Part shown: positions 1 to 64,000 of the stretch, in pieces
Position numbering within the stretch: the first letter of the stretch is position 1
How the letters are laid out: every line of letters begins with the position of its first letter
Notes under the pieces: generated by a model
What the model was told of the DNA's origin: nothing
The model's database searches: none
The model's input: the letters and a program-made list of their open reading frames with translations, nothing else
Made by a program: the position numbers and the translations under genes
From: Elusimicrobiota bacterium
GTDB lineage: Bacteria; Elusimicrobiota; Elusimicrobia; UBA1565; UBA9628
Reading direction: 5' to 3'
Assembly (NCBI GenBank): GCA_035606075.1
Contig: DATNGC010000060.1
Span: 1,450 to 65,449 of the forward strand
DNA length: 64,000 bases

Positions 1-168
1 GTCATCGGCGGCCTGATCAAGGACACGCTCGTCGACACCGACTCGGGCATCCCGATCCTCAAGGACATCCCGCTGCTGGGCTGGTTCTTCAAGAACAAGA
101 CCAAGAACAAGGACCGGACCGAGCTGCTGATCTTCATCACGCCCGAGCTGCAGGCGACGAAGATCTAG
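1..168 (+). CDS. Secretin C-terminal fragment (PilQ/GspD family), 5' end outside the window
   Basis: Frame 1 reads VIGGLIKD..GIPILKDIPLLGWFFKNKTKNKDRTELLIFITPELQATKI, then TAG at 166-168. The IPxLxDIPxLGxxF...R.ELLIFITP pattern is the conserved secretin C-terminus. Confidence 0.7.
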   Translation, partial: VIGGLIKDTLVDTDSGIPILKDIPLLGWFFKNKTKNKDRTELLIFITPELQATKI

Positions 169-174
169 CCGGGA

Positions 175-759
175 TCAGCGGGGCCGGACGGCCGTCGCGC
201 CTGGGGACAGCGGCGCGAACGGGGGCCGCTGGGGCGTCTTGTCGAGGTAGTAGGCGAGCGTGAGGGGGTACTTCCCGGTCTGCGCGAGCAGGCGCATCGC
301 GGACAGCGCGGCGCGCCGCTCGGGGCCGCCCGCCAGCCGCGGCAGCTTCATGTAGAACTCGAAGTCGCCGCGCAGGACGTCCGACTTGGCGGCGACGTCC
401 TCGACGGTCTTGCGGACGTCGTCGGCGCGCTCGGGGGAGTTCTGGGACAGGGCCGCCGCCAGCGCGCGGTCGAGCTCGGCGGCGCGCTTGAGCAGGTCGG
501 TCTTGCGCGCGTAGAAATCCTCGGTCGCCGCGGCCCAGTCGGTCTCGCCTCGGAAGGCCTGCGAGACCGCCGACGTCAGCCTCCGGGCGCCGTCGCTGCC
601 CTCCGCGAGCGTCATGCGCACCTCGCGGAGCCGGTCCTTGACCGACGCGGCGCGGACCTCGTTGTCGGCGAAGAGCGAGACCTGCGCGCGGGCGGGAGCG
701 GCGGCGAGGAGGGAGAGCGTCATCGCCGAGGCGAGCAGCGCGGCGCGGGTCGTGTCCAT
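175..759 (-). CDS. Secreted hypothetical protein
   Basis: An internal ATG at 759 gives MDTTRAALLASAMTLSLLAAAPARAQ, a signal-peptide-like N-terminus. The remainder is helical and charged. The upstream 40 codons of ORF 175..879 look non-coding. Confidence 0.5.
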   Translation of the reverse strand: MDTTRAALLASAMTLSLLAAAPARAQVSLFADNEVRAASVKDRLREVRMTLAEGSDGARRLTSAVSQAFRGETDWAAATEDFYARKTDLLKRAAELDRALAAALSQNSPERADDVRKTVEDVAAKSDVLRGDFEFYMKLPRLAGGPERRAALSAMRLLAQTGKYPLTLAYYLDKTPQRPPFAPLSPGATAVRPR

Positions 760-915
760 GGAGACAGTATACCCCGGGATCGCGATCCCGCGCAGGGAGC
801 GAAAGCACCCCTCCGGGCGGGCCGAAAGGCCCAGGACGCGCGTCAAGAAAGCGGCATGAAACCGGCAACCCGCCTCCATTGAGGGGATGCCTCCGGTTCG
901 TTATGGTCTCATGAT

Positions 916-1221
916 ATGACCAACGGAACCTCCCTCTTCATCGCCGTCTGCCTCGGGGTCATCGCCCTCGAGATGACGCTCGTCCTGATCGCCCTCGCCG
1001 TCCTCGTCCTGCGCGTGAGCCGGGCCGTGCGGGCCGTGGAGCGCGTCGTCCTGCAGGTCGAGGACAAGTTCGCCTCGATCCGGACGTCTTGGATGCGCGT
1101 GCTGCAGGGCGCGGGCGGGGTCCTCGGCGGCTTCATGAGCGGCCGCAAGCACGCCCGCGAGCGCGAGCGCGCCCGCGAGCGCGCGAGCTCCGGGGACGGA
1201 GCGCGCTTCGCCCGCCGCTGA
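916..1221 (+). CDS. Small membrane protein, hypothetical
   Basis: 101-aa ORF with ATG at 916. It has one hydrophobic helix (LFIAVCLGVIALEMTLVLIALAVLVL) followed by a charged Arg/Glu tail. Confidence 0.45.
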   Translation: MTNGTSLFIAVCLGVIALEMTLVLIALAVLVLRVSRAVRAVERVVLQVEDKFASIRTSWMRVLQGAGGVLGGFMSGRKHARERERARERASSGDGARFARR

Positions 1222-1506
1222 TCAGGGCTGGACGCGCTTTCCAGCCCGCCGTCCGGGGTTTGGATCGGCTTGAGGCGCGCCCGGCGCGGCCATGACGCGG
1301 GTCAGCGCCCCGGTCGCGCGGCTCGTCGCGCGCAGGATCCGGGCCGAGGTGCTCTTGGGCAGGACGCCGAGATGCGCCGCGACCGCGAGGCCGATCAGCA
1401 GGTTCACCAGTCCGACCGCCGCCGAGAGCGCGAACAGCACGAGGCGCTCCACGGCGTTGAAGACGGCTCCGGCCGCGCTCGCGGGCGAGGTCTTCTCCGG
1501 TTCCAT
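1222..1506 (-). CDS. Small membrane protein, hypothetical
   Basis: 94-aa ORF with the hydrophobic core LVLFALSAAVGLVNLLIGLAVAAHLGV. It is convergent with 916..1221. Confidence 0.4.
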   Translation of the reverse strand: MEPEKTSPASAAGAVFNAVERLVLFALSAAVGLVNLLIGLAVAAHLGVLPKSTSARILRATSRATGALTRVMAAPGAPQADPNPGRRAGKRVQP

Positions 1507-1513
1507 GAGGCCG

Positions 1514-2428
1514 CTAGCGCAGCGGGGCTCCGCGCAGGAGGAACCAGCCCGCCAGGACCATGCCGCCGGCCGACCCCGCGAGGCCGCTCCAATGGCTCCG
1601 GCGCCGCGCCTTCTCCTTCTTGAGCAGCTCCACGTACGCCTCGACGATCAGGAACAGCGGGAAGCCCACCATCGCCAGCCGCGCCCGCACGTCGGAGGCG
1701 TTGGCGGCCAGGACGAGGGCGGCGACGCCCAGGAAGTTCAGCGCGAACGCGAGGGCGAGGGCCTGCGCGGCTCCGCCCGCCCGGGGACGGGCGGAGTCTC
1801 CCAGGAGCTTGGGGCCGGTCCGCTTGAGGAGGGCGTGGATGCCGAAGAAGATGGCGAGCGAGAGCAGGTAGAAGCCCGCCAGCGAGAGGCTCACGGCCCA
1901 GGGCGCGTCGTGGGCCATGGCCTCGGCGAAGGGGACGGTCTGGACGCTGCCGGAGACGGCGGCGCGCACGACCTGCTCGGGCCCCGCGGAGGCCCTCATG
2001 AACAGCCAGGCCCCGGCGGCGAGTCCGCCGAGGCTCCCCAATAAGCCGGAGACGGGGTCGCGCCTGCGGCTGGGGGCGCGATAGATGAGGCGTCCGTAGC
2101 GTTCCAGGAGGACGGCGGCCGGGACGGCGAGCATGCTCAGGCGCGGCGTGGTCTCGAGGCCGCGCGCGCAGAGCACGAGGGTGGCGACGGCCAGGAGGTT
2201 GGAGACGGCCGTGAGCAGGACGACGGCCGCCGGCGCCAGGGGCTTCTCGCGCGAGGAGGCGGTGCAGATCCGGTCGTTTGCCTCGCGCAGGGCCCAGATC
2301 GACGCGATCGCGACGACGTAGAGGAACAGGACGGGACCGCTGATGAGCCAGACCGCGGGCATGCGGGACACAGGATACACAATCTCGTGACGCCCCCGGA
2401 ATAGCCCGGTCATGCGCGGGGCGTACAA
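1514..2428 (-). CDS. Polytopic inner-membrane protein, hypothetical
   Basis: 304-aa ORF with multiple hydrophobic segments throughout. No domain recognised. The competing ORFs at this locus are Arg/Pro-rich shadows. Confidence 0.5.
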   Translation of the reverse strand: MYAPRMTGLFRGRHEIVYPVSRMPAVWLISGPVLFLYVVAIASIWALREANDRICTASSREKPLAPAAVVLLTAVSNLLAVATLVLCARGLETTPRLSMLAVPAAVLLERYGRLIYRAPSRRRDPVSGLLGSLGGLAAGAWLFMRASAGPEQVVRAAVSGSVQTVPFAEAMAHDAPWAVSLSLAGFYLLSLAIFFGIHALLKRTGPKLLGDSARPRAGGAAQALALAFALNFLGVAALVLAANASDVRARLAMVGFPLFLIVEAYVELLKKEKARRRSHWSGLAGSAGGMVLAGWFLLRGAPLR

Positions 2429-3435
2429 TGGCCGTCATGGCCGGATTGATCTTGGCCGGCGACGTCGGCGGGACGAACACGCGGCTGGGGTTGTTCTCCC
2501 TGGACGGCGGCAGGCCGCGCGCGGAGGCCGTCGAGGTCTTCGCGAGCGCGGAGCATCCGGAGCTCGAGGAGATCGTCGTCGACTTCATGGCCCGCCATCA
2601 GGCCGCCCTGTCCGGGGCCTGCGTCGGCATCGCGGGGCCGGTGCGCGACAACCAGGTCTACGCGTCCAATCTCCCGTGGGTGATCACGGCCGAGGGCCTG
2701 GCGCGGCCGCTGGGACTGCGCTCGGTCCTGCTCATCAACGACCTGGAGGCCAACGCGCACGGGCTTCCTTTGCTCGGCCCGGAGGACTTCGCGGTCCTGC
2801 ACGAGGGCGAGGGGAACGGCTCCGGGACGATGGCGCTCGTCTCGGCCGGCACGGGCCTGGGCGAGGCGTCGATCCCGCGCATCGACCACGGGCATTGGGT
2901 GGTGGCCTCCGAGGGCGGGCACGCGGACTTCGCGCCGCGCAACGAGCTGGAGATCGGGCTGCTGCGCTTCCTTCTGCGCGAGCACGAGCGGATCAGCTAC
3001 GAGCGCGTGCTCTCCGGCATGGGCCTCTGGAACATCTACCGCTTCCTGCGCGACACCGGCCGGGGCGTCGAGGAGGCCTGGCTGTCCAAGGAGCTGGCCG
3101 ACGGCGACCGGCCGGCCGCGATCTCGGGAGCGGCGCTCGCGGGCCGGTCGAAGCTCTGCGTTGAAAGCCTCGAGCTGTTCGTCTCGATCTACGGAGCGGA
3201 GGCCGGAAACGTGGCGCTCAAGTTCCTGTCCTCGGGCGGGGTCTTCCTGGGCGGGGGGATCGCGCCCAAGATCCTGAGCAAGCTCAAGGAGCCCGAGTTC
3301 ATGCGCTCCTTCCTCGCCAAAGGGCGCCTGCGTCCGTTCCTCGAGTCAGTGCCGGTGCGCGTGATCCTCAACGACAAGACGGCGCTCTGGGGCGCGGCGC
3401 GCAAGGCCTTTCTCGCCGCCGGCGGGAGCCGCTAG
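2428..3435 (+). CDS. glk: Glucokinase
   Basis: The N-terminal LILAGDVGGTNTRLGLF is the ATP-binding motif of the Glk family. The 335-aa length and the C-terminal GGVFLGGGIAPKIL motif are typical of bacterial glucokinase. Confidence 0.85.
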   Translation: MAVMAGLILAGDVGGTNTRLGLFSLDGGRPRAEAVEVFASAEHPELEEIVVDFMARHQAALSGACVGIAGPVRDNQVYASNLPWVITAEGLARPLGLRSVLLINDLEANAHGLPLLGPEDFAVLHEGEGNGSGTMALVSAGTGLGEASIPRIDHGHWVVASEGGHADFAPRNELEIGLLRFLLREHERISYERVLSGMGLWNIYRFLRDTGRGVEEAWLSKELADGDRPAAISGAALAGRSKLCVESLELFVSIYGAEAGNVALKFLSSGGVFLGGGIAPKILSKLKEPEFMRSFLAKGRLRPFLESVPVRVILNDKTALWGAARKAFLAAGGSR

Positions 3436-4889
3436 GCCTCGGGCAGCTCGATCCAGAAGCGGCTGCCCTTTCCGAGCTCCGACTCGGCGCCCGCGCTGCC
3501 TCCCATCGACGCCGCGAGCCGCTCGACGATGGCCAGGCCGATCCCCGTGCCTTCGGCGCTTCCCGGATAAAGCCTCACGAACGGGACGAACACGCGCTTG
3601 AGATGCTCGGGCGCGATGCCGACGCCGTGGTCCGCGACGACGAGCCGCAGCCGGCCGGGGCCCGGCCGCTCGGAGCGGACCTCGATCTCCGGGGTCCTCC
3701 CGGAGAACTTCACGGCGTTCTCGAGCAAGTGGGAGACGATCTGGGCGAGGAGGGACTCCTGCGCGCGCACCGCCCCGAGCGGCCGGCGGACGGTCACGCG
3801 CGCGGCGCGGACTTTCTCGTCGTCGCCCAGGACGCGGTCGACGACCCGCTCGAGGCCGACCTCGCGCATGGCCGGCTTCTGCCGTCCCGCGACGCTCAAG
3901 GCGAGCAGGTCGCGCACGAGATGGTCCATGCGCGTCGCGGAGTCCTGGATGCGCTCGAGGAGCCCGATGCTCTCCTGATCCAGCGCCTCCCGGTTCTTGC
4001 GCAGAACGTAGAAGGCGAAGCCCTCGAGGGCGCGCAAGGGGGCCCGCAGGTCGTGGGCCACGGTGTAGCTGAAGCTCTCCAAGTGCCGCAGGGCCTCCTC
4101 CAGGTGGGCGGTGCGCTCGGCGACGGCGGCCTCGAGCTGGGCGGTGCGGGCCTTCGCGACGGCGGCGTCCCGCGCGAGGAGGCGATGGATCAAGGTCAGG
4201 AGGAGGAAGTCGACGAAGGCGAGGCCCGCGAACGTGGCCGTACGGATCAGGATGGCGGATCGTGCGCGGCGCGTGAACTCGTCGAGCCTCCGGTTCTGCT
4301 CGTCGAGCAGGACCTTCATGCGGACGCGGACGGCGTCCATGGTCGCCTTGCCGCGGCCGGTCCGCACGACCGCCAGCGCGGCGCCGGTCCCCTGGTTTTC
4401 GGAGAGGCGCAGCGTGAGGTCCAGCTCCGAGAGCTTCTCGTCGCCGAGAGAGATCAGCTCGTCCACCTCGCGCGCGGGCAAGGCGCCGCGGCGAGACAGC
4501 CTCCGGAGGGCCTCCTTTTCGGCGGCGAAGTCGGCCTGGCCCCGGCGGTAGGGCGCGAGATACGCGGGAGAGCGCGTGAGCAGGTAGCCGCGCTGGCCGG
4601 TCTCGGCGTCGATGAGCGCCGAGAGATAGGCGTCGAGGTGGTCGATGACGCCGCGCTGGGCGGCCAGAGCCCGGCTGGCCGAGACGGCGTCGTAGCCGAC
4701 CCAATAGATGACGCCGAGGCTCACGGCGACGGCGGCGGCCACGAGGAGGAGCTTCTTGTCCACCGAGGCCTCGGGCAGCTCGATCCAGAAGCGGCTGCCC
4801 CCGACGGGGAAGCGGGCGCGCGCCGGCGGCGATTCTGGGGTCATGGGTGTTCCTAGAACGATTGTAATTCGCCGGCGTCGATGGACCAA
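3432..4889 (-). CDS. Sensor histidine kinase with periplasmic CHASE3 domain
   Basis: After one TM helix comes a CHASE3-like ETGQRGYLLTRSPAYLAPY motif. HisKA is FSYTVAHDLRAPLRAL, followed by a HATPase_c region (DHGVGI..GTGIGLAIV). The start is uncertain: GTG at 4763 just before the TM helix is an alternative (see the relic repeat finding). Confidence 0.85.
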   Translation of the reverse strand: MVHRRRRITIVLGTPMTPESPPARARFPVGGSRFWIELPEASVDKKLLLVAAAVAVSLGVIYWVGYDAVSASRALAAQRGVIDHLDAYLSALIDAETGQRGYLLTRSPAYLAPYRRGQADFAAEKEALRRLSRRGALPAREVDELISLGDEKLSELDLTLRLSENQGTGAALAVVRTGRGKATMDAVRVRMKVLLDEQNRRLDEFTRRARSAILIRTATFAGLAFVDFLLLTLIHRLLARDAAVAKARTAQLEAAVAERTAHLEEALRHLESFSYTVAHDLRAPLRALEGFAFYVLRKNREALDQESIGLLERIQDSATRMDHLVRDLLALSVAGRQKPAMREVGLERVVDRVLGDDEKVRAARVTVRRPLGAVRAQESLLAQIVSHLLENAVKFSGRTPEIEVRSERPGPGRLRLVVADHGVGIAPEHLKRVFVPFVRLYPGSAEGTGIGLAIVERLAASMGGSAGAESELGKGSRFWIELPEA

Positions 4890-4963
4890 CAGCGAGCGCG
4901 TAACGGGAGGGTGACAGGGCGGGGCGCGCGAGTGCTAAAATCTCCTATCCCCGGAGGAACTCG

Positions 4964-6367
4964 ATGAAGACCCTCGCCGCCGTCCTGCCCGCTTTGCTGC
5001 TCGCCTCGTCCGCGCTGGGCGCGGCGACTGATCCGCTCTCGGAGCGCTATCAAAAAGCCGCGGCGGCGGCGCAGGACGTCTGCTCCTCCTTCGCGCTGAA
5101 GGCCGCGGCGCGGGACCTGGTGGAGAACGCGGGCTGCGAGGCGTCCTCGGCGGGGGCGGTGACCTGCGAGAAGCCTCCGAAGAACGAGCCGGCTCTGCTC
5201 GGGGCGCTCGACGCGGTCGTCATGCACGCGCGGGACGCGGCAAGCGCCCTGCAGTCGAACTGCCCCTGGCAGCTCTATACGGCCCGGGCGCAGGCGGCGC
5301 AGGCGGCGGTGAACGCCGCGAAGAAGGTCGATCCGCTGGAGCGGAACGAGTGCCGCAACGCGCTGTCCTTGGTCACGGAGAAGCAGGATCTCTCGGCCTT
5401 CTACGCGTTGCCGACGCGGCGGGCGCAGGCGCTCGCGGCCGATTACCTCCGCCGGATCACGCGGGCCGAGACGCTGTGCTCGAAGGCGGTTACGGACGCC
5501 TCCAACCCGGCGAAGCTCGCCTTGGATCAGGCCAAGCTGCAGGCTCTTCAACAGGTCAACGGCAGCGATCTCTCGCCGGGGATGAAGCTGGCCTTCGAGG
5601 AGAAGATCAACGGCGCGACGAACACGGACTTGATCTCGGCCGTCATGAGCGGCTCCTTCCCGACGGTGAGCAGGGAGTACGCAGGCCAGTCCCCGAACGA
5701 CTACTACAAGGCCAAAGTGGCGGCGCTTCAGCCCGCGATCACGGCGCTGGGCGACGACGCTTTCCGCGTGCAGGCCCCCCTGAACTCGCTCAACGCGCTG
5801 ATCGCCGGCCCGGTCGACGTCGGCGCCAACGTCCCGGGCCAATTCGACACGGACTGGTACAAGCTGAGCCAGGCGATGGAATTCGCTCAGACGGCGGCCA
5901 AGAACACGGCCTCGCTCAAGGCGGCGTTCACGACCCAGCAGACCGCGGCGAACGCGACGATCAACGCTCTGAGGTGGATCGGCGACCCGTCGCGCGCGGA
6001 CTTTCTCTCGCAGATCGCGGCGCAGTCCTCCGCGCTCAACTGCAACGGGCAGTGCTGGACGCCGTGGCAGAACGCTCTGTCCGCGGCGGAAACGCAGCTG
6101 ACGGCGATCGTGAGCAGCGCCCAGAAGGCCGACAGCCGCTATCAGAGCTACGTCTTCAACGCGGACAACATGATCGGGGGCGTCAACACGACCGGCAATC
6201 CCGCGGTCACGGCCGACCAGAAGACGGCCCTGATCGCGCAGATCAAGACGTTCCAGGGGCAGATCCAGTCCTCCACGCTCGCCCAGCTCCAGACGTCCTA
6301 TGCGGCGCTCCTGCACGCGCTCACATCGGACGGGGTCTACCCGCGCAACCTCACGCCCGAGGAATAA
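4964..6367 (+). CDS. Secreted Ala/Gln-rich repeat protein with short Cys loops (paralogue group with 8735..12178)
   Basis: Signal peptide MKTLAAVLPALLLASSALGAA. The Cys-loop GCEASSAGAVTCEKPPKNE resembles KCLLAASKVSCEKTSDD and KCVLQGNKVSCAAAD in the two minus-strand paralogues. Confidence 0.6.
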   Translation: MKTLAAVLPALLLASSALGAATDPLSERYQKAAAAAQDVCSSFALKAAARDLVENAGCEASSAGAVTCEKPPKNEPALLGALDAVVMHARDAASALQSNCPWQLYTARAQAAQAAVNAAKKVDPLERNECRNALSLVTEKQDLSAFYALPTRRAQALAADYLRRITRAETLCSKAVTDASNPAKLALDQAKLQALQQVNGSDLSPGMKLAFEEKINGATNTDLISAVMSGSFPTVSREYAGQSPNDYYKAKVAALQPAITALGDDAFRVQAPLNSLNALIAGPVDVGANVPGQFDTDWYKLSQAMEFAQTAAKNTASLKAAFTTQQTAANATINALRWIGDPSRADFLSQIAAQSSALNCNGQCWTPWQNALSAAETQLTAIVSSAQKADSRYQSYVFNADNMIGGVNTTGNPAVTADQKTALIAQIKTFQGQIQSSTLAQLQTSYAALLHALTSDGVYPRNLTPEE

Positions 6368-6446
6368 GTCCGGGCCCTTTGTCCCGCGGCGTCTAGGCTG
6401 ATCGGCCGATGACGCGCCGCTCGTGGGGTGCTACAGTCTTCACGAC

Positions 6447-7169
6447 ATGACTCCTCCCGTTATGGAAGCGCTCGAGCGGCCGTCCCTCCTCGTCCCGCGC
6501 CCTCTCGAGGCCGAGACCGCCGCCGCGGCCGAGGTCCCCGAGATCTGGAGCGTGCGGCTGTCCCTGCTGGGCGCGGCGCTGGGCGCGCCGGCGTTGGCGC
6601 TCCTGCTGGGCCCCTCCCTCCGCGCGGGAAGCTGGGTCCACGCCGCGAGCTTCACGGGCTACGGGATCGGCCTGCTCAGCATGTTCCTGGCCTCGGCGCT
6701 GTACCACTCGCACGCGGGCCGCGAGCGGCGCTTCTCCAAGTGCCTGGACTACGGGGCGATCGGCCTCATGACGGCCGGCAATTTCACGCCGTACTGCACT
6801 CTCGTCCTGCGCACGCCGTACGCGTATCACATGGCGGAGCTGGTCTGGGCGCTGGCGCTGGGAGCCTTGTTCCTGCGCATCTCCAGACCGGCGATGTCGA
6901 AGTGGGTCTTCGTCTCCATCTTCATGGTCATGGGCTGCATGGGCTTCCTCATCGCGCCGGGCCTTTGGCGCGCGATGGGGCCCGCGGGAGTCCTGCTCAC
7001 GCTGCTGGGCGGGATCATCTACATCGTGGGGACGATGTTCTTCAACCGCTTCGAGGGGGACGTGGAGCCGCCCGGCTTCGGCCCTCACGACGTGTGGCAC
7101 GTGTTCATCCTGGCCGCGGCCGGGACGCACTGGCTGGTCCTCTACCTCTACATGCTGCCGGTCCGCTGA
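6447..7169 (+). CDS. Hemolysin III / PAQR family membrane protein
   Basis: Seven hydrophobic segments. Motifs are ASALYHS, LDYGAIGLMTAG and the C-terminal HDVWHVFILAAAGTHW, characteristic of the HlyIII/YqfA family. ATG at 6447 is preferred over GTG at 6423. Confidence 0.8.
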   Translation: MTPPVMEALERPSLLVPRPLEAETAAAAEVPEIWSVRLSLLGAALGAPALALLLGPSLRAGSWVHAASFTGYGIGLLSMFLASALYHSHAGRERRFSKCLDYGAIGLMTAGNFTPYCTLVLRTPYAYHMAELVWALALGALFLRISRPAMSKWVFVSIFMVMGCMGFLIAPGLWRAMGPAGVLLTLLGGIIYIVGTMFFNRFEGDVEPPGFGPHDVWHVFILAAAGTHWLVLYLYMLPVR

Positions 7170-7225
7170 CGCCCGTCAGGCGCCGCGCGCGTTGAGATCC
7201 CGCATGAGGTTCATTCGGGCGCGCC

Positions 7226-8575
7226 TCAGTGGAACAGCTTGCCGCACTTGGGATACGTGAAGGCGGCGGCCACGCCGGACGCTCCGGTCGGGTCGGCGAG
7301 GTCGGCGATCTGCTCGGTGAGGCGGGCGATGTCCTCGTCCGAGGGGCCCTGGGGGCCGTCGTCGTCGGCCATGTCGGCGGCTTTCTCCGTGTCGTCCGTG
7401 GCCGAGAGGGCTTTGCGGTCGTCCTTGGTCGCGCTCATGACGTCCTTGCGCGCGCCGTTGGCGTCTTTCAAGGCCTGCATGGCCTTCGCCGCCTTGTCGC
7501 CCTCGGCGGCTTTGCGCGCGAGCTCCTCGGCCTTCTTGGCCTTGCGGGCCGCGCGGGCGAGCTTGACGGCCTCCTGGGCGTCCTTCATGGCCTTGAGCTT
7601 CGCTTTCAAGGACGCGAGCTTGTCGGCGTTCTTGGCGGCCTTCGCCGCGGCGGCGGCGGCCTCGTAGCCGCCGGCCGAGGCGACGGTCAGGGCTCCGTTG
7701 CCGACCATCATGGCGGTCGAGCCGGCCTGCTCGCCGACGTGCTTGGCGCAGACGTTCTTGCTCTGCGCGAGTCCCGCGCCGCAGTCGACCCAGCCGGAGC
7801 CCGACGGGGGAGTCGACCAGCACACGGGTCCGACGCCCTTCATGCCCTCGGGGCAGGCCGCGTAGCACAGGCCGTCCTCCTCGGTCTTGCCGGACGGGCA
7901 GGACTCGGGGGGATAGCAGCGCGCGGCGATCTTTCTCTCCTCGGGCTTGCAGAGCATCTTGTCGATGCCCAAGGTGGACGCGGGCTTGAAGCAGGTCTCG
8001 CCGGTGTTGGCGTAGCCGTCGGCGCAATTCTTGTAGCATCGGCCGCCCTTCTTGAAGTAGCCGTCGCCGCAGGTCATAGCGTCTAGGCCCAGCGTGGAAG
8101 CGCCGCGGCCGCAGAACTCGCCGTCGTTGGTGTAGCCGTCGGGGCAGGGCTTGTAGCAGCGCGCGCCTTTCTTCGTCTGCCCGTCCGGGCAGGTCATGCT
8201 GCCCATGCCGAGGGACTTCACTTTCTTCCAGTTGTAGCAGGTGGCGCCCATGTTCTTGTAGCCCTTGGGGCAGTCAGCCACGCTGGAGGGGTTCTTGAGG
8301 GTGTCGGCGCCGCGCCCGCAGGTGGCTCCGTTGTTGGTGTAGCTCTTGGGGCAGTCGGCGACCTTCGAGGGGGCGCCGACGGTGTCGGCTCCGCGGCCGC
8401 ACGTGGCGCCGTTGTTGGTGTAGCCGTCGGGGCAGTCGGCGACGCGCCCCGGGTTGGGGATGGTCCCGGCGCCGCGGGCGTGGCTTTCCTTCCAGCAGAA
8501 GTCGTCCTTCTCCTCGGCCGAGGAGGCGGAGGCGAGCAGCAGCAGCGCGAGCGCGAGGAGCTTGGCGGTTTTCAC
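7226..8575 (-). CDS. Secreted protein with tandem Cys-rich CPxGYxxxGxxC repeats and a Lys/Ala-rich C-terminal region
   Basis: Signal peptide MKTAKLLALALLLLASASSA. About 10 repeats follow, e.g. CPDGYTNNGATCGRGADT, CPKSYTNNGATCGRGADT, CPKGYKNMGATC, CPDGYTNDGEFCGRGAST, CADGYANTGETC. The tail is AAKAAKNADKLASLKAKLKAMKDAQEAVKLARAARKAKKAEELARKAAEGDKAAKA. Confidence 0.65.
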   Translation of the reverse strand: MKTAKLLALALLLLASASSAEEKDDFCWKESHARGAGTIPNPGRVADCPDGYTNNGATCGRGADTVGAPSKVADCPKSYTNNGATCGRGADTLKNPSSVADCPKGYKNMGATCYNWKKVKSLGMGSMTCPDGQTKKGARCYKPCPDGYTNDGEFCGRGASTLGLDAMTCGDGYFKKGGRCYKNCADGYANTGETCFKPASTLGIDKMLCKPEERKIAARCYPPESCPSGKTEEDGLCYAACPEGMKGVGPVCWSTPPSGSGWVDCGAGLAQSKNVCAKHVGEQAGSTAMMVGNGALTVASAGGYEAAAAAAKAAKNADKLASLKAKLKAMKDAQEAVKLARAARKAKKAEELARKAAEGDKAAKAMQALKDANGARKDVMSATKDDRKALSATDDTEKAADMADDDGPQGPSDEDIARLTEQIADLADPTGASGVAAAFTYPKCGKLFH

Positions 8576-8734
8576 GCGAAGATTTTACATATATTCGTCA
8601 CGCGGAGCTGATCGCCTCCGTCCTCGCGGCTGCTGGCGGGCCGGGATAGCCGTTGGCGTAGTTGATGTTAGCTCTCCATGCCGCCGGCGACGAGCTTCCA
8701 TCCTTTAATTAGTAAGGACTTAATTAAGGGCGGC

Positions 8735-9919
8735 TTACCGGGCGCCGGCCGCGATGGCGTCGAGCAGCGCGTAGAGGTCCTTCATGAATTGCTCGACGAC
8801 GGGCGGCGAGGGCGTCCCCGAGGCGGGCAGAGCCGTGGCGAACGGCTGCACGTCGGCCAGCGACGGCACGCCGTAGGTCTCGCATTTCGAGCAATCGTAG
8901 CCGGCTCCGCTGGGCACGCACTTGGCGGCCTGGACCACCTTCTGGAGCCCGGCGGCGGCGCCGGCGGCGCCCTCGTCCGCCGGGATCGCAGTGATCCGCC
9001 CGGCGATGGTCGCCAGGCTCGCGGCGTATTGCTGCTGGCGCGTCTGCAGGGATTGGATCCTCGCCTGGACGCCGGAGATGTTCGCCGTCGCTTGGCCGAA
9101 GACGGGCGAGCCGGAAGCCTTGGAACAGTCGTAGGAGCCGGGGGTCGTCGAGGTGCAGAGCAGGGCGCTCGCGACGTTGGCCAGGACGCCGGCGAGCATG
9201 GCTCGCTGGCCGGTCGCGCCGATGGCGGCGATCTGGGCGGAGACCTTGCCCAGCTGCGAGGCGATGTCCGCCTCCTGCGCGGCCATCTGCCTGTCGGGTC
9301 CGGCGACGATGGCGTCGGAGATCTTCTGGGCTTGCGCCGCGGCGGCATCGAGGGCGCCGGGCTTGGCCGAGGAACAGTCGACGCCGCCGGCCGCGGCGCT
9401 GCAGTTGACCTGGGCCAGAAGGGCGTTGAAGCTCTTCGTGTAAGGCGCTTGGGCGGACGCGGGCTGGATCTGCGAAATCGAAGTCTGGAGGGCGACGAGC
9501 GCGGCGGCCAGCTGCTGTTCCTTGGCCTGGGCGGCGGCCTGGGCTTTGGCTTGGGCCTGGGCCTTGGCCTGGGCGACGGCCTGGGCCCTGGCCTCCGCCT
9601 GGGCGGCCTTGATGGCCTGGCGCCAGTCGGCACGGAGCTCGGAGAGAGCGTCGATGCCGTCGTTGAGAGCGTCGTCGGACGTCTTCTCGCAGGAGACCTT
9701 CGACGCCGCGAGGAGACACTTGTGGGCGGTCAGGAGGGCGGCGAGCTTCTGGTTGTAGGACTGACGGACGTCCGCGGTGACGGACGGGGAGAGCGACGGG
9801 GTATTGATCGCGAGGTTCAAGCCTTCCGCCTCGCCCTTGAATTTCTGCATGGGGGTGGCGGCGAGGGCGGGGACGGAGAGCAGCAGGACGATGAGGGTCG
9901 TGTATTTCTTGGCGATCAT
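8735..9919 (-). CDS. Secreted Cys-loop helical repeat protein (paralogue of 9923..12178)
   Basis: Signal peptide MIAKKYTTLIVLLLSVPALAA. Repeated loops are KCLLAASKVSCEK, NCSAAAGGVDCSS, LCTSTTPGSYDCSK and KCVPSGAGYDCSK, separated by Ala/Gln-rich helical spacers. Confidence 0.65.
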   Translation of the reverse strand: MIAKKYTTLIVLLLSVPALAATPMQKFKGEAEGLNLAINTPSLSPSVTADVRQSYNQKLAALLTAHKCLLAASKVSCEKTSDDALNDGIDALSELRADWRQAIKAAQAEARAQAVAQAKAQAQAKAQAAAQAKEQQLAAALVALQTSISQIQPASAQAPYTKSFNALLAQVNCSAAAGGVDCSSAKPGALDAAAAQAQKISDAIVAGPDRQMAAQEADIASQLGKVSAQIAAIGATGQRAMLAGVLANVASALLCTSTTPGSYDCSKASGSPVFGQATANISGVQARIQSLQTRQQQYAASLATIAGRITAIPADEGAAGAAAGLQKVVQAAKCVPSGAGYDCSKCETYGVPSLADVQPFATALPASGTPSPPVVEQFMKDLYALLDAIAAGAR

Positions 9920-9922
9920 CTT

Positions 9923-12178
9923 TTAGTGCTGGCGCGCCTGGAGGAGCCACATGTTGATCTGGGTCTGGATCTGCGACATCAGGATGGCGGCCTGGGCGCT
10001 CGGGGCGGGGCCGAACGAGCCGGACGTCTTCGTCGGGGCCACGCCGTCGGCGATCGAGCCGATGCCCTGGCTGAGGAGATCGCCGCCCATGGCGTTGACG
10101 ACCTTCTGGCCGTTGGTCACGGCCTGCTGCGGCGCGGGCCCGGTGTCCTGGCTCTCGATCTGGTCGCGCAGGGCGGACACGCGGGCGTACAGCTGGGTCT
10201 TCTGCTGGTCCGTGATCGCGGCGCCGTCGATCATCTTGTCGGTGTTGGCGAGGACCGCGATGGCCTGATCCATGCTGGCCGCGATCTTGGGATTGTTGGC
10301 CGCGGCGCGGCTCGCGCCGCCCGCGATCTGTGCCTGGGTCTTCGACTGCAGGGCGTTGAGGTCGGACGCGAGGCGGCCGATCTGAGCCGCGGTGGCCCTC
10401 GAGCAGTCGACGGCGACGAGGGAGGCGGAACAGCCCGCCTTGGTCAGCGCGTTCGTCCAATCCGTGGAGAACTGATTGCGCACGGTCGCCGGGCTCAACT
10501 GCCAACCCAGCTTCAGCAAGGCCAAGGCGGCGGTCGCCTGGGCCGTGTGGGAGGCCGGGTCGCCGTCGGTTCCGGCGGTCTGAAAGACGGTCGTTTTCAA
10601 GGCGGTCGCGTCGGGGTTGGCCTTCTGGTACTGATTGTACGTCGTCTTGGAGCACTCGTAGCCGGAGCCCCTGGCGGTACAGCCGGCCTCGGCGACGACG
10701 GCGTTGAGCTTGGCGGTCTGAGCGCTGAGATGGTCCGGGTTGGCGATGCTCCTGATGATCGGCGGCAGAGAGGAGAGAATGTCGGCGAGAATCTGCTGGG
10801 ACTGGGAATCCATTCTGTTGACGTCGGGCTGGTTCAACTGGGCGAGCATGCCCTGGACGTTCCCGAGATCGTCCGTCAGGGAGGAGGAATCGGGAGCCTT
10901 GCTGCAGTCCCACGCGCCGCTCACCTGCGCGCAGCCGTCTCCCTTGAGGGTGTCGCCGAGCCTCTGGGTGAAACCGGCGCGGGGGCCGGGATTCTGGAGC
11001 GCGGCGATCGCGGCGACGACCTTGTTGGCCGCGTCGGCGAGCTGGGCCTTCGTTTTCGTCTGGGGATCGCCGGCGATGACGGCGGCGATCGAGCTGTTCG
11101 CGGCGCCCAGCAAGGACTGCATGCTGCCGATCTCGGGCTGGAGCATTTCCGTCTTCACGGCGGTCTTGGAGCAATCCCAAACGCCGCCCGCCGACGTGCA
11201 GGCGTTCGCGCTGGTGAACGAGTTGAAGGTCTGGCTGAACTGGCTCCGGTCGTTCGGGTAGCGCACGTTGGGAAGGACGGCCGCGACCTGGTTGACGGCC
11301 TGGTTGAGCTGCTTCAGGAGGTCGGGACGGGGGTTGTTGGTCTGGGCGGTGACGGTCGCCAGGAAGGTCGAGAGCCACGCGGCCTCCTTGTCCGCCTTGT
11401 CGGCGGTCACCAAGGACTGGGAGCAGTCGTAGGCGCCGGAGGCCATCTGGCAGCCGTCGCCGCCGCGTCCGATCCTCTGGTCCAACTGCTGGAAAAAGTT
11501 GTTCTGGTCCTGGGACGACAGCACCTTCTTGATCGCGGCGAAGGCCTGATTGGCGGCATGGGCGAGGGCGGTGATGCGGGCGGGCCGGGTGTTCGACGAG
11601 TTGTCAGCGGTCACCGCGTCGAGAAGGGTCTTGAGCTTCTCGATCTCGGGGTCAATCTGCGGGCCGGTGAGCGTGGTATGGACGCAGTTGTAGACGTTGC
11701 CGGCGTTCGTGCAGCGGACCTTCGCGGCCTCGTCGTGGAGCTGGTTGGTGAAGTTGGTCCGGGCGAGGTTATCCTTCACGTTGGGGATGGCGGCGCCCAC
11801 CTTGCCGAACTCCGCGGCGAGGTTCTGCAGGACGGACAGGGCGCTCTGGGAGTTGGCGGTCGCCTTCGCGACGGCCTTCTGCTGGTCGACCAAGGTCTGC
11901 AGTTCGGCCACGTCGTCGCTGCCGGCGTCGAGGCTGTCGGCGTCGGCCGCGGCGCAGCTCACTTTGTTTCCCTGGAGGACGCACTTGGAGTCCTTCAGGG
12001 TGCGCTGGAGCTGGTTTTGGTACTTCGACTGAAAGGCGGGGGTGGTCTCGCCCACGGACTTGCTGTCGGTCATGGCCTTCGTGAGGGCGTTGGTGAACTT
12101 CGTCACGGCCGCGGGGCTGACGGCGGCGGCGGCGGGAAGGGCGGCGGACAGCAGCGCGAGGAGGGCGAGGTTTTTCAT
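9923..12178 (-). CDS. Secreted Cys-loop helical repeat protein, about 8 modules
   Basis: Signal peptide MKNLALLALLSAALPAAAA. The recurring C-x6-8-C loop appears as CQMASGAYDCSQ, CTSAGGVWDCSK, CAQVSGAWDCSK, CTARGSGYECSK and CSASLVAVDCSR, about every 70-80 aa. It ends 4 nt upstream of the start of 8735..9919. Confidence 0.7.
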   Translation of the reverse strand: MKNLALLALLSAALPAAAAVSPAAVTKFTNALTKAMTDSKSVGETTPAFQSKYQNQLQRTLKDSKCVLQGNKVSCAAADADSLDAGSDDVAELQTLVDQQKAVAKATANSQSALSVLQNLAAEFGKVGAAIPNVKDNLARTNFTNQLHDEAAKVRCTNAGNVYNCVHTTLTGPQIDPEIEKLKTLLDAVTADNSSNTRPARITALAHAANQAFAAIKKVLSSQDQNNFFQQLDQRIGRGGDGCQMASGAYDCSQSLVTADKADKEAAWLSTFLATVTAQTNNPRPDLLKQLNQAVNQVAAVLPNVRYPNDRSQFSQTFNSFTSANACTSAGGVWDCSKTAVKTEMLQPEIGSMQSLLGAANSSIAAVIAGDPQTKTKAQLADAANKVVAAIAALQNPGPRAGFTQRLGDTLKGDGCAQVSGAWDCSKAPDSSSLTDDLGNVQGMLAQLNQPDVNRMDSQSQQILADILSSLPPIIRSIANPDHLSAQTAKLNAVVAEAGCTARGSGYECSKTTYNQYQKANPDATALKTTVFQTAGTDGDPASHTAQATAALALLKLGWQLSPATVRNQFSTDWTNALTKAGCSASLVAVDCSRATAAQIGRLASDLNALQSKTQAQIAGGASRAAANNPKIAASMDQAIAVLANTDKMIDGAAITDQQKTQLYARVSALRDQIESQDTGPAPQQAVTNGQKVVNAMGGDLLSQGIGSIADGVAPTKTSGSFGPAPSAQAAILMSQIQTQINMWLLQARQH

Positions 12179-12224
12179 GGCTGCGATGTTATCGCATTTC
12201 TATGACATCCGGACAGCACTTCTG

Positions 12225-12350
12225 CTATGCCGAGAGGGCCAGCATGACGGCAAATCCCGCGAACAGGGCTCCGGCGGCGCGGTCGAAGGTCTTCCTCACC
12301 GCTGGGCGCGACATGGCGGCGGCGACGAACAGTTTCCAGCGGTCGGGCAT
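12225..12350 (-). CDS. Possible 41-aa membrane micro-protein
   Basis: Not in the track (under 60 aa). My reverse-strand reading is MPDRWKLFVAAAMSRPAVRKTFDRAAGALFAGFAVMLALSA then stop. It fills the gap between 12355..12948 and 9923..12178. Confidence 0.25.
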   Translation of the reverse strand: MPDRWKLFVAAAMSRPAVRKTFDRAAGALFAGFAVMLALSA

Positions 12351-12354
12351 TCCG

Positions 12355-12948
12355 CTACTTGGGGGCGATGGCCTGGGCGATCTTCCGCTGCGAGGCCTGC
12401 AGGGAGTCGATCATGGAGTCGGCTTGGCGCTCGATCCTCTTGAAGTTCTTGGCGCCGGCCTCGGCCTTCACGGCTTGGGCGGACTCGATGAACTTGCGCA
12501 TGGGTTCCTGCAGGCGCTCGAGCTCTTGGGCGATCTTCCTCTTGTCGTCCTCGGTCAGGGCGATGGTGGCGGGCTGGGAGGCGACGGTGGCGCCGAGGGT
12601 TTTGACCTCCTCCTTCAACCGGTCCATCTTCTCTTGGAGGTCGCCCTGCGCTTGGCGGCGCTGTTGGATATTTTGGGCGCGGTCGGCGACGATCTTGGCG
12701 GAGGCTTCGGCTTTCTCGCGGGCTTCCTGCAGGGTGGTGGAGAACTCCTGCATGGCTTGGGCGAGGGCTTCGCCGGTTTGGGCGGCGCGGTTGAGGAGCT
12801 TGAGGGATTCGTCGAGGCCGTTGTCGGAGTCGAGTTTGGTGGAGGAGAGCTGGTCGGCGAGGGTGGAGAGGTCGGTGAATTCCTGGGCTAATGCAAGAGA
12901 AGCGCGGGCGAAGGGGGAGAGGGAGTCGGGGTGGATGGAGGGCATCAA
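12355..12948 (-). CDS. Coiled-coil protein, hypothetical (first gene of the Cys-loop operon)
   Basis: 197-aa ORF with no signal peptide. It is uniformly helical and charged (QEKMDRLKEEVKTLG, KRKIAQELERLQEPMRKFIESAQAVKAEAG). Confidence 0.55.
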   Translation of the reverse strand: MMPSIHPDSLSPFARASLALAQEFTDLSTLADQLSSTKLDSDNGLDESLKLLNRAAQTGEALAQAMQEFSTTLQEAREKAEASAKIVADRAQNIQQRRQAQGDLQEKMDRLKEEVKTLGATVASQPATIALTEDDKRKIAQELERLQEPMRKFIESAQAVKAEAGAKNFKRIERQADSMIDSLQASQRKIAQAIAPK

Positions 12949-13078
12949 GCTTTTTTACAAGAATACGGACGGCGATAGCAATGTACCGTTTATCTGCTAT
13001 TCCTTTACGGGGCGACACCCTGGCGGTCCTCCCATCCATTCCTTCATCCGGCGGTGTTCGGGATGGCTTTCATGGAAT

Positions 13079-14293
13079 TTAGCCGAGAATCTCGGAGACG
13101 GGCGCATCGGGGATGAGTCGCGTCAGAAACTCTCCGCAAGGCAAGCACGGAATTCCGTCTATGAGCATCCGGTCCTTGCCGCCGTAAAGAAGGCAAGCTT
13201 TCGCCTGGGGGTAGTCTTCGAGAAAGGCCTTCAGAGGGCGCACGTCCTTGGAGTGGACGCGGCGGGAAGACTTCACTTCGATCGCCAGGAACGTATCCTG
13301 CCCATAGACGATGAAATCGACCTCGACTCCGGATTTGGTGCGCCAGAAGGAAAGCTCGCGATCTTTCTGTCCGTAGGCGATCCAGGCGCGCAGCTGCTGA
13401 GCGACCAGGCCTTCCAAAGAGGCGCCTGAAATTTCTTCCGGGGCGTCCAGCGGTCCCCTGGGCCGCAGCGATCGGAATATGCCCGCATCCATGTAATAGA
13501 ACTTCGGATGCTGAACGAGATGTCTTTTCGCTTTCCGCGTGAAGACTTTGAGCCTGAATCCGAGAAGAAGGTCTTCTAATATCTCGACGAATCCTTCCAC
13601 GGCTTTCCGTCCCGCTTGGCATTCCCGCGCCACCTCCGACGTGTTGAGCAGCGAGGCATGGGAAAAGCTCATGGCTTCCAGGAACCGGGCGAAACTCCCG
13701 ATGTTGCGGACCAAGCCTTCTGCCTGAACCTCCTCCCGGAGGTAGAGCGAGACGTAGGACTTGAGCGTCTCCTCCGGTTCCTTGGCCGCCAGCACGAGGG
13801 GAAGTAGCCCCAATCGCAGGCTTTGCTCAAGATTGAAGTGGCTTCCAAGCTCGGCGGCTAGAAACGGGTGCAAGGTTTTGAAAAGCACGCGGCCCGCGAG
13901 GAGATTCACTCCCGTGCGCCGAAGCCTGCGGCTGCTGGAGCCCGTCAGGATGAACTGCACGGGACGGCGGGACTTTCCCTCGATCAACTGGTGAATGACG
14001 TCCAAGAGCGCTGGAATCTTCTGGATCTCATCGATGACGAATTGGGAGATTTTGGGGTTGCCCTCGACCAGGGCGCGCAACTGCTCCGGGTGGCTCACGT
14101 AAGTGCGGTAGGAGTCCGGATCGAGGAGATCCACGAACAGGCCGTGGGGGAATTTCTCCTTCAGCAGGGTGGATTTGCCCGTTCCCCTGGGGCCAAAGAG
14201 GAAAAAGCTGTCGGGGGGTGATTTGAAAAATCGCTTAACAGTATCCATAAACGCTTCCTTTTTGGAGGTAGTGGGGTAATTATATATCGCCAA
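13079..14293 (-). CDS. AAA ATPase with C-terminal DUF4143-type (restriction-endonuclease-like) domain
   Basis: Walker A FLFGPRGTGKSTLL and Walker B QFVIDEIQK. The C-terminal EVDFIVYG..LAIEVKSS is typical of the AAA_14/DUF4143 family. Confidence 0.8.
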   Translation of the reverse strand: MAIYNYPTTSKKEAFMDTVKRFFKSPPDSFFLFGPRGTGKSTLLKEKFPHGLFVDLLDPDSYRTYVSHPEQLRALVEGNPKISQFVIDEIQKIPALLDVIHQLIEGKSRRPVQFILTGSSSRRLRRTGVNLLAGRVLFKTLHPFLAAELGSHFNLEQSLRLGLLPLVLAAKEPEETLKSYVSLYLREEVQAEGLVRNIGSFARFLEAMSFSHASLLNTSEVARECQAGRKAVEGFVEILEDLLLGFRLKVFTRKAKRHLVQHPKFYYMDAGIFRSLRPRGPLDAPEEISGASLEGLVAQQLRAWIAYGQKDRELSFWRTKSGVEVDFIVYGQDTFLAIEVKSSRRVHSKDVRPLKAFLEDYPQAKACLLYGGKDRMLIDGIPCLPCGEFLTRLIPDAPVSEILG

Positions 14294-14326
14294 GCCGCCA
14301 CTGTCAATCGGAGGCGTCTCGGACTC

Positions 14327-14749
14327 CTAACCCCATGTCGGTAACGCCGCGGCCATGGCTTGGGTCAAGCCAAACTTCTTGCGCCGCAGCTGGACGATGA
14401 TTCCGATGTCGGACGGGAGGTTGACGATAGTCCGGTCTGCGATATCGAGCGGTTGATGCTCACTTTTCATTTTGTTCCCGAGCGGAAGCCAGAGCGCCGC
14501 TTTGCTGATTTCGTAGAGCCTGGTTCTCTCGTTCAGCGGCGAATCTTTCCCGGCGAGTTTCAGTAGCTTGGCCATTATTTCTTCCGTCAAAGCGAGAGAC
14601 TCCAGAACGTCGCCGTCCTTCGTTCCGCGCACGTAATCGGTCTGCAGCAGGAGCGCCCCGCTTCCGATCACGCGCAGAGGGATTTTCTCTGCTTTCGCCG
14701 GAGTCCAAAGACGATCGATCTCGCGGAAGAATCCTTTGACGTCGCTCAT
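14327..14749 (-). CDS. Minimal nucleotidyltransferase-fold protein, C-terminally shorter paralogue of 24392..24985
   Basis: The pol-beta NTase motif hG[GS]x9-13DhD is present as RVIGSGALLLQTDYVRGTKDGDVLE. It aligns with IIGSAALMLQTEYERGTKDSDILE of the 197-aa paralogue. It overlaps the upstream XRE gene by 4 nt. Confidence 0.55.
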   Translation of the reverse strand: MSDVKGFFREIDRLWTPAKAEKIPLRVIGSGALLLQTDYVRGTKDGDVLESLALTEEIMAKLLKLAGKDSPLNERTRLYEISKAALWLPLGNKMKSEHQPLDIADRTIVNLPSDIGIIVQLRRKKFGLTQAMAAALPTWG

Positions 14750-15522
14750 CGTGCGGCCTCAAGGGCGCGGGCGAAATCGTCCACTTGGAATTCCGTGATG
14801 ATGCGCCATCGTTTGGAGATGTCGGAGCGGCTTTTGTGGACCGCGTCGAGGCTTTCCTGGCTGGTGATGCCGCCGTCCAGAAGATCCTCGGGCTCCTTCG
14901 CGTATTTCCGGAGGCTTTCGTGCTTCCAGGCGCTCAACACCGGCTCAAGCAGTATCTCCGCCTGCCTGTAAGCGAGAGTCCACTCGCGAGGAAGCTCTTT
15001 CTTCCGTTCGCGCCGGATGGCTTCCAGGGTATTCTCCAAGACCCAGCCAAGACGCCGTTCGAGCCCAGCTTCCGCCAACTGGGCTCGGAGCTTGTAGAGG
15101 TTGAGATTTCGGATGTTCTTGGCGATCACTGGGGCGATTCCCGTGATCTGCCGCGAGGAACCCGCCCCCACAAGAGTTTCGCGGATGGCGGAGAGGGCAT
15201 CTTTGACGGCGTCGCTCGGCAAAGTCTCCAACTCATAGAGATGGGAGGCTCCCAGGCGGGCTAGGGCGTTCTGCAGTTGATTCCCGTTCGAATCCTTTGT
15301 CTTCTTCTCGGCCGAGAAGTAATCGATCGGCACGTTGAAGTGAGTCAGGACGGCGAGCAATTGCTCGGCGGTAAAGGAGCCCTGGCCGCGCTCGAGTTCG
15401 GAGAGCCGGTTCTGCGATAGCTCGAGAAGTTTCGCCAGCGCCGCTTGCGTCCAGCGCCGTTCTTGACGCAAATGGCGAATCTTCTGGGAGATTGCAACCC
15501 TGTCGTGGTTGATAGTCGTCAT
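14746..15522 (-). CDS. XRE-family HTH protein with a C-terminal domain of about 190 aa and unknown function
   Basis: The N-terminal IRHLRQERRWTQAALAKLLELSQNRLSELERGQ is a Cro/C1-type HTH. By my rough alignment it is about half identical over its full length to 24969..25766. Confidence 0.75.
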   Translation of the reverse strand: MTTINHDRVAISQKIRHLRQERRWTQAALAKLLELSQNRLSELERGQGSFTAEQLLAVLTHFNVPIDYFSAEKKTKDSNGNQLQNALARLGASHLYELETLPSDAVKDALSAIRETLVGAGSSRQITGIAPVIAKNIRNLNLYKLRAQLAEAGLERRLGWVLENTLEAIRRERKKELPREWTLAYRQAEILLEPVLSAWKHESLRKYAKEPEDLLDGGITSQESLDAVHKSRSDISKRWRIITEFQVDDFARALEAAR

Positions 15523-15577
15523 ATCGGTCTATCGATTAAAGTATCGATATATCGATATTATAGGTTCTGCAATCGAT
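15523..15577. promoter_or_regulatory. Operator/promoter region with four ATCGAT palindromes
   Basis: ATCGAT occurs at 15531, 15543, 15551 and 15572, immediately upstream of the XRE start. The leader TCATATCGGT is shared with the paralogous locus at 25763-25772. Confidence 0.4.
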
Positions 15578-15744
15578 CTCGTCAAGGGGTCAATGGAGAT
15601 CAAGGCGGCGCTTCGCGAGCGGATTTCTACCGTTCGAGACAGGCGCCAAATCTAGGACTGGTGAGCCGGCATGCGTTTCGAGCGTAGCACACGCTCCTCT
15701 GGCCTGGCTCGTCCTGATTAGGGACCATATACCATCGGCAGGAC

Positions 15745-16443
15745 ATGACCATGCGCCCCAAGGAGAAGACCATCAGCTGGCGGAAGCGGAGTTCTTGGGT
15801 CGCCGTATTCGATGTCCTGGGCTTTAGCAACATGATGTCCGAGGCGGAGAAGGACTTTCCGCGCGCGCTTCTCACGAGCAAACTGGACGAGCTGATTCAG
15901 TCCCTGGACTCGGAGGAGAAGCGGCATGGGAAACTTGAGCACCTGATGTTCTCGGACACCCTGGTTCTCTTCGGGCCGACGTTCAAGAGCTACGCCTGGT
16001 TTCTTCTTCAGTGCAAGAATCTGATCAAGGACTCGATCAGGCTTCGCCTTCCTTTGCGTGGGGCTATCAGCTACGGAACCACCTTCTCCGCATCGAGGCA
16101 GCGCATGGTGATCGGGCAGCCGTTCCTGGACGCCTACCGCTATTGCGAAGATCAGAACTGGGTCGGGCTTCTCCTGACGCCACTCGCGGTCAAGACCGTG
16201 AGAGACAATGGCTTGGAGCCCCTTCGCCACGACTTTGTAGAAGGGCCCATCCCGCTAAGGGCTCAGCCGTCGGATGGGGCATTGGCCTACCGGTTTCAGA
16301 ACGGCCAGAGTTCCTTCGACAATCCCCTAATCCCTTGGCTCGAGGAGATGCAGCAATTTGCACCGGAGAACGCGAAGGGAAAGTTCACGCTGACCATCGA
16401 CCACATCAGAAGGCACCACCAAGGGCTTATACGGGGAGAGTAG
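15745..16443 (+). CDS. Minimal nucleotide cyclase / palm-domain protein (class III cyclase, GGDEF or mCpol-like)
   Basis: Three motifs in the order expected for the cyclase/polymerase palm fold: VAVFDVLGFSNMM, MFSDTLVLFG and LPLRGAISYGT. It is 232 aa with no other domain. Confidence 0.5.
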   Translation: MTMRPKEKTISWRKRSSWVAVFDVLGFSNMMSEAEKDFPRALLTSKLDELIQSLDSEEKRHGKLEHLMFSDTLVLFGPTFKSYAWFLLQCKNLIKDSIRLRLPLRGAISYGTTFSASRQRMVIGQPFLDAYRYCEDQNWVGLLLTPLAVKTVRDNGLEPLRHDFVEGPIPLRAQPSDGALAYRFQNGQSSFDNPLIPWLEEMQQFAPENAKGKFTLTIDHIRRHHQGLIRGE

Positions 16444-17653
16444 TTCCAGGACAAAGCGTCGGGGATATAGTCGGCTCGCCAGTTCTGACGAGGCGGCCAT
16501 CATCCCCCAGCCTAACCACTTCGAGGTCCGGGAACTCGTTGGTCAGCGGGAAGTCGGCCCAGGGATTCATGTAGAGGGTGAGTCGCGACTGCGGCATACA
16601 CCAGGGCCTGAGCCGGGACGCGATCAGGACACCGCTCACGCGCTTATATCTGGGACCGTCGTTCTGGCGCCAGAGGCCGTCCATTTTCCTAAAGAGCCGA
16701 GATTCCCGGCGACCGTCGGTATAGGTCTTGAACTCGACAGCCTCTTGCCCGTATAGAGCTTGCAGTGCGTCCTCGCTGTCAGTGCTCCCGTCCATTACGT
16801 TCACAGCGATGACGTAGGGCGTATTTAGCTTGCCGTATCGACGGGCCTTTGCGGCTAACATCTTGCGGAGTCTATGGCCCGTGCCGCTCCAGCCGCCGCC
16901 CATCTCCATCCCGATCGCTCGCCCAGGCTCGCCGCGAGCCTTGCCCTTCGGACAGGCAGTAAAATCAATGGCGCAGCCGTCCTGAACCCACTTTGTAACC
17001 GGCCAGTTCCTGAATCCGTTCTCTCCGGCGCTCTCGGCCTTGATCTTGTCGTAGTCTAGGCTGGCGAGCCAGGTCGTCAGGTGCTTTTTGATCGGACCGA
17101 TCGCGATGGCCTTCTTCAGCTCGCCCTGGTAATCAACGTGAAGGAAGAAGTCCTGCGACTTCAGATCGTCGATGGCATCCAATATCGGAGCCATCAGCCG
17201 CTCGTGCACGCTGGTCTCCTCGCTTGAGGTCAGCGTTCGGGCCTCAATAAAAACGCTCTTGCCAGCCGCCTCTATCTGGAAATCTACGCGGCGGTTGGTC
17301 GACCCAGACGAGGGATGGAGTGCGGGAGAATAGCCCATCTTGCGGAGCACCGAGTAGAGGAAGAGCTCGAAGAATGCGCCTGAGTGCGGCTCATCTCCTG
17401 ATCGGAAGCGAGCCCGCAGGTCAGCTTTGCCGGGCTCGGGGAAATCCGCGAACATGGCTTCGACAAGGCCCCGCGTCGCAGTGAAATCCGCGAGGGCGCT
17501 GCGGTTCAGGAAATGGAAGTGGGTTTCCGCTCGGCGCGAGTAATCGGTTTCGGTTCGCACTGCGTCATCAAAGAGTTTCATGCGTATGGGACGGTGGGGC
17601 GGAGGCGGGGGCAGGATAAAATCACCAGTCTGGATCCGAGGTGAGGGTTCCAT
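16427..17653 (-). CDS. Hypothetical protein, weak restriction-endonuclease-like core
   Basis: GAFFELFLYSVL..RRVDFQIEAAGKSVFIEARTL gives an E..D..E-A-R arrangement reminiscent of PD-(D/E)xK. It is the last gene of the RloC-like operon. The start may be ATG at 17581. Confidence 0.45.
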   Translation of the reverse strand: MEPSPRIQTGDFILPPPPPHRPIRMKLFDDAVRTETDYSRRAETHFHFLNRSALADFTATRGLVEAMFADFPEPGKADLRARFRSGDEPHSGAFFELFLYSVLRKMGYSPALHPSSGSTNRRVDFQIEAAGKSVFIEARTLTSSEETSVHERLMAPILDAIDDLKSQDFFLHVDYQGELKKAIAIGPIKKHLTTWLASLDYDKIKAESAGENGFRNWPVTKWVQDGCAIDFTACPKGKARGEPGRAIGMEMGGGWSGTGHRLRKMLAAKARRYGKLNTPYVIAVNVMDGSTDSEDALQALYGQEAVEFKTYTDGRRESRLFRKMDGLWRQNDGPRYKRVSGVLIASRLRPWCMPQSRLTLYMNPWADFPLTNEFPDLEVVRLGDDGRLVRTGEPTISPTLCPGTTLPV

Positions 17654-18875
17654 CCGGGTGGTGAAAAAACATCGAAGTGACCTTTACTGCCGCAAGGTCG
17701 ACCGAATAGTGATTAAAAGTCTGGCCTAAGGTAGTGCGATCACTCCACTGGCGAAGTTGGACCCGCCAGACTTCTCGGCCCTTCTCCAACCTCTTATCGA
17801 TCCACCAGCTAACATGAGTTCCCGGATGGGCATTCACCGCCCGCACGAAGGCCTCTGCTGCTGGCTCATAAGTGAGGACCATTCGCTTGACCCTGTCCTC
17901 ATCGGTATCCTGCCTATATGGGCCGATTTCCTCGCGGCTCACGCTTCCTTGGAACTGGTTCCCGTTCCAGTGATAGGTGGTTATCGTCAGATTCTGCGCG
18001 GTTTGCGGTAGATCGGGCTGCCGTTTGTAGCCCACGATCTCTTCGATGCCATCGCCATCTACGTCTTTGATCTCGATGCGCGGATAATCGCTATAGATCC
18101 CGCCACCGGTCAATTCCCTGAACCCATTCGTGTCCCACTGCCACACATGTATCCATTCACTTCGTTCACTAGTGGTTGAACGGGCAATCAATTCCGGACG
18201 ACCATCCCCGTTGATATCGCGTATCTGACAGTCGAGCGAGGATGCCGGTTGGTCTTCTAGTAGGGTGATGCTCGTTAGGCCCGATGGAGTTTGCCGCAAG
18301 CAGATCAGTTTGCAGGTCGACACATCTGTGTCAGCGCGTTGGATTGAAATGATCCGCTCCTTCACCCCGTCGCCATCGAGATCATGAAAGAGGTAGCGAA
18401 CAGCTTGGTCTTCCTTTTTTAGGATACCTAGCTCGCGCGTTGTGCCCTCAAGGCCTCGATCCAGCCAGCGGAGCAGAAGGTTGACGAATCCGATTATCTG
18501 TGCTGCCTCTGCCTTGGAATAATTAATAAATCGGTGCGTGGAAGCATTCCTGTTGAGCAGAAACACTCCAGAGAAAAGGCGTAAGAGGCCAAGTTGTTCG
18601 GCGGGGGTCTTCCCAAGTTGAAGAGGGCCGTCCTTGCCGAAGGCTTCCTCGGCCAGTTGTGTGCCAGTTCTCTCTGCTGGCGCAGCCAAGAGGCCGCGTA
18701 GGCGGCCTTCTAAGATCTTGAAAGCACGGATCACGGCGTCTTCTTCAAATGAAGGCGTGTTCAATGCTGGAAGGCAGTTCGCGCTCAGCTCGGGATCCCA
18801 GTGAGTTGGGGGCGTCTCGGCTGGCTCGCCAGAGTTTTTGGTAATCCAGTTAAGAAGCCGTAGTGCGGCGTTCAT
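17622..18875 (-). CDS. HEPN (Ymh/TIGR02391-like) domain fused to FG-GAP/VCBS-type repeats
   Basis: The N-terminal half has AFKILEGRLRGL and the Rx4H motif in LLNRNASTHRF. The C-terminal half has DLDGDGVKE, DINGDGRPE and DVDGDGIEE calcium-loop repeats. Confidence 0.6.
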   Translation of the reverse strand: MNAALRLLNWITKNSGEPAETPPTHWDPELSANCLPALNTPSFEEDAVIRAFKILEGRLRGLLAAPAERTGTQLAEEAFGKDGPLQLGKTPAEQLGLLRLFSGVFLLNRNASTHRFINYSKAEAAQIIGFVNLLLRWLDRGLEGTTRELGILKKEDQAVRYLFHDLDGDGVKERIISIQRADTDVSTCKLICLRQTPSGLTSITLLEDQPASSLDCQIRDINGDGRPELIARSTTSERSEWIHVWQWDTNGFRELTGGGIYSDYPRIEIKDVDGDGIEEIVGYKRQPDLPQTAQNLTITTYHWNGNQFQGSVSREEIGPYRQDTDEDRVKRMVLTYEPAAEAFVRAVNAHPGTHVSWWIDKRLEKGREVWRVQLRQWSDRTTLGQTFNHYSVDLAAVKVTSMFFHHPDGTLTSDPDW

Positions 18876-19951
18876 TTTCCGCGGGCCAGCTCGCTGGCGA
18901 ACTGAATAGCTGCCTCGTTTTTGCGAATAGCGGCGTAGAGGAACTTTTCAGCCTGTGCGAGGAATTCGTTTAGCTGGTGATACCTGGGAACGAGAACGGA
19001 TGGGGTTGCTGTCTTGGATAGGCGCTCAATAGATTTCCCAAGAGCGCAGACTCGGTGCCATGTGAAAGAAGGCTTGAAGCCATCGTAATCAGCTCTGACT
19101 CGAACTGTATAGTCATGTTCAAGGCGAATGTATTCATCTCTGGCTGGAGGGGTCCCTTCCGCAAATCCATATCCAGCTTCTCTTAGGGGAGTCGAAACGG
19201 AATCGTAGTCGTATTCGGAGTCGAATTCCTCTGACTTCAGAATCGTATCGAGAATTAGCTCAGGGACAGGGAGGTCGCGGAGGGTTGAGTGAATCATCTC
19301 CGCGTGGCGCGTATTTAGGTCACCGATAAGGGTCTCACGGAGGACAGGGAAAGAGAATTCTGTCCCTGCGACAAGCGCGACGGAAATCCGCTGAGCTGCC
19401 TCTGAATACTCCAGATAGGGCTTCGAGTAGCCGTAACCCTTAAGCCATGCAACGTGCTCTGGATTGCCACCGCACATGCCGCCATGTTCGTAGGTTGTCC
19501 TAAACATCCGACAGACGGTGTCGAGCAGGATCCGCGTGATGGCGCTATTTGCGCGAGGATTGTGCTCGCCGCGGTGGAACGCGACATTTCTATACGAGTG
19601 GCTGATTCGTAGAATCGCCGCATCACGTGCGGAGATGGAGTTGTCGACAAGCGTAAGGAAGCGGATCTTGCCGGCAAAATCGCGCTCAGCGCCTTTGCGG
19701 AGGTCCTCGGGTAATTTCGGTCGCAAGATGTGCTTTACGTAGTCCTCGCTATCAAAACGGGCTTGGCACCGATGGAACATGAGGATCTCGGCCAAGTTGT
19801 CGAGAACGATTAAGGCCAGTCGGATTCTGACAGGATCGTCAGAGAGGGCGTGGTCGCGGCAGATCTCAAGAGTGCGAGCAAACTCTTGGAACCGCTCGGG
19901 AGTGTTGATGTCCGGGGTCTCGGGTTCCCGAGCTCTGAGCGCTATTGGCAT
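18872..19951 (-). CDS. HEPN-like protein (Rx4H motif)
   Basis: SHSYRNVAFHRGEHN contains R-N-V-A-F-H in an all-helical N-terminal half. It overlaps the downstream gene by 4 nt and lies 15 nt after the ATPase gene. Confidence 0.5.
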   Translation of the reverse strand: MPIALRAREPETPDINTPERFQEFARTLEICRDHALSDDPVRIRLALIVLDNLAEILMFHRCQARFDSEDYVKHILRPKLPEDLRKGAERDFAGKIRFLTLVDNSISARDAAILRISHSYRNVAFHRGEHNPRANSAITRILLDTVCRMFRTTYEHGGMCGGNPEHVAWLKGYGYSKPYLEYSEAAQRISVALVAGTEFSFPVLRETLIGDLNTRHAEMIHSTLRDLPVPELILDTILKSEEFDSEYDYDSVSTPLREAGYGFAEGTPPARDEYIRLEHDYTVRVRADYDGFKPSFTWHRVCALGKSIERLSKTATPSVLVPRYHQLNEFLAQAEKFLYAAIRKNEAAIQFASELARGK

Positions 19952-19966
19952 CTGGCCTCGCCGCGT

Positions 19967-22327
19967 CTAGTGCCGGACAAAGGCCAGCGCCCGGTTTACA
20001 AAGCCAACCAGCTCGCCATCATTGATGGCCTGGGTTTGCCATGCAGGGTTCGTATCGTGGTGGAATCGATTGGCATACTCGACAAGGTCCCGAAGCTCGT
20101 CAATATTGGCTTGGTCGAGAATCTGCTGGGCCCCGCCCACGCGCTGATCGCAGAGGCCACGGAATGGCCCAAGCAACGTCCCCGGCGGGAAATGTTCTGG
20201 GCACGCCACCCGCAAGTAGCCTTCGAGGACCGGGCGGATGCTTTCAGCGACCTCTCGGCTGTTCACGCCACCGCCAGCGACGTGCTGGCGTAGAAGTGAA
20301 TGGCGCCGATCATATTCGGTGATGCAGTCCTGGTTGATATCCCAAGGTCGAATAGTCGAGCCCACCGCATCGCGTGCGACTTCGAGGGAAACTCGTTGGG
20401 CCGCGTCCGTGTGCTCCCAGACGCGACACAGAAAGGGTTTGCTGTGTGAGAGAACAATGACCTGCGCGGTTCGCCCGATGAGGCGCCGCACCTCTTGCGC
20501 AGTCGTCAGGGCTCTATGTTCGTCCAGGCTGGTCATCGGATCATCAATCACAATGATCTTTCCAGCGAGATTAGCGTCCTGGTCCAGGGACGCGAAGAAG
20601 AAAGCTAGGGCGAGAGAGTTCCGGTCGCCAGAGCTAAGGGTATTACGGAATGCATGAGCGCCCGCGACCGGCGCGCCACCAGCAACCGCAACCGGAGCGG
20701 CATTGATCACGATGTTATACGTGCAAGCAGGGCCTGAGCGCGTATTCACCGAGCCCATGTCGGAAATCCTGAACCCGGCGTTGAATCTGGCGAGGTAGGT
20801 ATTTATCGCAGCGTTATACGCAGGATAAGTCGCTTGCTGATACTGCCCAAGCGCCGTGCGCGCCTGATCGCGGAGTTGTTCAGTGGCGGTCTTTGCCGTC
20901 TTCTCTGTGAGATAATCTGCGCACAGGGGCGCCGTCGCTGCCGAATGGCGAGCCTTTGTAGCCTTGAGGCGGGCTACATCGCTGGCCAGCGCGGCCGGGT
21001 TGCCGGCAGCCGCCTGCTCTTGAACGATGCGGATCGCCGCGTTTATAGTCTGGAACCTGTCGCTGAGCGCCCTGACTGTTTGACGGTGTCCATCATAGGC
21101 CGTGATGGCGGCGTGGGCTTCAGGCGAAAGCGCCAGGGGTTCAAGTGGAGCTGCCTTTTTCGCTTCGAGAGCAGTCCGCACCGCGTCCGTGGCGGCGCGC
21201 CATGCGGCTCCCACCGCTGCCGTATCGATCTCGATTTCGGGCGCATCGGTGAACTGGGACCAGAATTGTCGCTGCTCGACCCAGACGCGGATCGCGCGCT
21301 CGAATTGAGAGGCCGTCTGGCCGCCATGCACTCGGCCGATCTCTAGGAGCATCGCCGCCACATCGTCCTTCAACTGGTGATAAGCTTCTCCGAAATAGAT
21401 GCGGTAATGATCAACGAGAGCTGATCCACGAAGGTCCTGCGCACAATACGGGCAAGTCGGCTGCGCGCCCTCAGCAGGCGGATGCGCGTGGGCGCGATTG
21501 AGGCCGTCGGCGACCCATGCCTCGCCTCCTGCGCCTAGAGTTCCCAAATGAGCCTGGACGGCTGCGGCTGCTTGAGCTTCAACAGCAGGGAGCGCCCGCC
21601 GAAGGAGCGTATCCAGCGCCTGTGGGTCCAAGGCCGGAAGGTCAAGAACCTGGAACAATGCGGTATTTCGGATACGCTCCTGCTGCTGCGCCGCCGTCAG
21701 ATTTCGTTCGGCCGTGAGAATAGCGGCGTCGATATCGGCGTTCGCGGGAAGATCGCAGAAGTCATCAACGGACAACGCGCCGCGCTCCGCGGCAGGAATC
21801 AAAGCCGCCTTGAGTCGAAGAGCGGTGTTGTGGGCCTCGATCTGTGCAACGTGGCCTTGCAGGGTGCGGTTCAACTGCACGCCCTGTGCGCCTAGGATCA
21901 GCTCGTTGAGGTTTTGGCGATGCTCCGAGCCGACTGTGAGACCGGAGTAGACGTTTTGCTCGACAAAAGCGTCGTCAAAAATCGCGACGTTTGTCAGGGA
22001 GCGACTCCAGGCGTTATTCTGGAACACAGCCGGAGCCCCGCCGACACAGTCAATTACGATGTGGGGGGCGTGGGCCGCGCCAAGGCGGCGTCGCTCTGCG
22101 ATGTGGAGGGGATCGCCCGTGCCCAGCGACCTAAGGATCGAAGCCAGGGTGGTCTTGCCGCGACCGTTTTCAGCGTAGACGAGGGTGAGCTTAGCTAGTG
22201 CCGGAGCACCGCCGCCGTTCACCGAGTCGAACTGCCCGGTGTTTCGTAAGAGCTGTATTCGGTTGATCAATCTGGACTCGTCCCTGGACTCGCCTATACT
22301 GCCTAAGACAGACCTTCCCCGACCCAC
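19967..22327 (-). CDS. AAA_13-type ABC/SMC-like ATPase with coiled-coil zinc hook, RloC/PrrC-like
   Basis: Walker A AENGRGKTTLAS, signature-like LSSGDRNSLALAFFFA and Walker B KIIVIDDPMTSLDEH. CPYC sits in the middle of a long Ala/Gln-rich helical insert. The roughly 150-aa C-terminal domain has RHSLLRQH and ANRFHHD. Confidence 0.7.
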   Translation of the reverse strand: MGRGRSVLGSIGESRDESRLINRIQLLRNTGQFDSVNGGGAPALAKLTLVYAENGRGKTTLASILRSLGTGDPLHIAERRRLGAAHAPHIVIDCVGGAPAVFQNNAWSRSLTNVAIFDDAFVEQNVYSGLTVGSEHRQNLNELILGAQGVQLNRTLQGHVAQIEAHNTALRLKAALIPAAERGALSVDDFCDLPANADIDAAILTAERNLTAAQQQERIRNTALFQVLDLPALDPQALDTLLRRALPAVEAQAAAAVQAHLGTLGAGGEAWVADGLNRAHAHPPAEGAQPTCPYCAQDLRGSALVDHYRIYFGEAYHQLKDDVAAMLLEIGRVHGGQTASQFERAIRVWVEQRQFWSQFTDAPEIEIDTAAVGAAWRAATDAVRTALEAKKAAPLEPLALSPEAHAAITAYDGHRQTVRALSDRFQTINAAIRIVQEQAAAGNPAALASDVARLKATKARHSAATAPLCADYLTEKTAKTATEQLRDQARTALGQYQQATYPAYNAAINTYLARFNAGFRISDMGSVNTRSGPACTYNIVINAAPVAVAGGAPVAGAHAFRNTLSSGDRNSLALAFFFASLDQDANLAGKIIVIDDPMTSLDEHRALTTAQEVRRLIGRTAQVIVLSHSKPFLCRVWEHTDAAQRVSLEVARDAVGSTIRPWDINQDCITEYDRRHSLLRQHVAGGGVNSREVAESIRPVLEGYLRVACPEHFPPGTLLGPFRGLCDQRVGGAQQILDQANIDELRDLVEYANRFHHDTNPAWQTQAINDGELVGFVNRALAFVRH

Positions 22328-22332
22328 ACAGC

Positions 22333-22364
22333 AAAAAGCCCCGGGCAGCTTGCCCAGGGCTTTT
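22333..22364. terminator. Bidirectional hairpin terminator candidate
   Basis: aaaaagccccgggca-gct-tgcccagggctttt forms an 11-bp stem with one mismatch, flanked by A5 and T4. It lies between the att repeat and the RloC-like start. Confidence 0.4.
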
Positions 22365-22399
22365 GCGCTTCTCCGTCGAGACTGCTGCGTTTACTGCGT

Positions 22400-22450
22400 C
22401 TAAATGGTTGCGGGGGCTGGATTTGAACCAGCGACCTCAAGGTTATGAGC
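22400..22450. repeat. att-type direct repeat: partial copy of the tRNA-Met 3' end
   Basis: 22408-22450 (43 nt) is identical to 54724-54766. 22400-22443 (44 nt, including ctaaatgg) is identical to 32687-32730. Confidence 0.85.
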
Positions 22451-22613
22451 TTCACCCTTTTTTCTCGACGAGGAATTTTATTTCTTCGTCGAGAGGCCTT
22501 CCCGCATCCACGCGGTTGAACGACTCAACCTTGTGGTCCTGCGGATACTATAGCATGTCGCGTTCAAAATGCGGCAGTAGCCCAGATTGAATTTGGAGCG
22601 ATCTGCTGGTTCG

Positions 22614-24356
22614 CTATCCGCGGGGAGCCATCATCGCCCGTTTGCTGAGCACGAGCAATTCTCCGTTCTCGACTCGCTCGGCGTCGGATGGCCGAAGGGT
22701 ATAGGAAAATCTTGGCCTGTTGTCTTCGGCCGTCAGAAGGCGAGTGCCAATCAGCTGTTCATCGCAATAGAGATTCAAGAAATAGATTCCTGGCCGTTGG
22801 ATAGCGATAACCATTTCCCCTGTGCCGGGAGTGCTAATGCAACTGGATCGGGTTTCGATGGTTACGGTGTTGACCGTTTGTTCTTCTCGAGAGATCGCGT
22901 CAATCAGGGCAACTCGTAGGCTGTGCTTGCCAGGCAAGGCCCGGATCGAACTCGCGATTGAAAGTCTTAGTAGGAGGGGGAACTTTTTTTGGTATGCGAC
23001 GTTGAACTCATTGATGAACGCGAGGTCGTTCTCGCCATGAACGGCAATTTGACAGATGATGAAGTAGACGAGTAAGACGGGACGCTCTTTCGTCAGGAAC
23101 GCATCGTGGCAAGCAGCATGCTCATCGAGGAATCGTTGGTTCGTGGTTTTGGTGAACTCGGCCCGTGCCCCTGGATCTTCAGGGATTTGTCCTTTGAGTT
23201 CTCCGAAGTAGAGCGCCCGCCGTCCAAGAAGCTGGCCTTCAATCCGAGCCTCGAGAAAGGCGGGTCCAGGCTTCTTCATCGGTAACCTGAGTTTGAAGAT
23301 GAGTTCGACATCTTCCGGGAGAAATTGAGAATTCACCTTTCCCGAGGCGACGATTGTTTCTTCACTGTCTTGAAGAAGTGCCATCTCAAACGATCTCTCT
23401 CCAGTCGCTCCCCAATATGCGACCGAAGTCATGAGCTCCGCCTCGTAGGGGAATTCAGGCGTGCCAAGAATCGTCATCGGTCGAGTGAACTTGAGCATGG
23501 TGGGACGTGTCTCGACTCCTTGAGACGTGAGTAGATAGTTTAGATGCCACTTCGGAGCTTTGGGGGTTTCGAGATCTTTAAAGTCATAGAGGCGTTTTTC
23601 GTGCGGCCCTTCGGAGAGAATCTTAGTAGGCTCGATGAGGGGAGTATCTTTCTTTGCTACCAAGTCACGCTGTGTCCAGCCAGTCTTGCCGAAACCCATG
23701 GATTGAGCTCGTGGTGCAGCAGTTGGATCGAGATCGATGTAACCGTAATCCAGGGGGCTAACTCCCTTCGGCGTGATTAAGAGTATCTGGAACATCCCTC
23801 CGACGGTATCGATTCCATGCTTGCGAAGTTCTGTTTCGAGGCCGGGAATCAGTTCGTCGGCCTTCTCTTTGATCGTCTTGCCGGAAGCCTCGATCGTGGC
23901 GAAGCTTCTGTCGAGGAAAGCCTGTGCCGGCGCGCCGGACCCGATGACGACGTAGCCGTCGATTCTGTTCGCGATGAAATCCGGGGATCGGAAGACCCAG
24001 GCGCCGATGTGTCCCCCGGCTTCACGCCCAGTAAGAATCATGCCGACGCCGCTATCTCGCCGGGTTCTTGACTTGTGGAGTGCGTAATAGTGCTTTGCGA
24101 TGCGCGGGATCTCCGCGGCGACTTTCCGCAGGATTTGAAGTTTTGGGTCTTGATGGAAGCGCTTTCGAAGCTGACGGACGATAGTGTCTATCGCTTCGAC
24201 ATCTCCTGCGTATCCGAGAACCTGGTTTGTTCCGATAGCGACGATCTTCTGGAGGTTGTCTTGGAAGGTCGGGGCCCCGCCTTCGCCCCATGTCGCCCTT
24301 GAATCGGAGATTAGAACCACGCCATCAGCAAATCGGCACGCCGCAACCATGGTCAT
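22614..24356 (-). CDS. Proteasome-beta/HslV-like Ntn-hydrolase domain fused to a C-terminal region of about 380 aa and unknown function
   Basis: The N-terminus M-TMVAACRFADGVVLISDSRATW...NLQKIVAIG...LGYAGDVEAIDTIV matches the Thr1 / DGVVLxxDxRxT / K / GxAGxxAD pattern of proteasome beta and HslV subunits. It starts 36 nt after the NTase stop. Confidence 0.6.
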   Translation of the reverse strand: MTMVAACRFADGVVLISDSRATWGEGGAPTFQDNLQKIVAIGTNQVLGYAGDVEAIDTIVRQLRKRFHQDPKLQILRKVAAEIPRIAKHYYALHKSRTRRDSGVGMILTGREAGGHIGAWVFRSPDFIANRIDGYVVIGSGAPAQAFLDRSFATIEASGKTIKEKADELIPGLETELRKHGIDTVGGMFQILLITPKGVSPLDYGYIDLDPTAAPRAQSMGFGKTGWTQRDLVAKKDTPLIEPTKILSEGPHEKRLYDFKDLETPKAPKWHLNYLLTSQGVETRPTMLKFTRPMTILGTPEFPYEAELMTSVAYWGATGERSFEMALLQDSEETIVASGKVNSQFLPEDVELIFKLRLPMKKPGPAFLEARIEGQLLGRRALYFGELKGQIPEDPGARAEFTKTTNQRFLDEHAACHDAFLTKERPVLLVYFIICQIAVHGENDLAFINEFNVAYQKKFPLLLRLSIASSIRALPGKHSLRVALIDAISREEQTVNTVTIETRSSCISTPGTGEMVIAIQRPGIYFLNLYCDEQLIGTRLLTAEDNRPRFSYTLRPSDAERVENGELLVLSKRAMMAPRG

Positions 24357-24391
24357 GTTCGTGCCGGGGGTCTCTCGGGGGGCATTGTCCG

Positions 24392-24985
24392 CTACTCCTG
24401 CATCCAGTCCGGAAGTTCGATAGAGGATTCCTTAACACCGAGATTGTCCCGTTCGACTCGGTTCAGATTCGCGATATACTTCGGAAAGTCTTCCGCGAAT
24501 CCCGAAGTCGAATGGAAATCGATGGCGGCTTTGAATCGTGTGACCAGTTTCTGGTGATCCAGGAGTTGCTTGGAGGCCAGTGCCGCGATGTCTGCCGCGT
24601 CATTTTGGTTGAAGCGTTTAAGCTTACTGACAGCGACGTCAGTCAAATCGAGAACCTCGACCGTGAAATTCTTCAGCGGTAAATCTGGAACAGCCTGGAA
24701 GAGCGGGGCTTGAGGCCAGAATAGAATCGCGCGGGTCACGACCTCAATATACATCCGATATTTCACGAACAGCGGAGCTTTGGGGCCGGCGAGGGCAAGC
24801 AATTGTTCTCGGATGGCCGGCGTGATCTCGGCGGCCTCAAGGATGTCGCTATCCTTGGTTCCTCGTTCATACTCGGTTTGCAACATGAGCGCGGCTGAGC
24901 CGATGATTCTCAAGCGGATAGGCTCGCTGCCAACAGGTTTCCACTTCTCGTCGATTTCGGTGAGAAATCTATGGATGAGTTTCAC
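24392..24985 (-). CDS. Minimal nucleotidyltransferase-fold protein (197 aa)
   Basis: RIIGSAALMLQTEYERGTKDSDILE fits the pol-beta NTase motif. It overlaps the XRE gene by 17 nt. Confidence 0.6.
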   Translation of the reverse strand: MKLIHRFLTEIDEKWKPVGSEPIRLRIIGSAALMLQTEYERGTKDSDILEAAEITPAIREQLLALAGPKAPLFVKYRMYIEVVTRAILFWPQAPLFQAVPDLPLKNFTVEVLDLTDVAVSKLKRFNQNDAADIAALASKQLLDHQKLVTRFKAAIDFHSTSGFAEDFPKYIANLNRVERDNLGVKESSIELPDWMQE

Positions 24986-25766
24986 GGGCTGCCCTCAACG
25001 CTTGTATAAAGTCATCTGTCTGAATTCGCGTCGTGATTCCCCAGCGTTTCGAGATCTCGGAACTCTCGCGGCGGGCCTCGGCGAGGGATTTGTCGCTGGC
25101 AATGTCATGGTCCAGCACGTCGCTGAAATCTACGAGCGAAGCCCTGAGCGCACGAACCCTCCGGCCTGGCCAGTCGAGAGAAAGAAACGACTTCAGGATT
25201 ACTTCCGCCCGATGGTACTTGAGTTTCCATGCATGCGGCAGAGGCTGCGAGAGCTCGTGATGGATGGCCTCAAGAGTGTTTTCCAGCGCCCACCCCAAAC
25301 GTTGCCCTAAGCCGATCTCGAGGAACTGTGCTTGGAGGGTTTTTAAGTTGATTCGGTTGATGTTGTCGACGAGTACGGGCGCGAGCGCCGCGATTTGCCG
25401 CGACGATTCTGCGGAGATCAGCGCTTCACGCACGGCATCAGTGACTTCTTTGAAAAGCACAGAGGGTATGGTGTCAGCCGGTTCGAATAGATGCGACGCG
25501 CCGAATCGCGCGAGGGCGCTTTGGATTTGGTCTTGCCCTTCCGTTTTCGCGGGGGAAAAGTAGTCGATCGGCACGTTGAAGGTCTTGAGAATCGTCAGCA
25601 GGTGATCTGCTGTGAACGACCCCTGACCGCGCTCCAGTTCGGAGAGATAGTTCTGTGAGATGCCGAGCAATTCGGCGAGCTGTTTCTGGGTCCAGCGGCG
25701 GTCTAGGCGCAGAGTGCGGATGCGCTCGCCGATGGAGTGATGTCGCCGGGTCTGTTTGATAGTCAT
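24969..25766 (-). CDS. XRE-family HTH protein, paralogue of 14746..15522
   Basis: The HTH is IRTLRLDRRWTQKQLAELLGISQNYLSELERGQGSFTADHLL. It shares C-terminal blocks (RLGWALENTLEAI, ISKRWGI) with the island C copy. Confidence 0.75.
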   Translation of the reverse strand: MTIKQTRRHHSIGERIRTLRLDRRWTQKQLAELLGISQNYLSELERGQGSFTADHLLTILKTFNVPIDYFSPAKTEGQDQIQSALARFGASHLFEPADTIPSVLFKEVTDAVREALISAESSRQIAALAPVLVDNINRINLKTLQAQFLEIGLGQRLGWALENTLEAIHHELSQPLPHAWKLKYHRAEVILKSFLSLDWPGRRVRALRASLVDFSDVLDHDIASDKSLAEARRESSEISKRWGITTRIQTDDFIQALRAARETHP

Positions 25767-25808
25767 ATCGGTATGGCGATTAATATATCGCTATAGCGAT
25801 ATTATTGC
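25767..25808. promoter_or_regulatory. Operator/promoter region with overlapping GCGAT/ATCGC inverted repeats
   Basis: The sequence is atcggtatggcgattaatatatcgctatagcgatattattgc. The inverted repeats are gcgat-taatat-atcgc and atcgct-at-agcgat. The leader tcatatcggt is shared with 15519-15528. Confidence 0.4.
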
Positions 25809-25881
25809 TTGTAAACAGTTATTTTTCAAGGGGAATTATGTTGACAGTTTGGCAGGCAATCGTGTAGGCTTGAGCCTTGGC

Positions 25882-26814
25882 TTATACTGCCTCAAGCCTA
25901 CACGAAGTGCCTCCTACAAGCAACTGATTCACAGGCGAAAACTTCTTATGCTGCTCGGCCACGTCCCGGCTCGCCAGGTTCACATAGCGTCGGGTCATCT
26001 CCAGTGAAGAGTGCCCCAGAATTTCCTGTAGGCTGAACGAGTCGCCGCCGTTGCGGATGTAGAGCACGGCGAAGGTGTGGCGCAGGGTGTGGGGGGAAAG
26101 GCGCACGCCCTCGATGCCCGCGGCGCGGCCGTAGCGCAGGATGAGCTTGCGCGCCTTGCTTCGGCATATGGGCTTGCCGGTCTTGCCCAAGAAGAGGCGG
26201 TCCGACTTGATCGGGCTATTCGACCGCGATTGGGCGTATTCGAGCAGGGCCTGGGCGGTCTTAGCTGAGAACGGGACGCTGCGCTCCTTGCGGCCCTTGC
26301 CCATCACGATCGCGTTGCAGTTGAGCCAGTCCACGCGGCCGGCCTCGAGCGACAGGAGTTCGGAGATGCGCAGGCCGGAGTCGAGCATGAGCATCATCAT
26401 CGCGCGGTCTCTCAGGCCATGGGACGTGCGTGCGTCCGGCCCGGCGATCAGGCGCGAGGCCTGCTCGGGGCTGAACGGGCGGATGAGGACGCGCTCACGC
26501 CGCGGCCGTTCAACGCGCTCCATGGGGTCGTCCGCGATCAGACCCTCGCGCTTCCAGAATCGGAAGGCGCAGCGCAGGCCGCCGTAAGTGCGGGCGACGG
26601 TTTCGGATGCCTGTCCGCGCCGCCTCAGATCGGCCAGGTGCTCGCGCAGGAGCGCCGGCGTCGCGTCGCGCGCATCGCGCGCGCCACGGGCCTCCAGGAG
26701 CGTCCTGAGCGCGCGCAGGATGTGTCGGTACCATGCGACGCTGCCCTCGGCCAAGTTCAGCGCGGCGCAGCGCGCCAAGAACGTCTCGTTCGCGGCTTCG
26801 AGGGTGATGTTCAG
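25882..26814 (-). CDS. Tyrosine recombinase (XerC/XerD-like integrase)
   Basis: Catalytic blocks are LMLDSGLRISELLSL, HTLRHTFAVLYIRNGGD and LGHSSLEMTRRY. It is collinear with 31616..32584. The start is uncertain: no ATG, GTG or TTG lies near the expected N-terminus, and 26814 is a CTG overlapping the upstream stop. The 462-aa track ORF extends into the upstream gene. Confidence 0.75.
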   Translation of the reverse strand: MNITLEAANETFLARCAALNLAEGSVAWYRHILRALRTLLEARGARDARDATPALLREHLADLRRRGQASETVARTYGGLRCAFRFWKREGLIADDPMERVERPRRERVLIRPFSPEQASRLIAGPDARTSHGLRDRAMMMLMLDSGLRISELLSLEAGRVDWLNCNAIVMGKGRKERSVPFSAKTAQALLEYAQSRSNSPIKSDRLFLGKTGKPICRSKARKLILRYGRAAGIEGVRLSPHTLRHTFAVLYIRNGGDSFSLQEILGHSSLEMTRRYVNLASRDVAEQHKKFSPVNQLLVGGTSCRLEAV

Positions 26815-27620
26815 GCGGCAACCTCCTGACGAGCGGGCTCTTTGATCACGGGTAGGTTGAACGTCTTCCGGTAGCCGTTGGTCGTCTGCCGCAGGTACTG
26901 GCACCGTCCCAACTGCTCCCGGAATTCGGCGAGGCTTGCCGCGTAGGTGCTCACCGACTGGGATTTTTCCATCAACGAGAGGAGGTATTCCACCCCGGTC
27001 GGCCAGCCGGTTAGGTACAGAATCATCCCTTCCGCCCATCGGCTTTCGCGTTTGTAGAGCAGTTCGCGGTAGCGTTCGCGCGACTTGGCCGTCAGCTCCA
27101 CTTCGATCGAGTGCCATTGGCTTTGCGCGTCCTGCACCAGCAAATCCGGGCAAGTCAGCCTGGAATCGCTTCTGCGCGGGACTTGCCGGCGCCGTAGGTT
27201 CTCCCAGATCTGCCGCGTAGCTTGGACTTTCAGCCCCAGTAGTTCGCTCATGACCAGCCCAACGCCGCATACCGTTATCTCGTGACGCAGATAAGCTTCG
27301 CCGAGGCTCCGGATCGGATGCAAATAACTCGCCCGCTGGTTCTCACGCAGACACTCATGCCCCCGGCCCGTCAGCATATAGACCTGCCAGTAATTGATCG
27401 CCCGGAACGTCTTCACCAAGCCCGCCAATTCCAAAGTCCGCAACCGCTTATAGGCCCCGCCCCAATGATCCTCACGCCTCAAGTCATTGAAAAATAGCCT
27501 CATCCGCTCCGCCTCAGCCGCCGCGTTCCTGAACAGAAACCCATCCAACTGCCCAAGTCCCATCACGCCCCACTTCTCCAAAGCTTCCAGCACCGCCACG
27601 TCTCTCTTCGTTAATTCCAT
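26811..27620 (-). CDS. Replication-relaxation family protein
   Basis: The N-terminal winged-helix pattern is LTKRDVAVLEALEKWGVMGLGQLDGFLF ... YKRLRTLELAGLV. A later DLLV..SIEVELTAKS nuclease-like block follows, as in the Replic_Relax family. Confidence 0.6.
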   Translation of the reverse strand: MELTKRDVAVLEALEKWGVMGLGQLDGFLFRNAAAEAERMRLFFNDLRREDHWGGAYKRLRTLELAGLVKTFRAINYWQVYMLTGRGHECLRENQRASYLHPIRSLGEAYLRHEITVCGVGLVMSELLGLKVQATRQIWENLRRRQVPRRSDSRLTCPDLLVQDAQSQWHSIEVELTAKSRERYRELLYKRESRWAEGMILYLTGWPTGVEYLLSLMEKSQSVSTYAASLAEFREQLGRCQYLRQTTNGYRKTFNLPVIKEPARQEVAA

Positions 27621-27800
27621 TCTCTTCCCTTCCTCTCTTCTTCAGAAAATTCATCTTCCAAAACCAAATAACTCACCACTCACTTCAAGAAAACTCATCT
27701 CTTCCTCAACCCAAACCCATCTCCCACTCCACCCAAACTCCTCTCTCAATCTAAAATCTAAATCTCCTTCCCAATCCCCTTGCACTCCCCAGCCCACCGT

Positions 27801-27857
27801 CTTCCCGACCCCTCACCCACAACCAATCATCATGGTTGGGGGCGAGGGGTCGGGAAG
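27801..27857. other. Long imperfect hairpin (23 of 25 positions paired, 7-nt loop), ori/oriT or leader structure candidate
   Basis: cttcccgacccctcacccacaacca-atcatca-tggttgggggcgaggggtcgggaag. I paired it by hand; mismatches are at 27815/27843 and 27819/27839. Confidence 0.5.
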
Positions 27858-28482
27858 CGTCATCGGCCCTATCGATGACGAGGTGGGCGCCCGGGGACTG
27901 CAAAAGTCAGCATTTTTTATCCTGATGTCGTTTATGCTCCTCCTCCAACGCGTTAGCGGGTCTGTTGGCGGTCCCAGCCGCCTCTACATATCATTCGCGC
28001 GAGCCAGTCCAATCGTTAGCAGAGCCCTCACTTACATATGCGTTTGATCCGGACCGATTCCCTCCATTCCCAGGGGCCCCCTACTTACATATGCGTTTGA
28101 AAAGACCATTTTCCGACAAAAAATCACGTGGCGTGATAAATTCCCCGCGTACGCCGGCTACTTTCTTATTTCGGCGAGGGAGCCAGTTCCGCACATGACG
28201 CCCCTACTCTCTATTCGCGCGAGACCCCGAAATCCGCACAAGATTCCGCGCCTGCCTGGTCTGTTGTGCCCATAAGATTGCCGGGCTAATTGCTTCGGCA
28301 CGCGGGAAGGGGCAAGGCGTAAAGGCGCGGACGTTGAGGTCGTGCGGGGGACGGCGGCTTTGGCCGCCGCGGCGCATTGGTAGGAACTAGGGGGTAGGCG
28401 GGGCTCTCAAGCTGCCTGGCGCCGGCCAGCGCCGGTCAAACGCGTGATTTCGGTGCTGGCCCGCACTCCTTCACGGGTGCCT

Positions 28483-29991
28483 TCACTTCTGTCTTCCATT
28501 CTTCAAGTCTTGGACCTTCGCCAGAAAATCGGTTAGAGCCTTTTTCGAAGTGTCCGGTTTCGTCAGGGCATACTCTTCCTCACTGCTCGGCGACATCAGC
28601 TCTCTTCCTGCATGGACGTTCAAACTCCAGATCGCGTATTTTCGCCACATATCATCTCCCATTACCTTTGAGGGTCGGGTTAGGAATGGCCCAAGGCGGG
28701 GATCAAGAACTAGTCGGCAGAGCAAATCGCGCTTCAAAGGCGAGAGTGGGGGCTTCCCTAACTCTTGGAGTATCGCCTGCTTCACATCGGGAGATCCGGA
28801 AAAATCATTGTCTGCAAAGAAGCGCGCCTCGATAAAAGTTGAGTTACCCGACAAATCTCGGCGGATAAGCTCTCGAATAACTTCTTCTCTCACAAAGAGC
28901 TCCTTTTCATGAATCGCTTCAGTTCTTAGGTACTCAGTTCCGCGATCGCCTCCCATGAGAGCGCCGATCGAAGATATCAAGGCGCTCCGTGCAATCCATC
29001 CAGTGGTCCGAGACAGCCTTTCCTGAAGCACCCTCAGATTCTCGACACGAAGAAGCGGGCTCCCGGTCTGACAAAGACGTGTGATAAGACGCGTTTCGAA
29101 CTCTTCATCCCATACGACATCAGGCCACAACCCCTTTCCCTCAAAAAGCTCGAGCAATCGGTTATCGCTAACCCTCAGCGCGAGAGGCCCCTGGAATAAC
29201 GACTGATCGCGATCAATCTCGCCCAGCGGATTGTCGCTGCTTTCAGACAGGAGCAGCCGCATCTTTGCCTCGGTTTCTGGGGGTTGCCGCCGAATCTCCT
29301 CTCGCAACTGCTGCAACATGTCAGGCCTCGGTGTTCCCGCGGAAAGCATGCGCCTAGCTCGCTGTCTCCAGAACCACAGACGATCCTTGGCGATTGCGTT
29401 TTCCTTCCACCAATCTGCGAACGAGCGCTGTCTAAAATCCATGCCGGTTAGGAGATCGAGGGCTCGCGCTGCCGAGTCACGCACCCGTCCTCGCTTCCAA
29501 ATTAACATCGGACACAAGTCGTCGCCTTTTTTACCAGGAAGGTAAGCAACAGCATATGGCCGGTATTCGAGAAACGGCGGGGCGGCCGCCTCATCGGACA
29601 GCAAGCGCGCCAATCGGGGAATATCCTCAATCTGCCCAAGGGTCGCTAGAGCTTCTGCGGATAAGGCGCGGAGTGCCGGTTGATCAGAAACCAATAGTGC
29701 TCTCAAAGCGGGCGCATCGTTTTCGCGAGGCCAGGCCTCCGATCGCGCCATCTTCGCGCCATCGCGCCAATTCGGATAATACGTCAACCATGGCTCTAGC
29801 GAAGCGAGCTCGATGACATCCCGCTGCCTCGGGAGCGAATTTACCGCTCGCGATTCCAGCTCCTCAACCCGCTTCGGGACCCCCTCAAGTCGCCCTTGGG
29901 CAGAAACGGATGCTCCCGCCTCTAGCGAGAGCAGGCTGATGCAAAGAGCAAGACTGCTTAGTGGTCCTATCATCCAGATTTCTTGATGCAC
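28483..29991 (-). CDS. Secreted hypothetical protein with HEAT/ARM-like helical repeats
   Basis: Signal-like N-terminus MIGPLSSLALCISLLSLEAGASVSA. Helical repeats include ALRALSAEALATLGQIEDIPRLARLL. Codon usage is low-GC. Confidence 0.5.
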   Translation of the reverse strand: MHQEIWMIGPLSSLALCISLLSLEAGASVSAQGRLEGVPKRVEELESRAVNSLPRQRDVIELASLEPWLTYYPNWRDGAKMARSEAWPRENDAPALRALLVSDQPALRALSAEALATLGQIEDIPRLARLLSDEAAAPPFLEYRPYAVAYLPGKKGDDLCPMLIWKRGRVRDSAARALDLLTGMDFRQRSFADWWKENAIAKDRLWFWRQRARRMLSAGTPRPDMLQQLREEIRRQPPETEAKMRLLLSESSDNPLGEIDRDQSLFQGPLALRVSDNRLLELFEGKGLWPDVVWDEEFETRLITRLCQTGSPLLRVENLRVLQERLSRTTGWIARSALISSIGALMGGDRGTEYLRTEAIHEKELFVREEVIRELIRRDLSGNSTFIEARFFADNDFSGSPDVKQAILQELGKPPLSPLKRDLLCRLVLDPRLGPFLTRPSKVMGDDMWRKYAIWSLNVHAGRELMSPSSEEEYALTKPDTSKKALTDFLAKVQDLKNGRQK

Positions 29992-30074
29992 CTAGCGCGT
30001 GGGTTAGCCGTGCGTAATATTGGCGATCCTCATCGGTGCTCGTCGTCTAAAGCCGAAGTTAGCTGGAGATCGTC

Positions 30075-30860
30075 TCAAGTTCCCACCTGACAAAGATCGC
30101 CATTCACCTTCTTGTATATCTCGTCGGTCAATGGATAGCTTCGCACGCCAAGCTCTGTCTCCGTTTCAATATCAAAGGTCATGATGCCCAAGCTGTTGGC
30201 ATCTGGTGGACCAGGAGCTAGGAGGCCTCGATCAAATAGGAATTCCGGCGTGCGATGCTCGAAGGAAACCCGAAGTTGATCGCCGCAGACTTTCAGGTTG
30301 TGGATCCCGCCTCCACCGAAATTAAAAGCCTCTCGTGAAACGGCGGCTGGTTTTGGTTCGACTTCTGGAAGCACTAACTTGAGAATCTGGATGTGTTGCC
30401 GATCCGGCGATGTGAACCCCGCCGAAAACATTGTGGAGGAATTCTGTTCTGCCCACTGGAAAAAACCACCCTTAAGCTCGGTCTTCGTCTTTTCTGGCAA
30501 CAGATATAGTGTCAACGGGCGGCCCCCACAGGATTCCAGCCACCGAGTTCCTCCACCCGTCCATGTTCCTGAACACGAAAGCTTGCCATCTCCCAAGACA
30601 CCATCAAAAATGATCTCGCCGCTGCTCTGCCCTAGCGCACACTTCTCCTCCATGACGCTCCCACCGGGTCCGGTGGCCGCCATCAGCAACCGGTACGGGA
30701 TCTTCCATGACCTTGTCAGCCAGTAGATGGCGGGTGTGCGGCACCAGAACGCAAACTGTCCACCTGGAGCTGACGTTAAGTTGTGGCGTTTCGCGCAATA
30801 GCCGGGAATCGGGTGAAGGACCGATCCGATTATCATTGCTGCGAGTGCGACTCTCTTCAT
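30075..30860 (-). CDS. Secreted hypothetical protein
   Basis: 261-aa ORF with N-terminal hydrophobic MKRVALAAMIIGSVL. The sequence is beta-rich. No domain recognised. Confidence 0.45.
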   Translation of the reverse strand: MKRVALAAMIIGSVLHPIPGYCAKRHNLTSAPGGQFAFWCRTPAIYWLTRSWKIPYRLLMAATGPGGSVMEEKCALGQSSGEIIFDGVLGDGKLSCSGTWTGGGTRWLESCGGRPLTLYLLPEKTKTELKGGFFQWAEQNSSTMFSAGFTSPDRQHIQILKLVLPEVEPKPAAVSREAFNFGGGGIHNLKVCGDQLRVSFEHRTPEFLFDRGLLAPGPPDANSLGIMTFDIETETELGVRSYPLTDEIYKKVNGDLCQVGT

Positions 30861-30958
30861 TCATTCCACCTAATGCATCCCCTGTGCCGCCGGCCCGATG
30901 ACGGCGGTGTATACGACGGCCGCGCGGCAGTAGGGCATGGTTAGGTGGCGACGCCCTC

Positions 30959-31465
30959 TCAATCGTGACCGCCTCGCTCCGCATCTTTTAACAGTGCCTT
31001 TGCGTAAGCCCAGTTTTTGTTGTTCCTATTCGCTGCAACGTCCGAGAGAACGGTCAAAAAATCCAGATTCCGTCTCCGCAGCTGAAAGGATTCATCTAAT
31101 GCCCATTGAGCCACCGCACCAGTTCCGTTTGCTGACGAACGAAGAAATGAGATTTTTTCCTTATCATCCTTGAGTTGGTAAAGCTTTAGCTTGGCAACCA
31201 ACAAACGTATCCTGACCTTGTGGCCTCGAGACTTTTCCTCTAAAAGCTTCTCGAGCTCTGGCACTGATCTTGGATCAATCAGCGACTCCAGCCGTTTCAA
31301 ATCTTTGACTTCAACCGCGCTGCTTGGCGAATGTTGAAGCTCCGCCAGTACGACTTCGAAGGTGCGGTCATCGTTCGCCGGCGAAGGAGCAGCGATCGCA
31401 TCCCAGCCACCTAAGGTGGCCACGCAAGCTGTGCCTAATGCTAGGGCTGCGAGTCGTATCGTCAT
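30959..31465 (-). CDS. Secreted hypothetical protein
   Basis: Signal peptide MTIRLAALALGTACVATLGGWDAIAAP. The remainder is helical. Confidence 0.45.
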   Translation of the reverse strand: MTIRLAALALGTACVATLGGWDAIAAPSPANDDRTFEVVLAELQHSPSSAVEVKDLKRLESLIDPRSVPELEKLLEEKSRGHKVRIRLLVAKLKLYQLKDDKEKISFLRSSANGTGAVAQWALDESFQLRRRNLDFLTVLSDVAANRNNKNWAYAKALLKDAERGGHD

Positions 31466-31615
31466 TTACAAGTCCATCTAACCATGATTAGGCTGGTCGG
31501 TCTAGTAGGCCGACGAGCACGGCCATGGTGGGGAGTTTAAGCGGAAAACACAGATTATTCAATGGGAATCGATAGGGCCATTGAAATGACAAACGCGGCC
31601 GCCTTGGTCTGCCTA

Positions 31616-32584
31616 TCATCCGACGAGGACTCTTCGCCGGCCTCCAGGCAGCAGCCCAAGTCGGTCCATCGGGCTGAATCGTTGGTGCAGTAGCGCCACG
31701 TCGCGATTCGCCAAGCCGACATAGACCTTCACCATGTCGAGCGTTGAATGCCCGAGAATCTGCTGCAAGCTGAACGCATCGCCGCCGTTCATGATGTATT
31801 GGGTCGCGAACGTGTGGCGCATCGTATGCGGCGAGACGCGGACCCCTTGGATGCCGGCTTGAGCGCCCAGACGGTGGAACTCCTTGCGGAGCAGGTATCG
31901 GCAACAGCGTCCGCCGAAGCGGCTGACGAAGAACAAATCCTGGCCTGGGATGTCGCCGCGGCGGGCCATGTAGCTCCACAGCGCGCGCTTTGAGTTGAGG
32001 CCGAAGGGGACCTGGCGCTCCTTGCCGCCCTTGCCCATGACGCGCAGGACGCCGGCCTGAAAGTCGATCGCGTCCTTTCGAAGCCCGATGACTTCCGAGA
32101 TTCGAAGGCCGCTGTCGAAGATCAGGACCATGATGGTCCAGAGACGGTGCTCGTCGTAACGCTTCTGATTGCATTGCGCGAGGAGCAATCGCACTTGGTC
32201 AATCGAGAGCGGCTTGATGAGCTTGCGCTCCATTCGCGGCTTCTCGACCAACTGACACGGATTCTTTGGGATCATCCGTTCGCGCGCGAGGAAGCCGAAG
32301 AAGCAGCGCAAGCCGCCGTAGGTGCGCGCGACCGTGACCGTGCTGTTGCCGCGCGCGCGCATGTCCTCAAGGTGCTGGCGCAGAAGCGTCGGCGTCACAG
32401 CGCGGGCCGTCGTCACGTCTTGCGTTTCGAGGAACCGCTCGAACATCTTGAGGATCTGTTTGTACCACGCGAGCGTGCCGACCGAGAGGTTCTGCGCCTG
32501 GCATCGAAGCCGGAATGCTTCCGAGGCCGAGCCTAGCGTCACTTCGAATTGAGCGGCGGGACGGAACGCAAGCGCTTTTCTCAT
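31616..32584 (-). CDS. Tyrosine recombinase / integrase of element A
   Basis: Catalytic blocks are FDSGLRISEVIGL, HTMRHTFATQYIMNGGD and LGHSTLDMVKVY. It starts about 100 nt from the att repeat. Confidence 0.85.
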   Translation of the reverse strand: MRKALAFRPAAQFEVTLGSASEAFRLRCQAQNLSVGTLAWYKQILKMFERFLETQDVTTARAVTPTLLRQHLEDMRARGNSTVTVARTYGGLRCFFGFLARERMIPKNPCQLVEKPRMERKLIKPLSIDQVRLLLAQCNQKRYDEHRLWTIMVLIFDSGLRISEVIGLRKDAIDFQAGVLRVMGKGGKERQVPFGLNSKRALWSYMARRGDIPGQDLFFVSRFGGRCCRYLLRKEFHRLGAQAGIQGVRVSPHTMRHTFATQYIMNGGDAFSLQQILGHSTLDMVKVYVGLANRDVALLHQRFSPMDRLGLLPGGRRRVLVG

Positions 32585-32631
32585 GTTTTGACCCTCACTA
32601 ACCTTGTGGTGTGGCGAGGGTTCAAAAAAGA

Positions 32632-32660
32632 AAAACCCTGGCCTTTTGGACCAGGGTTTT
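32632..32660. terminator. Bidirectional hairpin terminator candidate
   Basis: aaaaccctgg..ccagggtttt forms a 10-bp stem flanked by an A-run and a T-run. It occupies the same relative position to the att repeat as 22333-22364. Confidence 0.45.
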
Positions 32661-32686
32661 CGCTTGTTTCTCGTCGAGAAACGCCG

Positions 32687-32730
32687 CTAAATGGTTGCGG
32701 GGGCTGGATTTGAACCAGCGACCTCAAGGT
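32687..32730. repeat. att-type direct repeat: partial copy of the tRNA-Met 3' end
   Basis: 32695-32730 (36 nt) is identical to 54724-54759 and 22408-22443. The 8 nt upstream (ctaaatgg) is shared only with the 22400 copy. Confidence 0.85.
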
Positions 32731-33025
32731 CACAGGTCCGATCCTTTCCAGCCCCCGCAATATCTCCGACTTTCAAGAGGCCGGATCCAGTGTTGTTCCG
32801 ATCGTTGGCGCGATCGGCACGGATCCGGGTGCGGCGTGTTGACTCAGCTCACATAACCCTTCATCTCTGGAGGGCCATGCGTTGTTAGCTTACCACGGGA
32901 AACCGCCCTCCGTCAAGGCCCCGACGGGCTCTGACCCCTCCCGCCGCCGCCGGCGTCCCGCCGCGGCCCGCCCAGCTCGTCCCAGGGGGCTTCCAGCTAT
33001 GCTGACAAAAAATGCCGCGAAGGAA

Positions 33026-33424
33026 CTACGCCGGATCGTCCGCAGGAGGATCGGCCTTGAGCCGACTGATCGCGCTGTCGATGAGTCTCTCGGTGTTCGC
33101 CGAGATCGAGCTCAGGCGATACGAGAGCTGACCGCCAAGGGATTCATTGCGTTCGGGCCGCGGAAGTCCTCCGGCCTTGGTGAGGGCGCCTAGGGCGAGA
33201 TCCACCTTGGTCCGAGTCCAGCAGAGATCCTTCATGGCGAGAACGGCGAGCGCATCGGCGCTGATCGAGGCGTCGGCGCCGTCCGGCCAACTTCGCGCGA
33301 TCGCGTTGATCGCGGCGAGGATATCCCATTCCCTCTTGCCGCAGCCCTTGAGCACGTGCTCCATGAATTTCTCTGTGAGTTCGATGGGAGCGTCCGCGGG
33401 GAGATCGTCAAATTCGTCATTCAT
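33026..33424 (-). CDS. Hypothetical protein (only leftward gene at the left end of element B)
   Basis: 132-aa acidic ORF, divergent from the rightward gene block. The position is typical of a lysogeny regulator, but no HTH was recognised. Confidence 0.4.
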   Translation of the reverse strand: MNDEFDDLPADAPIELTEKFMEHVLKGCGKREWDILAAINAIARSWPDGADASISADALAVLAMKDLCWTRTKVDLALGALTKAGGLPRPERNESLGGQLSYRLSSISANTERLIDSAISRLKADPPADDPA

Positions 33425-33454
33425 CCGGCGATTCTACAAGTTAGAGGCCGTCGC

Positions 33455-34327
33455 GTGAAGAAAGCCTCCCGCCCGATGTGGGCCGATCCGGCCACGCTGC
33501 CGCGCAAGATCCAGCGGGATCTCGAGCTCAACAAGCGCGCGCCGGCGCGCTTCCATTTCACCGAGGGCGAGAACGCCCGCCGGCTCGTGATCATGGAGCA
33601 GTTCGAGGCGATCGTCCGCGATGGCTGGTGGACGGCGGAGGAGGTCTACGAGCTCAAGCCGATGGAGGAGCGCGTGCTGCGCCTGATTCTGCGCGTGAAG
33701 CTGCTCCTCGAGGACTTCCGCGGCGATCTCACCGCGGCGTCGATCGCTCACTTCCTGCGCTGCAAGGACCCGCGCGCGGTGCAGCTGGCGATCCGCCGCC
33801 TCGAGGCCGTCCAGCTGATTGAGGTCGACCGCGTGCGGCGGGCGATCTCCGAGATCCACGTCAGCAACTTCCTGTACGAGCCTGCGAGGCCGCAGCGCCG
33901 GCGAAAGGGCCAGGCGGCCGGAATGCCGGCCGAACGCGCCAGGGCGACCCCTCAGAAGCAGCGGGAGACCCATCACCGCGAGATCTCCGCGTGCGCCGAG
34001 CGATTCGCCGCGGAACGCGCCCTGCGCGCGGCGCAGCTCGTCGCTGAAACGAATAAAAATTCGGAGCACATATCAGGCAAACAGAGTTCTGAAAGAACTC
34101 CCTACCCTCTTTTCGCCGCTGCGCCGGCCGCGGCCGCCGGCGGCCCCCCTAGTACCCCCGACGACAACGGCACGGAAGAAAGGAAACGTCTCGGCGGCTA
34201 CGCCGCCTCGCCTGAACCTTCCTACGGCAACGACAACGATAGAACGGCAACGTCACAGGGAATCCAACGACATAGCCGCGCTTTGATGCTGATGGTGCCG
34301 CTTCAGATCCTGGGGCCTCCCGAGTAG
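33455..34327 (+). CDS. Hypothetical protein, possible winged-helix replication/regulatory protein
   Basis: GTG at 33455 or ATG at 33476. The segment LRCKDPRAVQLAIRRLEAVQLIEVD looks like a winged-helix recognition unit. The C-terminal third is low-complexity. Confidence 0.45.
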   Translation: MKKASRPMWADPATLPRKIQRDLELNKRAPARFHFTEGENARRLVIMEQFEAIVRDGWWTAEEVYELKPMEERVLRLILRVKLLLEDFRGDLTAASIAHFLRCKDPRAVQLAIRRLEAVQLIEVDRVRRAISEIHVSNFLYEPARPQRRRKGQAAGMPAERARATPQKQRETHHREISACAERFAAERALRAAQLVAETNKNSEHISGKQSSERTPYPLFAAAPAAAAGGPPSTPDDNGTEERKRLGGYAASPEPSYGNDNDRTATSQGIQRHSRALMLMVPLQILGPPE

Positions 34328-34429
34328 GCCTGCGGCTCTCCTGGCGATCGGCCAGGGGCCGGCGGCGTGAGCTCTGACCGCCGCCGGCCAAAGCCGGATT
34401 TCCACGTCGTAAATCGAGAGGTGAGTGCC

Positions 34430-34675
34430 ATGGCCGGAAAAGTTTTGTTCAACGAGGGCGGGCTGCACATCGCAGAGTCGGGCCCGAACGTCCTCGTCAC
34501 GGTGACGCGCGCGGATCGCGCGAGCATGACGGTCGAGGTCATCGAGGGCAACGCGCGCCGCGCCGGCCTGGCGCTGCGCCGGTGGGTGCGCGAGCGCAAG
34601 GAAGCTCGAGGCGACACGCCCCGCGGCCGCGAGGCGGCCGAGCGGCGCCGCGCTCGAGCGGGAGCGGCCGGATGA
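34430..34675 (+). CDS. Hypothetical small protein
   Basis: ATG at 34430 is preceded by gagagg. It ends in an ATGA overlap with the next ORF. Confidence 0.4.
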   Translation: MAGKVLFNEGGLHIAESGPNVLVTVTRADRASMTVEVIEGNARRAGLALRRWVRERKEARGDTPRGREAAERRRARAGAAG

Positions 34676-34887
34676 CCGCCGCGGAGATCGTGCTCGAGTT
34701 CGCGCGGCTGCACCGCGGCAAGATCGTCACGCCGACGATCGTGCAGGCCTGGGCTCAGACGAGGAACCAGCGCGTGAGCGCCTCGGCGCTCGCCGAGCAG
34801 ATGCGGCGGAAGTTCACGCCGTTCCGCCCGGGCGCGTTCGTCGTGAGCCCGAAGCCGTTCCCGTGGCCGCAGGGCAAGCTGCTGTGA
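34672..34887 (+). CDS. Hypothetical small protein
   Basis: ATG at 34672 overlaps the upstream stop (ATGA). 71 aa. Confidence 0.4.
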   Translation: MTAAEIVLEFARLHRGKIVTPTIVQAWAQTRNQRVSASALAEQMRRKFTPFRPGAFVVSPKPFPWPQGKLL

Positions 34888-34906
34888 CGACGTCCAGGAG
34901 GACGCG

Positions 34907-35107
34907 ATGAAGATCATGCTGGCCGCGGCGATCGCCGCGGCGCTGTCGGGCTGCGCCGGCGTCGTGCGCGAGGATCAGGTGCCGGTTCGTGAGCTGAAGA
35001 ACGGGAGCGCGATCGTGCTGACGATCGTGGAGGATCCCGTGACGCGCGTGCGCTGCTTCATCGCCTATCCGGGCATGACGTGCCTGCAGCCGGAGCCGGC
35101 CAAGTGA
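34907..35107 (+). CDS. Small lipoprotein, hypothetical
   Basis: MKIMLAAAIAAALSGCAG has a lipobox (LSGC). Confidence 0.45.
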   Translation: MKIMLAAAIAAALSGCAGVVREDQVPVRELKNGSAIVLTIVEDPVTRVRCFIAYPGMTCLQPEPAK

Positions 35108-35304
35108 CGCGCGAGATGCTCGAGGCGCTCGCGATCGTCAACGGCCTGCAGCTGCTGCTGGCCGCGTTCCTGGTGTGGTTCCTCGAGCTCACGCCCGAGG
35201 CGCTCGCGTCGGGCAAGGCGATCGCCGACGCGCTGCTGGGCGCGCGCGGCGCGACGTCCAGGACGTCCGGTAATTCGTGGAGGGGGGAGCCCTATGACGG
35301 TTAA
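35104..35304 (+). CDS. Small membrane protein, hypothetical
   Basis: GTG at 35104 overlaps the upstream stop (GTGA). One hydrophobic helix, LQLLLAAFLVWFL. Confidence 0.35.
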   Translation: MTREMLEALAIVNGLQLLLAAFLVWFLELTPEALASGKAIADALLGARGATSRTSGNSWRGEPYDG

Positions 35305-35464
35305 TGCTCAGCCGAAGAAAACGACGAAGCGCGTCGGCCGCCGTTGGAAGACGCGGACCAAGGAGACGGCGTCGTGCGCCGACGGGAACGTGAGCTACGC
35401 CTGCAGGACCGGCAAGCACTCGATGGGCTGCTCGAGCCTCAGCTGCGGCTGCTGGTGTCACTGA
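35294..35464 (+). CDS. Possible 56-aa basic, Cys-rich peptide
   Basis: Not in the track (under 60 aa). My reading is MTVNAQPKKTTKRVGRRWKTRTKETASCADGNVSYACRTGKHSMGCSSLSCGCWCH then TGA at 35462-35464. It has 7 Cys in the last 29 residues. Confidence 0.25.
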   Translation: MTVNAQPKKTTKRVGRRWKTRTKETASCADGNVSYACRTGKHSMGCSSLSCGCWCH

Positions 35465-35473
35465 ACTGCCCAC

Positions 35474-35501
35474 TTGAAATAGCCTGGGTGTTTGATTGAA
35501 T
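35474..35501 (+). promoter_or_regulatory. Sigma70-like promoter candidate P1 of element B
   Basis: cacTTGAAAtagcctgggtgtttgaTTGAAT. The -35 box and spacer start (cttgaaatagc) are identical to P3 at 44155-44165. Confidence 0.35.
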
Positions 35502-35547
35502 TATCCCGTGATTCCACCGTCGTTATCGTGGACGTGATCGAGGTCAA

Positions 35548-35937
35548 ATGAACGAGAAGAAGCCCGAGCCGACCGACGGCGTGCCGACGTTCCCCGGAGC
35601 TCCGAAGCCCAGCCTGGGCTCGAAGGAAGTCGTCGACCGCGTGGCGGCGTTCACGAAGCCGCGGCTGCCGCCGCCGGTGGACGTGTTCACCGGGAAGAAG
35701 GCCTGCCATCATTTCTTCGTCCCGGTCCACTACTTCGAGCCGTCCGCGCTGAAGGGATCCGCGGACCTGAAGTCGCTCGTCGCGAACACCTCCTGCATCG
35801 GCAAGCTGTGCGCGCTGTGGAACGAAGAGCGCCTCGAGTGCCTCGAGGCGACGAAGCTCAAGGCCGATATCCGCGTGCCGGAGCTGCTCGAGCAGATCGA
35901 CGGCTTCATGCGCATCCACTCGTCCGAGAGCGACTGA
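35548..35937 (+). CDS. Hypothetical protein
   Basis: 129-aa ORF downstream of P1. No domain recognised. Confidence 0.45.
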   Translation: MNEKKPEPTDGVPTFPGAPKPSLGSKEVVDRVAAFTKPRLPPPVDVFTGKKACHHFFVPVHYFEPSALKGSADLKSLVANTSCIGKLCALWNEERLECLEATKLKADIRVPELLEQIDGFMRIHSSESD

Positions 35938-35939
35938 CC

Positions 35940-37109
35940 ATGGCGCAAAAGAAGAAGACGCCTCCCGTGACGCCGCCGCCGGCGGCCGAGGACGTGCCCG
36001 TGCTCGATCCGGATCCCGCGGCCGATGACCTCGAGGCCGACAAGCTCGCCGAGTTTCAATCGAACTTCGGCGGCAAGAACTACCGCATCCGCGTCGAGAA
36101 GTTCGACAAGGAAGAGAACGACTGGGAGATCATCGACCGATTCCCGCTCGACGGCTTCGATCCGATCACGTCGCTCAAGGGCCGCGGCAAGGGGCGCTAT
36201 CGCCTGACGCTGCTCAACGAGAAGGGCAAGTACGTCGAGGGCGGCCGCGAGGAGATCCGCATGGCGGGCCCGCTCGAGGGCGCGCCGGCGGCCGCCGCGG
36301 CGGCGCCGGCGGCCGCGGCGCCGGCCGAGGCGGATCCGCTCAATCATCCCCTCGTCATAAGCGTGCTCGCGATGATGGAGAAGTCGAACACGCAGACGCT
36401 CGAGATGATGAAGGCGCTCGCCTCGAGGCCGGAGCCGGCCAGGTCCTCGAGCTCCGAGGTCCTGGATCTCTTCAAGCAGGTGCGCGGCCTGGCGCCCGAA
36501 GATCCGATGAAGGAGCTCAGCAAGACGATCATGCTGCGCCTGCTCGAGCGCGGCCTTGAGGGCGACGGCGGCGGGGGCGGTGGAGACGGCGGCGGCTTCC
36601 TCAAGGAGCTGCGCGACGGCCTGCTCGCCGCGAAGGAGATGGGGATCCTCGGCGGCCGCCGGCTGCCGGCCGCGGATCCCGCGCCGGCGGCCGCCGCGGA
36701 GCCGGCCGCGCCCCTGCGCGTAAACCTGCAAACCGTGACGGCCGCGCCGCCGCCACCGCCGCCGGCCAAGGAGGCCCAACCCGTGAACGATCCGATCCTC
36801 GAGGGCCTGCGCCCTTACGCGCAGATCTTCCGCCAGCACGCCGAGAACAACGCCGACGTGACCGAGACCGCGAACTACCTCGTCGACGAGCTCTACGCGA
36901 TCGCCTGCCCGCTGATCCGCCGGCACAACACGCTCGCGAAGTTCGCCTCCGACGACGCGATCGTGGAGCAGATCGTGAACCGCGCCAAGGATTCCGCGCA
37001 GCTCGAGGCGGTCTTCGCCGCGGCGCCGGAGCTCGCGCCGCATCGCGACTGGTGCTCGAAGGTCGTCGCGAAGGCGATCGAGATCCTCAATAACCCGGGG
37101 AACGAATGA
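35940..37109 (+). CDS. Hypothetical protein with Ala/Pro/Gly low-complexity linkers
   Basis: ATG at 35940 (MAQKKKTPPV), 389 aa. It has a globular N-domain (NYRIRVEKFDKEENDWEIIDRFPLDGFD), GGGGGGDGGG and poly-Ala/Pro linkers, and a helical C-domain. Confidence 0.5.
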   Translation: MAQKKKTPPVTPPPAAEDVPVLDPDPAADDLEADKLAEFQSNFGGKNYRIRVEKFDKEENDWEIIDRFPLDGFDPITSLKGRGKGRYRLTLLNEKGKYVEGGREEIRMAGPLEGAPAAAAAAPAAAAPAEADPLNHPLVISVLAMMEKSNTQTLEMMKALASRPEPARSSSSEVLDLFKQVRGLAPEDPMKELSKTIMLRLLERGLEGDGGGGGGDGGGFLKELRDGLLAAKEMGILGGRRLPAADPAPAAAAEPAAPLRVNLQTVTAAPPPPPPAKEAQPVNDPILEGLRPYAQIFRQHAENNADVTETANYLVDELYAIACPLIRRHNTLAKFASDDAIVEQIVNRAKDSAQLEAVFAAAPELAPHRDWCSKVVAKAIEILNNPGNE

Positions 37110-37309
37110 ACGACCAGTTCACGATCGACCTGTACGACGGCAAGAAGAAGAAGCGCCTGATCATGGATCCGGCGGATCCCGTGAGCATGGGCAAGTATTT
37201 TCAGATGATGATGGCGCCTACGTGGACGCGCATCGTGTTTAGCCGGCCGCGGCCGAAGAAGCTGCCGGCGCCGGCGAAGGGCGTCGTCCGATCGTTCCTC
37301 GAGGGCTGA
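37106..37309 (+). CDS. Hypothetical small protein
   Basis: 67 aa, with ATGA overlaps on both sides. Confidence 0.4.
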   Translation: MNDQFTIDLYDGKKKKRLIMDPADPVSMGKYFQMMMAPTWTRIVFSRPRPKKLPAPAKGVVRSFLEG

Positions 37310-37830
37310 TGCCTTACAACATCTCGGGCCTGCAGCCGGGCGACAACGGGATCACGGAGACGGTCAACGCCATGGTCACCGCGGTGAAGTGGTCGCTGCA
37401 GCACTACGACCTGCGCGCGCGCGCCGAGCTGCTGATCGCGAGCTGCCAGGAGCGCGACGAGCTCTGCGAGGTCCGCTCGATCTTCAAGTGGGTGCTCGCG
37501 CATTTTCGCTACGTCCGGGATCCGCGCTTCCTCGAGATGTTCAAGAGCCCCGAGATCGTCGACCAGGAGATCAGCGCGCGCGGGCAGTTCCAGGGCGATT
37601 GCGACGACGTCTCCGGATATCTCGCCGCGCTGCTTCTGTCGATCGGCTATCCGGTGAAGTTCGTCGTGATCAACGTGGTCGGCCAGGGCGACGACTTCCG
37701 GCACATCTATATGAAGGTGTACCTGCCGCGCTCGAAGGGCTGGATGGCGCTCGAGGCGACCGCGCGCCTGCAGCCGGCGGGCTGGGAAGCGCCCAATGGC
37801 GGGCGCGTTCGCGAATATCCGGTTTTATGA
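37309..37830 (+). CDS. Transglutaminase-like cysteine protease fold protein
   Basis: GDCDDVSGYLAALLLSIGYP, then FRHIYMKVY, then WMALEAT. This is the Cys / His / acidic order and spacing of the transglutaminase-core family. Confidence 0.6.
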   Translation: MPYNISGLQPGDNGITETVNAMVTAVKWSLQHYDLRARAELLIASCQERDELCEVRSIFKWVLAHFRYVRDPRFLEMFKSPEIVDQEISARGQFQGDCDDVSGYLAALLLSIGYPVKFVVINVVGQGDDFRHIYMKVYLPRSKGWMALEATARLQPAGWEAPNGGRVREYPVL

Positions 37831-37901
37831 CCGACAAGCGCTAGAGAGACAGCCCCGCCACCGACGAGAAAACAGCCGCTGAATCGCGGCCAAAGAAAAC
37901 G

Positions 37902-37936
37902 AGCGAGCCCGGCTTCGGCCGGGCTCGCTTTATTTT
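37902..37936 (+). terminator. Rho-independent terminator
   Basis: agcgagcccggc-ttcg-gccgggctcgct forms a perfect 12-bp stem followed by ttatttt. Confidence 0.7.
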
Positions 37937-37942
37937 GCCCCC

Positions 37943-37970
37943 TTGACGACCTTCCGGGGATGCCTACGAT
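37943..37970 (+). promoter_or_regulatory. Sigma70-like promoter candidate P2 of element B
   Basis: TTGACG, 16 nt, TACGAT. The upstream tttgccccc and the spacer cggggatgc are shared with P3. Confidence 0.4.
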
Positions 37971-37976
37971 GAAACT

Positions 37977-39881
37977 GTGCTCTACGGACTCGACTCGGCT
38001 GCAGCGCGCGCGGAGATCTTCGATCCGACCGGACTCGGCGCGACCGTTCCCCACGCGGCGAACATCCGGACGACGACCGGCGGCGGCTTCGGCGTGCAGG
38101 CGGTCGGCGGCGGCGGCGCTCCCGGCGACTCGAGCGGATCTCCGGCAGCGGGCTCGGTCGGCTCGAGCTTCCGGCCGGTCGGCCGCAACACCGCGATCTA
38201 CACGACGACCGTGAAGGGCCGCGTCTTCGCGCGCAATCGCTTCCAGCCGACGGCGCAGGGCCCGCGCGTCACCGAGGGCTTCGGGCTCTCCGGCCTGGGT
38301 GCCACGGTGCCCCACGCCGCGAACATCCGCACGAGCCAGCACGGCGGCTTCGGCGTGGCGGCGATCGGCGGCGGCGGCGCCGCGGGCGACGCCGGCGGAT
38401 CTCCCGCGGCGGGATCCAGCGGCTCGGCCTTCCGGACGGTCGGCCGCAACACGGCCGTCTTCAACTCTAAAGGGGAAAAGCGCACGTTCGCCGGCAACCA
38501 TTATTCGCCGTCCGCGCAGGGCTCGCGCGCGATCCCGCAGTTCGGCGGCGCCGGCGGCGGCTTCGGCCTGTCCGGCGATCGCGCGGATCTCGCCCCGAGC
38601 GACGGCGTCGGCCTCGCCGGCTTCTTCGGCTGGCTCGGCAGCCGGCTCACGCCTCCCGGCGGCAAGATCCGCCGCGTGCAGCCGTTCGTGGAGCTCGTCT
38701 CGCCGGTCTACCGCCGCCGGCGCGCGAGCCCGCCGCCGCCCGCGGTGCCCGACGTCCCGCCCGGCGGGCCCGGGATCCGGCCGACCTCGAACACGATCGG
38801 CGGGCCGATCCCCGGAGGCCTCAGCGGCGACCGCGCGGATCTCGCGCCGAGCGACGGCACGGGCCTCTCCGGCGGCATCCTCGGCTGGATCAGCCAGCGT
38901 TTCATCCCGCCCGGCGGAAAGCTCAACCGGATCACGCCGATCCCGGCGAGCTGGCGCGCGATCGTTCCCAACGCGATCAAGACGCCGCTCCGTTATTACG
39001 GCGCGGCCGTGCAATCGACGTTCTTCCCGATGCTCAGCGGCCCGCAGCAGCGCCGCATGTTCGGCCTGTCTCCGTCCGAGTCGGGTGTGTTCGAGAAGTG
39101 GCAGCAGATCATGCTGCCGATCGACGCGACGATCGTGACGCTCGGCATGACGAGCTACGCGACGGGCATCGGCCCGTTCGCGTCGACGGTGACGAAGGTC
39201 CCGTACACGAGCCTGGCGCCGGTGACCTTCACGCCCGGGCAATCCGCCTCTCTTATCGCCGGCGACTTCGGGACGACGACCGGCCAGGCCGCGGCGCTCA
39301 CGGCGCCGGCGAACCTCGTCGTCTCCGCGGCGCCGGCGACCTCTCCCGGGATCTTCACCGCGGCGCTGCCCTCGACCATGATGACGCCCATGCAGGCGTC
39401 CGCGGCGCTTACCGCCGGCGACTTCGGCGCGACGGCCGGCACGAACGCGGTCCTCGCCGGCGTGGCCACGACGCCGGCGCAGGCGGCCGCGAACATCGCC
39501 CAGGGCGGCTCCGGCGCCGGCGCGCCCGGCTTCCTGGCGAAGCTCGGCGACCTGGCGCTGGCCGGCGGCAAGTTCGTCGGCACGACCGCCGTCACGACCG
39601 CCGCGAGCCTGGCCCTGCAGCGCGCCATGATGCCCGGAGGCGGGCCGCAGGATCAGCCCGTGGGCCAGGGCGGCGTCCCGGTCTACGCGGCCAGCGGCGG
39701 CCCCCAGGGGCAGCAGATCGTGCCCATGGGCGGCGGCAGCGCGGGCGGCGGCGGCGACGCCGGCGCGCAGCCGGAGCTCGCCGGCGTCGGCCTGCCGGTC
39801 ATGCTGGCGGCCGGCGCGATCGGCGTCGGAGCTCTCGTCATGCTCAAGCGCCGGCGCCGCGCCAAGCGGGGCCCGCGATGA
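37977..39881 (+). CDS. Gly-rich repeat protein with C-terminal transmembrane anchor (virion membrane or vertex protein candidate)
   Basis: GTG start; the true start is uncertain. Two tandem repeat pairs: GLGATVPHAANIRT..GGGFGV.A.GGGGA.GD..GSPAAGS x2 and GLSGDRADLAPSDG.GL.G..GW x2. The C-terminus is GLPVMLAAGAIGVGALVMLKRRRRAKRGPR. Confidence 0.55.
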   Translation: MLYGLDSAAARAEIFDPTGLGATVPHAANIRTTTGGGFGVQAVGGGGAPGDSSGSPAAGSVGSSFRPVGRNTAIYTTTVKGRVFARNRFQPTAQGPRVTEGFGLSGLGATVPHAANIRTSQHGGFGVAAIGGGGAAGDAGGSPAAGSSGSAFRTVGRNTAVFNSKGEKRTFAGNHYSPSAQGSRAIPQFGGAGGGFGLSGDRADLAPSDGVGLAGFFGWLGSRLTPPGGKIRRVQPFVELVSPVYRRRRASPPPPAVPDVPPGGPGIRPTSNTIGGPIPGGLSGDRADLAPSDGTGLSGGILGWISQRFIPPGGKLNRITPIPASWRAIVPNAIKTPLRYYGAAVQSTFFPMLSGPQQRRMFGLSPSESGVFEKWQQIMLPIDATIVTLGMTSYATGIGPFASTVTKVPYTSLAPVTFTPGQSASLIAGDFGTTTGQAAALTAPANLVVSAAPATSPGIFTAALPSTMMTPMQASAALTAGDFGATAGTNAVLAGVATTPAQAAANIAQGGSGAGAPGFLAKLGDLALAGGKFVGTTAVTTAASLALQRAMMPGGGPQDQPVGQGGVPVYAASGGPQGQQIVPMGGGSAGGGGDAGAQPELAGVGLPVMLAAGAIGVGALVMLKRRRRAKRGPR

Positions 39882-40903
39882 GGCTCATGGTCTCGCTCGC
39901 CGGCCGGCCTCGAGCTCCGCGCGGCCTCTCCGGCTTCGGCCTCGGCGACGCCGTCGCCGACCTCACGGCTCAGCTCAACGCCACGAACGACCAGATCACC
40001 GTGCTCAATAATCGGATGGTTTACCTTCAGTCCGAATACAACAAGAGCCACTACGGCGGGCAAAGCCCGGCGCAGATGCAGGTCTTTTACGATCAGGTCA
40101 CGAACCAGCTGATCCCGCTGCAGGCGAAGGCGACCTCGCTCGCCAACCAGATCACCGCGATCCAGCAGAAGGCGCAAAGCGACGCGCAGGCGGCCGCCGA
40201 CAAGGCCGCGGTCGTCGCCGCCACGCCGCCCACCGCGGCGGCGACCGCTCAGGCGCTGCGCGACTCCGTGAGCCAGCAGCAGAGCCTGGTCGAGATCGCG
40301 ATGGGCGCGAAGTACGACTACGGCCGCGGCTCGAGCAAGCGCACGGGCTTCTACCAGAGCGGCGGCCTGGCCGACGCTCCGGCGACGCCGGCGGCCGCGG
40401 CGCGCAGCTTCGATCTCACGTCCTACCTGGTTCCGAACAAAGAGACCAGCGATATCCGCTCGATCCCGAATTGGGAGCTCACCGGCCTGCGGCCGGCGCT
40501 CGGAGGAAACATGCAGCGCATTCTCGATATGCACCGGCCGGGCCTGGGCTTCGACGTCTTCGGCGCGATCGAGCAGGGCGCCAAGGCCGGCTACGCGAAG
40601 TACGCGGCCTCGCCGGCGGCCGCCGGCGGGAGCTCGCTGCCCGCGGTGAACATTCCGAACCCTTTCGCCGGGATCCTGCCCGACTGGCTCGCGAAGGCGC
40701 AGCTGCCGGCCTCGGTCCGCGATATCGGCGGCGGCGTGATCAGCTCCGTCACCAAGGCCGCGACCGCGCCGGCGCCCTCGAGCGCGGTCGCGCAGACGAC
40801 GGTGAGGACCGCGCCGGCGCGCGCCTCGAGCGGGACGAACTGGCTGGTCGTCGGCGGCGGCGCCGCGATCGGCGGCTACATCCTTTGGAGAGCTCTCAGG
40901 TAG
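39878..40903 (+). CDS. Coiled-coil protein with C-terminal transmembrane anchor
   Basis: ATG at 39878 overlaps the upstream stop. It has a helical Gln/Ala-rich N-terminus. The C-terminus is NWLVVGGGAAIGGYILWRALR. Confidence 0.5.
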   Translation: MRLMVSLAGRPRAPRGLSGFGLGDAVADLTAQLNATNDQITVLNNRMVYLQSEYNKSHYGGQSPAQMQVFYDQVTNQLIPLQAKATSLANQITAIQQKAQSDAQAAADKAAVVAATPPTAAATAQALRDSVSQQQSLVEIAMGAKYDYGRGSSKRTGFYQSGGLADAPATPAAAARSFDLTSYLVPNKETSDIRSIPNWELTGLRPALGGNMQRILDMHRPGLGFDVFGAIEQGAKAGYAKYAASPAAAGGSSLPAVNIPNPFAGILPDWLAKAQLPASVRDIGGGVISSVTKAATAPAPSSAVAQTTVRTAPARASSGTNWLVVGGGAAIGGYILWRALR

Positions 40904-40907
40904 ATCC

Positions 40908-41582
40908 ATGATCGACTACAGCGACCAGATCACGCAGGCTCAGTTCGCCGTCGAGGACAAGATCGGCAAGGTCATGTCCTCCGGCGCGCAGATCCTCGCG
41001 ATCAAGCAGCGCGCGTCGAACTTCCTCAGCACGAGCAACAAAACGGTCAACGACCAGGCCGCGGCGATCGTCGCCAAGTGCAACGGCCTGATCTCGAACC
41101 TCAACCAGATCCAGGGCGACGCCGCGACGCTCGGCCAGAAGGCGAACGCGATGCTCGCGCAGATCCAGAGCGACCCGACCTGGCAGGCGATCCAGAACAG
41201 CCCGAGCTTCTTCGATTACGCCGGCTTCGCGGTCAAGGCCGTGGCGAACAACAACATCGGCCAGGCCACCTCGCTCGCGCAGCAGCTCTCCGGCCTGGCC
41301 TCGCGCGCGGACGCTCACCTGCAGCAGGTCGACGAGCTCAGCGGCGACGAGTCGAACATGGAGGACTACGCGCAGGGCAAGGGCTTCGCCGCGACCGTCG
41401 CCTCGCTCGGCGGCTCGGTCTCGGGCGCCGTCACCAGCTACACCGGCATGATCAAGTACGGCGCGATCGCCGTCGGCCTGTTCTTCGTTTGGGATCTCGC
41501 GAAGCCATTCGTCGCCGCGCGCCAGGCCGTGCACCGCAACCCGCGCCGCCGGATCCGCCGCTACTCGAGGAGGCGCCGGTGA
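40908..41582 (+). CDS. Helical protein with C-terminal transmembrane anchor and Arg-rich tail
   Basis: The C-terminus is KYGAIAVGLFFVWDLAKPFVAARQAVHRNPRRRIRRYSRRRR. Confidence 0.5.
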   Translation: MIDYSDQITQAQFAVEDKIGKVMSSGAQILAIKQRASNFLSTSNKTVNDQAAAIVAKCNGLISNLNQIQGDAATLGQKANAMLAQIQSDPTWQAIQNSPSFFDYAGFAVKAVANNNIGQATSLAQQLSGLASRADAHLQQVDELSGDESNMEDYAQGKGFAATVASLGGSVSGAVTSYTGMIKYGAIAVGLFFVWDLAKPFVAARQAVHRNPRRRIRRYSRRRR

Positions 41583-41893
41583 AGAAGACCGCGGCGCTCA
41601 CCCGAGCCGTCAGACGCTACGAGAAATTCCATGCCAAAGCCCCGAGCAAGGTGGGTCTCGTCAACATCCCTCATCCGAAGGCTGTTGTCTTTTTGGGAGC
41701 CGGCGTCGCCATCGAATACAAATCCGACAAGCGAGTGCTCTCGCTCGGCGACAAGCCCTCGATGGCTCGCGGCAAAACGCGCCTGTACCGCCATCGTTTC
41801 GGCGCGGGCGTTCGAGTTTATACGGATCCCGCGGGCTCGACGCTCTTCATAACGGGCGGAAGATTCCGAGTGACCGATTGGATGCGCGACTAA
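41579..41893 (+). CDS. Hypothetical small basic protein
   Basis: GTG at 41579 overlaps the upstream stop (GTGA). 104 aa. Confidence 0.4.
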   Translation: MKKTAALTRAVRRYEKFHAKAPSKVGLVNIPHPKAVVFLGAGVAIEYKSDKRVLSLGDKPSMARGKTRLYRHRFGAGVRVYTDPAGSTLFITGGRFRVTDWMRD

Positions 41894-41903
41894 AGGAGAA
41901 ACT

Positions 41904-42350
41904 ATGAAAAGCAACAGGCCGTTCTCGTGGCTCGAGCAGATGCTGGTCGTGATGGTCCTCACCGTGATGATGATGGCGATCGCCCCGCTCGCCAAGGCGA
42001 CGACCTGCGCGACGGGCGCCGGGACCTGCGTCTTCGAGATCGGAGTCTCGACGCCGGCCGCGACGTTCGTCCTCCTCACGACCGGGCAGGGAACCCTGAA
42101 CAACCTCGTGATCTCCTCGAGGACCGCGGCCGCCGGCGACTTCTGCGTGGCGTTCGACTCGGCCAGCACCTCCGGGCTCACGATCGAGGGCGACGGCACC
42201 TCCGTCGCCCCGCGGATCATGGCGACGAGCGTCGTCGCGACGAACACCGTGACGCCGCAGCCGGCCAACGCTCCGGCGGTCCCTTTCCTCAACGGGATCG
42301 CGGTCGGCTGCTCGGCCGCCCGGCGCGCGACGGTGATCCTCAACAAGTAG
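41904..42350 (+). CDS. Membrane-anchored or secreted beta-rich protein
   Basis: A strong SD (aaggag) lies 6 nt upstream. The N-terminal hydrophobic segment is MLVVMVLTVMMMAIAPLAKA. The body is Thr/Ala/Val-rich. Confidence 0.5.
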   Translation: MKSNRPFSWLEQMLVVMVLTVMMMAIAPLAKATTCATGAGTCVFEIGVSTPAATFVLLTTGQGTLNNLVISSRTAAAGDFCVAFDSASTSGLTIEGDGTSVAPRIMATSVVATNTVTPQPANAPAVPFLNGIAVGCSAARRATVILNK

Positions 42351-42359
42351 GAGAGCTCT

Positions 42360-43226
42360 ATGCCTCTGGTGCCTGAAGTCAACCCGGTCGGCAGCAAACG
42401 ATCTCGCAGCGGGGCGAGAAGGAAGGGCCACATGAAGAAGAGAAGGAAGGCGTCCGCCGCGCAGCTGCGCGCCCTCGCGAGAGGTCGCGCGAAGCAGGCT
42501 GCTCGGCGGGCCAGAAAGAACGCGCCTTCCCGCCCCAGGCGTCCGTCGCGCAGGCGGCGGGTCCTGGCGGCGAGAAGCAGCCGTGCCGCCGTGATCCGCA
42601 AGCGAAGGCGCTCTCGGCGCCTCACGCCCAATCCGTTCCTCGGAGGTCTCGCCGTTATGGGCAATCCCAAAAAGCGCCGTTCGTCTCGCCGTTCTCACCG
42701 CCGTCACCATCGCCGCAGCTCTCGCTCGTCGATCTTCCGCAACCCGATCGGCGGCAGCGTCGCGGCCGTCATGGGGCCGGCCAAGGAGATGATCTCGAAG
42801 CAGTTCCTGGTCGAGGCCTCGAGCCTGGCCCTCGGCTTCGTGCTCCCCGGCATCGTCACGAGCAAGTTCGTGCCGGCGTCGTACAGGAACACGGCCGCGA
42901 AGGGCTACGCGGTCAAGGTCGCCGTGATCGCGGGCCTCGCCGGCGCGACGTCGCTTTGGAACAAGCGCGTCTCGAAGGCGATCCTGATGGGCGGGGGCGT
43001 GTCGCTCGTCCTCGACATCTACACGGACTTCGTCGCGCCGATGCTCGGCGGCGTGCTGGGCGCGGCGTCCGCGCCGGCCGCGCTGCCGGCGCCGGCCGGA
43101 GGCACCGCGACGTACTACGGCGATCGCGGCGTCGGGACGTTCTACGGCGACAACGGCCTGGGCGCCTACGAGGGCGCCTCGATCGGCTCGGCGTTCGGAG
43201 GCGCCGGCGACAACGCCTACGCCTGA
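42360..43226 (+). CDS. Protein with a protamine-like Arg/Lys-rich N-terminal region and hydrophobic C-terminal half
   Basis: By my count, 47 Arg/Lys in the first 129 residues. Hydrophobic segments follow: LALGFVLPGIV, VAVIAGLAGATSLW, ILMGGGVSLVLDIY. SD aggagag lies upstream. Confidence 0.55.
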   Translation: MPLVPEVNPVGSKRSRSGARRKGHMKKRRKASAAQLRALARGRAKQAARRARKNAPSRPRRPSRRRRVLAARSSRAAVIRKRRRSRRLTPNPFLGGLAVMGNPKKRRSSRRSHRRHHRRSSRSSIFRNPIGGSVAAVMGPAKEMISKQFLVEASSLALGFVLPGIVTSKFVPASYRNTAAKGYAVKVAVIAGLAGATSLWNKRVSKAILMGGGVSLVLDIYTDFVAPMLGGVLGAASAPAALPAPAGGTATYYGDRGVGTFYGDNGLGAYEGASIGSAFGGAGDNAYA

Positions 43227-43356
43227 GTCTTTCAAGCGCGCTCGAGGGTGAACACCTCGAGCGCGTCGTGAAGGACTTGGGCCTACCGCCCTGCAGGACC
43301 CCTGACCCGACGAGGATTACCCGATCGCGGCAGGGAACGACCCAAGGAGATCCACG

Positions 43357-44013
43357 ATGAACGCGCACATCTCGCCGGCGATGCAGAACTACCTGACTCC
43401 GCTCAAGAATCAGGCGGGCACCGAGATCGAGGAGGCCGTCGACCAGCCTCTCTACCACCTGCAGGCGTACGCGACCGCCGGCAGCACGCAGTTCACGTTC
43501 TTCAACACCGCGGCCGGCGGCTACTCGGTCACGAACATGGACGCGCAGAGCGTCCTGTCGAAGGGCAAGCGCTTCGCGATCTTCGGCATCGGGATCGGCT
43601 ACATCGGCGGCCAGGCGATCGTCCAGGACACGGCGACGACCGTGCTGAACTCGTACCTGAACGACGCGCAGAAGGTCCTCGAGGGCGTGGCGTGGGCCGA
43701 GCTCAACATCCTCGACAAGAACTACCTGCGCGAGGCGCCGCTGACCCGCCTGCCCGGCGGCGTCGGCCTCAACGTCGGCGGCGCGTCGTTCCAGCGCACG
43801 CAGACGTCGGCCGCGGACGGCACGCGGCAGATCTCCTACGGCAGCAACGGCTTGCCGATGCTGTCGTGCATGCGCAAGCTGCGCGTGCCGATCCCCCTGC
43901 CCGAGCAGACGAAGTTCGCGGTCGTCGTGAACTTCCCGACCGCGGTCACCGTGACCACGGCCGGCACGCTCGCCGTGTGGCTCGACGGCGTGCTGCTGCG
44001 CGCCGTGCAGTAA
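43357..44013 (+). CDS. Capsid-like beta-rich protein (single jelly-roll candidate)
   Basis: 218 aa with SD aaggag. It has an alternating beta pattern (QFTFFNTAAGGYSVTNM, KRFAIFGIGIGYIGG, AWAELNILD, KFAVVVNFPTAVTVTTAGTLAVWLDGVLL). It lies directly upstream of the duplicated-half protein. Confidence 0.45.
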   Translation: MNAHISPAMQNYLTPLKNQAGTEIEEAVDQPLYHLQAYATAGSTQFTFFNTAAGGYSVTNMDAQSVLSKGKRFAIFGIGIGYIGGQAIVQDTATTVLNSYLNDAQKVLEGVAWAELNILDKNYLREAPLTRLPGGVGLNVGGASFQRTQTSAADGTRQISYGSNGLPMLSCMRKLRVPIPLPEQTKFAVVVNFPTAVTVTTAGTLAVWLDGVLLRAVQ

Positions 44014-44032
44014 ATCCGGTCCATTCGACAAG

Positions 44033-44058
44033 GCTCCGGGGGCGAAAGCCCCCGGGGC
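44033..44058 (+). terminator. GC-rich hairpin with GAAA loop, weak terminator candidate
   Basis: gctccgggggc-gaaa-gcccccggggc, with no U-tract. Confidence 0.3.
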
Positions 44059-44155
44059 TCATCGAGCGGATCGGCGAAGGCCTCGCCGGCGGTTCCTCGA
44101 CGGGGAGGGCGCCTCGAGCTCGCGCCGCGACGGATTTATGAAGCGATTTGCCCCC

Positions 44156-44183
44156 TTGAAATAGCTCGGGGGATGCTTAGCAT
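44156..44183 (+). promoter_or_regulatory. Sigma70-like promoter candidate P3 of element B
   Basis: TTGAAA, 16 nt, TAGCAT. The upstream ggatttatgaagcgatttg resembles gattttatgaaggccatttg of P4. Confidence 0.45.
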
Positions 44184-44220
44184 GAGAAGGTAGGTTCCCA
44201 AAGGAACAGGAGACACGACC

Positions 44221-45165
44221 ATGGCCGACTTGACCGCGCAGCAGATCCGGGAGATGCAGATTAAGCGCTACATCCTTGGCGTCGACCCGATCCTGCCCGA
44301 CGTCGCCAAGCTCGAGAGCCGCCCGTTCATCTACGCGATGGACACCGACACGCAGAACGGCGTGCAGCTGGCCTCCGGCCAGGCCGCCAACCTGCAGATC
44401 CAGATCGACGACGGCTCTTACTTCCTGGTCGAGCAGATCCACATCATCTCGGGCCTCAAGACGGTCTCGATGGACAAGGCCCTGGTGCAGATCACCGACA
44501 CCACGACGTCGCGCGCCTGGTCCGATCAGCCCGTGCCGCTGCGCGACATCGCCGGCCGCGGCGACGCGCCGAAGTACCTCTCCGACCCGAACCTGCTGCG
44601 GCCGACGTCGACGCTCAACGTGCAGATCACGAACAACACCGGCAGCTCGGCCGCGTTCTACGCCGCGCTGATCGGGCGCAAGATCATCGGCCTCTCCGAG
44701 GCGCAGGCGAATATCATGCTGCGCCGGCTGTGGTTCACCTACGTCATGAACCTGCCCAGCGGCCTCGGCGCCTCGGCCGTCGACACGCAGGCGCAGGTCA
44801 AGATCTACAACGAGAGCGACTTCATCCTGAAGAAGCTCTCCGCGCAGCAGATGATCTCCGCGTGGGCCGCGGCCTCCGGCGGCGCGCTGTCCGACGAGAT
44901 CATGGTCATGCTGCGCGACACGACCGCCGATCGCAATTTCATGAACCAGAAGCTGCCGCTGCGGCTGATCGCCGGCCAGTACGCCGGCGCCGTCACCTCG
45001 GTCGCGAACTCCTGGGCCGGCGGCAGCCCCGAGACGCTCAAGAAGCCCGCGCTGATCCGGCGCAATGGGATCCTCGCCGGCTTCTTCGACAACAAGTCCA
45101 CGACGGCCGTCACCGGCCCCGTGAACCTGACCTGCGAAGGGATTCGCGTGTTCGACCAGGCGTAA
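44221..45165 (+). CDS. Major capsid protein candidate with internal duplication (double jelly-roll-like)
   Basis: Residues about 34-165 and 180-314 align block by block. IQIDDGSYFLVEQI aligns with VKIYNESDFILKKL. ITDTTTSRAWSDQPVPLRDIAGRG aligns with LRDTTADRNFMNQKLPLRLIAGQY. LSDPNLLRPTSTLNVQITNN aligns with LKKPALIRRNGILAGFFDNK. It has its own promoter and SD. Confidence 0.55.
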   Translation: MADLTAQQIREMQIKRYILGVDPILPDVAKLESRPFIYAMDTDTQNGVQLASGQAANLQIQIDDGSYFLVEQIHIISGLKTVSMDKALVQITDTTTSRAWSDQPVPLRDIAGRGDAPKYLSDPNLLRPTSTLNVQITNNTGSSAAFYAALIGRKIIGLSEAQANIMLRRLWFTYVMNLPSGLGASAVDTQAQVKIYNESDFILKKLSAQQMISAWAAASGGALSDEIMVMLRDTTADRNFMNQKLPLRLIAGQYAGAVTSVANSWAGGSPETLKKPALIRRNGILAGFFDNKSTTAVTGPVNLTCEGIRVFDQA

Positions 45166-45175
45166 GAGGGAAACC

Positions 45176-45715
45176 ATGCCGCCGATCTCCAAGGCGTGCC
45201 TGAGCGACCAGGACAAGAAGGATCTCGTCGCGTTCTCCGAGAAGCACAAGATCTACCCGTACCGCTATCGCTTCAATAAGCTGATCAGCACCACGGCGTT
45301 CAACAAGACCGCCGCGGGCCCGATCCAGGGCGCCAACCCGGGGCTCGGCTCTTACTTCACGCTGAGCTTCACGCCCAAAGAGATCACGCCGATCATCTAC
45401 ATCGCGACGTCGTTCATCGTGCTGCCGAACACGTCGGTCGATATCTTCGCGCTCGTCGTCAGCTACAACAGCACGATCAGCTTCGCCGACAACGTGAACG
45501 CCGGCCTGCCCGACGACGAGGCCCAGGACACCTATCAGCTGCTGTCCAACGGCGGCGCGATCAACGACTTCCAGGTGTTCTACCCGGTGAACTGGTTCCT
45601 CGAGCGCGGCCGCACGATCTATATGCACGTCTACGCCGGGCCGACCGTCGTCGCCGCGGCGAGCTCGTACATCGTCGGGCACTTCATCCTGGGCACGCTG
45701 CCCACGGGGGCTTAA
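45176..45715 (+). CDS. Capsid-associated beta-rich protein (penton or minor capsid candidate)
   Basis: 179 aa with a beta-strand pattern (SYFTLSFTP, PIIYIATSFIVLP, DIFALVVSYNSTISF, TIYMHVYAG, YIVGHFILG). It starts 10 nt after the capsid candidate. Confidence 0.4.
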   Translation: MPPISKACLSDQDKKDLVAFSEKHKIYPYRYRFNKLISTTAFNKTAAGPIQGANPGLGSYFTLSFTPKEITPIIYIATSFIVLPNTSVDIFALVVSYNSTISFADNVNAGLPDDEAQDTYQLLSNGGAINDFQVFYPVNWFLERGRTIYMHVYAGPTVVAAASSYIVGHFILGTLPTGA

Positions 45716-45716
45716 C

Positions 45717-45950
45717 ATGGGAGCGGACGGCAACGGCATCGGCGAGCTCGGTCAGCAGATGGGATCCGCGGGCCGCAACGTCGGCCCGAAGATCAACCAG
45801 GCGGTGTTCGTCGCTCCCGGCGCCGGCTTCGTGTGGCAGGACTCAAACGGCGCCTGGTGGCAGGAACGCCTGGCGCAGAACGCCGACGGCACGACCTACT
45901 TCGACGAGACCGGCCGGCCGACCTTCGAGCTCGTCCCGGTGTCCATATGA
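45717..45950 (+). CDS. Hypothetical small protein
   Basis: 77 aa. It ends in an ATGA overlap with the next ORF. Confidence 0.4.
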   Translation: MGADGNGIGELGQQMGSAGRNVGPKINQAVFVAPGAGFVWQDSNGAWWQERLAQNADGTTYFDETGRPTFELVPVSI

Positions 45951-46906
45951 TGAAGCCCCGCCGAGCCGGACTGCTGTTCGCGGGCCTCCTGGGCACGCTG
46001 GTGATCCTCCGCGGGCTCTCCGGAGCTCAGCAGCCCACCGGCGGCTCGATCTCGGCCTTCCGCGCCGTCTACGAGAACGTGACCGGCACGCTCGGCCTCT
46101 TCCGCCTCGACACGACGAACAACTTCTACGTCTTCGGATCCTCGAAGCAGATCCCGGGCGCGGTCCTCGTCTCGAGCGGCACGGCCGTCATTCAGTCGAC
46201 GAGCACCGTCGCGACGAACCCGATCCTGCAGATCCGCAACGCCGCCGGCACGATCCTCGGCAGCTGGATGCAGAACGGAAACCTGCAGCTCGTCACGGGA
46301 CAGTACTTCGGAGACGGCTCGACCTTAACGGGAATCCCCGGGACTGGCTCGACGACGACATGGACGGGAGGAAATAAATTCGTCGGCGTCGCCGGAACCT
46401 CCGTCACGGCGGGAAATTTCTTCGTCTCGGCGGTGACGACGATGACCGGCACCGAGTACCACACCGGGGCCGTCCATATGTCGACGGGCTCATGCGTCGA
46501 CTTCGCGGCGAATTTCGGCTTCACCACGACGGCGACTTCATTCGTCGCGGCGGCTCAGGTCGCTCAGTCGTCGGTCACTATCACCCTCGCCGGAACGCGG
46601 GTAAGGTGTGAGCTTCAAGGGTCGTCGAGCAATGGAACATCCGGCGCTCAGACGTTTGCAAGCTTCGCGATGGACGGAAGCGTAAGCGCCTTTCCCAATA
46701 CAAGCTCCTCAATCGGACTCGTTTGGGTCGACGAGCCCAGCGCCGGTTATCCTATGAACATCGGGACCGCTAGAGAACTCACGACGACACCGGGAGCCCA
46801 TACGTTCCTATTCGGCCTATGGGGCAACGCGGGGACCATCACCTTTCCCGCCGTCGGAGCCTCGAACACCGCGCAATTCTGTTGCCGAGAGGTGCCCGCT
46901 CAATGA
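45947..46906 (+). CDS. Spike or receptor-binding protein candidate
   Basis: The N-terminal hydrophobic segment is MMKPRRAGLLFAGLLGTLVIL. The body is Thr/Ser/Gly-rich and beta-rich. The last 360 nt or so have clearly lower GC and different codon usage. Confidence 0.45.
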   Translation: MMKPRRAGLLFAGLLGTLVILRGLSGAQQPTGGSISAFRAVYENVTGTLGLFRLDTTNNFYVFGSSKQIPGAVLVSSGTAVIQSTSTVATNPILQIRNAAGTILGSWMQNGNLQLVTGQYFGDGSTLTGIPGTGSTTTWTGGNKFVGVAGTSVTAGNFFVSAVTTMTGTEYHTGAVHMSTGSCVDFAANFGFTTTATSFVAAAQVAQSSVTITLAGTRVRCELQGSSSNGTSGAQTFASFAMDGSVSAFPNTSSSIGLVWVDEPSAGYPMNIGTARELTTTPGAHTFLFGLWGNAGTITFPAVGASNTAQFCCREVPAQ

Positions 46907-47157
46907 ACGTCCTAGAGAAAATCAAGTCGGCCGGGATGCGTAAGATGGTTTGGGGGCTTATCGCCCTGCTCTGCGTCGTCGCGCTGGCGGCGCTCGGCAA
47001 GCTCGGCGACGTGAACAACAACGGCACGGTGTTCCGCGATTGCTTCATCGCCCTTTGCGGCTTCGTGATGGGCGCGAACTACGGCGAGCACCGCGCGAAG
47101 TCCGGCGCGGCCGCGGCGGCGCCGGCGTCGACGCCGGCGGCCGGCGGAGCGAGCTGA
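46903..47157 (+). CDS. Holin-like small membrane protein
   Basis: 84 aa with two hydrophobic segments (MVWGLIALLCVVALAAL, CFIALCGFVMGA) and a polar tail. It lies at the head of the lysis region. Confidence 0.4.
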   Translation: MNVLEKIKSAGMRKMVWGLIALLCVVALAALGKLGDVNNNGTVFRDCFIALCGFVMGANYGEHRAKSGAAAAAPASTPAAGGAS

Positions 47158-47160
47158 GCG

Positions 47161-47631
47161 ATGACCGCGATCGGGATCCTGTGGGAGCAGCGCTTCAAGG
47201 TCCTGCTGATCCTCGCGTGCGCGATCGCCTACTTCGCCTGGCTGCAGCAGCGCACGATCGGCGGCCTCGAGGCGCAGCTGGCCGCGAAGCCCCTCGTTCA
47301 AGAGAAGCTCGTCACGAAGACCGTGCAGGGCCCGGTCCACTACGTCGAGACGATCGTGGAGAAGCCGGGCGGTGAGCGCGTGATCACGCGCGACGTCGTG
47401 CGCGAGGTCAAGGTGACCGAGACCGCGCAGCAAACCACGGAGACGCCGGCGTGCCCGGCGCCGAAGCTCGAGCCGCGGTGGATCGCCGGCGTCCAGGCCG
47501 ATCCGTTCAACTATCAGCGCAGCGCGGCCGTGCGCGCCGGCGTCACTCTTTTCAATCGCGTCGACGTCTCGATCGGGCACACCGTTGTCGGGCCAGGCCG
47601 CGCGATCGCCGACGTCGCGTATCGCTTCTAA
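47161..47631 (+). CDS. Membrane-anchored protein, hypothetical
   Basis: N-terminal TM FKVLLILACAIAYFAWL. Confidence 0.4.
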   Translation: MTAIGILWEQRFKVLLILACAIAYFAWLQQRTIGGLEAQLAAKPLVQEKLVTKTVQGPVHYVETIVEKPGGERVITRDVVREVKVTETAQQTTETPACPAPKLEPRWIAGVQADPFNYQRSAAVRAGVTLFNRVDVSIGHTVVGPGRAIADVAYRF

Positions 47632-47643
47632 CAGGAGAACAAA

Positions 47644-48450
47644 ATGTCCGAGCTCATCGACGGCCACGTTCAATTCAACGGCACCGGCTGGAACTTCTAC
47701 CTGCAGAAGCAGCCCAACCTGAAATGCGAGACGCCGGATTGCTCGACGTGCAAGGCGCGCTCGATCGCGTACACCGCGGGCCTGAGCGAGAAGGAGCAGG
47801 CTGTCCAGGATCAGCTCGTCGCCGACAACCAGGCCGCGGTGCAGGCGGCCGCCGACCAGGCCTCGCGCGATCGCGCGCAGGACCAGATCAACGAGGCCGG
47901 CCGCCGCAAGAGCGAGGCCATGCGCCTCAACGGGATCCGGATGCAGCAGCGCGTCGACGCGGCTCAGTCGAAGGCCTCCGCGGCGATCGCCGCGGCCGAG
48001 GCCGAGGCGAAAGCCAAGATCAACGACGCGAACAGCTCGCTCGACTCGGCCATCCGCGCGGCGATCGCCGACCAGGCCGCCGGCCAGCGCACGATCGAGA
48101 AGACCGATTTCCTGCAGCTCGTCAAGGACGAGGCCGACACCGCGGCGCTGAAGGCGGCCGCGGACAAGGCCGCGGCCGAGAAGGCGATCGCCGACCAGGC
48201 GGCCGCGGACAAGGCCGCGGTGGATCTCCTGGCGGCCGCCGCGGCCGCTCCGGAGGCCCCGCAGGCCTCGCCGGCGGCCGCCGAGCCGCCCCAGCCCGCT
48301 CCCGACGCTTCCGCGGCTCCTGCCGCGAATCCGGACCCCGTGGCGGCGCCCTCGACCGCCGCCGCGGGCGCTCCGGCGGATCCCGCGGCGCCGGCGCCGG
48401 CGCCGGCGCCGAGCTCGAGCGACACGCCGGCGGGATCCGGAGGGATCTAA
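47644..48450 (+). CDS. Hypothetical protein: Cys-cluster N-terminus, coiled coil, Ala/Pro-rich tail
   Basis: KCETPDCSTCKARS comes first. A long Ala/Gln/Asp coiled coil follows, ending in a PAAAEPPQPAPDASAAPAANPDP tail. Confidence 0.4.
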   Translation: MSELIDGHVQFNGTGWNFYLQKQPNLKCETPDCSTCKARSIAYTAGLSEKEQAVQDQLVADNQAAVQAAADQASRDRAQDQINEAGRRKSEAMRLNGIRMQQRVDAAQSKASAAIAAAEAEAKAKINDANSSLDSAIRAAIADQAAGQRTIEKTDFLQLVKDEADTAALKAAADKAAAEKAIADQAAADKAAVDLLAAAAAAPEAPQASPAAAEPPQPAPDASAAPAANPDPVAAPSTAAAGAPADPAAPAPAPAPSSSDTPAGSGGI

Positions 48451-48459
48451 AGGTGGAGC

Positions 48460-49146
48460 ATGAAGAGCTCCGACCTGAAACGATTCGGCCCGCTCCTGGT
48501 CCTCATCGGTTACGTGCTTTACCGGGAGTTCACCTCGAGCGGCGACGGCTCCGATAATCCGTTCGGCATAAACACCGACGTCCTAGGAACGAGGACCATG
48601 AGCGTGATCCAAGATTTCAGCGACAAGCTCAGCCCGATCGCGAAGAAGGTCGAGAACGAGACCGGGATCTCGTCGCGCCTCGGCCTGGTCCAGGCGGCGC
48701 TCGAGTCGAGCTACGGATCCTCGAAGCTCTCGAGGCCGGACGCGCAGCTCACGATCCTGCCGGCCAACGTGACGGGGCCGGCGCTGAACATCTTCGGCTT
48801 AAAGTGCGGCAGCGCGTGGCTCAACGCGAAGAAGCCTTACGTGATGCTGCCGACGAAGGACTACTACGCGAAGGGCCAGAAGATGCCCAACGGCGCGATC
48901 GCGACCGTCGACAACCAGGCTCTCGTGTGGCCGGCGCCGTTTCGCGCCTATGGATCCTGGGAAGAGAGCTACCGCGATTGGGCGCGGCTGATGCAGATCC
49001 CGGTGTACGTCCAGGACGGAGCTCTCGCCGCGCTGCAGGCCGACGACCTCGAGAAGTTCGGCCAGGCGCTCGGGATCCACTACGCGCCGAACCAGAACTA
49101 CGCGAAGAGGATCTCCGATCGCGCCGGCGAGATGGGGCTGGCATGA
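48460..49146 (+). CDS. Peptidoglycan hydrolase, glucosaminidase (FlgJ/LytD-type) domain with N-terminal signal-anchor
   Basis: The N-terminal TM is FGPLLVLIGYVLY. The glucosaminidase pattern is LVQAALESSYGSSKL ... NIFGLKCG ... FRAYGSWEESYRDWARLM. Confidence 0.7.
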   Translation: MKSSDLKRFGPLLVLIGYVLYREFTSSGDGSDNPFGINTDVLGTRTMSVIQDFSDKLSPIAKKVENETGISSRLGLVQAALESSYGSSKLSRPDAQLTILPANVTGPALNIFGLKCGSAWLNAKKPYVMLPTKDYYAKGQKMPNGAIATVDNQALVWPAPFRAYGSWEESYRDWARLMQIPVYVQDGALAALQADDLEKFGQALGIHYAPNQNYAKRISDRAGEMGLA

Positions 49147-49388
49147 ATCCCGACGATATCTACAGGTGGGGGAAGGCGCTCGCCGTCGTCGCCGGCGTCG
49201 GCTCGAGCGCGTTCGTGATCGCGAGCGGCGTCGTGCAAAAGATCAACGCCGTGCCCGGGATCCAGAAGGACATCGCCGCGCTGCAGCTGCAGGAGGCCGA
49301 GAAGGCCGGCGAGCTCCGCTTCGTCGTCCGCGCGGTCGAGCGCATGTCGGGATTGAAATATCACCCCGCGCCGGCGAGCTCGAGATAA
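49143..49388 (+). CDS. Small membrane protein (lysis accessory candidate)
   Basis: ATG at 49143 overlaps the upstream stop. TM KALAVVAGVGSSAFVIASGVV. Confidence 0.4.
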   Translation: MNPDDIYRWGKALAVVAGVGSSAFVIASGVVQKINAVPGIQKDIAALQLQEAEKAGELRFVVRAVERMSGLKYHPAPASSR

Positions 49389-49389
49389 G

Positions 49390-49647
49390 ATGCCGGCGCG
49401 ATCGCTCGTCCTCGACGACATCGGCCAGAAGCTGAAGTGGGCCATGATCAGCGAGGTCGTTCATCCGGTGTGCTGCTTCAAGGACGAGGCCGGCCACGAG
49501 TGCAAGAACGCCGCGGCGGCGCTGCTCGTGCTGCATTTCAAGGACGGCCGCGTGGACGTCTTCGCGCTCTGCGAAAAGGATCTCCTCGTCGTGCGCGATC
49601 GCCACGCGATCGAGCGAGAAGACAAGCAGGCGATGTTCTTCTACTGA
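49390..49647 (+). CDS. Hypothetical small protein
   Basis: 85 aa with 4 Cys (VCC..C..C). Confidence 0.35.
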   Translation: MPARSLVLDDIGQKLKWAMISEVVHPVCCFKDEAGHECKNAAAALLVLHFKDGRVDVFALCEKDLLVVRDRHAIEREDKQAMFFY

Positions 49648-49655
49648 GGCCCGCC

Positions 49656-49976
49656 ATGAAGACCTTCCAGGATCTCGCCGCGGTGCAGCTCAAGGCCTCT
49701 CGAGGCAACTGGCGCAAGGCCGTGCTCGAGCTCCGCGGCGCCGCGCGCCTCGTCCATGACAAGGCCTGGCGCCGGCAGCTGCAGCGCGCGGCCGCGCAGA
49801 TCCTCCGCTGGCGCCTCGAGGCGCTGCGCTCGAGGCGGCTCAAGAACCCGCTGCCCAAGCGCGCGGCCGCGGTGATCCGCCGCGAGATCCTGCGCCACAT
49901 CGGCGACGGCCGGCCGCAGCGCGTCGCGCTCGAGCTCGCCTACAAGTACGCGCGCCGAAAGGGCCTGGTCGACTAG
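49656..49976 (+). CDS. Hypothetical basic helical protein
   Basis: ATG at 49656. 106 aa, Arg-rich. Confidence 0.35.
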   Translation: MKTFQDLAAVQLKASRGNWRKAVLELRGAARLVHDKAWRRQLQRAAAQILRWRLEALRSRRLKNPLPKRAAAVIRREILRHIGDGRPQRVALELAYKYARRKGLVD

Positions 49977-49979
49977 ACC

Positions 49980-50210
49980 ATGGCGGATCCGGAGCCGATC
50001 GAGGCCGAGCTGGTCGACGAACCCGCCCCGCGCCGGCGCGCGGCCGCGGAGCCGAAGAAAGAGGCGGCGCCGCTGCGCGTGGAGCTCGACGCCTGGCCGA
50101 AGCTGCTGCGCGCGCGCTGCGTGATCACGGAGCGGGGAAAACGTCGCGAACTCACGCTGGACGGCTCGCTCGTCGCGATTCTGCTCAACTACCTCAGCAC
50201 GCTGCGCTGA
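49980..50210 (+). CDS. Hypothetical small protein
   Basis: 76 aa. Confidence 0.35.
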   Translation: MADPEPIEAELVDEPAPRRRAAAEPKKEAAPLRVELDAWPKLLRARCVITERGKRRELTLDGSLVAILLNYLSTLR

Positions 50211-50262
50211 CGCCGGCGCCGCGGCCGTCCGACGGGCCAGATGACGATTTTATGAAGGCCAT

Positions 50263-50291
50263 TTGACAAAAAAACTACTAGGGTGTAGAAT
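50263..50291 (+). promoter_or_regulatory. Sigma70-like promoter candidate P4 of element B
   Basis: TTGACA, 17 nt, TAGAAT. It sits in a 190-nt gap that contains an A-tract. Confidence 0.55.
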
Positions 50292-50406
50292 CGGAGGCGT
50301 TGAATCAGATACGTGCCCTTGGCGGGGCAAACGTCGGAGACGTCCTCTCGCTTTTCGTGCCTCCTCGAGGCGCGCCCCGCCAGCTGTCAACGGCGGGGGC
50401 GCCTGA

Positions 50407-50787
50407 GTGACGGCGAGAATCCCCCAAGGCTTCAAGGCCAGCTGCAGCTGCTGCCGCCAGCGCGCCGCGCGCGCGACCGATTACTGCCCGGGCTGCCGGC
50501 GCGTCGTGTGCGCCGCCTGCGCCGCGCTGGACGGCCTCACGGCTCACCGGCCGCACGCTTTGACCGATCACGCCGGCTGGAAGGCCCACGGCGGCCGCCG
50601 GCCGGCGTCCTGGGGATCTCCGAAGGGGCGGGCTTCCGCGGTTAATGGAGCTCCGCGGCGGCCCGCCCCGGGGGCCGTGGTCGTGAGCTCCTGCAGCCTG
50701 CCGGGCGGCGTCAAGATCCTGCGGCCGGCGCTCGAGCACCTGATCCGCGCGCGGCTGCGCGCCGACGCGGTCGGAGGAACGCTGTGA
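50407..50787 (+). CDS. Cys-rich (zinc-ribbon-like) small protein
   Basis: CSCC..x10..CPGC..x4..CAAC near the N-terminus. 126 aa. Confidence 0.4.
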   Translation: MTARIPQGFKASCSCCRQRAARATDYCPGCRRVVCAACAALDGLTAHRPHALTDHAGWKAHGGRRPASWGSPKGRASAVNGAPRRPAPGAVVVSSCSLPGGVKILRPALEHLIRARLRADAVGGTL

Positions 50788-51095
50788 AGATCGCGATCAA
50801 GAGCCCCAGGATCTATCCGCGGCCGTTCGACGCGCCTCGAGCCGAGCCCGAGGGCCGCTGCTGCGTGGCGCTGAGCGACAACGAGGCCGTCGGCGCGATC
50901 GTCTTCGACCGCGGCCGCGGCTGCTTCACGATCGTCAACCCGGCGCAGGTCGCGGTCGTGTGCCTGACCGGCGCCGTGACGTTTCCCGGCCGGCTGATGA
51001 TCTCGTTTTGCCCTTACTGCGGCTTTCAATGGAACACGATCGCCGAGCAGAACGTGATCCTCACGCCACGGCCGCAGGAGAAGCCCCAATCATGA
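50784..51095 (+). CDS. Hypothetical small protein with C-terminal CPYC
   Basis: 103 aa, with ATGA overlap on both sides. Confidence 0.4.
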   Translation: MKIAIKSPRIYPRPFDAPRAEPEGRCCVALSDNEAVGAIVFDRGRGCFTIVNPAQVAVVCLTGAVTFPGRLMISFCPYCGFQWNTIAEQNVILTPRPQEKPQS

Positions 51096-51748
51096 ACGTC
51101 GCCACCGCGGCGGCGCCGGCGTCGATCGACGTCGTGAGCGCTTTCTGTTATAGCGCCGCCTGCAGGGGCGTCGATCGCGTGTGGAAGCGCGCGCTGCCGA
51201 CGTCCTCGGTCTACGCCTGCAGCAGCTGCGATCGCACGCGGGAGTTCTCGAGCGATCAGCCGGGATCCGCCGCGGGGGGGGGCAGCTCGAGCACCCCGGC
51301 GCCGGCGGCCGCGGCGGCGCCGGCCACGATTTCGCAAACGGTCAAATCGACCAGGAAGGAACGAACCATGCCCGATGAAACGAAGTTCAAGAGATCGCCG
51401 CTGCAGAGCGCGATCGTCGAAGCCGTGAAAGAGCAGCTCGTCGCCATCCGCGCCGAGATCGACGACCTCAAGAAGGATATCCGCGAAATCGGAAAGGGCG
51501 ACGGCGATCGCGACCTCGAGCGCAAGCTGGACGAGAAGCTCGAGCGCGAGATCCCGGAGCTCGTCACGCGCGCGGTCGTGCAGATGCTCGCGACGCCGGC
51601 CGGCGCCGTGCCGGCCAGGTCGAAGCGCGCCGCGGCCTCGAGCTCGGCCGAGGACGACGCCGGCGACGGCGATTGCGGCCACAAGAACAACCTGAAGAAG
51701 TGCGCGGGCTGCAGGGCCAAGCGCGCCGCGGCCGCCACGGAGAGCTGA
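51092..51748 (+). CDS. Hypothetical protein (Cys pairs at both ends, coiled-coil middle)
   Basis: ATG at 51092. It contains the G9 tract at 51274-51282, which codes AAGGGSS. An internal ATG at 51368 could be a second start. Confidence 0.4.
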   Translation: MNVATAAAPASIDVVSAFCYSAACRGVDRVWKRALPTSSVYACSSCDRTREFSSDQPGSAAGGGSSSTPAPAAAAAPATISQTVKSTRKERTMPDETKFKRSPLQSAIVEAVKEQLVAIRAEIDDLKKDIREIGKGDGDRDLERKLDEKLEREIPELVTRAVVQMLATPAGAVPARSKRAAASSSAEDDAGDGDCGHKNNLKKCAGCRAKRAAAATES

Positions 51749-51750
51749 CC

Positions 51751-51870
51751 ATGCCCGACCAACCTGCCGTCCCGATGGGCGCCGGCGCGAAGACCGCCGT
51801 CGGCGTCGTCATCGGCGTGATCGCGCTCGTGTTCCTCGGGATCCTGTTCACGACGCCGGTCGATCACTGA
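51751..51870 (+). CDS. Possible 39-aa membrane peptide
   Basis: MPDQPAVPMGAGAKTAVGVVIGVIALVFLGILFTTPVDH. Confidence 0.3.
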   Translation: MPDQPAVPMGAGAKTAVGVVIGVIALVFLGILFTTPVDH

Positions 51871-52106
51871 TGAACACCCCGCGCCAGATTTGGGAGACGC
51901 CGGAGCTCCTCGAGTACGTGACCGGAGAGGACGACGCGATGCTCGAGGCCGAATGCGCGCCGATCGGCGCGTGCTGGAAATCCGACTGTTGCGGCGCGAC
52001 CTCCGCGGACGTCCTCGTGGCGAAGGCGATGATCGGCCTCGCCGGCGAGCTCCTCAACGGGGGGGGGGGCGCTCATGAGCCACGCGAACGAGCGCGCCGC
52101 GGATAG
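51870..52106 (+). CDS. Hypothetical small acidic protein, contains the G11 tract near its 3' end
   Basis: 78 aa. G11 at 52059-52069 codes GGGG. Removing one G would fuse it to the 32-aa ORF 52075-52173. Confidence 0.35.
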   Translation: MNTPRQIWETPELLEYVTGEDDAMLEAECAPIGACWKSDCCGATSADVLVAKAMIGLAGELLNGGGGAHEPRERARRG

Positions 52107-52169
52107 ACTCGAGCTCGAGCGGCGCAAGCTGCAGCTGCCGCTGCCGATCGTCCTGAAGGAGCGCGCGCG

Positions 52170-52427
52170 ATGATGATGGCCGACGAGTTTCTGCAGGCCG
52201 ACGCGATCGCCGCGGCCGAGGTCGTCGCGCCCTGGTGGACGAGGACCGCGCTGCTGCCGGAGCTCCACGAATTTATTCCCCAGGGAATATTAGGCCCTGA
52301 CTGTCGCTGCGGATATTTGGACAAGGACGACCTCGAGGCGTGGAACGCCGACGGAGAGTACCTCTGGATCCACGAGCAGCTGTGGTGCGAGCGCGAGGAC
52401 GTAGACGCCGAGGAGCTCCCCCTGTGA
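52170..52427 (+). CDS. Hypothetical small acidic protein
   Basis: 85 aa. Confidence 0.4.
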   Translation: MMMADEFLQADAIAAAEVVAPWWTRTALLPELHEFIPQGILGPDCRCGYLDKDDLEAWNADGEYLWIHEQLWCEREDVDAEELPL

Positions 52428-52597
52428 CGAATCTCTTCGCCGCCCCGTTTTGCTTTTTCGTCGCGCTGCAGAATCTCCAATGGTTTCTCGAGAAGGGTCT
52501 ATCCCGTGATGCGTGGCTGGGTGTCGTCGGGATATTGATGGCGGGGATCAATCTCGGGATCGCGATCGGCCGCCTCGAGGAGCGCCCCCGTGGCTGA
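52424..52597 (+). CDS. Small membrane protein
   Basis: GTG at 52424 overlaps the upstream stop. Two hydrophobic segments. Confidence 0.35.
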   Translation: MTNLFAAPFCFFVALQNLQWFLEKGLSRDAWLGVVGILMAGINLGIAIGRLEERPRG

Positions 52598-52781
52598 GAA
52601 GATCGAGATCCCGTGCACGAACCCGGACTGTGCTCGATCGAAGCGCAGCTGCCGCCTCGAGCTCGAGCCGGTGGCGGGCGGCATGGTTGAGCTCACGGTG
52701 TTCGGCTGCTCAGGCGACGACGCGACGATTCGGATCCCGTGGTACGAGCTCGTCGAGCTACCCGGCAAGACGGCGCATTAA
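52590..52781 (+). CDS. Hypothetical small protein with CxxxxC and C-pair
   Basis: GTG start. 63 aa. Confidence 0.35.
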   Translation: MAEKIEIPCTNPDCARSKRSCRLELEPVAGGMVELTVFGCSGDDATIRIPWYELVELPGKTAH

Positions 52782-52790
52782 GGAGAAATC

Positions 52791-53027
52791 ATGCCCCACG
52801 ATAAGAACGGAATCGAGATCAAGCCCGGCGACGTGGTTCGCGTGCCGCCGGAGTCCTACATGCCCCACGAGAAGATCGGCGCGGTGCGCAGCGTCAACAA
52901 GGGATCCGACCTGTGCAATCTCTCTGTCGAGGTCATCGGCAAGCAGGCGCAGACCGAGCACTTCGAGAGCCTGCCGGCCGTGCAACTGATCACGGTCTCG
53001 GCGAAGGATTGCGAGAAGCTCGCCTAG
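52791..53027 (+). CDS. Hypothetical small protein
   Basis: 78 aa. An SD-like aaggag lies 8 nt upstream. Confidence 0.45.
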   Translation: MPHDKNGIEIKPGDVVRVPPESYMPHEKIGAVRSVNKGSDLCNLSVEVIGKQAQTEHFESLPAVQLITVSAKDCEKLA

Positions 53028-53097
53028 ATGAACGAACCCAAAGACGCCGGCGACGAGATCCGCGTCGCCGGCGTCTCGATGATCGAGGAGCGCCCCC

Positions 53098-53331
53098 GTG
53101 GCTAAGAGATCCTGCCGGCGCTGCGGCTGCACCGATGCTCGAGCTTGCCCCGACGGCTGCGCCTGGGCCGCTCGAGATCTCTGCACGGCCTGCGTGCCGG
53201 CGATCTACGTCGATTGGGTGTGGCAGCAATATCGCGCGTCGGCCGGCCGGCTCCTCGAGGAGCTCCGAACCTGGGACGAGATCTCCTGCGCGGCCGAGCA
53301 GCTCTACGCCGAGCGCCGAGGCTTCGCGTGA
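53098..53331 (+). CDS. Cys-rich small protein
   Basis: MAKRSCRRCGCTDARACPDGCAWAARDLCTAC has 8 Cys in the first 32 residues. Confidence 0.4.
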   Translation: MAKRSCRRCGCTDARACPDGCAWAARDLCTACVPAIYVDWVWQQYRASAGRLLEELRTWDEISCAAEQLYAERRGFA

Positions 53332-53567
53332 GCGAGATCCTCCGTTGCTGGAAATGCGGAAAACCGCTGACGGGCACGCTGTCGGGCTATACGGCACAGT
53401 GCTGCGGCGCGATCGCGTATTGGCATCGCGAGATCCGCGACCTGCACCTTCAATGGCGGGATCTCACCGACGTCCTGCTCGAGGCCGAGGGGCGCCGGCG
53501 ATCGCGTCACGTCATCGCGGCTATGATCCTCTCGGCGCTCGCCGGCGCGACGATCGCCCTGTGGGCT

Positions 53568-54635
53568 TTACGCGCACGCGACCGCCGCGCGCAGCCGGCG
53601 CGGCCGGCAGCGCGTGTAGATTCGCGTCGTGTCGAGCGAGGCATGGCCGAGCAGCTCCTGGACGGATCGAATGTCGGTGCCGCGATCGAGCAGCCGTGTC
53701 GCGAAGCTGTGGCGCAGGCAGTGGGGCGTGAAGTGACCGAGGCGCAGCCGCGGGTGCTTCCGCAGGAACGCCGGCAGGTAGCGCTCCCGCATGACGCGAT
53801 CGACGCGGCTGCCGTCCACGTGAGTGCCGAGGCCGGCGCGCTGCCGGCCGCGGCCGGGCATGGGCGGAAACATGTACGGCGACTCGAGGCCGCGGCGCTC
53901 GAGCACGGTCGCGCGAACCCGGATCCAGCGCTTCGCGATCTTGCGCAGCTCGGCGTGCATCGGCACGACCCGCCACTTCCCGCCCTTCGCGTTGTCGAAG
54001 ATCACGAAGCCGTCGTCGAAAGCGTAGCTCGCCTCCTTCAGCTGGCAGGTCTCCTGCAGGCGAGCTCCGCAGAAGTAGAGCGTGGCGACGATCAGCGCGT
54101 CGCGCAGCGCGATCATGGGATCTCGAGCGCCCGCGGGATTGGGCTGGATCCGCACGCCGCCCTTGACCGGATGGAATTTGCCCGTCACGCGCGACCGCGG
54201 CGCGCCCTCGGCCGAGCTCGCGATGAACTTGACGAGCTGCACGATCGTCTCGCGGTCCGCGATCGGCCGTGGGTGCATGCGGATCTTCGGCGCCTTGAGC
54301 AGAACGAAGGGATCGCAGTCGAGCTGCCCGAAGGCCAGGCCGTAGCGCCAGAACGCGCGCACGACGTCGTACACCTTGTCGGCCGCCCAATCGGACAGCG
54401 GCGCGCCGGCGCGCTCCTGGTGCCGGCGCGAGAACCACGTGAGGAAGCGGGTCACGAACCGGGCGGCCTCCTGGGCGCTGCCGCAGGGAAGGCGCTGCTG
54501 GTCGAGCTCGTGAAACTCCTCGAGCGCGCGCAGGTAGACGGCGTAGATCCGGATCGTGCTGGGGGCAAGCCGGCGCACGACCTGGCAGTGCTCGAGGTAC
54601 GCTTCAACGAGGGGCCCGATTTTTTTCATGCCCAA
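53568..54635 (-). CDS. Tyrosine recombinase / integrase of element B
   Basis: Catalytic blocks are YFCGARLQETCQL, HCLRHSFATRLLDRGTD and LGHASLDTTRIY. It starts about 90 nt from the tRNA. Confidence 0.85.
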   Translation of the reverse strand: MGMKKIGPLVEAYLEHCQVVRRLAPSTIRIYAVYLRALEEFHELDQQRLPCGSAQEAARFVTRFLTWFSRRHQERAGAPLSDWAADKVYDVVRAFWRYGLAFGQLDCDPFVLLKAPKIRMHPRPIADRETIVQLVKFIASSAEGAPRSRVTGKFHPVKGGVRIQPNPAGARDPMIALRDALIVATLYFCGARLQETCQLKEASYAFDDGFVIFDNAKGGKWRVVPMHAELRKIAKRWIRVRATVLERRGLESPYMFPPMPGRGRQRAGLGTHVDGSRVDRVMRERYLPAFLRKHPRLRLGHFTPHCLRHSFATRLLDRGTDIRSVQELLGHASLDTTRIYTRCRPRRLRAAVACA

Positions 54636-54723
54636 AAGAATAACCCCCGGCCTGTTGCGGAATTCAGGCCGGGGGTTATCGGTTCAGAGGGGGGCCGTCT
54701 TTCCCTCTCTCTCGTCGGAGATC

Positions 54724-54797
54724 TTGCGGGGGCTGGATTTGAACCAGCGACCTCAAGGTTATGAGCCTTGCGAGCTACCGGGCTGCTCTACCCCGCA
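54724..54797 (-). tRNA. tRNA-Met type (anticodon CAU); elongator, initiator or Ile2 (lysidine) identity not resolved
   Basis: The hand-folded reverse complement is TGCGGGG-TA-GAGC-AGCCCGGTA-GCTC-G-CAAGG-CTCATAA-CCTTG-AGGTC-GCTGG-TTCAAAT-CCAGC-CCCCGCA-A. All four stems pair. No CCA is encoded. Confidence 0.85.
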
Positions 54798-54849
54798 CCA
54801 CACTGTAGCAAAAATTCCCACCCAACACAAGGAGTGCTATACTCGAACC

Positions 54850-55362
54850 ATGAAACTCCTCGCCCTCCTCCTCCTGCTCCCCATCGCCGCCCTCGCCGCC
54901 GACGTCCCCCAAGTCGGCTCTCCAGCCCCCGACTTCACCCTCAACTCGCAGGAGGGCAAGCCCATCACCCTCAAGAAGCTCGAGGGAAATTGGGTCGTGC
55001 TGTACTTCTACCCCAAGGACTTCACCAAAGGCTGCACCATCGAGGCCCACAACTTCCAAGAGGACCTCTCCCAGTACAAGAAGAAAAAGGTCACCATCCT
55101 GGGCGTCAGCGTCCAAACCCCCGACTCCCACAAGTCCTTCTGCGAGAAGGAGCACCTGAACTTCAAGCTCCTGGCCGACGTCGACCACGCCGTTTCGACG
55201 GAGTACGGCTCCACCATGGAGCACAAAGGCGAGATCCTGTCCGCCCGGAACACCTTCATCATCGGCCCCGACGGCCTGATCAAGAGGGAGTTCGTCAAGG
55301 TCAACCCCGCCGGCCATAGTAAGGAAGTCCTCGCCGCCCTGACCGAGCTGCAGAAGAAGTAG
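54850..55362 (+). CDS. bcp: Thiol peroxidase / peroxiredoxin, Bcp type, with signal peptide
   Basis: ATG at 54850. The sequence reads MKLLALLLLLPIAALAA, then APDFTL..GK...L....W.VLYFYPKDFTKGCTIEA. Confidence 0.85.
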   Translation: MKLLALLLLLPIAALAADVPQVGSPAPDFTLNSQEGKPITLKKLEGNWVVLYFYPKDFTKGCTIEAHNFQEDLSQYKKKKVTILGVSVQTPDSHKSFCEKEHLNFKLLADVDHAVSTEYGSTMEHKGEILSARNTFIIGPDGLIKREFVKVNPAGHSKEVLAALTELQKK

Positions 55363-55439
55363 GCGAAAACGGCCTAGGTCCATCTCCGGGCGAAAACCGG
55401 GACCTTCGTCCCTAGGTGAATTCAAGGGGTCGGCGTAGA

Positions 55440-56441
55440 ATGACCCTCATGAACCGCCGACTTCTCGCCGCCGCGCTGATCCTGGCCCCGCTCCAAGCCC
55501 ACGCCCTGGGCGAGGGAGAGTTCGTCAACGGCATGACCCTCGACGCCCTTACTGCCATCACGGCCCAGATCCGCCAGGTCATAAAGGAACCCCAGAACCA
55601 GCAGCAGATCCCGCTCGTCATCCCCGTCGTCGACTTCGGCAACAAGCGCGCCGCGCGGTACCGCTACCGGAGGAAGGACGAGATCTTCTCCCTGGACGGC
55701 GCCAAGAGGCCCGTCCCGGTCGGCTGGGAGATGTCGGAGGTCCTCGAGACCAGCGGAGGCCAAGTCGAGCGCTTGATCGCCGTGGAGCCCGCCGGCGGCG
55801 GCGAGGGGAACAAGGACTACCAGGCCGAGAAGCGCAAGGTCGGCGCCGAGCCGGCCCGCCTCGCCAAGCTCCTCTCCGACGCCGACGAGCGGGCCAAGCT
55901 CCAGAAAAAGCAGAAGTCCGACGAGGATGCCCTCGTGAAGATGGTCAACGAGTTCCCGCGCGCCCTCCAGTACAAGTTCGAGGGCATCGAGCGCGACGCC
56001 GAGGGAGTGGAGATCGCCCGCGAGTCCTTCACGAGCAACGACTGCTCCCACACCCCGCACGTCGACCCCTGCTTCACCCCCAAGAGCCAAGAGGCCCGCA
56101 TCTTCGAGGGGATGAAAGGCATGATCTGGGTACGCGTGCGCGACAAGCACCTCGTGCGCTTTGAGACCGTCATCGACCACGACGTCAAGTTCGGCTGGGG
56201 CATCTTCTCCGCCAAGGCGAAGAAGGGCGGAAGCATCGCCATCACCCTGACCGACATCGACGGGAGCGGCAAGCGCTGGATCATCTCCGCCCTGGAGGAT
56301 CACATCACGATCACCAAGTCCGCCATGGCCAGCCTGTTCAGCGGCGGCGACGAGCGCGACAACGACAACCAGCGCATGAGCGGCTTCCAGCAGGTCGCCG
56401 ACATGAGCTTCGACCAGGGCGTCGAGCTCCTGCGAAGGTAA
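55440..56441 (+). CDS. Secreted hypothetical protein
   Basis: The signal peptide is MTLMNRRLLAAALILAPLQAHA. No domain recognised. Confidence 0.5.
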   Translation: MTLMNRRLLAAALILAPLQAHALGEGEFVNGMTLDALTAITAQIRQVIKEPQNQQQIPLVIPVVDFGNKRAARYRYRRKDEIFSLDGAKRPVPVGWEMSEVLETSGGQVERLIAVEPAGGGEGNKDYQAEKRKVGAEPARLAKLLSDADERAKLQKKQKSDEDALVKMVNEFPRALQYKFEGIERDAEGVEIARESFTSNDCSHTPHVDPCFTPKSQEARIFEGMKGMIWVRVRDKHLVRFETVIDHDVKFGWGIFSAKAKKGGSIAITLTDIDGSGKRWIISALEDHITITKSAMASLFSGGDERDNDNQRMSGFQQVADMSFDQGVELLRR

Positions 56442-56442
56442 G

Positions 56443-56928
56443 CTACTCCGGCAGCTTCAGGTCGAGGATGTCGCCGCCGAAGGCCCCGCCGTCGAGCGGG
56501 ACCTCTTCCTTCGGCGGAGGCGGGGGAGGCGGCGGAGGCCCCGCGGGGGCCGGCGCCTGCGGCACCAAGCCCAGCAGGTCGATCAGGTGCTTCTTCAGAC
56601 GGTCCATGTCGATGGGCTTTTGGAGGAAGCGCACCCCCGGATCTCCCGGGATCGCGCTCAGGAGCTCGTCCTCGCTGCGCCCCGTCACGAAGATGATCTT
56701 CGTCATCGCCGTGATGGAGTTGGTCCGCAGGCGCTGGTAGACCTTCGCCCCGTCGCCGGCCGGCATCTGGAAGTCGAGCGTGATCAAGTCCGGCTTGTCG
56801 CGCGCCGCGACCATCATCCCGCCGGAGGCGTCCATGGCCGAGGAGACCTGATGACCCATTTCCTCGAGGCGCATGCGAAGGAGGTCCACGATCGCCGCGT
56901 CGTCATCGATCACCAGGATCCGAGCCAT
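56443..56928 (-). CDS. Single-domain response regulator (CheY-like) with Pro-rich tail
   Basis: ARILVIDDD ... DLITLDFQMP ... KIIFVTG ... FLQKP, followed by PAPAGPPPPPPPPPKEE. Confidence 0.8.
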   Translation of the reverse strand: MARILVIDDDAAIVDLLRMRLEEMGHQVSSAMDASGGMMVAARDKPDLITLDFQMPAGDGAKVYQRLRTNSITAMTKIIFVTGRSEDELLSAIPGDPGVRFLQKPIDMDRLKKHLIDLLGLVPQAPAPAGPPPPPPPPPKEEVPLDGGAFGGDILDLKLPE

Positions 56929-56972
56929 TGTAAGTATGGTAACTCAGAAACGGCGACCGCGCAAGTCTTAAC

Positions 56973-57392
56973 TCAGTTCGGCGCGAACTCCGCCTCGAAC
57001 TCGCACTTGGCCGTGGAGCCGCAGGCCTCGGGGCCCCCGCCGTAGAGCGGCTCGACGCAGGCGATCTCGAAGGAGCCCTGCTCCTCGAGCTTGGTGAGGG
57101 ACGCCGCCACTTGCTCCGCGAAGTCGAAGGAGCCCGAGCCGCAGCGGCCCGGGCAGTCCGCCCCGATCTGGAACGCGTCGTTGGGCCCGATCAAGTCGTC
57201 CGTCTCGTCGAGCACCACGCCCTGCGGGGAAATCACCGTGATCTTGAGCTTGATGCCGCGCACCGCGGGGAAGCGGGAGGCAAGAGTGCCGGCGGCGCGA
57301 GCCTCGTCGTCGGCGTCGCGGCCGCGCTGGACCTTTTCCTCGTTCTTGCTCGGTCCGGTCTTGCGGCGCTTCTTGCGGTAAAATCCAGGCAT
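56973..57392 (-). CDS. Hypothetical protein
   Basis: 139 aa with a basic N-terminus and Cys pairs (CPGRCGSG, ACGSTAKC). Confidence 0.4.
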   Translation of the reverse strand: MPGFYRKKRRKTGPSKNEEKVQRGRDADDEARAAGTLASRFPAVRGIKLKITVISPQGVVLDETDDLIGPNDAFQIGADCPGRCGSGSFDFAEQVAASLTKLEEQGSFEIACVEPLYGGGPEACGSTAKCEFEAEFAPN

Positions 57393-57428
57393 CAGTGGGC
57401 TCCTTTTAAGACGTGCGCCAGTCTAGCA

Positions 57429-58259
57429 TTATTGCGGCGGCCCCGCTGGCGCCGCGGCCTGCAGGGTCAGCGTCAGCTCGGCTCCCTTGCCGAGGCCCTC
57501 GCTCGAGATCGAGATGTCGCCCCCGTGCTTGTTCATGATCCAGCGCGCCACGTTGAGCCCGAGCCCCGTCCCGCCCGACTCGGCCTTGCCCGTGGCGAAC
57601 GGCTCGAAGAGACGCTTGAGCGCCGAGGCCTCGATGCCCACCCCCGTGTCCTCGAGGGCGATGCGCGCCACGCCCGCGGCGCCGCCGCTCGCCTTGATGT
57701 CCAGGCGCCCGCCGAAGGGCATCGCGTCGAGCGCGTTGATGAGGAGGATGGTGAGCACCTGCGTCAGGTGCCGCGGGCTCGCCAGCACCCAAAGCCCCTC
57801 CGGCAGCTCCAGCCACACGTCGACGCGGCGCTCGTCGAAGCGGATCCAGATTGGGTCCAGCGCCGCCTTGACGAGGGGCGCCAGCGCCACGGGCTTGAGC
57901 TCCAGCGGCGTGGGCTTGGCGAAGTCCAGGATGTCGGAGAGGATCTCCACCGCGCGGTCCGCCTCGCGCGTGGCGATCGCGAACTGAAGCTTCGGATCGC
58001 CGCCTTTCTCGAGCACCCGCTGCGCGTTCTCGATCGTGAGGATCACCGTGTTGAGCGGCGTGCGCACCTCGTGCACCACGCCCGACATCATCTGCCCCAC
58101 CGTGGACAGGCGCTGCAGCCAGGCCAGGCGCTCGTCGTCGGGCATCTCCGCGGCCGGCCCCGCGCCTTTCAGCAGGCCGCGCCGGCGGCGGCCGATCGAG
58201 TACCCCGCGGCGCCGCCCAAAATCAAGCCGATCAGCGCCGCAAGAAGCTTTGACTCCAC
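57429..58259 (-). CDS. Sensor histidine kinase (short, one TM)
   Basis: GTG at 58259 gives ESKLLAALIGLILGGAAG (TM). The H-box is VVHEVRTPLN, and HATPase_c is DTGVGI..GTGLGLNVA. The upstream part of track ORF 57429..58898 overlaps the divergent regulator and is rejected. Confidence 0.8.
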   Translation of the reverse strand: MESKLLAALIGLILGGAAGYSIGRRRRGLLKGAGPAAEMPDDERLAWLQRLSTVGQMMSGVVHEVRTPLNTVILTIENAQRVLEKGGDPKLQFAIATREADRAVEILSDILDFAKPTPLELKPVALAPLVKAALDPIWIRFDERRVDVWLELPEGLWVLASPRHLTQVLTILLINALDAMPFGGRLDIKASGGAAGVARIALEDTGVGIEASALKRLFEPFATGKAESGGTGLGLNVARWIMNKHGGDISISSEGLGKGAELTLTLQAAAPAGPPQ

Positions 58260-58283
58260 TCGCCATTTATATAAAATCCGGAC

Positions 58284-58994
58284 GTGCCCACGAGAGTCCT
58301 GCTGATCGAAGACGACGCGTCCTTCCGCAACGCCGTGTCCGACGTCCTGAGCCTGGAGGGCTACGAGGTGCTCCAAGCCCCGTCCGGCAAGGCCGGCATC
58401 GTGACGGTCAAGAAGGAGATGCCCGACCTCGTCGTGCTCGACTTGATCATGCCCGGCATGAAGGGCCTCGAGGTCTGCCAGGTCCTCAAGCAGGACACCG
58501 CCACCGCGCGCGTGCCCATCATCATCCTGACCGGCAACGATAAAGAAGGACAGGACATCGCGTGCCTGGATATGGGCGCCGACGAGTACCTGATGAAGCC
58601 CGTCAAGAGCGAGCGCCTGCTCGCCTACGTCCGCGCGCTCCTGCGCCGCACCGAGGGGGAGAAAAGCGCGGGCGCCGTCCCGTCCAACGTCTCCGTCGGC
58701 GACATGCGCTTGGACTACTCCCGCAAGCTCGTCGTGATCGGCAAGACCGAGCACCCGCACCTGACGCCGAAGGAATTCGAGCTGCTCTATTACCTGGCGC
58801 GCCGCACGCCGAACCCGACGGACCGCACGACGATCTACAAGGACGTCTGGGGAGTCGAGCCGCCGTCGGAGGGCGTGCTCAAGACCGTCGAGGTCCACGT
58901 GCGCCGCGTGCGCCTCAAGCTGGGCTGGAAGTCCGACCAGTGGCTGACCAGCGTCTCCGGTCGCGGCTACGCCCTGATCCCGCCGAAGAAGTAA
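58284..58994 (+). CDS. OmpR/PhoB-family response regulator
   Basis: The receiver is RVLLIEDD ... DLVVLDLIMPG ... PIIILTG ... YLMKP. The winged helix is LTPKEFELLYYLA ... VEVHVRRVRLKL. Confidence 0.85.
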   Translation: MPTRVLLIEDDASFRNAVSDVLSLEGYEVLQAPSGKAGIVTVKKEMPDLVVLDLIMPGMKGLEVCQVLKQDTATARVPIIILTGNDKEGQDIACLDMGADEYLMKPVKSERLLAYVRALLRRTEGEKSAGAVPSNVSVGDMRLDYSRKLVVIGKTEHPHLTPKEFELLYYLARRTPNPTDRTTIYKDVWGVEPPSEGVLKTVEVHVRRVRLKLGWKSDQWLTSVSGRGYALIPPKK

Positions 58995-59806
58995 TGAGCG
59001 AGGGGGAGCGCCCGCCTCACGCCGTCCTCGTCCGGTCCCCGGAGAAGTTCCTGCCCACCGCCGTCGCCGCGGTGTTGGGAAAGCGCAAGAAGCAGCCCGC
59101 GCTGGACTTCGTGGCGCCCGTGCGCTCCTCGTGGGGGCTCATCGCCGAGTCCTTGCCGGCCCCGGAGGCCGACGAGCTCGCCGCCGACCTGACCGCGGGC
59201 GGCCAGCCGGCCGTCGCCGCGCCGACGAGCCTGCTCGAATCCCTTCCCGCGCCGGTGCTGGTGACCAAGGCCGAGCTCGCCGGCGACGGCTTCGACGTCG
59301 TCTCGGGCCGCGCCCACGCCGCGCCCGAGCGGCAGTCGTGGAGCCATCTCGCCGCGCTGTGCGCGGGCGGCATCGAGGTGCGCGAGAGCAAGACCATCAC
59401 CGAGAAGGCGGAGATGGACATCAAGGAGAAGGCCGTGCGCATCGGCATCAGCATGGCGACGGGCCTCCCCATGATGGGCGGCAAGAAGGAGGTCACGCGC
59501 GTGGTGGAGACCAGGGACCGCGCGCTGACTTTGGACCTGCTGTTCCTGAACCCGTCGCGCCGCCTGCGCGTCGAGGCGCGGTCTTTCGACTACTCCCTGC
59601 TCGGCCCCAAGATGGCCCACGCCGCCGAGGTCAACTTCGCGATCCTCGTCAACGAGGTCGCCGCCCGCGCCCCGGCCGCCTTGCGCGGCAAAGGCACCCG
59701 CGGCTTTCTGAACAAAACCGGCGACTGGCGCTACGACTCCCTGCCCGACCTCGAGCGCGAGGAGCGCTGGCTGCTGACGTTGGCCGCCCTCAAAGCCGCG
59801 TTGTAG
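58994..59806 (+). CDS. Hypothetical protein
   Basis: ATG at 58994 follows directly after the regulator stop. 270 aa. No domain recognised. Confidence 0.45.
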   Translation: MSEGERPPHAVLVRSPEKFLPTAVAAVLGKRKKQPALDFVAPVRSSWGLIAESLPAPEADELAADLTAGGQPAVAAPTSLLESLPAPVLVTKAELAGDGFDVVSGRAHAAPERQSWSHLAALCAGGIEVRESKTITEKAEMDIKEKAVRIGISMATGLPMMGGKKEVTRVVETRDRALTLDLLFLNPSRRLRVEARSFDYSLLGPKMAHAAEVNFAILVNEVAARAPAALRGKGTRGFLNKTGDWRYDSLPDLEREERWLLTLAALKAAL

Positions 59807-59833
59807 GGTCAGGCCTTCACTTTTTCAACTTTT
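59806..59833. repeat. Left 28-bp inverted repeat flanking the RAYT gene
   Basis: gggtcaggccttcactttttcaactttt is the perfect reverse complement of 60675-60702. Confidence 0.8.
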
Positions 59834-60635
59834 TTCGCTGAATCAGGTTGTGCACCGCTTGCGGAGTGCGGCCCATCCAGCCGGCGATCGAGGCGAGAGT
59901 ATGCCCGCGCTGAAGAGCTCTTTCCGCCAGGAGATAACGCTTCAGCGCGAGATCGTGACGTCGGTTCCCGGAACGGATTCCGATCAGGTCATCCGGGAAT
60001 AGATCCGAAGCTATCTCCTCGAGGGTCTCGCTATCGACGTCGTCTTCGATTTCTTCTTCGCGTAGGAGGGGTGAAGAAGGCAGCGGCTCGGGCCAGGGGC
60101 TGAATCCGGCGTCTCCTCCCTTCATCCATTGATCGTAGCCCTGGCCGCCGAGCGCGTCGAAAAAGAGCCGCTGGTCGACGAACTCTCCACCGTCCTTCTT
60201 GGCGTAGACGTGATGACTCGACCATGGCCAGCTTTCGGGGTTCGCAACAAGACCCGCGCGGACCGGGTTCATGTGAATGTAGCGGATCAAGGCGATCAAG
60301 TAGGCGTCATCAAGGCAGTGGACGGCTTTGTATCGTGCCTGGAATAGGTGACCTTGGCGATCGTGCCTGAAATTGAACGACATCGCATACGTCGTCAGAA
60401 GGCGATGCATGATCCGGGAGAGCGGAATCCTCCCGACGCGCAGCGCGAAATGGAAGTGATTGCCCATCAAGCAATAGGCGAGGATCGTGCAGGAGGTCTC
60501 GCCCTTCAGGCCTTTCGCGGTCGCGAGGAACGTTCGCCGGTCCGAATCGTCGGCGAAGATTTCGCGTCCGTCGACCCCGCGAGCCATCACATGATAGACC
60601 GCGCCGGGATAATGGATTCTTGGGGGCCGAGGCAT
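59817..60635 (-). CDS. REP-associated tyrosine transposase (IS200/Y1 family, RAYT) with C-terminal HTH
   Basis: GAVYHVMARG, YCLMGNHFHFAL (HUH) and YIHMNPVRAGL match the Y1 transposase/RAYT pattern. The C-terminal TLASIAGWMGRTPQAVHNLIQR is HTH-like. Confidence 0.8.
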   Translation of the reverse strand: MPRPPRIHYPGAVYHVMARGVDGREIFADDSDRRTFLATAKGLKGETSCTILAYCLMGNHFHFALRVGRIPLSRIMHRLLTTYAMSFNFRHDRQGHLFQARYKAVHCLDDAYLIALIRYIHMNPVRAGLVANPESWPWSSHHVYAKKDGGEFVDQRLFFDALGGQGYDQWMKGGDAGFSPWPEPLPSSPLLREEEIEDDVDSETLEEIASDLFPDDLIGIRSGNRRHDLALKRYLLAERALQRGHTLASIAGWMGRTPQAVHNLIQRKKLKK

Positions 60636-60674
60636 GCATCATCCATACGATTTGCCCCTCCGATTAGTTCCCGG

Positions 60675-60702
60675 AAAAGTTGAAAAAGTGAAGGCCTGAC
60701 CC
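60675..60702. repeat. Right 28-bp inverted repeat flanking the RAYT gene
   Basis: aaaagttgaaaaagtgaaggcctgaccc. Confidence 0.8.
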
Positions 60703-60707
60703 CAACT

Positions 60708-61994
60708 TTACCAGCGGGCGTGCTCGGCCGCCAGAAGCACTGCCGCGAGCACGGCGACCGCGATCCTCGCGGGAGGAAGCTCCTTGCGGCGGCCGGCGAT
60801 CGCGTAGAGGGCGGCGTGGGAGACGAAGCCCCAGAGCAGGCCCTGGGTGATCGAGAAGGTGAGGGGGATCAGCGCGACGGTCAGGAAGGCGGGGAGAGCG
60901 TCCTCGACTTTCTCGAAATCCACGTGGTTGATCGCGCGAAACATCAGGGCGCCCACGATCACGAGCGTGGGCGCCGTGGCGTAGGGCGGGACCATCGCGG
61001 CGAGCGGGCCGAGGAAGAAGCAGGGGAGGAAGCACAGCGCGGTGAACACGCTGGTCAGGCCCGTGCGGCCGCCCATCTCGATGCCGGCGGCGCTTTCAAT
61101 ATAGGCCGTTCCTGACGAAGTGCCCGCCAGGCCCGCGCCGAGCGTCGCGAACGCGTCCACGAGCAGGCCCTCGCGCAGGTTCTTGGCCTGGCCGTTCTCG
61201 TCCACGAGGCCCGTCGAGTGCGCGACGCCGACGAAGGTGGAGATCGAGTCGAAGAGATCGGTGAACAGGAACACCGCGACGGTGGACCACAGCGCGGGCT
61301 CCAGCGCGGCGCGCCAGTCCATCTTCAGCATCACGCTGGAGAAGTCGGGCGCGGAAAAGAACGAGGGGGGAGCCGTGACGAGCCCCATGACCCACGCCGC
61401 GGCCGTCACTCCCAGGATGCCGGCCAAGAAAGCGAGCGGAGAGCGCCGCCGCATCATCCAGATCGTGACCAGCCCGCCCGCGAGGCTCAGCGCGACTCGG
61501 CGGTCGAGCGTGCCGAGCCGCACGAACGTCGCGGGATCGGCGACGATGAAGCCCGCGTTCTTGAGGCCGATGAAGGCGAGGAACAGCCCGATGCCCGCGC
61601 CCGAGGCCGCGCGCAGGTCCGGAGGGATGGCCTCGGCCAGCCGCTGGCGCAAGGGCGTGGCCGAGACCGCGACGAAGAGGACTCCGGCCCAGAACACCGC
61701 GCCGAGCGCCGCTTGCCACGAGACGTGCCGTCCGAGCACGACCGAGTAGGCGAAGAAGGCGTTGAGGCCCATGCCGGGCGCGACCGCGAAGGGCAGGTCG
61801 GCGTACAGGCCCATGAGCAAGGTCATCGAGCAGGAGAGCAGGACCGTCGCGGTGAGCACTCCCGCGAACGGCATCCCGGTGCCCGAGCCGGAGAGGATCG
61901 CCGGGTTGACCACCACGATGTAGGCCATCGTGAAGAACGTGGTGATCCCGGCCAGGGCCTCGCGGGTGACGTCGGCGCGGGAGAGCTTCTTCAC
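60708..61994 (-). CDS. NCS2-family purine permease (AzgA/PurP-like adenine/guanine/hypoxanthine transporter)
   Basis: REALAGITTFFTMAYIVVVNPAIL and GMGLNAFFAYSVV match the family. 428 aa with about 12 hydrophobic segments. Confidence 0.8.
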   Translation of the reverse strand: MKKLSRADVTREALAGITTFFTMAYIVVVNPAILSGSGTGMPFAGVLTATVLLSCSMTLLMGLYADLPFAVAPGMGLNAFFAYSVVLGRHVSWQAALGAVFWAGVLFVAVSATPLRQRLAEAIPPDLRAASGAGIGLFLAFIGLKNAGFIVADPATFVRLGTLDRRVALSLAGGLVTIWMMRRRSPLAFLAGILGVTAAAWVMGLVTAPPSFFSAPDFSSVMLKMDWRAALEPALWSTVAVFLFTDLFDSISTFVGVAHSTGLVDENGQAKNLREGLLVDAFATLGAGLAGTSSGTAYIESAAGIEMGGRTGLTSVFTALCFLPCFFLGPLAAMVPPYATAPTLVIVGALMFRAINHVDFEKVEDALPAFLTVALIPLTFSITQGLLWGFVSHAALYAIAGRRKELPPARIAVAVLAAVLLAAEHARW

Positions 61995-62392
61995 GCGGGA
62001 GAGGGAAGGGCGTCGACCGCGGCGAGCACGGCGGTCAGATCGAGCGGCTTGCCGAAGAAGCCGGAGGCGCCGAGCAGCAGCACGTCCTTCCGCGTGTCGC
62101 TGTCGTTGAGGCCGGTCATCACGTGGATCGGCGCGCGCGTGAGCGTCTTGAGCTCGGCCAGCGCCTGCAGGCCCGTCATGCCCGGAAGGATCAAGTCGAG
62201 AAGCACGAGGTCGAAGGACCCGTTCTTCAGCGCCTCGACGGCGTCCTCGGCGCTGCGGGCGCCCTCGACGCGATGGCCGGCGTTTTCCAGGAAGCGCGCC
62301 AGCATCTCCACGGCCGCGGGCTCGTCGTCCACCACGAGGATTCGGGCTGAGCGCAAGGCGAATAGCTTACTGATTGCGCCGTAGCCGCGCAA
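61991..62392 (-). CDS. Single-domain response regulator
   Basis: ARILVVDDE ... DLVLLDLILPGMTG ... PIHVMTG ... FFGKP. It starts at TTG; an alternative TTG is at 62356. Confidence 0.75.
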   Translation of the reverse strand: MRGYGAISKLFALRSARILVVDDEPAAVEMLARFLENAGHRVEGARSAEDAVEALKNGSFDLVLLDLILPGMTGLQALAELKTLTRAPIHVMTGLNDSDTRKDVLLLGASGFFGKPLDLTAVLAAVDALPSPA

Positions 62393-62403
62393 TCGTTACA
62401 CTC

Positions 62404-63762
62404 ATGACCATGAACCGACTCGCGATTCTCGCCGCCGCTCTTGCCCTCCCCGCGCTTTTGGCCGGCTGCGCGGAAAACGGATACCGCATGACCAACGCGG
62501 CGCAATACGGCGACGTGGGGGCCCTTCAGGCGGCCCTCCTGTCGGGCATCTCCGTCAACGAAAGGAACGGCAAGCAGGAGACGGCGCTCCACTCGGCCGC
62601 CTTCGAAGGACAGATGGACGCGATGCAACTGCTCCTCAAGGTGGGCGCGGACGTCGACGCGAAGACCGGCAATCAGGCCACCCCGCTGGATTATGCGGCC
62701 GCCGGCGGCCATGCCGAGGCCGTGCGGCTTCTCCTCGAGCACGGCGCGTCGGTCGACGAGGCGGCCGACGGCGGCTTCACGCCGCTGCTCTTCGCCGCGA
62801 GACAGGGCGATCTGGCCACGGCCAAGGTGCTCCTCGAGCACGGGGCCGACCCGCTCGCGACCTCGTACGGCATGACCGCCGCCGACATCGCCGAAAAAAA
62901 CGGTCACGGGACGCTCGCCGCCATGCTGCGAGCCGCGATCGACAAGGGAGTCGCCGCGCCCGACGTCTCCCGGCCCGCGGCTCCTCCGCCGGAGCCCGTC
63001 GCGCAGGCCGCGGACTCGGACGTCGACTCTCCGGGCTACCGCCATCCGGCGCACCCCGACGATTGGGCGCTCGTCATCGGCATCGAGAGCTATCACAAGA
63101 ATCTGCCCAAGGCCGACTACGCCGAGCGCGACGCCGATGCCGTCCGCAGGCACTTGATCGCCCTCGGCTTCCCGGAAGAGAACGTCATCACGCTCAAGGG
63201 CCAGGACGCGACGCAAAGCGGCATCGCGAGCTACCTCGAGGAGTATCTCCCGAAGAACGTGACCGCGAATTCGCGCGTGTTCTTCTACTATTCCGGCCAC
63301 GGCGCGCCCGACCCGGACAGCGGCACGGCGTACCTCGTGCCGTGGGAGGCCGATCCGCAGTTCATCAAGAAGCAAGGCCTGCCGCTCAGCCGGATCTACG
63401 CCGACTTGAAGAGCCTCCACGCGAAGCAGACCCTCGTCGCTCTCGACTCCTGCTTCTCGGGGGCGGGCGGGCGCTCGGTCCTGCAGCGGGGAGCGCGGCC
63501 GCTGGTCAACGTGAAGCTCGGCGCCGCCGACGCGGGGCCCGGCGCCACGGTCCTCGCCGCGTCGCAGGCGGACCAGATCACGCTGTCCATCGACGGCCAG
63601 CGCCATGGCCTGTTCACGTACTACCTGCTCAAGGGCCTGCAGTCCGGAGCGCAGGACTCGAAGGCGTTGTACGACTTCGTGAAGCCGCAGGTCGACCGCG
63701 CGGCGCGGCGCCAGAACAGCATCCAAGTCCCGACGTACGCGGGAAGCGACTTCAGCTTCTAG
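62404..63762 (+). CDS. Lipoprotein with ankyrin repeats and a caspase-like (peptidase C14) domain
   Basis: The lipobox is LLAGC. Four ANK units are GKQETALHSAAFEGQMDAMQLLLKVGADVD, NQATPLDYAAAGGHAEAVRLLLEHGASVD, GGFTPLLFAARQGDLATAKVLLEHGADP and the shorter YGMTAADIAEKNGHGTLAAMLRAAI. The caspase dyad motifs are FFYYSGHGA and LDSCFSGAG. Confidence 0.8.
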   Translation: MTMNRLAILAAALALPALLAGCAENGYRMTNAAQYGDVGALQAALLSGISVNERNGKQETALHSAAFEGQMDAMQLLLKVGADVDAKTGNQATPLDYAAAGGHAEAVRLLLEHGASVDEAADGGFTPLLFAARQGDLATAKVLLEHGADPLATSYGMTAADIAEKNGHGTLAAMLRAAIDKGVAAPDVSRPAAPPPEPVAQAADSDVDSPGYRHPAHPDDWALVIGIESYHKNLPKADYAERDADAVRRHLIALGFPEENVITLKGQDATQSGIASYLEEYLPKNVTANSRVFFYYSGHGAPDPDSGTAYLVPWEADPQFIKKQGLPLSRIYADLKSLHAKQTLVALDSCFSGAGGRSVLQRGARPLVNVKLGAADAGPGATVLAASQADQITLSIDGQRHGLFTYYLLKGLQSGAQDSKALYDFVKPQVDRAARRQNSIQVPTYAGSDFSF

Positions 63763-63986
63763 TGCTCATCCGGCTGAAAGTCCATCCCGACGAGCGCCGC
63801 GACCGCCTGGAGAAGCGCGCCGAGGGCGTCTACGAGCTCTGGGTCCGCGCGCCCGCCGAGCGCGGCCTGGCCAACGCCGCGGCGCTGAGCCTCCTCGCCC
63901 GCGAGCTGGGCTGCGAGGCGAAATGCCTGCGCGTGATCAAGGGCGCGCATTCGCCCTCGAAGATCGTCCAGCGTCACGGTCCGTGA
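63762..63986 (+). CDS. DUF167 (YggU) family protein
   Basis: GTG overlaps the upstream TAG. The sequence LIRLKVHP...LWVRAPAERGLANAAALSLLARELG..KCLRVIKGAHSPSKIV fits the YggU pattern. Confidence 0.6.
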   Translation: MLIRLKVHPDERRDRLEKRAEGVYELWVRAPAERGLANAAALSLLARELGCEAKCLRVIKGAHSPSKIVQRHGP

Positions 63987-64000
63987 CGCGCGTCCAAAGA

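Follow-up and report, generated by a model that had tools for sequence, protein, structure and literature searches.

RloC is a wobble-nucleotide-excising anticodon nuclease (Davidov & Kaufmann 2008, PMC2610378). The protein is self-contained and mostly stand-alone, and by definition it carries a CX2C hook and an Arg-X3-Glu-X36-52-His triad (PMC2610378). PrrC, which belongs to the EcoprrI type Ic R-M system, has approximately 340-420 aa, contains no coiled-coil/zinc-hook insert, and is always located within the hsd operon. PDC-S06 is a single-gene AAA_13 ATPase candidate in PADLOC, with a single locus tag in surveys. In addition, the Ymh family PF09509 has been classed as HEPN (Anantharaman et al. 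2013, PMC3710099), and paraMORC ATPases that carry a fused Ymh HEPN domain in R-M neighbourhoods are reported to be functional analogues of RloC/PrrC (PMC3710099).

We analysed a 64,000-nt stretch of DNA from an Elusimicrobiota bacterium, hereafter the window, in which an earlier note had proposed a coupled four-gene system led by an RloC-like ATPase. The four minus-strand ORFs form a block of 5.9 kb, and homologues were found for all of them, indicating that they are real genes (Table 1). Every motif quoted in the note is present and invariant in the family alignments, except D124 of gene 4, which is nearly invariant. The defence-island setting that it described was also recovered: the GC content of the island is 0.54-0.62 compared with approximately 0.69, and two HTH_3 + DUF6036 pairs represent the TA-like modules. 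As for the tRNA integration hotspot, the sole tRNA found by ARAGORN is a tRNA-Met at 54724-54797, and an exact 44-nt copy of the tRNA-Met 3' end occurs just upstream of gene 1 (22400-22443), with a second, identical copy at 32687-32730. A terminator-like hairpin (~22360-22332) lies between this tRNA-fMet scar and gene 1. The GC3 values fall into three blocks, with 0.66 for gene 1, 0.60 for genes 2 and 3, and 0.72 and 0.77 for gene 4 and a convergent 232-aa ORF, respectively. Sharing the same GC3, genes 2 and 3 may have arrived together.

Table 1 Features of the four-gene block and its borders in the window
Feature	Coordinates and length	Strand	Description
Gene 1	19967-22327 (longest ORF, 786 aa); likely 19967..22270 (767 aa)	-	RloC-family
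Gene 2	18872-19951 (359 aa)	-	all-alpha; HEPN-like by motif and helix topology only
Gene 3	17622-18875 (417 aa)	-	Ymh-type HEPN; FG-GAP/VCBS-like C-terminal region
Gene 4	16427-17653 (longest ORF, 408 aa); likely 16427..17581 (384 aa)	-	predicted restriction-endonuclease-like core
232-aa ORF	15745..16443	+	convergent to gene 4; conserved partner of gene 4 (tblastn)
tRNA-fMet 3' fragment	22400..22455	-	integration scar

Judged by sequence, gene 1 belongs to the known RloC family of tRNA-cutting defence proteins as an ordinary member, because it shows the ATPase motifs, CPxC hook, and Arg-x3-Glu...His triad of the published definition. The RloC-like assignment was thus upheld, and Pfam AAA_13 matches the protein at 9e-27. 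Walker A, the signature, Walker B/D-loop, and the switch His are all present, and G57/K58, S565/G567/D568, D595/D596, and H628 are invariant in an alignment of 32 family sequences. The zinc-hook motif C292-P-x-C295 (CPYC), invariant as well, is roughly equidistant from Walker A (58) and the signature (565). As with the CX2C of RloC, it lies in a long helical insert by which the ATPase head is divided; by analogy with RloC (PMC2610378), this insert may form an antiparallel coiled coil, and a weak SMC_N match spans aa 236-635. Likewise, the C-terminal ACNase triad of RloC is represented by the invariant R698-x3-E702...H757, next to the nearly invariant H756. Gene 1, known here from sequence alone, differs from RloC in its Glu-to-His spacing of 54 residues (53 to H756), slightly beyond the published 36-52, and in directly preceding other HEPN-signature genes in the window. 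In common with RloC, it lies on mobile DNA, has no R-M linkage here, and has a non-ATG start (TTG or GTG). The family consensus opens at residue 20, corresponding to the TTG at 22270 with AGGGACGAG just before it, while the GTG at 22327 is only 4 nt past the terminator-like hairpin; the first 19 codons of the longest ORF are probably untranslated.

The best PADLOC match of gene 1 is PDC-S06 (1.2e-58 over aa 21-702). The lead gene therefore maps to a named single-gene entity, RloC/PDC-S06, and the claim that the block matches no named system does not hold for it, although PDC-S06 itself is an unvalidated bioinformatic candidate and is silent on genes 2-4. Gene 1 also shares the ABC-ATPase motifs and the logic of the ACNase triad with PrrC, and the PADLOC PrrC model matches it at 3e-9 in the signature/Walker B region only. 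An identification as PrrC was rejected, given a length of 767-786 aa with the insert; no hsd genes were found within the island segment. With 1,327 representative clusters at E<=1e-30, gene 1 has a very large family. Its closest relatives, at 56-59% identity, are single low-GC genes amid housekeeping genes, and hsdR directly follows the closest metagenomic relative, as is classic for RloC. No recurrent downstream partner was seen in 28 informative loci of gene-1 relatives.

Genes 2 and 3, both described as HEPN proteins in the earlier note, belong to rare families; a profile match confirms the description for gene 3, and for gene 2 it is suggested by the motif and its position in a model. Gene 2 has five relatives among 5.8 billion proteins (a family of six sequences), in which R121 N122 ... 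H126 (RNxAFH) is invariant. The AF2 model (pLDDT 83) is all-alpha. In this model, the RNxxxH motif ends the helix 108-126 and is followed by a loop and the helix 132-153, and the invariant D51 and E55 lie on the helix 40-66, with helical inserts between. The motif therefore occupies the HEPN position and both motif and topology agree with HEPN, so that gene 2 appears HEPN-like on its motif and the modelled position of that motif, and may found a new HEPN-like family. No match was obtained in Pfam, NCBIfam, PADLOC, a PDB profile search, Foldseek against PDB, or hhalign against the Ymh alignment, a negative that carries little weight because HEPN families are very divergent. The neighbours of gene-2 relatives are a DEAD/methylase/ResIII cluster, a 414-aa ORF, or a reverse transcriptase.

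Gene 3, with four full-length relatives among the 5.8 billion proteins, carries a true HEPN domain as judged from its sequence. The domain (aa 26-138) matches Pfam Hypoth_Ymh PF09509 at 3.8e-15, its 56.2 bits exceeding the cut-off of 25. R109 N110 ... H114, an intact HEPN Rx4-6H motif with a polar residue behind the R, is invariant in the family alignment, and the C-terminal region matches Pfam FG-GAP_3 at 8e-9. Similar to the Ymh HEPN proteins, gene 3 has an intact RNxxxH and lies in a defence neighbourhood beside NTPase genes; in contrast to the paraMORC-Ymh proteins, the fusion partner of its HEPN domain is an FG-GAP/VCBS-like region instead of an ATPase.

The relatives of gene 3 either begin 4 nt past a Hachiman HamB helicase or share 4 nt with a STAND NTPase gene. 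The family may be translationally coupled to the 3' ends of RloC/gene 2, HamB, and an effector-less STAND NTPase. These positions bear on an explanation that we consider unlikely, in which the gene 3 family is a portable add-on effector or regulator coupled to whichever defence NTPase precedes it and the gene 4 pair is an unrelated border module. In all three visible contexts the gene-3 relative is within 4 nt of, or overlaps, the preceding gene, and in two of the three this gene is an NTPase. The STAND protein has its NTPase domain from aa 49 and hence no N-terminal effector of its own, and the paraMORC-Ymh fusions, as functional analogues of RloC/PrrC (PMC3710099), point the same way. However, the contexts number only three, gene 2, immediately upstream in the window, is not an NTPase, and Hachiman and RloC already have effectors of their own. 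Moreover, an unrelated HNH gene follows the gene-3 relative after 7 nt in two loci, so tight stacking seems to be general in islands of this kind.

Gene 4 has 22 relatives among the 5.8 billion proteins. E96 and E137 are invariant in the family alignment and D124 nearly so; the position E137+2 is R only in close relatives and otherwise variable. The motif contains no conserved Lys, and K269 is invariant elsewhere in the protein. PD-(D/E)xK nucleases have a catalytic D ... (D/E)xK triad on an alpha-beta-beta-beta-alpha-beta core. The AF2 model (pLDDT 85) shows H90-105, E125-129, E132-141, H145-162, and E169-177, followed by a C-terminal alpha/beta domain. The top Foldseek matches are mostly PD-(D/E)xK nucleases, weak at E 0.015-0.8 over 50-130 residues, and PADLOC gave only weak matches (~1e-3). 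The endonuclease-like core put forward for gene 4 is thus suggested rather than established: the model and these weak fold matches are consistent with a PD-(D/E)xK-like/restriction-endonuclease-like N-terminal core.

The clear partner of gene 4 is the convergent 232-aa ORF rather than any of genes 1-3. This ORF, outside the interval of the earlier note, overlaps gene 4 by 17 nt at its 3' end, is 84-86% identical in three other loci (tblastn), and has no match in Pfam, PADLOC, or PDB. The pair is conserved at 78-86% identity, and the cargo next to it changes. The slot upstream of the pair is empty in one locus, and elsewhere it holds LexA/PDC-M30A-like/DUF5131, DUF3800/DUF5677, or a CBASS-like operon. 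Defence-cargo hotspots with conserved flanking genes in integrative elements are described for P2/P4-like prophages and satellites. The gene 4 pair resembles these as a conserved border with switching cargo upstream, but it is accompanied by a tyrosine-recombinase pair or trio and an HNH_5 gene, the border genes are uncharacterised, and in the window this segment lacks the integrase part. In a family of tyrosine-recombinase elements, the pair may mark a defence-cargo slot not described before, or else it may by itself constitute a defence or addiction module of two genes.

Taken together, we tentatively entertain the possibility that the gene 3 family is a portable effector behind defence NTPases, that gene 2 represents a new HEPN-like family, and that the gene 4 pair is a new cargo-slot marker or two-gene module. 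If true, the coupling of gene 3 and the slot of gene 4 are covered by no described system.

The earlier note had named three observations by which its four-gene system was to be judged: co-occurrence of the genes elsewhere, profile similarity to AAA_13 or HEPN, and the lack of an already named system. The profile searches found AAA_13 on gene 1 and Ymh HEPN on gene 3. On the other two the proposal of a new four-gene system fails, because the lead gene is named and the families do not co-occur. In the 19 loci with relatives of genes 2-4 (L001-L017, L101, and L102), no two of the four families were found together, and in the 83 loci with gene-1 relatives (L018-L100), neither genes 2-4 nor the 232-aa ORF had any relative. 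The gene-2 and gene-3 families are thinly sampled in this comparison, with three independent contexts each. Genes 2-4 therefore represent rare families that elsewhere always occur without gene 1 and without each other.

These counts weigh heavily against regarding genes 1-4, or at least 1-3, as one co-evolved multi-HEPN system in which the RloC ATPase senses infection and regulates or works with the others, which we judge very unlikely. The gene order itself would fit such a system. The genes share a strand, and of the three tight junctions described previously, the 15-nt spacer between genes 1 and 2, which includes an SD-like GGCGAGG stretch, and the 4-nt overlap (ATGA) between genes 2 and 3 stood. 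No convincing terminator or promoter was seen between genes 1/2 or 2/3; given how closely they are spaced, genes 1-3 probably share one transcript here. Such a transcription unit would hold up to three HEPN-type domains, and multi-pronged HEPN/ABC arrangements have been described (PMC3710099). The third junction, a 32-nt overlap of genes 3 and 4, is probably an artefact of the longest-ORF choice, since gene-4 relatives align from M25 and several start exactly there; this start (MKLFD) is the ATG at 17581 and leaves a 40-nt gap to gene 3. Furthermore, no family pair occurs together in ~100 loci, the family sizes are >100-fold apart, gene 4 orthologues (66-84% identity) lie behind four other cassettes or none, and RloC was experimentally self-sufficient in a heterologous host (PMC2610378).

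We also regard it as highly improbable that only RloC is immune-related and that genes 2-4 are non-defence genes, such as genes for maintenance or regulation left from a decayed integrative element. PADLOC returned no significant matches for genes 2, 3, and 4 (the match of gene 4 being weak, ~1e-3), gene 4 and its partner behave as integrative-element backbone rather than cargo, and no member of the gene 2, 3, or 4 families was found in viral contigs, all of which would agree with this explanation. On the other hand, the invariant HEPN catalytic motifs of genes 2 and 3 argue for a putative RNase activity, the role of which in prokaryotes overwhelmingly lies in conflict (PMC3710099), and the neighbours of the relatives are R-M-like, Hachiman, STAND, reverse-transcriptase, and HNH genes.

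Instead, the block probably consists of defence-type modules that were inherited separately and are stacked head to tail, in a low-GC island at a tRNA-fMet integration site, rather than being one system, because the families never co-occur and their sizes, GC3 blocks, and contexts differ. The first module would be gene 1, which as a member of the RloC family is self-contained. If it works like Geobacillus RloC, the Rad50-like ABC ATPase and the zinc hook would hold its C-terminal HEPN-type tRNase off. Upon sensing phage-linked DNA damage or loss of restriction, the tRNase would be released and would cut tRNA anticodon loops, stopping translation and resulting in abortive infection. Genes 2 and 3, the second and third modules, are rare HEPN-signature proteins that elsewhere stand alone in other defence neighbourhoods; they are most likely independent RNase-type abortive-infection effectors, with the C-terminal helical half of gene 2 and the FG-GAP region of gene 3 as the presumptive sensor or regulator. 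The fourth module, gene 4 and the 232-aa ORF, would delimit, as its fixed border, a cargo slot of an integrase-bearing element family; in this genome the slot would be filled by RloC, gene 2, and gene 3. The tight packing of genes 1-3 would then reflect the density of the island rather than functional dependence.

Two observations stand as counterpoints to such a stack. The tight 1/2 and 2/3 junctions make co-expression likely, and interplay in this genome is possible. Similarly, the coupling of gene-3 relatives to NTPase 3' ends could mean partnership, not chance.

The four minus-strand ORFs lie where the earlier note had placed them, and as homologues exist for all four, genes 1–4 are genuine genes rather than chance ORFs. 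All the motifs quoted for them were found, each invariant in its own family alignment except for D124 of gene 4, which is nearly invariant. While the reading of the individual genes was good, the proposal that they form one system of an RloC-like ATPase, two HEPN proteins, and a nuclease-like protein is not supported. Instead, the block most likely consists of an RloC in a mosaic island, accompanied by rare independent genes.

Coordinates of the four genes and of surrounding features in the window
Feature	Position	Strand	Remark
AAA_14 + DUF4143 ATPase gene	13079-14293	minus	at low-GC boundary of island
HTH_3 + DUF6036 nucleotidyltransferase pair	14327-15522	minus	paralogous to second pair
232-aa ORF	15745-16443	plus	convergent; 3' end overlaps gene 4 3' end by 17 nt
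Gene 4	16427-17653	minus	
Gene 3	17622-18875	minus	
Gene 2	18872-19951	minus	
Gene 1	19967-22327	minus	
580-aa protein	22614-24356	minus	N-terminal proteasome-subunit-like (Ntn hydrolase), C-terminal DUF6941
HTH_3 + DUF6036 nucleotidyltransferase pair	24392-25766	minus	paralogous to first pair
Near-perfect hairpin/palindrome, ~60 nt	27798-27859		just past 5' end of integrase gene 25882-27270
Integrase gene after first scar	31616-32584		
Integrase gene after intact tRNA	about 53580-54125		
tRNA-Met(CAT)	54724-54797	minus	

Gene 1 matches Pfam AAA_13 (9e-27) and the PADLOC profile PDC-S06 (1.2e-58, aa 21-702), and its similarity to PrrC (3e-9) is confined to the signature/Walker B region. Across an alignment of 32 family sequences, invariant positions include G57/K58 of Walker A, C292-P-x-C295, S565/G567/D568 of the signature, and D595/D596 of Walker B; the C-terminal domain contributes R698, E702, and H757. 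RloC is defined by ABC motifs, a CX2C hook within a coiled-coil insert, and a C-proximal Arg-X3-Glu-X36-52-His triad (R692/E696/H737 in Geobacillus kaustophilus), with lengths of 658-897 aa (PMC2610378). Every one of these sequence features is present in gene 1, whose insert is a putative coiled coil, although its Glu-to-His spacing of 53-54 falls just past the published 36-52. The profile matches and the invariant ABC, hook, and triad residues bear out the RloC-like assignment, and gene 1 is, judged from sequence, a member of the known, common single-gene defense RloC. When all 1.84 billion representative proteins were scanned, 1,327 clusters of this family were returned at E<=1e-30, nearly all of them ~760 aa long and collinear with gene 1; PDC-S06 is a single-gene call in genome surveys and an unvalidated candidate. 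The family consensus begins at residue 20, a TTG at 22270 with AGGGACGAG just before it, and the GTG of the longest ORF at 22327 lies 4 nt past a hairpin and T-run. GUG or UUG starts are frequent in RloC (PMC2610378). The stretch from the hairpin to the gene 1 start yielded no sigma-70-like promoter. Two RloC papers (PMC2610378; PMC3458546) describe RloC-type proteins as self-contained, with a Rad50-like ATPase and zinc hook that restrain a C-terminal tRNase; once DNA damage or a loss of restriction is detected, the released enzyme damages tRNA anticodons, and translation stops. By analogy, gene 1 would encode a tRNase restrained by its ATPase and hook and, upon release, would damage anticodons.

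The neighborhoods of gene 1 relatives reveal no companion of this gene. The three genomic relatives most similar to it (56-59% identity) each stand alone as a low-GC gene flanked by housekeeping or HNH/methylase genes, and its nearest relative from metagenomes (57%) overlaps the beginning of type I hsdR, the original restriction-linked context of RloC. Linkage to restriction-modification was reported in only 8/72 cases (PMC2610378). No relative of gene 2, 3, 4, or the 232-aa ORF was found in 80 further metagenomic gene 1 loci. Likewise, no recurrent downstream partner emerged from the 28 RloC-family loci whose downstream sequence was long enough: roughly half lack a same-strand ORF within 200 nt downstream, and the other downstream ORFs show no similarity to one another. 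When the loci carrying relatives of genes 2–4 were searched by tblastn with all window proteins, no gene 1 relative was detected, and the viral contigs searched contained none of the gene 2, 3, and 4 families. In these loci, gene 1 relatives thus occur without genes 2–4, and relatives of genes 2–4 without gene 1. Within the limits of public data, the four genes are nowhere else found together, an outcome named beforehand as refuting the four-gene system. In this block, a common and known RloC stands ahead of three rare genes, each independently distributed, which illustrates that tight packing and overlapping stop and start codons in a defense island are insufficient on their own to define a system.

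The junctions themselves were described correctly in part. The 15-nt spacer between genes 1 and 2, which includes GGCGAGG, and the ATGA overlap of genes 2 and 3 are as claimed. However, relatives of gene 4 align from M25 (MKLFD, ATG at 17581), and several start exactly at this residue, so the 32-nt overlap claimed for genes 3 and 4 is probably a longest-ORF artefact; the true junction is likely a 40-nt gap. The spacing suggests that genes 1–3 are likely cotranscribed.

Gene 3 has four full-length relatives among 5.8 billion proteins, and R109 N110 ... H114 is invariant in the family alignment. Its N-terminal domain matches PF09509 (Hypoth_Ymh) with 56 bits against a cut-off of 25, and an FG-GAP_3 repeat is present at aa 220-281. 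As Ymh is ranked as a HEPN family (PMC3710099), the identification of gene 3 as a HEPN protein was confirmed. Ymh fusions to paraMORC ATPases are analogues of RloC/PrrC (PMC3710099). In loci L014/L015, only 4 nt separate the start of the gene 3 relative from a preceding HamB helicase of Hachiman (PADLOC 1.5e-249), and a 250-aa HNH protein comes 7 nt after the relative; in L016, the relative shares 4 nt with the end of the gene for a 1,383-aa NACHT-type NTPase that has no N-terminal effector domain. Placements of this kind bear on the main alternative, that the gene 3 family is a portable effector serving whichever NTPase stands upstream, which we consider improbable. No evidence of dependence among genes 1–3 was found, and most likely genes 2 and 3 would act as separate HEPN RNase effectors, each with its own regulatory domains. 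The two very rare HEPN-signature families are candidate stand-alone abortive-infection toxins. The large ORFs upstream of the gene 3 relatives were also considered as diverged RloC/gene 2 fusions, which was ruled out by their identity as HamB and a NACHT-type STAND NTPase. The 250-aa HNH protein resembles the N terminus of SAVED-HNH/PDC-M68A effectors.

Gene 2 has five relatives among 5.8 billion proteins, and R121 N122 ... H126 is invariant across the family. Their surroundings vary: one (61% identity) faces a DEAD/N6_N4_Mtase/ResIII cluster in convergent orientation and has only small ORFs upstream, another (42%) is preceded by a 414-aa or a 91-aa ORF, and a third (40%) has a reverse transcriptase next downstream. 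The AF2 model of gene 2 is all-helical and confident (pLDDT 83, pTM 0.77). In this model, the invariant RNVAFH ends helix 108-126, directly before the loop to helix 132-153, while helix 40-66 carries the invariant D51 and E55, with three short inserted helices in between. This layout agrees with published descriptions of HEPN domains, in which helix 3 ends in the motif, helix 2 carries an acidic residue, and an insert separates the two helices. However, no match to known HEPN domains was obtained when all six family members were run against Pfam at E<=10, in a PDB profile search, in hhalign against the gene 3 (Ymh) alignment, or in Foldseek against the PDB. With these searches negative, gene 2 is a putative HEPN-like protein, called by its motif and by where that motif sits in the model.

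Gene 4 has 22 relatives among 5.8 billion proteins. E96 and E137 are invariant, and the AF2 model (pLDDT 85) places both, along with D124, on an alpha-beta-beta-alpha-beta core. Foldseek matches in PDB and BFVD were weak (E 0.015-0.8) and mostly to restriction-endonuclease-fold proteins, including Cas4 SSO0001, Hjc, EcoRV, R2 endonuclease, SfsA, and DdmD, as well as phage entries annotated as restriction enzymes, Mrr, or DUF2726. The endonuclease-like core is thus a tentative assignment, and the canonical Lys is not conserved in the family.

Relatives of gene 4 with 66-84% identity point to a different partnership. One is alone amid housekeeping genes, and one follows DUF3800/DUF5677 with a 4-nt overlap. 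In locus L010, the relative is preceded by LexA/PDC-M30A-like/DUF5131; in L012, it follows a CBASS-like TIR/CD-NTase/Cap15 operon; and in L101, it comes straight after a divergent backbone gene, leaving the slot empty. These three loci share a backbone of two or three tyrosine recombinases, an HNH_5 gene, and a 96-aa gene, and differ only between the 96-aa gene and the gene 4 relative. The 232-aa ORF is 84-86% identical (tblastn) to the ORF at the same position in L010, L101, and a further locus, L011. Gene 4 and the 232-aa ORF thus form the fixed border of a variable slot, which in the window holds genes 1–3, and gene 4 belongs with the 232-aa ORF as a predicted element-border pair. The GC3 values agree with this arrangement, being 0.66 for gene 1, 0.60 for genes 2 and 3, 0.72 for gene 4, and 0.77 for the 232-aa ORF. 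The pair could serve as a landmark for variable defense cargo in this integrative-element family; a possible cargo-slot marker of this sort and the two rare HEPN-signature families are by-products beyond an RloC of known kind. The 232-aa ORF has no match in Pfam, PADLOC, or PDB. By eye, its FDVLGFS, FSDT, and RGAISYG may recall class III nucleotide-cyclase/palm motifs.

The context proposed for the block, a low-GC region adjoining a tRNA integration hotspot with TA-like modules, was recovered in full. GC is 0.54-0.62 from about 13 to 32.5 kb and about 0.69 outside. The intact tRNA-fMet is the sole tRNA reported by ARAGORN in the window, and its 3' part recurs exactly at 32687-32730 and 22400-22443, both on the minus strand, with the second copy extending to about 22455 and taking in the anticodon loop. 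A terminator-like hairpin follows the tRNA and each copy. Integrase genes come after the intact tRNA and the first scar, whereas gene 1 is directly next to the second, so the block lies in the oldest, integrase-less segment of what appears to be a series of islands arrayed in tandem at a single tRNA integration site. Near 13 kb, at the low-GC boundary, neither a third scar nor a direct/att-like repeat was found.

The two TA-like HTH_3 + DUF6036 pairs occupy equivalent positions in two island segments, and their proteins are 52% and 46% identical. The distance between the pairs (10,244 nt) nearly equals that from scar to scar (10,287 nt). Their upstream regions (15518-15566 and 25762-25810) are 82% identical and rich in TATCGATA palindromes, and a near-consensus promoter is located at 15585-15557. 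A 140-aa copy within these pairs appears truncated. The ~60-nt hairpin gave scores with several miRNA precursor models on either strand, all below their thresholds. The 580-aa protein has no PADLOC match; its gene, between the second tRNA scar and the TA-like pair, has an architecture unusual for a defense island.

What the first reader, a model, noticed from the sequence alone, without database searches (positions are those of the whole stretch)
15745..16443. Stand-alone minimal cyclase/polymerase palm-domain gene convergent on the HEPN operon
The 232-aa protein shows VAVFDVLGFSNMM, MFSDTLVLFG and LPLRGAISYGT in order. These are the metal-binding beta-strand, the GGDEF/GGDD-position loop and the following strand of class III cyclases, GGDEF domains and the minimal CRISPR-polymerase (mCpol) group. 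Such minimal palm enzymes are known to act as nucleotide-signal generators partnered with HEPN or CARF effectors. Here the gene's 3' end overlaps the last gene of the operon containing the two HEPN genes by 17 nt (16427-16443). It is also divergent from the XRE gene. No obvious sensor (CARF/SAVED-like) domain is visible nearby, so any signalling link would be unconventional.
Basis: partly seen in the sequence, partly recalled or inferred. Interest (0 to 1): 0.65.

Follow-up and report, generated by a model that had tools for sequence, protein, structure and literature searches.

The report
Solitary cyclase-fold toxin-like gene
The gene is real and encodes a protein with the fold and metal-binding residues of adenylyl/guanylyl cyclases, but it belongs to a large unnamed family of stand-alone genes related to a proven prophage toxin, and it is not wired to the neighbouring HEPN operon.

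Summary
The ORF at 15745-16443 (+) is a real gene under strong conservation. There are 141 close homologues and 1,205 cluster representatives, and none matches a Pfam, NCBIfam or PADLOC model. The AlphaFold model (pLDDT 92) matches class III nucleotidyl-cyclase catalytic domains (Foldseek E about 1e-7).

It is not an mCpol: it has no GGDD motif, is 232 aa, and gives no Cas10-type match among the 50 best listed. The cyclase Asn/Arg transition-state pair is absent.

The proposed HEPN link fails. Across 70 non-redundant family loci, no HEPN, ATPase, CARF, SAVED or cNMP-binding neighbour recurs.

The only recurrent neighbour is the convergent 384-aa gene. It forms a 1.9-kb two-gene cassette with the palm gene, found in six different contexts but only within one shallow clade. 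That partner is a distant PD-T7-5-like, nuclease-type defence gene, not an intrinsic member of the HEPN operon.

The only experimentally studied relative is PanT of Burkholderia prophage phi52237 (hhalign 98%, E 3e-13). PanT is a "nucleotide cyclase" toxin neutralised by PanA, and no PanA is present here. Distant relatives sit between structural genes of P2-like prophages.

Best reading: a solitary, PanA-less, cyclase-fold toxin or effector enzyme.

The parts
15745..16443 (+). Palm gene: 232-aa protein (probably 230 aa from the ATG at 15751). It has a class III cyclase-like palm domain (aa ~13-145; D23, D71, R105) and a family-specific conserved C-terminal domain (aa ~146-226; L199, K213, Y214 in the family; the window's protein has F214).
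   Evidence: ORF; homologues; conservation; AF2 pLDDT 92; Foldseek against PDB and BFVD; homology to PanT of phi52237.
15677..15744 (+). Conserved leader or promoter-proximal stretch of the cassette (core TTAGGGACCATATACC about 20-35 nt before the start). It marks the left edge of the DNA block shared with relatives.
   Evidence: blastn block boundaries at 15677-15716; alignment of seven relatives. No consensus sigma-70 site was found on the + strand, so the promoter function is inferred only.
16427..17581 (-). Convergent partner gene: 384-aa protein (the ORF is open to 17653, 408 aa). It is a distant PD-T7-5 / PD-T7-1-like protein with a PD-(D/E)xK-type N-terminal core (E72, D100, E113 in 384-aa numbering). 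Its 3' end overlaps the palm gene by 17 nt.
   Evidence: Alignments; rare family of 23 proteins; PADLOC PD-T7-5 hits in 19 of 21 members, best E 1e-10; AF2 pLDDT 84; only weak fold matches, among which PD-(D/E)xK nucleases are the commonest class; shared cassette.
16427..16443 (.). 17-nt overlap of the two convergent stop-proximal ends. It leaves no room for a terminator between the genes. It is conserved (17, 17, 17 and 14 nt) in four relatives; in a fifth the two genes lie 42 nt apart.

Best explanation
The gene encodes a stand-alone enzyme of a large, unnamed protein family. The family has the class III adenylyl/guanylyl-cyclase fold with a remodelled active site.

Shown: it keeps the two-metal/triphosphate site (D23 on strand 1, D71 in the beta2-beta3 hairpin, R105 on the next strand). 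It lacks the cyclase Asn/Arg transition-state pair and the purine-specifying Lys. It carries a conserved C-terminal domain with a near-invariant Lys-Tyr.

Inferred: it binds an NTP with two Mg2+, probably as a homodimer like other enzymes of this fold, and catalyses a nucleotidyl-transfer or cyclisation reaction. Its only studied homologue is PanT of Burkholderia prophage phi52237, which arrests growth by shutting down transcription and then translation. By that analogy the product or the reaction is growth-inhibitory, and the protein acts as a self-contained toxin or effector, most plausibly in abortive-infection-type phage defence. No PanA or other conserved antitoxin is present, so control must be intrinsic or come from expression level or a trigger. 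This step is unknown.

The gene is not a signal generator for the adjacent HEPN/ABC-ATPase operon. In this clade it is physically welded, by a 17-nt 3' overlap, to a PD-T7-5-like nuclease-type defence gene. The pair moves as a 1.9-kb cassette, most likely as two independent single-gene modules.
For: Fold:
- AF2 model pLDDT 92.3, pTM 0.88.
- The 50 best PDB matches listed are all class III cyclase domains: E 8e-8 to 1e-5, probability 1.00, TM 0.48-0.57 by query and up to 0.70 by target. BFVD also gives cyclase-domain proteins.
- hhalign to a cyclase mini-alignment is colinear over about 150 residues. It pairs D23, D71 and R105 with the cyclase metal Asp, the IGD Asp and the RxGxHxG Arg, but only weakly (E 2e-3).

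Conservation:
- D23, G26, D71, R105, G106, G111, G124, Q137, W139, G141, K213 and Y214 are each at least 91% conserved in 74 members at 19-53% identity.

Family size and solitude:
- 1,205 representatives at E <= 1e-3, the best 150 listed being at most 326 aa.
- Among the genes within 3 kb of 70 non-redundant family loci, only the 384-aa gene (6 clusters) recurs in more than 3 clusters. No Pfam family occurs in more than 3 of the 115 immediate neighbours.

Toxin homology:
- Family profile against phi52237 gp8 (YP_293707.1 = PanT): hhalign probability 98%, E 2.7e-13; hmmsearch 3.3e-18.
- PanT is a validated toxin neutralised by PanA. It inhibits transcription more than translation (PMC8832971).

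Accessory or defence context:
- The gene sits in a low-GC stretch (55-63% GC over about 12-34 kb) flanked by 65-75% GC sequence, next to PDC-S01, PDC-S06 and XRE-NTase modules.
- Immediate neighbours elsewhere include GajA, dCTPase, AbiU, PDC-S11, a DUF4238 protein (PADLOC DUF4238-Pers) and AIPR.
- Distant members lie in P2-like prophages, between the baseplate gene V and the tail-completion gene S, or just after the portal gene Q.

Independence from the HEPN operon.
Against: - No biochemical or phenotypic data exist for this subfamily.
- Homology to PanT covers only the palm domain; the C-terminal halves differ.
- A toxin without any antitoxin is unexplained.
- The family's C-terminal domain is conserved, not variable. 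This gives no support to a CapRel-style fused variable sensor/antitoxin.
- Many family loci lie next to ordinary metabolic genes, and the defence association was not tested statistically.
- About a third of loci have a tightly coupled but non-homologous small neighbour by my crude ORF calls. Many members could therefore be two-gene TA toxins rather than truly solitary.
- The cassette with the 384-aa gene recurs in six contexts, which could mean functional coupling.
Confidence: 0.55

Rival explanations
1. The palm gene and the convergent 384-aa PD-T7-5-like gene form one functional two-gene system. Either the palm enzyme makes a nucleotide signal that controls the nuclease-like protein, or the two act as a toxin/immunity pair regulated by their overlapping convergent transcripts.
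For: - The block 15677-17584 (about 80% nt identity) is shared with L001, L030, L031, L032 and L033. It ends within about 70 nt upstream of the palm start codon and within about 45 nt of the partner's start codon, while both flanks differ in every case.
- The 14-17-nt 3' overlap is conserved in 5 of the 6 cassettes.
- Both proteins have diverged to a similar extent: 82-88% and 79-85% identity.
- A 70%-identical relative of the 384-aa gene is translationally coupled to the end of a CD-NTase/Cap15 (CBASS-like) operon. The family is therefore seen next to nucleotide-signalling genes elsewhere.
Against: - Each gene occurs without the other. L008 (88% identical palm) has a different downstream gene. 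L034-L039 (30-70% identical 384-aa relatives) have no palm gene.
- The pairing is confined to one shallow clade: 6 of 70 non-redundant palm clusters.
- By established knowledge (not re-read here), PD-T7-5 was isolated as a single-gene defence (Vassallo et al. 2022).
- The 384-aa model shows no CARF, SAVED, cNMP or other recognisable ligand-sensing fold.
- A 3' overlap by itself keeps two genes together passively.
Confidence: 0.2
2. One reading: the palm enzyme generates a nucleotide second messenger that acts on the HEPN RNases of the adjacent AAA_13/HEPN operon.
For: Physical adjacency in this window. The operon does contain a Ymh-type HEPN protein (PF09509, E 4e-15). Cyclase-fold genes have been noted next to HEPN genes in other windows of this scan (unchecked notes).
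Against: - No relative of the Ymh-HEPN/FG-GAP, 359-aa or AAA_13 proteins occurs in any of about 125 other loci holding a family member or a relative of the partner gene.
- The five closest cassettes sit beside DUF5677 with a reverse transcriptase, DUF5677 with DUF3800, a PLD protein, an unannotated 491-aa gene, or no co-directional gene at all.
- The orientation is convergent.
- No ligand-sensing domain was detected in the operon proteins.
Confidence: 0.04
3. It is an ordinary regulatory cyclase, or a catalytically dead palm protein, with a cellular role unrelated to conflict. For example it could make cAMP/cGMP for receptors encoded elsewhere.
For: Cyclase fold. Many family loci lie among metabolic genes. 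No effector is nearby.
Against: - No PF00211 match, even for 74 diverse members.
- The Asn/Arg pair and the specificity Lys are absent.
- There is no sensory or regulatory domain of the kind usual in bacterial class III cyclases.
- The phyletic distribution is patchy.
- The gene lies in a low-GC island and relatives lie in prophages.
- It is homologous to a toxin.
- The metal ligands are near-invariant, which argues against a dead enzyme.
Confidence: 0.12

Closest known systems
PanT(Bur. phage), gp8 / YP_293707.1 of Burkholderia prophage phi52237: the 'nucleotide cyclase' toxin of a PanA-PanT type II toxin-antitoxin pair (Kurata et al. 2022, PMC8832971)
   Same: Homologous palm domain: hhalign probability 98%, E 2.7e-13 over 138 columns; hmmsearch 3e-18. 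It shares the same motifs, (V/I)DILGF, FSD, RGxIxxG and FGPAF(V/L)DAY. Both proteins have no Pfam match. The PanT gene sits just beyond the portal gene Q, separated from it by a small TA pair (gp6/gp7), in a P2-like prophage, the region where a distant relative sits in L044.
   Different: PanT is 314 aa with an N-terminal extension and an unrelated C-terminal half. It is encoded next to, and neutralised by, a DUF4065 (PanA) antitoxin. No PanA homologue exists in the window or in any of about 125 loci examined. The window's subfamily has its own conserved C-terminal domain (L199, K213, Y214).
Class III adenylyl/guanylyl cyclase catalytic domains (CHD, Pfam PF00211), e.g. PDB 5O5L, 3UVJ, 7YZ9 (Rv1625c), 1YBT (Rv1900c)
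   Same: Same fold and strand/helix order. The two metal-binding Asp and the phosphate-binding Arg sit at the equivalent positions.
   Different: No sequence-profile match to PF00211. There is no conserved Asn/Arg on helix 4 and no specificity Lys before the second Asp. The protein has an extra conserved C-terminal domain and no sensory domain. The product is unknown.
Pycsar / Pucsar cyclases (PycC, PucC) with cNMP-binding TM or TIR effectors
   Same: A cyclase-fold enzyme encoded in defence islands.
   Different: No PADLOC PycC hit. No adjacent effector with a cNMP-binding, TIR or comparable domain in the window or among 115 neighbours.
mCpol (OptS) of Panoptes, PDB 9NWN (PMC12657230)
   Same: A small stand-alone palm enzyme with no CRISPR context, encoded in defence islands.
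   Different: mCpol is a Cas10-type palm of about 125 aa with a GGDD active site, paired with a 2TM-beta or CARF-TM effector. Here the hairpin is FSDT, the protein is 232 aa, the best listed fold matches are class III cyclases, and no such effector is adjacent.
PD-T7-5 (and PD-T7-1), E. coli anti-phage defence genes (Vassallo et al. 2022; PADLOC models PDLC04110, PDLC04073). This is the closest known relative of the convergent partner gene, not of the palm gene.
   Same: 19 of 21 members of the 384-aa family hit the PD-T7-5 model (best E 1e-10) over the N-terminal nuclease-like core.
   Different: The window's own protein hits only weakly (E 2e-3). The C-terminal two-thirds have no recognised fold. 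In this clade the gene is welded tail-to-tail to the palm gene.

Membership tests
Class III nucleotidyl cyclase (CHD, PF00211) | Cyclase-homology-domain fold (beta-alpha-alpha-beta-beta-alpha-beta palm core with the CHD order of elements) | tested here: met
   AF2 pLDDT 92. The 50 best PDB matches listed are all CHDs, E down to 8e-8, TM up to 0.70 by target.
Class III nucleotidyl cyclase (CHD, PF00211) | Two metal-binding Asp (strand 1 and the beta2-beta3 hairpin) and the phosphate-binding Arg | tested here: met
   D23 99%, D71 100%, R105 95% of 74 members. They pair with the CHD residues in a colinear but weak hhalign.
Class III nucleotidyl cyclase (CHD, PF00211) | Transition-state Asn and Arg on helix 4, and the base-specifying Lys/Asp (or Glu/Cys) pair | tested here: not met
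   Helix 4 reads G-x-x-F-L-[ED]-A-x-x-Y-C-E-D-Q, with no conserved Asn or Arg in any register. The position four residues before D71 is Leu or variable.
Class III nucleotidyl cyclase (CHD, PF00211) | Match to the Pfam model above the gathering score | tested here: not met
   No hit for the protein or for any of 74 diverse members. The PDB profile searches also found no cyclase.
Class III nucleotidyl cyclase (CHD, PF00211) | Synthesis of a 3',5'-cyclic NMP from an NTP | not testable with these tools
   Needs an enzyme assay with LC-MS.
mCpol / Panoptes OptS | [quoted passage not shown] | tested here: not met
   The hairpin is M-F-S-D-T (family consensus F-S-D-T). The definition comes from PMC12657230.
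mCpol / Panoptes OptS | Adjacent 2TM-beta or CARF-TM effector | tested here: not met
   None in the window. No such Pfam family appears in the 25-family summary returned for the 115 neighbours.
Pycsar (PycC + effector) | Cyclase gene adjacent to an effector with a cNMP-binding domain fused to TM or TIR | tested here: not met
   No PADLOC Pycsar hit. No cNMP_binding or TIR neighbour.
GGDEF diguanylate cyclase | GG(D/E)EF motif and a PF00990 match | tested here: not met
   FSDT at that position; no Pfam hit.
PanT(Bur. phage)-type cyclase-fold toxin | Sequence homology to YP_293707.1 | tested here: met
   hhalign probability 98%, E 2.7e-13; hmmsearch E 3.3e-18. Palm domain only.
PanT(Bur. phage)-type cyclase-fold toxin | Cognate PanA (DUF4065) antitoxin gene adjacent | tested here: not met
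   jackhmmer with gp9 against the six-frame translation of the window and all loci found no hit. No DUF4065 among the neighbours scanned or in the 25-family summary for the 115 neighbours.
PanT(Bur. phage)-type cyclase-fold toxin | Growth inhibition on expression, relieved by the partner | not testable with these tools
   Needs an expression test in a laboratory strain.
PD-T7-5-like defence nuclease (partner gene 16427-17581) | Match to the PADLOC PD-T7-5 profile | tested here: inconclusive
   The window's protein scores E 2.4e-3. At family level, 19 of 21 members hit, best E 1e-10. The fold search gives only weak matches, with PD-(D/E)xK nucleases the commonest class.

The most novel reading that the evidence does not exclude
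The roughly 230-aa PanA-less family would be a new kind of single-protein abortive-infection enzyme. It has at least 1,205 clusters at 50% identity, spans many phyla and is invisible to Pfam, NCBIfam and PADLOC. In this reading a cyclase-fold palm with a remodelled active site, completed by its own conserved Lys-Tyr C-terminal domain, makes a non-canonical toxic nucleotide or nucleotidylates a target once a phage cue releases it. In the window's clade it would also be coupled to a PD-T7-5-like nuclease through an obligate tail-to-tail overlap, so that convergent transcription or a direct protein contact makes the two a single switch.
Probability: 0.2. Interest if true: 0.75.

Novelty: new variant of a known kind. 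Interest (0 to 1): 0.5.

Why it matters
Nucleotide-making palm enzymes are central to bacterial immunity (Cas10, CD-NTases, PycC, mCpol). Each newly characterised branch has so far revealed new signalling chemistry. This branch is large, widespread and completely unannotated. It keeps the catalytic metal site but not the cyclase-specific residues.

Its only studied relative is a toxin whose product and target are still unknown. Working out what the enzyme makes, and how a toxin-like enzyme is tolerated without an antitoxin, would fill a real gap. It would also give annotation pipelines a model for more than a thousand protein clusters.

For this window specifically, the result removes an attractive but wrong 'cyclase to HEPN' wiring. 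It also shows that the last gene of the 'HEPN operon' is a separately mobile PD-T7-5-like module.

Tried and rejected
- Pfam, NCBIfam and PADLOC on the palm protein gave no hits. PHROGs gave only an unknown-function family, phrog_23933.
- PDB sequence and profile searches found nothing significant. The weak LtrA reverse-transcriptase hit, which aligns the YADD hairpin with FSDT, only reflects the generic palm.
A1 was used instead.
- hhalign to a cyclase consensus or mini-alignment gave only a weak but colinear alignment. It was used for residue mapping, not as proof of homology.
- I looked for a conserved neighbour with blastp and phmmer clustering of 299, then 604, neighbour proteins. None recurred beyond the clade-specific 384-aa gene and an M1E1E6-like partner in a distant subfamily.
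- A simple Rx4H motif scan for HEPN neighbours was too unspecific and was discarded in favour of the Pfam scan.
- The idea of a variable C-terminal sensor domain, CapRel-like, was rejected. The family HMM aligns end to end in 119 representatives, with a median of 5 unaligned C-terminal residues.
- The co-phylogeny test of the two cassette genes was uninformative, because divergence is star-like (r = 0.10).
- The fold search of the 384-aa model gave no significant match.
- tblastn of the L042 relative against named phage genomes gave no match.
- No RNA runs hold the locus; the three holders are soil-metagenome runs provisionally labelled DNA. Expression could therefore not be examined.
The geometry of the active site and the dimer interface could not be inspected.
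Full report
**1. The observation**

The ORF 15745..16443 (+) encodes 232 aa and contains VAVFDVLGFSNMM, MFSDTLVLFG and LPLRGAISYGT in that order. The database copy of this protein is 230 aa, and the second ATG (15751) is the one shared by six of the seven aligned relatives. The real start is therefore probably 15751.

The gene lies in a low-GC stretch (55-63% GC, about 12-34 kb) flanked by 65-75% GC sequence. Its 3' end overlaps the minus-strand ORF 16427..17653 by 17 nt. It is divergent from the XRE gene 14746..15522, with a 222-nt spacer.

It is a real gene under strong selection:
- 141 word-indexed homologues, the best 120 listed all at E <= 3e-52 and 44-88% identity.
- 1,205 representatives of 50%-identity clusters at E <= 1e-3, the best 150 listed being at most 326 aa.
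- Hosts in Elusimicrobiota, Nitrospirota, Acidobacteriota, delta-proteobacterial lineages, Spirochaetota, Planctomycetota and Binatia.

**2. What the protein is**

Pfam, NCBIfam and PADLOC give nothing. PHROGs gives only an unknown-function family. PDB sequence and profile searches find no relative.

The AlphaFold2 model built on 43 homologues is confident: pLDDT 92.3, pTM 0.88. Its order of elements is that of a cyclase homology domain (strand 13-24, helices 27-52, hairpin 65-77, helix 80-99, hairpin 104-123, helix 125-136, strand 141-144). About 80 further residues of helices and short strands follow.

Foldseek against the PDB returns only class III adenylyl/guanylyl cyclase catalytic domains among the 50 best listed (5O5L, 3UVJ, 7YZ9, 3ET6, 1YBT and others). 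E-values run from 8e-8 to 1e-5, probability is 1.00, and TM reaches 0.70 normalised by target. BFVD likewise returns viral proteins with guanylate-cyclase domains.

Conservation in 74 members sharing only 19-53% identity singles out these residues:
- D23 (99%), L25, G26 and F27 on strand 1
- S70 and D71 (100%) in the hairpin
- P103, R105 (95%), G106 and G111 on the next hairpin
- G124, Q137, W139 and G141
- L199, K213 (97%) and Y214 (93%) in the C-terminal helices

A colinear, though weak, profile alignment to a cyclase mini-alignment pairs three of these with cyclase residues (E 2e-3). D23 pairs with the first metal Asp (FADIvGFT). D71 pairs with the Asp of IGD. R105 pairs with the Arg of lRiGiHtG.

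What is missing is equally clear. Helix 4 (G-x-x-F-L-[ED]-A-x-x-Y-C-E-D-Q) has no conserved Asn or Arg in any register. There is no Lys four residues before D71. The protein is thus a cyclase-fold enzyme that keeps the two-metal/triphosphate site but has lost the residues that define canonical cyclase chemistry and base choice. It has gained a conserved C-terminal domain. That domain is not a variable appendage: the family HMM aligns end to end in 119 representatives.

**3. It is not an mCpol, GGDEF or PycC**

mCpol is defined by a Cas10-type palm of about 125 aa with a di-glycine di-aspartate site and an adjacent 2TM-beta or CARF-TM effector (PMC12657230). Here the hairpin is FSDT and the protein is 232 aa. 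The PDB library should include the mCpol structure 9NWN, yet it gives only class III cyclases among the matches listed. No such effector is nearby. There is no GG(D/E)EF motif, no PADLOC Pycsar hit and no neighbour with a cNMP-binding or TIR domain.

**4. Neighbourhood: the HEPN link fails**

I collected 110 family members in loci from genomes, metagenomes, viral contigs and plasmids. They fall into 70 clusters at 90% identity.
- Clustering all 604 proteins within 3 kb gives only one neighbour family present in more than three clusters: the 384/408-aa convergent gene, in six clusters, all from the window's own clade.
- A Pfam scan of the 115 immediate neighbours finds no family in more than 3 members, and no HEPN, CARF, SAVED, cNMP-binding, TIR or DUF4065 family in the 25-family summary returned.
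- Relatives of the window's Ymh-HEPN/FG-GAP protein, the 359-aa protein and the AAA_13 ATPase occur in none of the other loci.

**5. The real local partner: a 1.9-kb tail-to-tail cassette**

Five relatives at 83-88% protein identity (L001, L030, L031, L032, L033) carry the same convergent neighbour (78-84% identical). The overlap is 17, 17, 14 and 17 nt in four of them. In L032 the two genes lie 42 nt apart.

blastn shows one shared block, window 15677/15716 to 17536/17584, at about 80% nucleotide identity. It ends within about 70 nt upstream of the palm start codon and within about 45 nt of M25 of the partner, and both flanks are unrelated in every case. Upstream of the partner lie:
- the HEPN/ABC-ATPase genes in the window
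- DUF5677 plus a reverse transcriptase in L001
- nothing co-directional in L030
- DUF5677 plus DUF3800 in L031
- a PLD protein in L032
- an unannotated 491-aa gene (clustering with the DUF5677 proteins) in L033

The partner is therefore not an intrinsic member of the HEPN operon. Its likely start (17581) leaves a gap of about 40 nt to the HEPN gene instead of the 32-nt overlap implied by the longest ORF.

The pair is nevertheless separable. L008 (88% identical palm) has a different downstream gene, with homology ending at 16421. Relatives of the partner at 70% identity (L034-L036) and at 30-36% (L037-L039) have no palm gene. In L036 the partner's relative is appended, with an 11-nt overlap, to a CD-NTase/Cap15 operon.

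The partner family is rare, with 23 proteins, and has no Pfam match. 19 of 21 members hit the PADLOC model of PD-T7-5 (best E 1e-10) and 11 hit PD-T7-1. By established knowledge (not re-read here), PD-T7-5 is a single-gene defence system from Vassallo et al. 2022. The partner's model (pLDDT 84) has no significant PDB match. PD-(D/E)xK nucleases (Cas4, Hjc, EcoRV, HincII, the R2 endonuclease) are the commonest class in the weak list, and these fit the conserved E72...D100...E113 pattern.

I read the cassette as two single-gene modules kept together by their overlap. I keep a functional pair as the main rival (0.2).

**6. The closest studied relative**

A note from earlier work in this scan pointed to PanT of Burkholderia prophage phi52237. 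I tested this directly. The family profile against gp8 (YP_293707.1), fetched from the phage record, gives hhalign probability 98% and E 2.7e-13 over 138 columns, and hmmsearch gives E 3.3e-18. The aligned motifs are VAFIDILGF, FSDF, SRGGIAMG and FGPAFVDAY.

Kurata et al. (PMC8832971) reported the following for this protein:
- It is toxic in E. coli.
- It is bound and neutralised by the DUF4065 antitoxin PanA.
- It inhibits transcription most, then translation.
- It triggers RelA-dependent ppGpp accumulation without depleting ATP.
- HHpred predicts a cyclase fold.
- Its product is unknown.

No PanA homologue exists in the six-frame translation of the window or of any locus.

Distant family members also lie inside P2-like prophages, as judged by the family HMM (E < 1e-5) and, for L042, by hhalign (98.7%). 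In L042, L043 and L045 they sit alone between the baseplate gene V and the tail-completion gene S. In L044 the gene follows the portal gene Q. The PanT-PanA pair lies in the same general region of phi52237, just beyond Q and a small TA pair. Such positions are known hotspots for defence cargo in P2-like phages; this is established knowledge and was not tested here.

**7. Mechanism proposed**

Shown:
- the cyclase fold
- the conserved two-metal/triphosphate site
- the conserved C-terminal Lys-Tyr domain
- homology to a validated toxin
- solitary genomic behaviour
- accessory or defence-type contexts

Inferred:
- NTP binding
- dimerisation as in other enzymes of this fold
- a nucleotidyl-transfer or cyclisation reaction whose product or consumption arrests growth, as for PanT
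- a role as a self-contained effector in abortive infection

Unknown: the product, the trigger, and how the cell tolerates the gene without an antitoxin. By my crude ORF calls, about a third of loci have a tightly coupled but non-homologous small neighbour. This recalls the partner-swapping seen in toxin-antitoxin networks and should be examined properly.

**8. Verdict**

The gene is a PanA-less, solitary variant of the PanT-type cyclase-fold toxin kind, in a large family that has no annotation model. Several other windows of this scan have met relatives, so the family, not this instance, is the interesting object.

- Interest: 0.5.
- Confidence in the best explanation: 0.55.
- Boldest reading (a new single-protein immune enzyme class, coupled here to a PD-T7-5-like nuclease): probability 0.2.

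Noticed in passing
window 16427-17653 (-) and L036:4387-7191: The '408-aa last gene of the HEPN operon' is a PD-T7-5/PD-T7-1-like protein of a rare family (23 proteins). It appears as the terminal gene of quite different defence operons. In L036 it overlaps the end of a Cap15-receptor gene in a CD-NTase (CBASS-like) operon that also carries a TIR protein.
   Followed up: partly
L027:5296-6639, L028:5313-6624, L040/L041:5096-6459: In a distant subfamily (Bacillus plasmids and IMG/VR contigs) the palm gene is immediately preceded by a 217-235-aa protein with a C-terminal M1E1E6-like 'integron cassette protein' domain (PF21648). The spacing runs from overlapping to a 3-nt gap. This may be a conserved two-gene module, possibly toxin-antitoxin-like.
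   Followed up: partly
L014:1307-3302: Two family members lie in tandem, separated by a 130-aa protein that looks multi-pass membrane-spanning by eye. L060 (130 aa) and L022 (151 aa) also have a small gene directly downstream of the palm gene.
   Followed up: no
L042:6010-6852, L043, L045, L044:6010-6846: Distant family members (278-295 aa) are lone cargo genes in P2-like prophages. They sit between the baseplate gene V and the tail-completion gene S, or after the portal gene. None of these has a match in named phage genomes.
   Followed up: partly
window 14327-15522 and 24395-25790: The XRE-HTH (258 aa) plus DUF6036-like nucleotidyltransferase pair is duplicated in the window: XRE E 1e-72 and NTase E 8e-20 to the second copy. 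Neither pair is linked to the palm family elsewhere.
   Followed up: partly
window 19967-22327 (-) and 13079-14293 (-): The AAA_13 ATPase matches the PADLOC candidate system PDC-S06 (E 1e-58), with weaker PrrC/LmuB-type hits. The AAA_14/DUF4143 ATPase matches PDC-S01 (E 4e-54). The island is a stack of candidate defence modules.
   Followed up: no
window 22614-24356 (-): A 580-aa protein has an N-terminal proteasome-subunit-like domain (PF00227, E 1e-8) and a C-terminal DUF6941 domain. No partner is nearby.
   Followed up: no
L008:6689-7426: In the Elusimicrobiota relative that lacks the PD-T7-5-like gene, the palm gene is followed by a co-directional 245-aa gene of unknown family, with an 8-nt overlap. 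A 125-aa XRE-type HTH gene lies 53 nt upstream; this same HTH protein recurs in L001 and L033.
   Followed up: no

Follow-up and report, generated by a model that had tools for sequence, protein, structure and literature searches.

A probable temperate tailless virus of Elusimicrobiota with a PRD1-type capsid protein and no recognisable packaging ATPase

Introduction

Packaging ATPases have been reported for nearly all viruses with a PRD1-type capsid protein. The stretch of Elusimicrobiota DNA analysed here (64,000 nucleotides; hereafter the window) carries an integrated element that an earlier note likened to such viruses while finding no gene for a packaging motor. What is this element, and how might its DNA be encapsidated? 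The note held that double jelly-roll phages invariably encode the ATPase, which overstates the case: exceptions have been published, namely FLiP, with an ssDNA genome, and the Odin group, with genomes of 7-11 kb. These are, however, the only double jelly-roll viruses reported without an ATPase, and their published genomes do not exceed about 11 kb (PMC5894146, PMC8812541).

Results

Integration into a tRNA gene

A repeat search of the window found an exact 36-bp direct repeat, one copy of which is the 3′ end of a tRNA-Met gene (Table 1). Because these exact repeats bound the insertion, we place the provirus at 32695-54759 (22,065 bp), 7 bases short of the right end proposed earlier (54766). 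In-silico removal of 32695-54723 yields a junction that is colinear with three element-free Elusimicrobiota genomes (L023, L024 and L038) at 87-90% nucleotide identity, in alignments that span the tRNA-distal att site. In all three, the host recombinase gene xerL adjoins the tRNA. An identical tRNA-Met occurs in 36 genome contigs, comprising 31 Elusimicrobia, Elusimicrobiota or Endomicrobium MAGs and five titled only 'bacterium'. The integrase translation shows the box I Arg, the HxxR motif and the C-terminal Tyr. The repeats, the tRNA site, the PF00589 integrase and the empty sites in relatives bear out the note's description of an att-bounded element, and show that a tyrosine integrase put it into the 3′ end of tRNA-Met.

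Coding sequence fills 91% of the element, and its genes form 11 four-base start/stop overlaps. Gene calling gave 38 rightward genes, fewer than the roughly 45 ORFs first claimed, and two leftward ones. The largest ORF is indeed 634 aa long (g10, 37977-39881). GC content per 2-kb window is 64-75%, against 65-72% in the high-GC flanks, in keeping with the host match described earlier.

Table 1. Features of the provirus and its integration site (positions in the window)
Feature	Position	Strand	Description and evidence
att repeat distal to tRNA	32695..32730	.	36-bp copy of tRNA-Met 3′ end
gA	33026..33424	-	132 aa, acidic, divergent from g1; GC3 gene call
g1-g5	33455..35304	+	accessory, regulation or replication genes of integrated lineage
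g6, g7	35548..37109	+	conserved core proteins; 129 aa and 389 aa (g7 acidic, low-complexity linkers)
g9	37309..37830	+	transglutaminase-like (papain-fold) cysteine enzyme; PF01841 E 1.9e-8
g10, g11, g12	37977..41582	+	C-terminally membrane-anchored structural proteins; TM segments, pI, repeats
g13, g14	41579..42350	+	104 aa, pI 11; 148 aa, N-terminal TM segment or signal
g15	42360..43226	+	288 aa, pI 12.0, 57 Arg+Lys
g16	43357..44013	+	218 aa, predicted single jelly-roll capsid protein; AF2 and Foldseek
g17	44221..45165	+	314 aa, modelled double jelly-roll capsid protein (MCP); AF2 and Foldseek
g18, g19	45176..45950	+	179 aa and 77 aa, conserved, downstream of MCP
g20	45947..46906	+	319 aa, N-terminal anchor, variable Thr/Gly-rich body; TM segment
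g21, g22, g23	46903..48450	+	membrane proteins (g21, g22); 268 aa, acidic, Ala/Pro-rich tail (g23); TM segments
g24-g26	48460..49647	+	lysis region; conserved in relatives
g27-g38	49656..53331	+	twelve small ORFs, some Cys-rich
Tyrosine integrase	53568..54635	-	PF00589 E 5.5e-27; phrog_1 integrase E 2e-35
tRNA-Met(CAT)	54724..54797	-	ARAGORN; 3′ 36 bases (54724-54759) are the integrase-proximal att repeat

Linear relatives

The genes of the structural module, g6-g26, recur in synteny on metagenomic contigs of 20-24 kb, at 29-70% identity, and these contigs carry a protein-primed DNA polymerase B (PF03175) where the provirus has its integrase. One of them, c1 (23,432 bp), is a complete linear genome, given the perfect 30-bp inverted repeats at its termini, which start at base 1. 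We found 34 MCP homologues, 29-89% identical, of which several lie on contigs of 21-24 kb, and 72 polymerase homologues; of the contigs that carry the latter, 18 are 20.2-24.1 kb long and none is longer. Counted in clusters, the family comprises at least 34 of the MCP and about 50 of the polymerase. Each of the 19 core genes that the provirus shares with the autonomous linear genomes is full length, and their order is unchanged. An independent sample yielded a near-identical copy of g16-g20, and other samples contain a relative whose MCP is at least 90% identical and whose genes run in the same order. No relatives were found in GenBank phages, IMG/VR, PHROGs or PLSDB, nor any description of the virus family in the literature searched, and the family, made up of tailless phages whose capsid protein is of the PRD1 type, appears to be undescribed.

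The comparison shows that the integrating lineage has replaced the polymerase replication module with an integrase and small accessory genes. At the left end, g1-g5 (g4 lipoprotein-like, g5 with one TM segment) gave no tblastn match in the linear relatives; g1 matches neither Pfam nor PHROGs and g2-g5 have no Pfam match. At the right end, g27-g38, for which no homologues were found in the linear relatives, are read as accessory or early genes. The leftward gA has no family match and is not conserved in the linear relatives; its position suggests that it possibly belongs to a lysogeny switch. No replication gene was recognisable in the element by Pfam (all called genes and six-frame ORFs) or PHROGs (20 largest genes).

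Capsid proteins

Structure models were made with AF2 for g16 and g17. The jelly-roll duplication suspected in g17 proved to be that of a double jelly-roll capsid protein. Its model (pLDDT 89.2, pTM 0.87) has PRD1 P3 (E 8e-8), PBCV-1 Vp54 and the STIV coat protein as top Foldseek matches, all at probability 1.0, and also matches the MCPs of the tectiviruses Wip1 and GC1. Against known MCPs the TM-scores, at 0.44-0.50, are moderate, and cellular double jelly-roll proteins such as DUF2961 rank lower in the same list. On this confident model, g17 is a double jelly-roll capsid protein.

Its beta-rich upstream neighbour g16, also singled out earlier, is modelled as a single jelly-roll capsid protein (pLDDT 88.3, pTM 0.84). 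The best Foldseek matches are the SPV1 capsid chain 6oj0_A, SH1 6qt9_h, and circovirus and tymovirus capsids, at a modest E-value of 1.4e-3. With 69-70% identity to c1 and a second linear relative, c2, it is conserved better than any other protein of the module, and has 293 representative homologues. Its fold and gene position suggest that g16 probably forms the pentons. Downstream of the MCP, g18 (52-54% identity to relatives) and g19 (44%) have no profile similarity to g16 or the MCP and no PDB sequence match; they are candidate vertex or minor capsid proteins.

Membrane, enzyme and lysis proteins

The module opens with g6 and g7, which lie just 3′ of the polymerase in the linear relatives, are 35-42% identical to c1 and c2 (g7 41-42%), and have no Pfam, PHROG or PDB sequence match. 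The cysteine enzyme g9 is conserved in all relatives examined (67% identity). Six homologues all retain the Cys of its GDCDD motif, along with a His and a Glu, and g9 is a candidate maturation protease or cell-wall peptidase.

As described earlier, five of the six genes g10-g15 encode hydrophobic membrane segments; four pass the hydropathy threshold and the C-terminal segment of g11 is borderline. The Gly-rich g10 has internal repeats, g11 is 341 aa long, and g12 (224 aa) is coiled-coil-like. All three are conserved in relatives, and the g12 alignment shows that its TM segment is kept. Arg-rich C-terminal tails follow the TM segments of g10 and g12; that of g12 is lineage-specific, found in the window and in L045, and absent from L005, L006, L007 and L048. 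The small proteins g13 (42-51% identity to relatives) and g14 (29-44%) are read as conserved virion or assembly proteins. In g15, a protamine-like, Arg/Lys-rich N-terminal half is joined to a hydrophobic membrane core and a Gly-rich tail, an architecture kept in c1, c2, L007 and L045, which makes it a candidate DNA-condensing membrane protein. The number of TM proteins suggests that the capsid may enclose an internal membrane.

Conservation of g20 in relatives is confined to residues 50-113, and it has no family or PDB match; it may be the receptor-binding spike. Conserved counterparts of g22 and g23 occur in c1, c2 or both. The lysis region includes the glucosaminidase gene predicted earlier (g24, 48460-49146; PF01832 E 4e-14), which also matches PHROG endolysin families, and a small one-TM protein, g25, that appears holin-like.

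Absence of a recognisable packaging ATPase

The motif GxxxxGK[ST] had been reported missing from the plus strand; we widened the search to [GA]xxxxGK[ST] in six frames of the element and again found none. The 'GKT' of g13 sits in a lineage-specific insertion absent from more distant homologues. Nor did the real ORFs of c1, c2, L007 and L002 contain a Walker A motif. Pfam searches of called genes (n=39; E<=0.1) and six-frame ORFs (E<=0.01) gave no match to an ATPase, terminase, portal, HK97 capsid, polymerase or Rep, in agreement with the earlier reading, and PHROGs gave none for the 20 largest genes. Among 115 six-frame ORFs of >=100 aa, Pfam matched only the integrase, the glucosaminidase and the transglutaminase-like enzyme. 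Precomputed Pfam matches of the relatives' genes likewise include no ATPase. These searches show that both the integrated and the linear forms lack a recognisable FtsK/HerA-type or other P-loop ATPase.

Comparison with known virus groups

Tectiviridae (PRD1, Bam35, GC1, Toil-like; Tectiliviricetes) share several features with the element: PRD1 P3 is the best structural match of the MCP, and in both a second capsid protein has a single jelly-roll, many genes for small membrane proteins precede the MCP gene, and a muramidase-type virion or lysis enzyme is present. The element's relatives also have linear genomes that carry terminal inverted repeats; they encode a protein-primed polymerase B, and betatectiviruses are among its best, though weak, matches in GenBank phages. 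However, no protein resembles those of tectiviruses in sequence, either in PHROGs or among GenBank phages, and the element family lacks the FtsK/HerA packaging ATPase, is larger (21-24 kb versus about 15-18 kb), conserves a transglutaminase-fold enzyme and encodes a protamine-like membrane protein. The member in the window, moreover, lacks a polymerase and uses a tyrosine integrase to integrate.

[quoted passage not shown] Its capsid chain 6oj0_A is the best structural match of g16, and it too lacks a packaging ATPase (PMC8812541). Unlike the element, it is an archaeal virus with a single jelly-roll MCP and no double jelly-roll protein (PMC8812541); the two have no sequence relationship and differ in gene content.

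The Odin group (Huginnvirus-like) resembles the element in its double jelly-roll MCP, the lack of a detectable packaging ATPase, sporadic polymerase B and integrase, and the position of a conserved uncharacterised gene directly 5′ of the MCP (PMC5894146). Its genomes, from marine sediment archaea and bacteria, are 7-11 kb and encode ParB and PD-(D/E)XK nucleases (PMC5894146), whereas the element family is 2-3 times larger, bacterial (the integrated member belonging to Elusimicrobiota) and has another gene set. Corticoviridae and Vinavirales prophages (PM2-like, Asemoviridae NO16) are, like the virus proposed here, temperate, tailless, membrane-containing and double jelly-roll, integrate into bacterial chromosomes and package circular DNA, but are about 10-11 kb, use a rolling-circle Rep and keep the packaging ATPase (PMC13552765); the element shows none of these last three features.

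Discussion

Could a packaging motor be present after all? One of g7, g11, g12, g18 or g23 could hide an unconventional NTPase, non-P-loop or extremely divergent, that would fill a preformed procapsid by translocating DNA as PRD1 P9 does. Several conserved proteins of 180-390 aa do lack a family, PDB or structural assignment, and g7 is conserved in position as well as sequence. Nevertheless, P-loop ATPases are among the most easily detected proteins according to Yutin et al. (PMC5894146), and neither the Walker A searches nor Pfam, at either cut-off, revealed an NTPase fold. Further, g7, acidic and with long low-complexity linkers, and the membrane-anchored, coiled-coil-like g11 and g12 are unlike alpha/beta NTPases, and we consider a hidden motor unlikely. 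Slightly less likely still is a motor borrowed from the host (FtsK, HerA-like) or a co-resident helper, the virus being motor-less only in its own genome. The lack of an ATPase from the integrated genome, the complete c1 and the partial relatives examined would fit such borrowing, and a second island in the window does encode AAA-type ATPases (13079-14293 and 19967-22327). These, however, are of AAA_13 and AAA_14/DUF4143 rather than FtsK/HerA types, the linear relatives sit on their own contigs without such partners, and the breadth of the family in MCP and polymerase clusters makes a specific helper unlikely. We know of no virus of the double jelly-roll capsid lineage that uses a host packaging motor.

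The element might also be a defective prophage remnant, or a non-viral integrative island with capsid-like genes, that forms no infectious particles. It has no recognisable replication gene, and cellular double jelly-roll proteins do exist (PMC8812541). Against this stand the full-length, ordered core genes, identical att repeats, intact integrase, dense coding with translationally coupled overlaps, close relatives in independent samples, and structural matches in which viral MCPs outrank cellular enzymes; we regard decay or a non-viral origin as very improbable.

We favour, with reasonable confidence, an intact temperate provirus of a tailless icosahedral virus, probably membrane-containing, of an Elusimicrobiota bacterium. 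The virus is known here from genes alone, and its host only from metagenome-assembled genomes. To our knowledge, motor-less packaging has no experimental precedent in a 22-kb dsDNA virus of the double jelly-roll type, and we are less confident of the encapsidation route that we propose. Rather than being pumped into a preformed shell, the DNA would be condensed by the protamine-like half of g15 and the Arg-rich tails of g10 and g12, and membrane and capsid would then assemble around it and enclose it. It would resemble the route described for the ATPase-less SPV1 and suggested for the Odin and FLiP groups. One structural module serves both protein-capped linear genomes and the integrated form, whose excised genomes are presumably circular; a module common to both fits encapsidation that is independent of DNA ends.

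Integration at a tRNA-Met Gene

The element is a 22,065-bp provirus inserted precisely into a tRNA-Met(CAT) gene. It is bounded by a 36-bp exact direct repeat, the right copy of which forms the 3′ end of that gene, and a tyrosine integrase adjoins the tRNA. Genomes that share this tRNA carry a Xer-like recombinase ~110 bp past it, with 85-89% identity to the recombinase ORF to the left of the element. When positions 32695-54723 are removed in silico, the resulting junction is colinear with three such genomes at 87-90% nucleotide identity, which establishes both the precise insertion and the host origin of the left recombinase. An integrase beside a tRNA, a far-border repeat of the tRNA 3′ end and an empty site are together the features of a tRNA-integrating temperate prophage. 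The exact tRNA-Met sequence is present in 36 genome contigs, 31 of them titled as Elusimicrobia, Elusimicrobiota or Endomicrobium MAGs and five only as 'bacterium'. On the basis of these titles, we assign the host phylum as Elusimicrobiota.

Gene calling gives 38 rightward genes (g1-g38) and two leftward ones (gA and the integrase), with 11 four-base overlaps, a coding fraction of 91% and a largest ORF of 634 aa. The GC content is 64-75% per 2-kb window, similar to the high-GC flanks. An earlier note had described an element bounded by att repeats, carrying an integrase and no ORF longer than 634 aa, and matching its host in GC, all of which holds. Its many gene overlaps were also borne out, but its estimate of about 45 rightward ORFs exceeds the number called.

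Several features of the surrounding locus are recorded with the element (see table). The left recombinase gene was considered as part of the element and rejected, as it adjoins tRNA-Met in empty-site genomes too; it is a conserved host gene. Several Elusimicrobiota genomes have two to three diverged Xer-like paralogues within a few kb of tRNA-Met (loci cited: the recombinase of the window, the empty-site genome L024, and related loci L037, L015, L017 and L028). Further left, a block of 55-62% GC, against 65-72% around it, encodes a second integrase, two ATPases and other proteins. It looks like a separate genomic island, possibly for defence, beside the same tRNA/recombinase hotspot. In the high-GC host flank, a 1175-aa ORF has no Pfam match at E<=0.001.

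Coordinates of features in the window and in related contigs
Feature	Location	Strand	Basis or remark
Element (integrated provirus)	32695-54759		
36-bp direct repeat, left copy	32695-32730		exact
36-bp direct repeat, right copy	54724-54759		exact
tRNA-Met(CAT)	54724-54797	-	
Tyrosine integrase	53568-54635	-	PF00589, E 5.5e-27; phrog_1, E 2e-35
g16, single jelly-roll capsid protein, 218 aa	43357-44013		adjacent to MCP gene; AF2 + Foldseek
g17, MCP, 314 aa	44221-45165		double jelly-roll by AF2 + Foldseek
g24, glucosaminidase-type lysin			Pfam + PHROGs
g10, two pairs of direct repeats	38081-38463; 38558-38873		
Xer-like recombinase	31616-32584	-	host gene
Low-GC block	12000-31500		
AAA_14/DUF4143 ATPase	13079-14293		in low-GC block
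Hypoth_Ymh + FG-GAP protein	17622-18875		in low-GC block
AAA_13 ATPase	19967-22327		in low-GC block
Proteasome-subunit-like protein fused to DUF6941	22614-24356		in low-GC block
Second tyrosine integrase	25882-27270		in low-GC block
1175-aa ORF	8678-12205	+	high-GC host flank
Candidate terminal protein, L005	4941-5675		position + size
Candidate terminal protein, L006	3189-4004		position + size
Candidate terminal protein, L007	2718-3488		position + size
Distant g16 homologue, L050	10001-10918		
Distant g16 homologue, L051	2099-4995		

A Structural Module with Viral Capsid Folds

The predicted fold of g17 is the vertical double jelly-roll that characterises the MCP of Bamfordvirae-type viruses (realm Varidnaviria). 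There are 34 homologues of g17, at 29-89% identity, none of them annotated, and the AlphaFold2 model built from their alignment (pLDDT 89.2, pTM 0.87) consists of two beta-sandwiches in succession. Foldseek against the PDB places PRD1 P3 at the top (E 8e-8), followed by PBCV-1 Vp54, PR772 and the STIV coat protein. Probability is 1.0 for PRD1 P3, Vp54 and the STIV MCP, and cellular double jelly-roll enzymes rank lower than viral MCPs. Matches in BFVD are to tectivirus and giant-virus MCPs, again at probability 1.0.

Immediately upstream, g16 is the best-conserved protein of the module, with 69-70% identity to relatives compared with 55-57% for the MCP. An exhaustive phmmer search with g16 recovered 293 representative homologues. 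Its model, from an 82-sequence alignment (pLDDT 88.3, pTM 0.84), is a confident single jelly-roll, and its best structural matches are the single jelly-roll capsid proteins of SPV1, SH1, circoviruses and tymoviruses. Given this fold, these matches and its adjacency to the MCP gene, g16 is probably the penton protein. The models thus uphold the earlier note, which had seen a jelly-roll-like 314-aa protein flanked by a beta-rich protein of 218 aa. For g18 (179 aa), downstream of the MCP, we do not claim a jelly-roll fold; profile-profile comparison showed no significant similarity between g18 and g16, or between g16 and the MCP.

At least eight proteins (g10, g12, g14, g15, g20, g21, g22 and g25) have TM segments above the hydropathy threshold, and g11 has a borderline hydrophobic segment at its C terminus. 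The number of such proteins indirectly suggests an internal lipid membrane under the capsid. Arg-rich tails end g10 and g12. More strikingly basic is g15 (pI 12, 57 Arg+Lys), in which a protamine-like N-terminal half is followed by a hydrophobic core and a Gly-rich tail, an architecture kept in the aligned relatives. Within g10, two pairs of diverged direct repeats, each spaced ~250-260 nt apart (~122 nt, 82% identical; ~57 nt, 84% identical), show that its Gly-rich N-terminal half is internally duplicated.

Among the remaining genes of the module, g9 encodes a transglutaminase-fold enzyme (PF01841, E 2e-8) whose Cys, His and Glu are invariant in six homologues. Conservation of g20 in tblastn against relatives is confined to a region near the N terminus, as expected of a receptor-binding spike, for which g20 is a candidate. 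The glucosaminidase reported in the earlier note is g24, which together with g25 may form the lysis system. PDB sequence searches with g1, g7, g10, g18 and g20 returned noise only, and a word-indexed homology search with g7, swamped by low-complexity words, gave just three matches.

Relatives with Linear Genomes

Contigs of 21-24 kb that carry homologues of the MCP keep the gene order of the element. Where the element has its integrase, these linear relatives have a left arm of small genes together with a protein-primed DNA polymerase B (PF03175). A profile of this polymerase found 72 homologues, with 18 of their contigs falling between 20.2 and 24.1 kb and none longer. At least 34 MCP clusters and ~50 polymerase clusters make up the clade, and the single jelly-roll protein is common to a wider set of 293 clusters. 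One relative, c1 (SRR14194043_14320; 23,432 bp), is a complete linear genome, as shown by its perfect 30-bp terminal inverted repeat, which starts at base 1. No terminal inverted repeat was found in the relative c2 or across the relatives L007 and L002, and these contigs are probably slightly incomplete.

By tblastn, the element and its linear relatives have g6, g7, g9-g20 and g22-g26 in common; gA, g1-g5, g8, g21, g27-g38 and the integrase are not shared. This pattern identifies the element as an integrating version of a family that otherwise replicates as protein-primed linear DNA.

Some further observations concern these relatives. At 0.5-2 kb upstream of the polymerase, L005, L006 and L007 each encode a protein of 244-271 aa that matches no family; position and size make these candidate terminal proteins. 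The first 15 positions of L007 (21,206 bp) are an Illumina adapter remnant (ACGCTCTTCCGATCT); this may be an artefact of assembly or the place where a linear genome physically ends. More distant homologues of g16 keep the order of single jelly-roll protein, ~300-aa protein and ~176-aa protein. Those of L050 and L051 have N-terminal extensions, reaching up to 324 aa, and a different context, in which the transglutaminase-like gene is absent and the protein upstream has 797 aa; 308-aa and 176-aa proteins still lie downstream. Such homologues hint at a wider unannotated virus assemblage of 293 representative clusters.

No Recognisable Packaging ATPase

An FtsK/HerA packaging ATPase is treated as the hallmark partner of the double jelly-roll capsid. 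No ATPase of this superfamily, as Bamfordvirae-type double jelly-roll viruses carry, was found in the element. The Walker A motif [GA]xxxxGK[ST] is absent from all six frames of the element and from the real ORFs of c1, c2, L007 and L002. In Pfam searches of the 39 called proteins and of all 115 stop-to-stop six-frame ORFs that reach 100 aa, just three proteins had matches: the integrase, the glucosaminidase and the transglutaminase-like enzyme. PHROGs matches to the 20 largest genes fell among the same three. Across these searches no ATPase, terminase, portal, HK97 capsid, polymerase or Rep was found, in agreement with the earlier note, whose observation and interpretation are both supported and extended here. 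Precomputed Pfam matches on the relatives' genes likewise include no ATPase. A 'GKT' in g13 was considered as a degenerate Walker A and rejected, because it sits in a lineage-specific insertion absent from more distant homologues.

How, then, might these viruses package their DNA? We tentatively propose, at somewhat less than even confidence, that this bacterial double jelly-roll clade, with dsDNA genomes of 21-24 kb, uses no NTPase motor, and that DNA is condensed instead on the protamine-like inner-membrane protein g15; maturation of the particle may fall to g9 as a papain-fold protease. With lower confidence, basic cytoplasmic or luminal parts of the membrane proteins g15, g10 and g12 would condense the genome, which would then be enclosed through concerted assembly instead of being pumped. 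The core proteins that remain unmodelled could harbour a cryptic NTPase, which the motif and profile searches make improbable. A motor borrowed from the host or a helper would be compatible with those same searches, and we consider it slightly less probable again. Lastly, the element could be a defective remnant, although the core genes that it shares with the linear relatives are all full length and keep their order, and we regard this as very unlikely.

Comparison with Known Viruses

The element is new at family level among double jelly-roll, tectivirus-like viruses, and its family is notable for the lack of the hallmark ATPase in genomes of 21-24 kb. Tectiviridae have linear dsDNA, terminal inverted repeats and a protein-primed polymerase B. 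The element lacks a polymerase and instead carries att repeats with an integrase; its linear relatives do have the tectiviral features, including PF03175 and the terminal inverted repeat of c1. The relatives' polymerase matches its counterparts in betatectiviruses, phiG2 and autolykiviruses at only ~25% identity, Sato and Sole being among the phages concerned. Sequence homology to Tectiviridae of the kind used for membership (MCP, ATPase or polymerase) was not found: tblastn of the MCP and g16 against 50,697 GenBank phage records gave no match, and PHROGs revealed no tectivirus homology of element proteins. Corticoviridae/Vinavirales have circular dsDNA of ~10 kb, a rolling-circle Rep and a P9-like ATPase, in contrast to the 22-kb element, which has no match to a Rep or ATPase family in any frame. 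The Odin group shares with the element an ATPase-less double jelly-roll, but is set apart by genomes of 7-11 kb.

The literature names just two double jelly-roll groups without an ATPase, the ssDNA virus FLiP and the Odin group with genomes of 7-11 kb (Yutin et al. 2018, PMC5894146; Krupovic et al. 2022, PMC8812541), and SPV1 is an ATPase-less single jelly-roll virus (PMC5894146, PMC8812541). As late as September 2026, a structural paper presented the ATPase as a conserved feature of the whole realm (PMC13552765). Pattern scans for MCP relatives found none in IMG/VR and none in GTDB genomes, whose representatives evidently do not include the genome that the window comes from; whole-element megablast against PLSDB plasmids gave no match. 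A full-text literature search found no paper tying Elusimicrobia to double jelly-roll phages, or Tectiliviricetes to a transglutaminase.

Implications

That this family was not found in IMG/VR (by pattern scan), PHROGs and GenBank phages indicates that marker-based virus discovery may overlook it. One structural module occurs with either of two interchangeable strategies for the genome: replication as protein-primed linear DNA or integration at a tRNA site. Published double jelly-roll exceptions are small, and an ATPase-less bacterial family with 21-24 kb dsDNA would raise the genome size known for motor-less encapsidation two- to three-fold. If true, motor-less concerted assembly in the double jelly-roll lineage is not limited to tiny genomes, and the basic membrane protein g15 offers a concrete candidate mechanism that is open to test. 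Evolutionary scenarios depend on which lineages are without the ATPase (PMC8812541). On the motor-less reading, the family would either be an early branch without the ATPase or have lost it secondarily, and it would add a virus lineage assigned to Elusimicrobiota.
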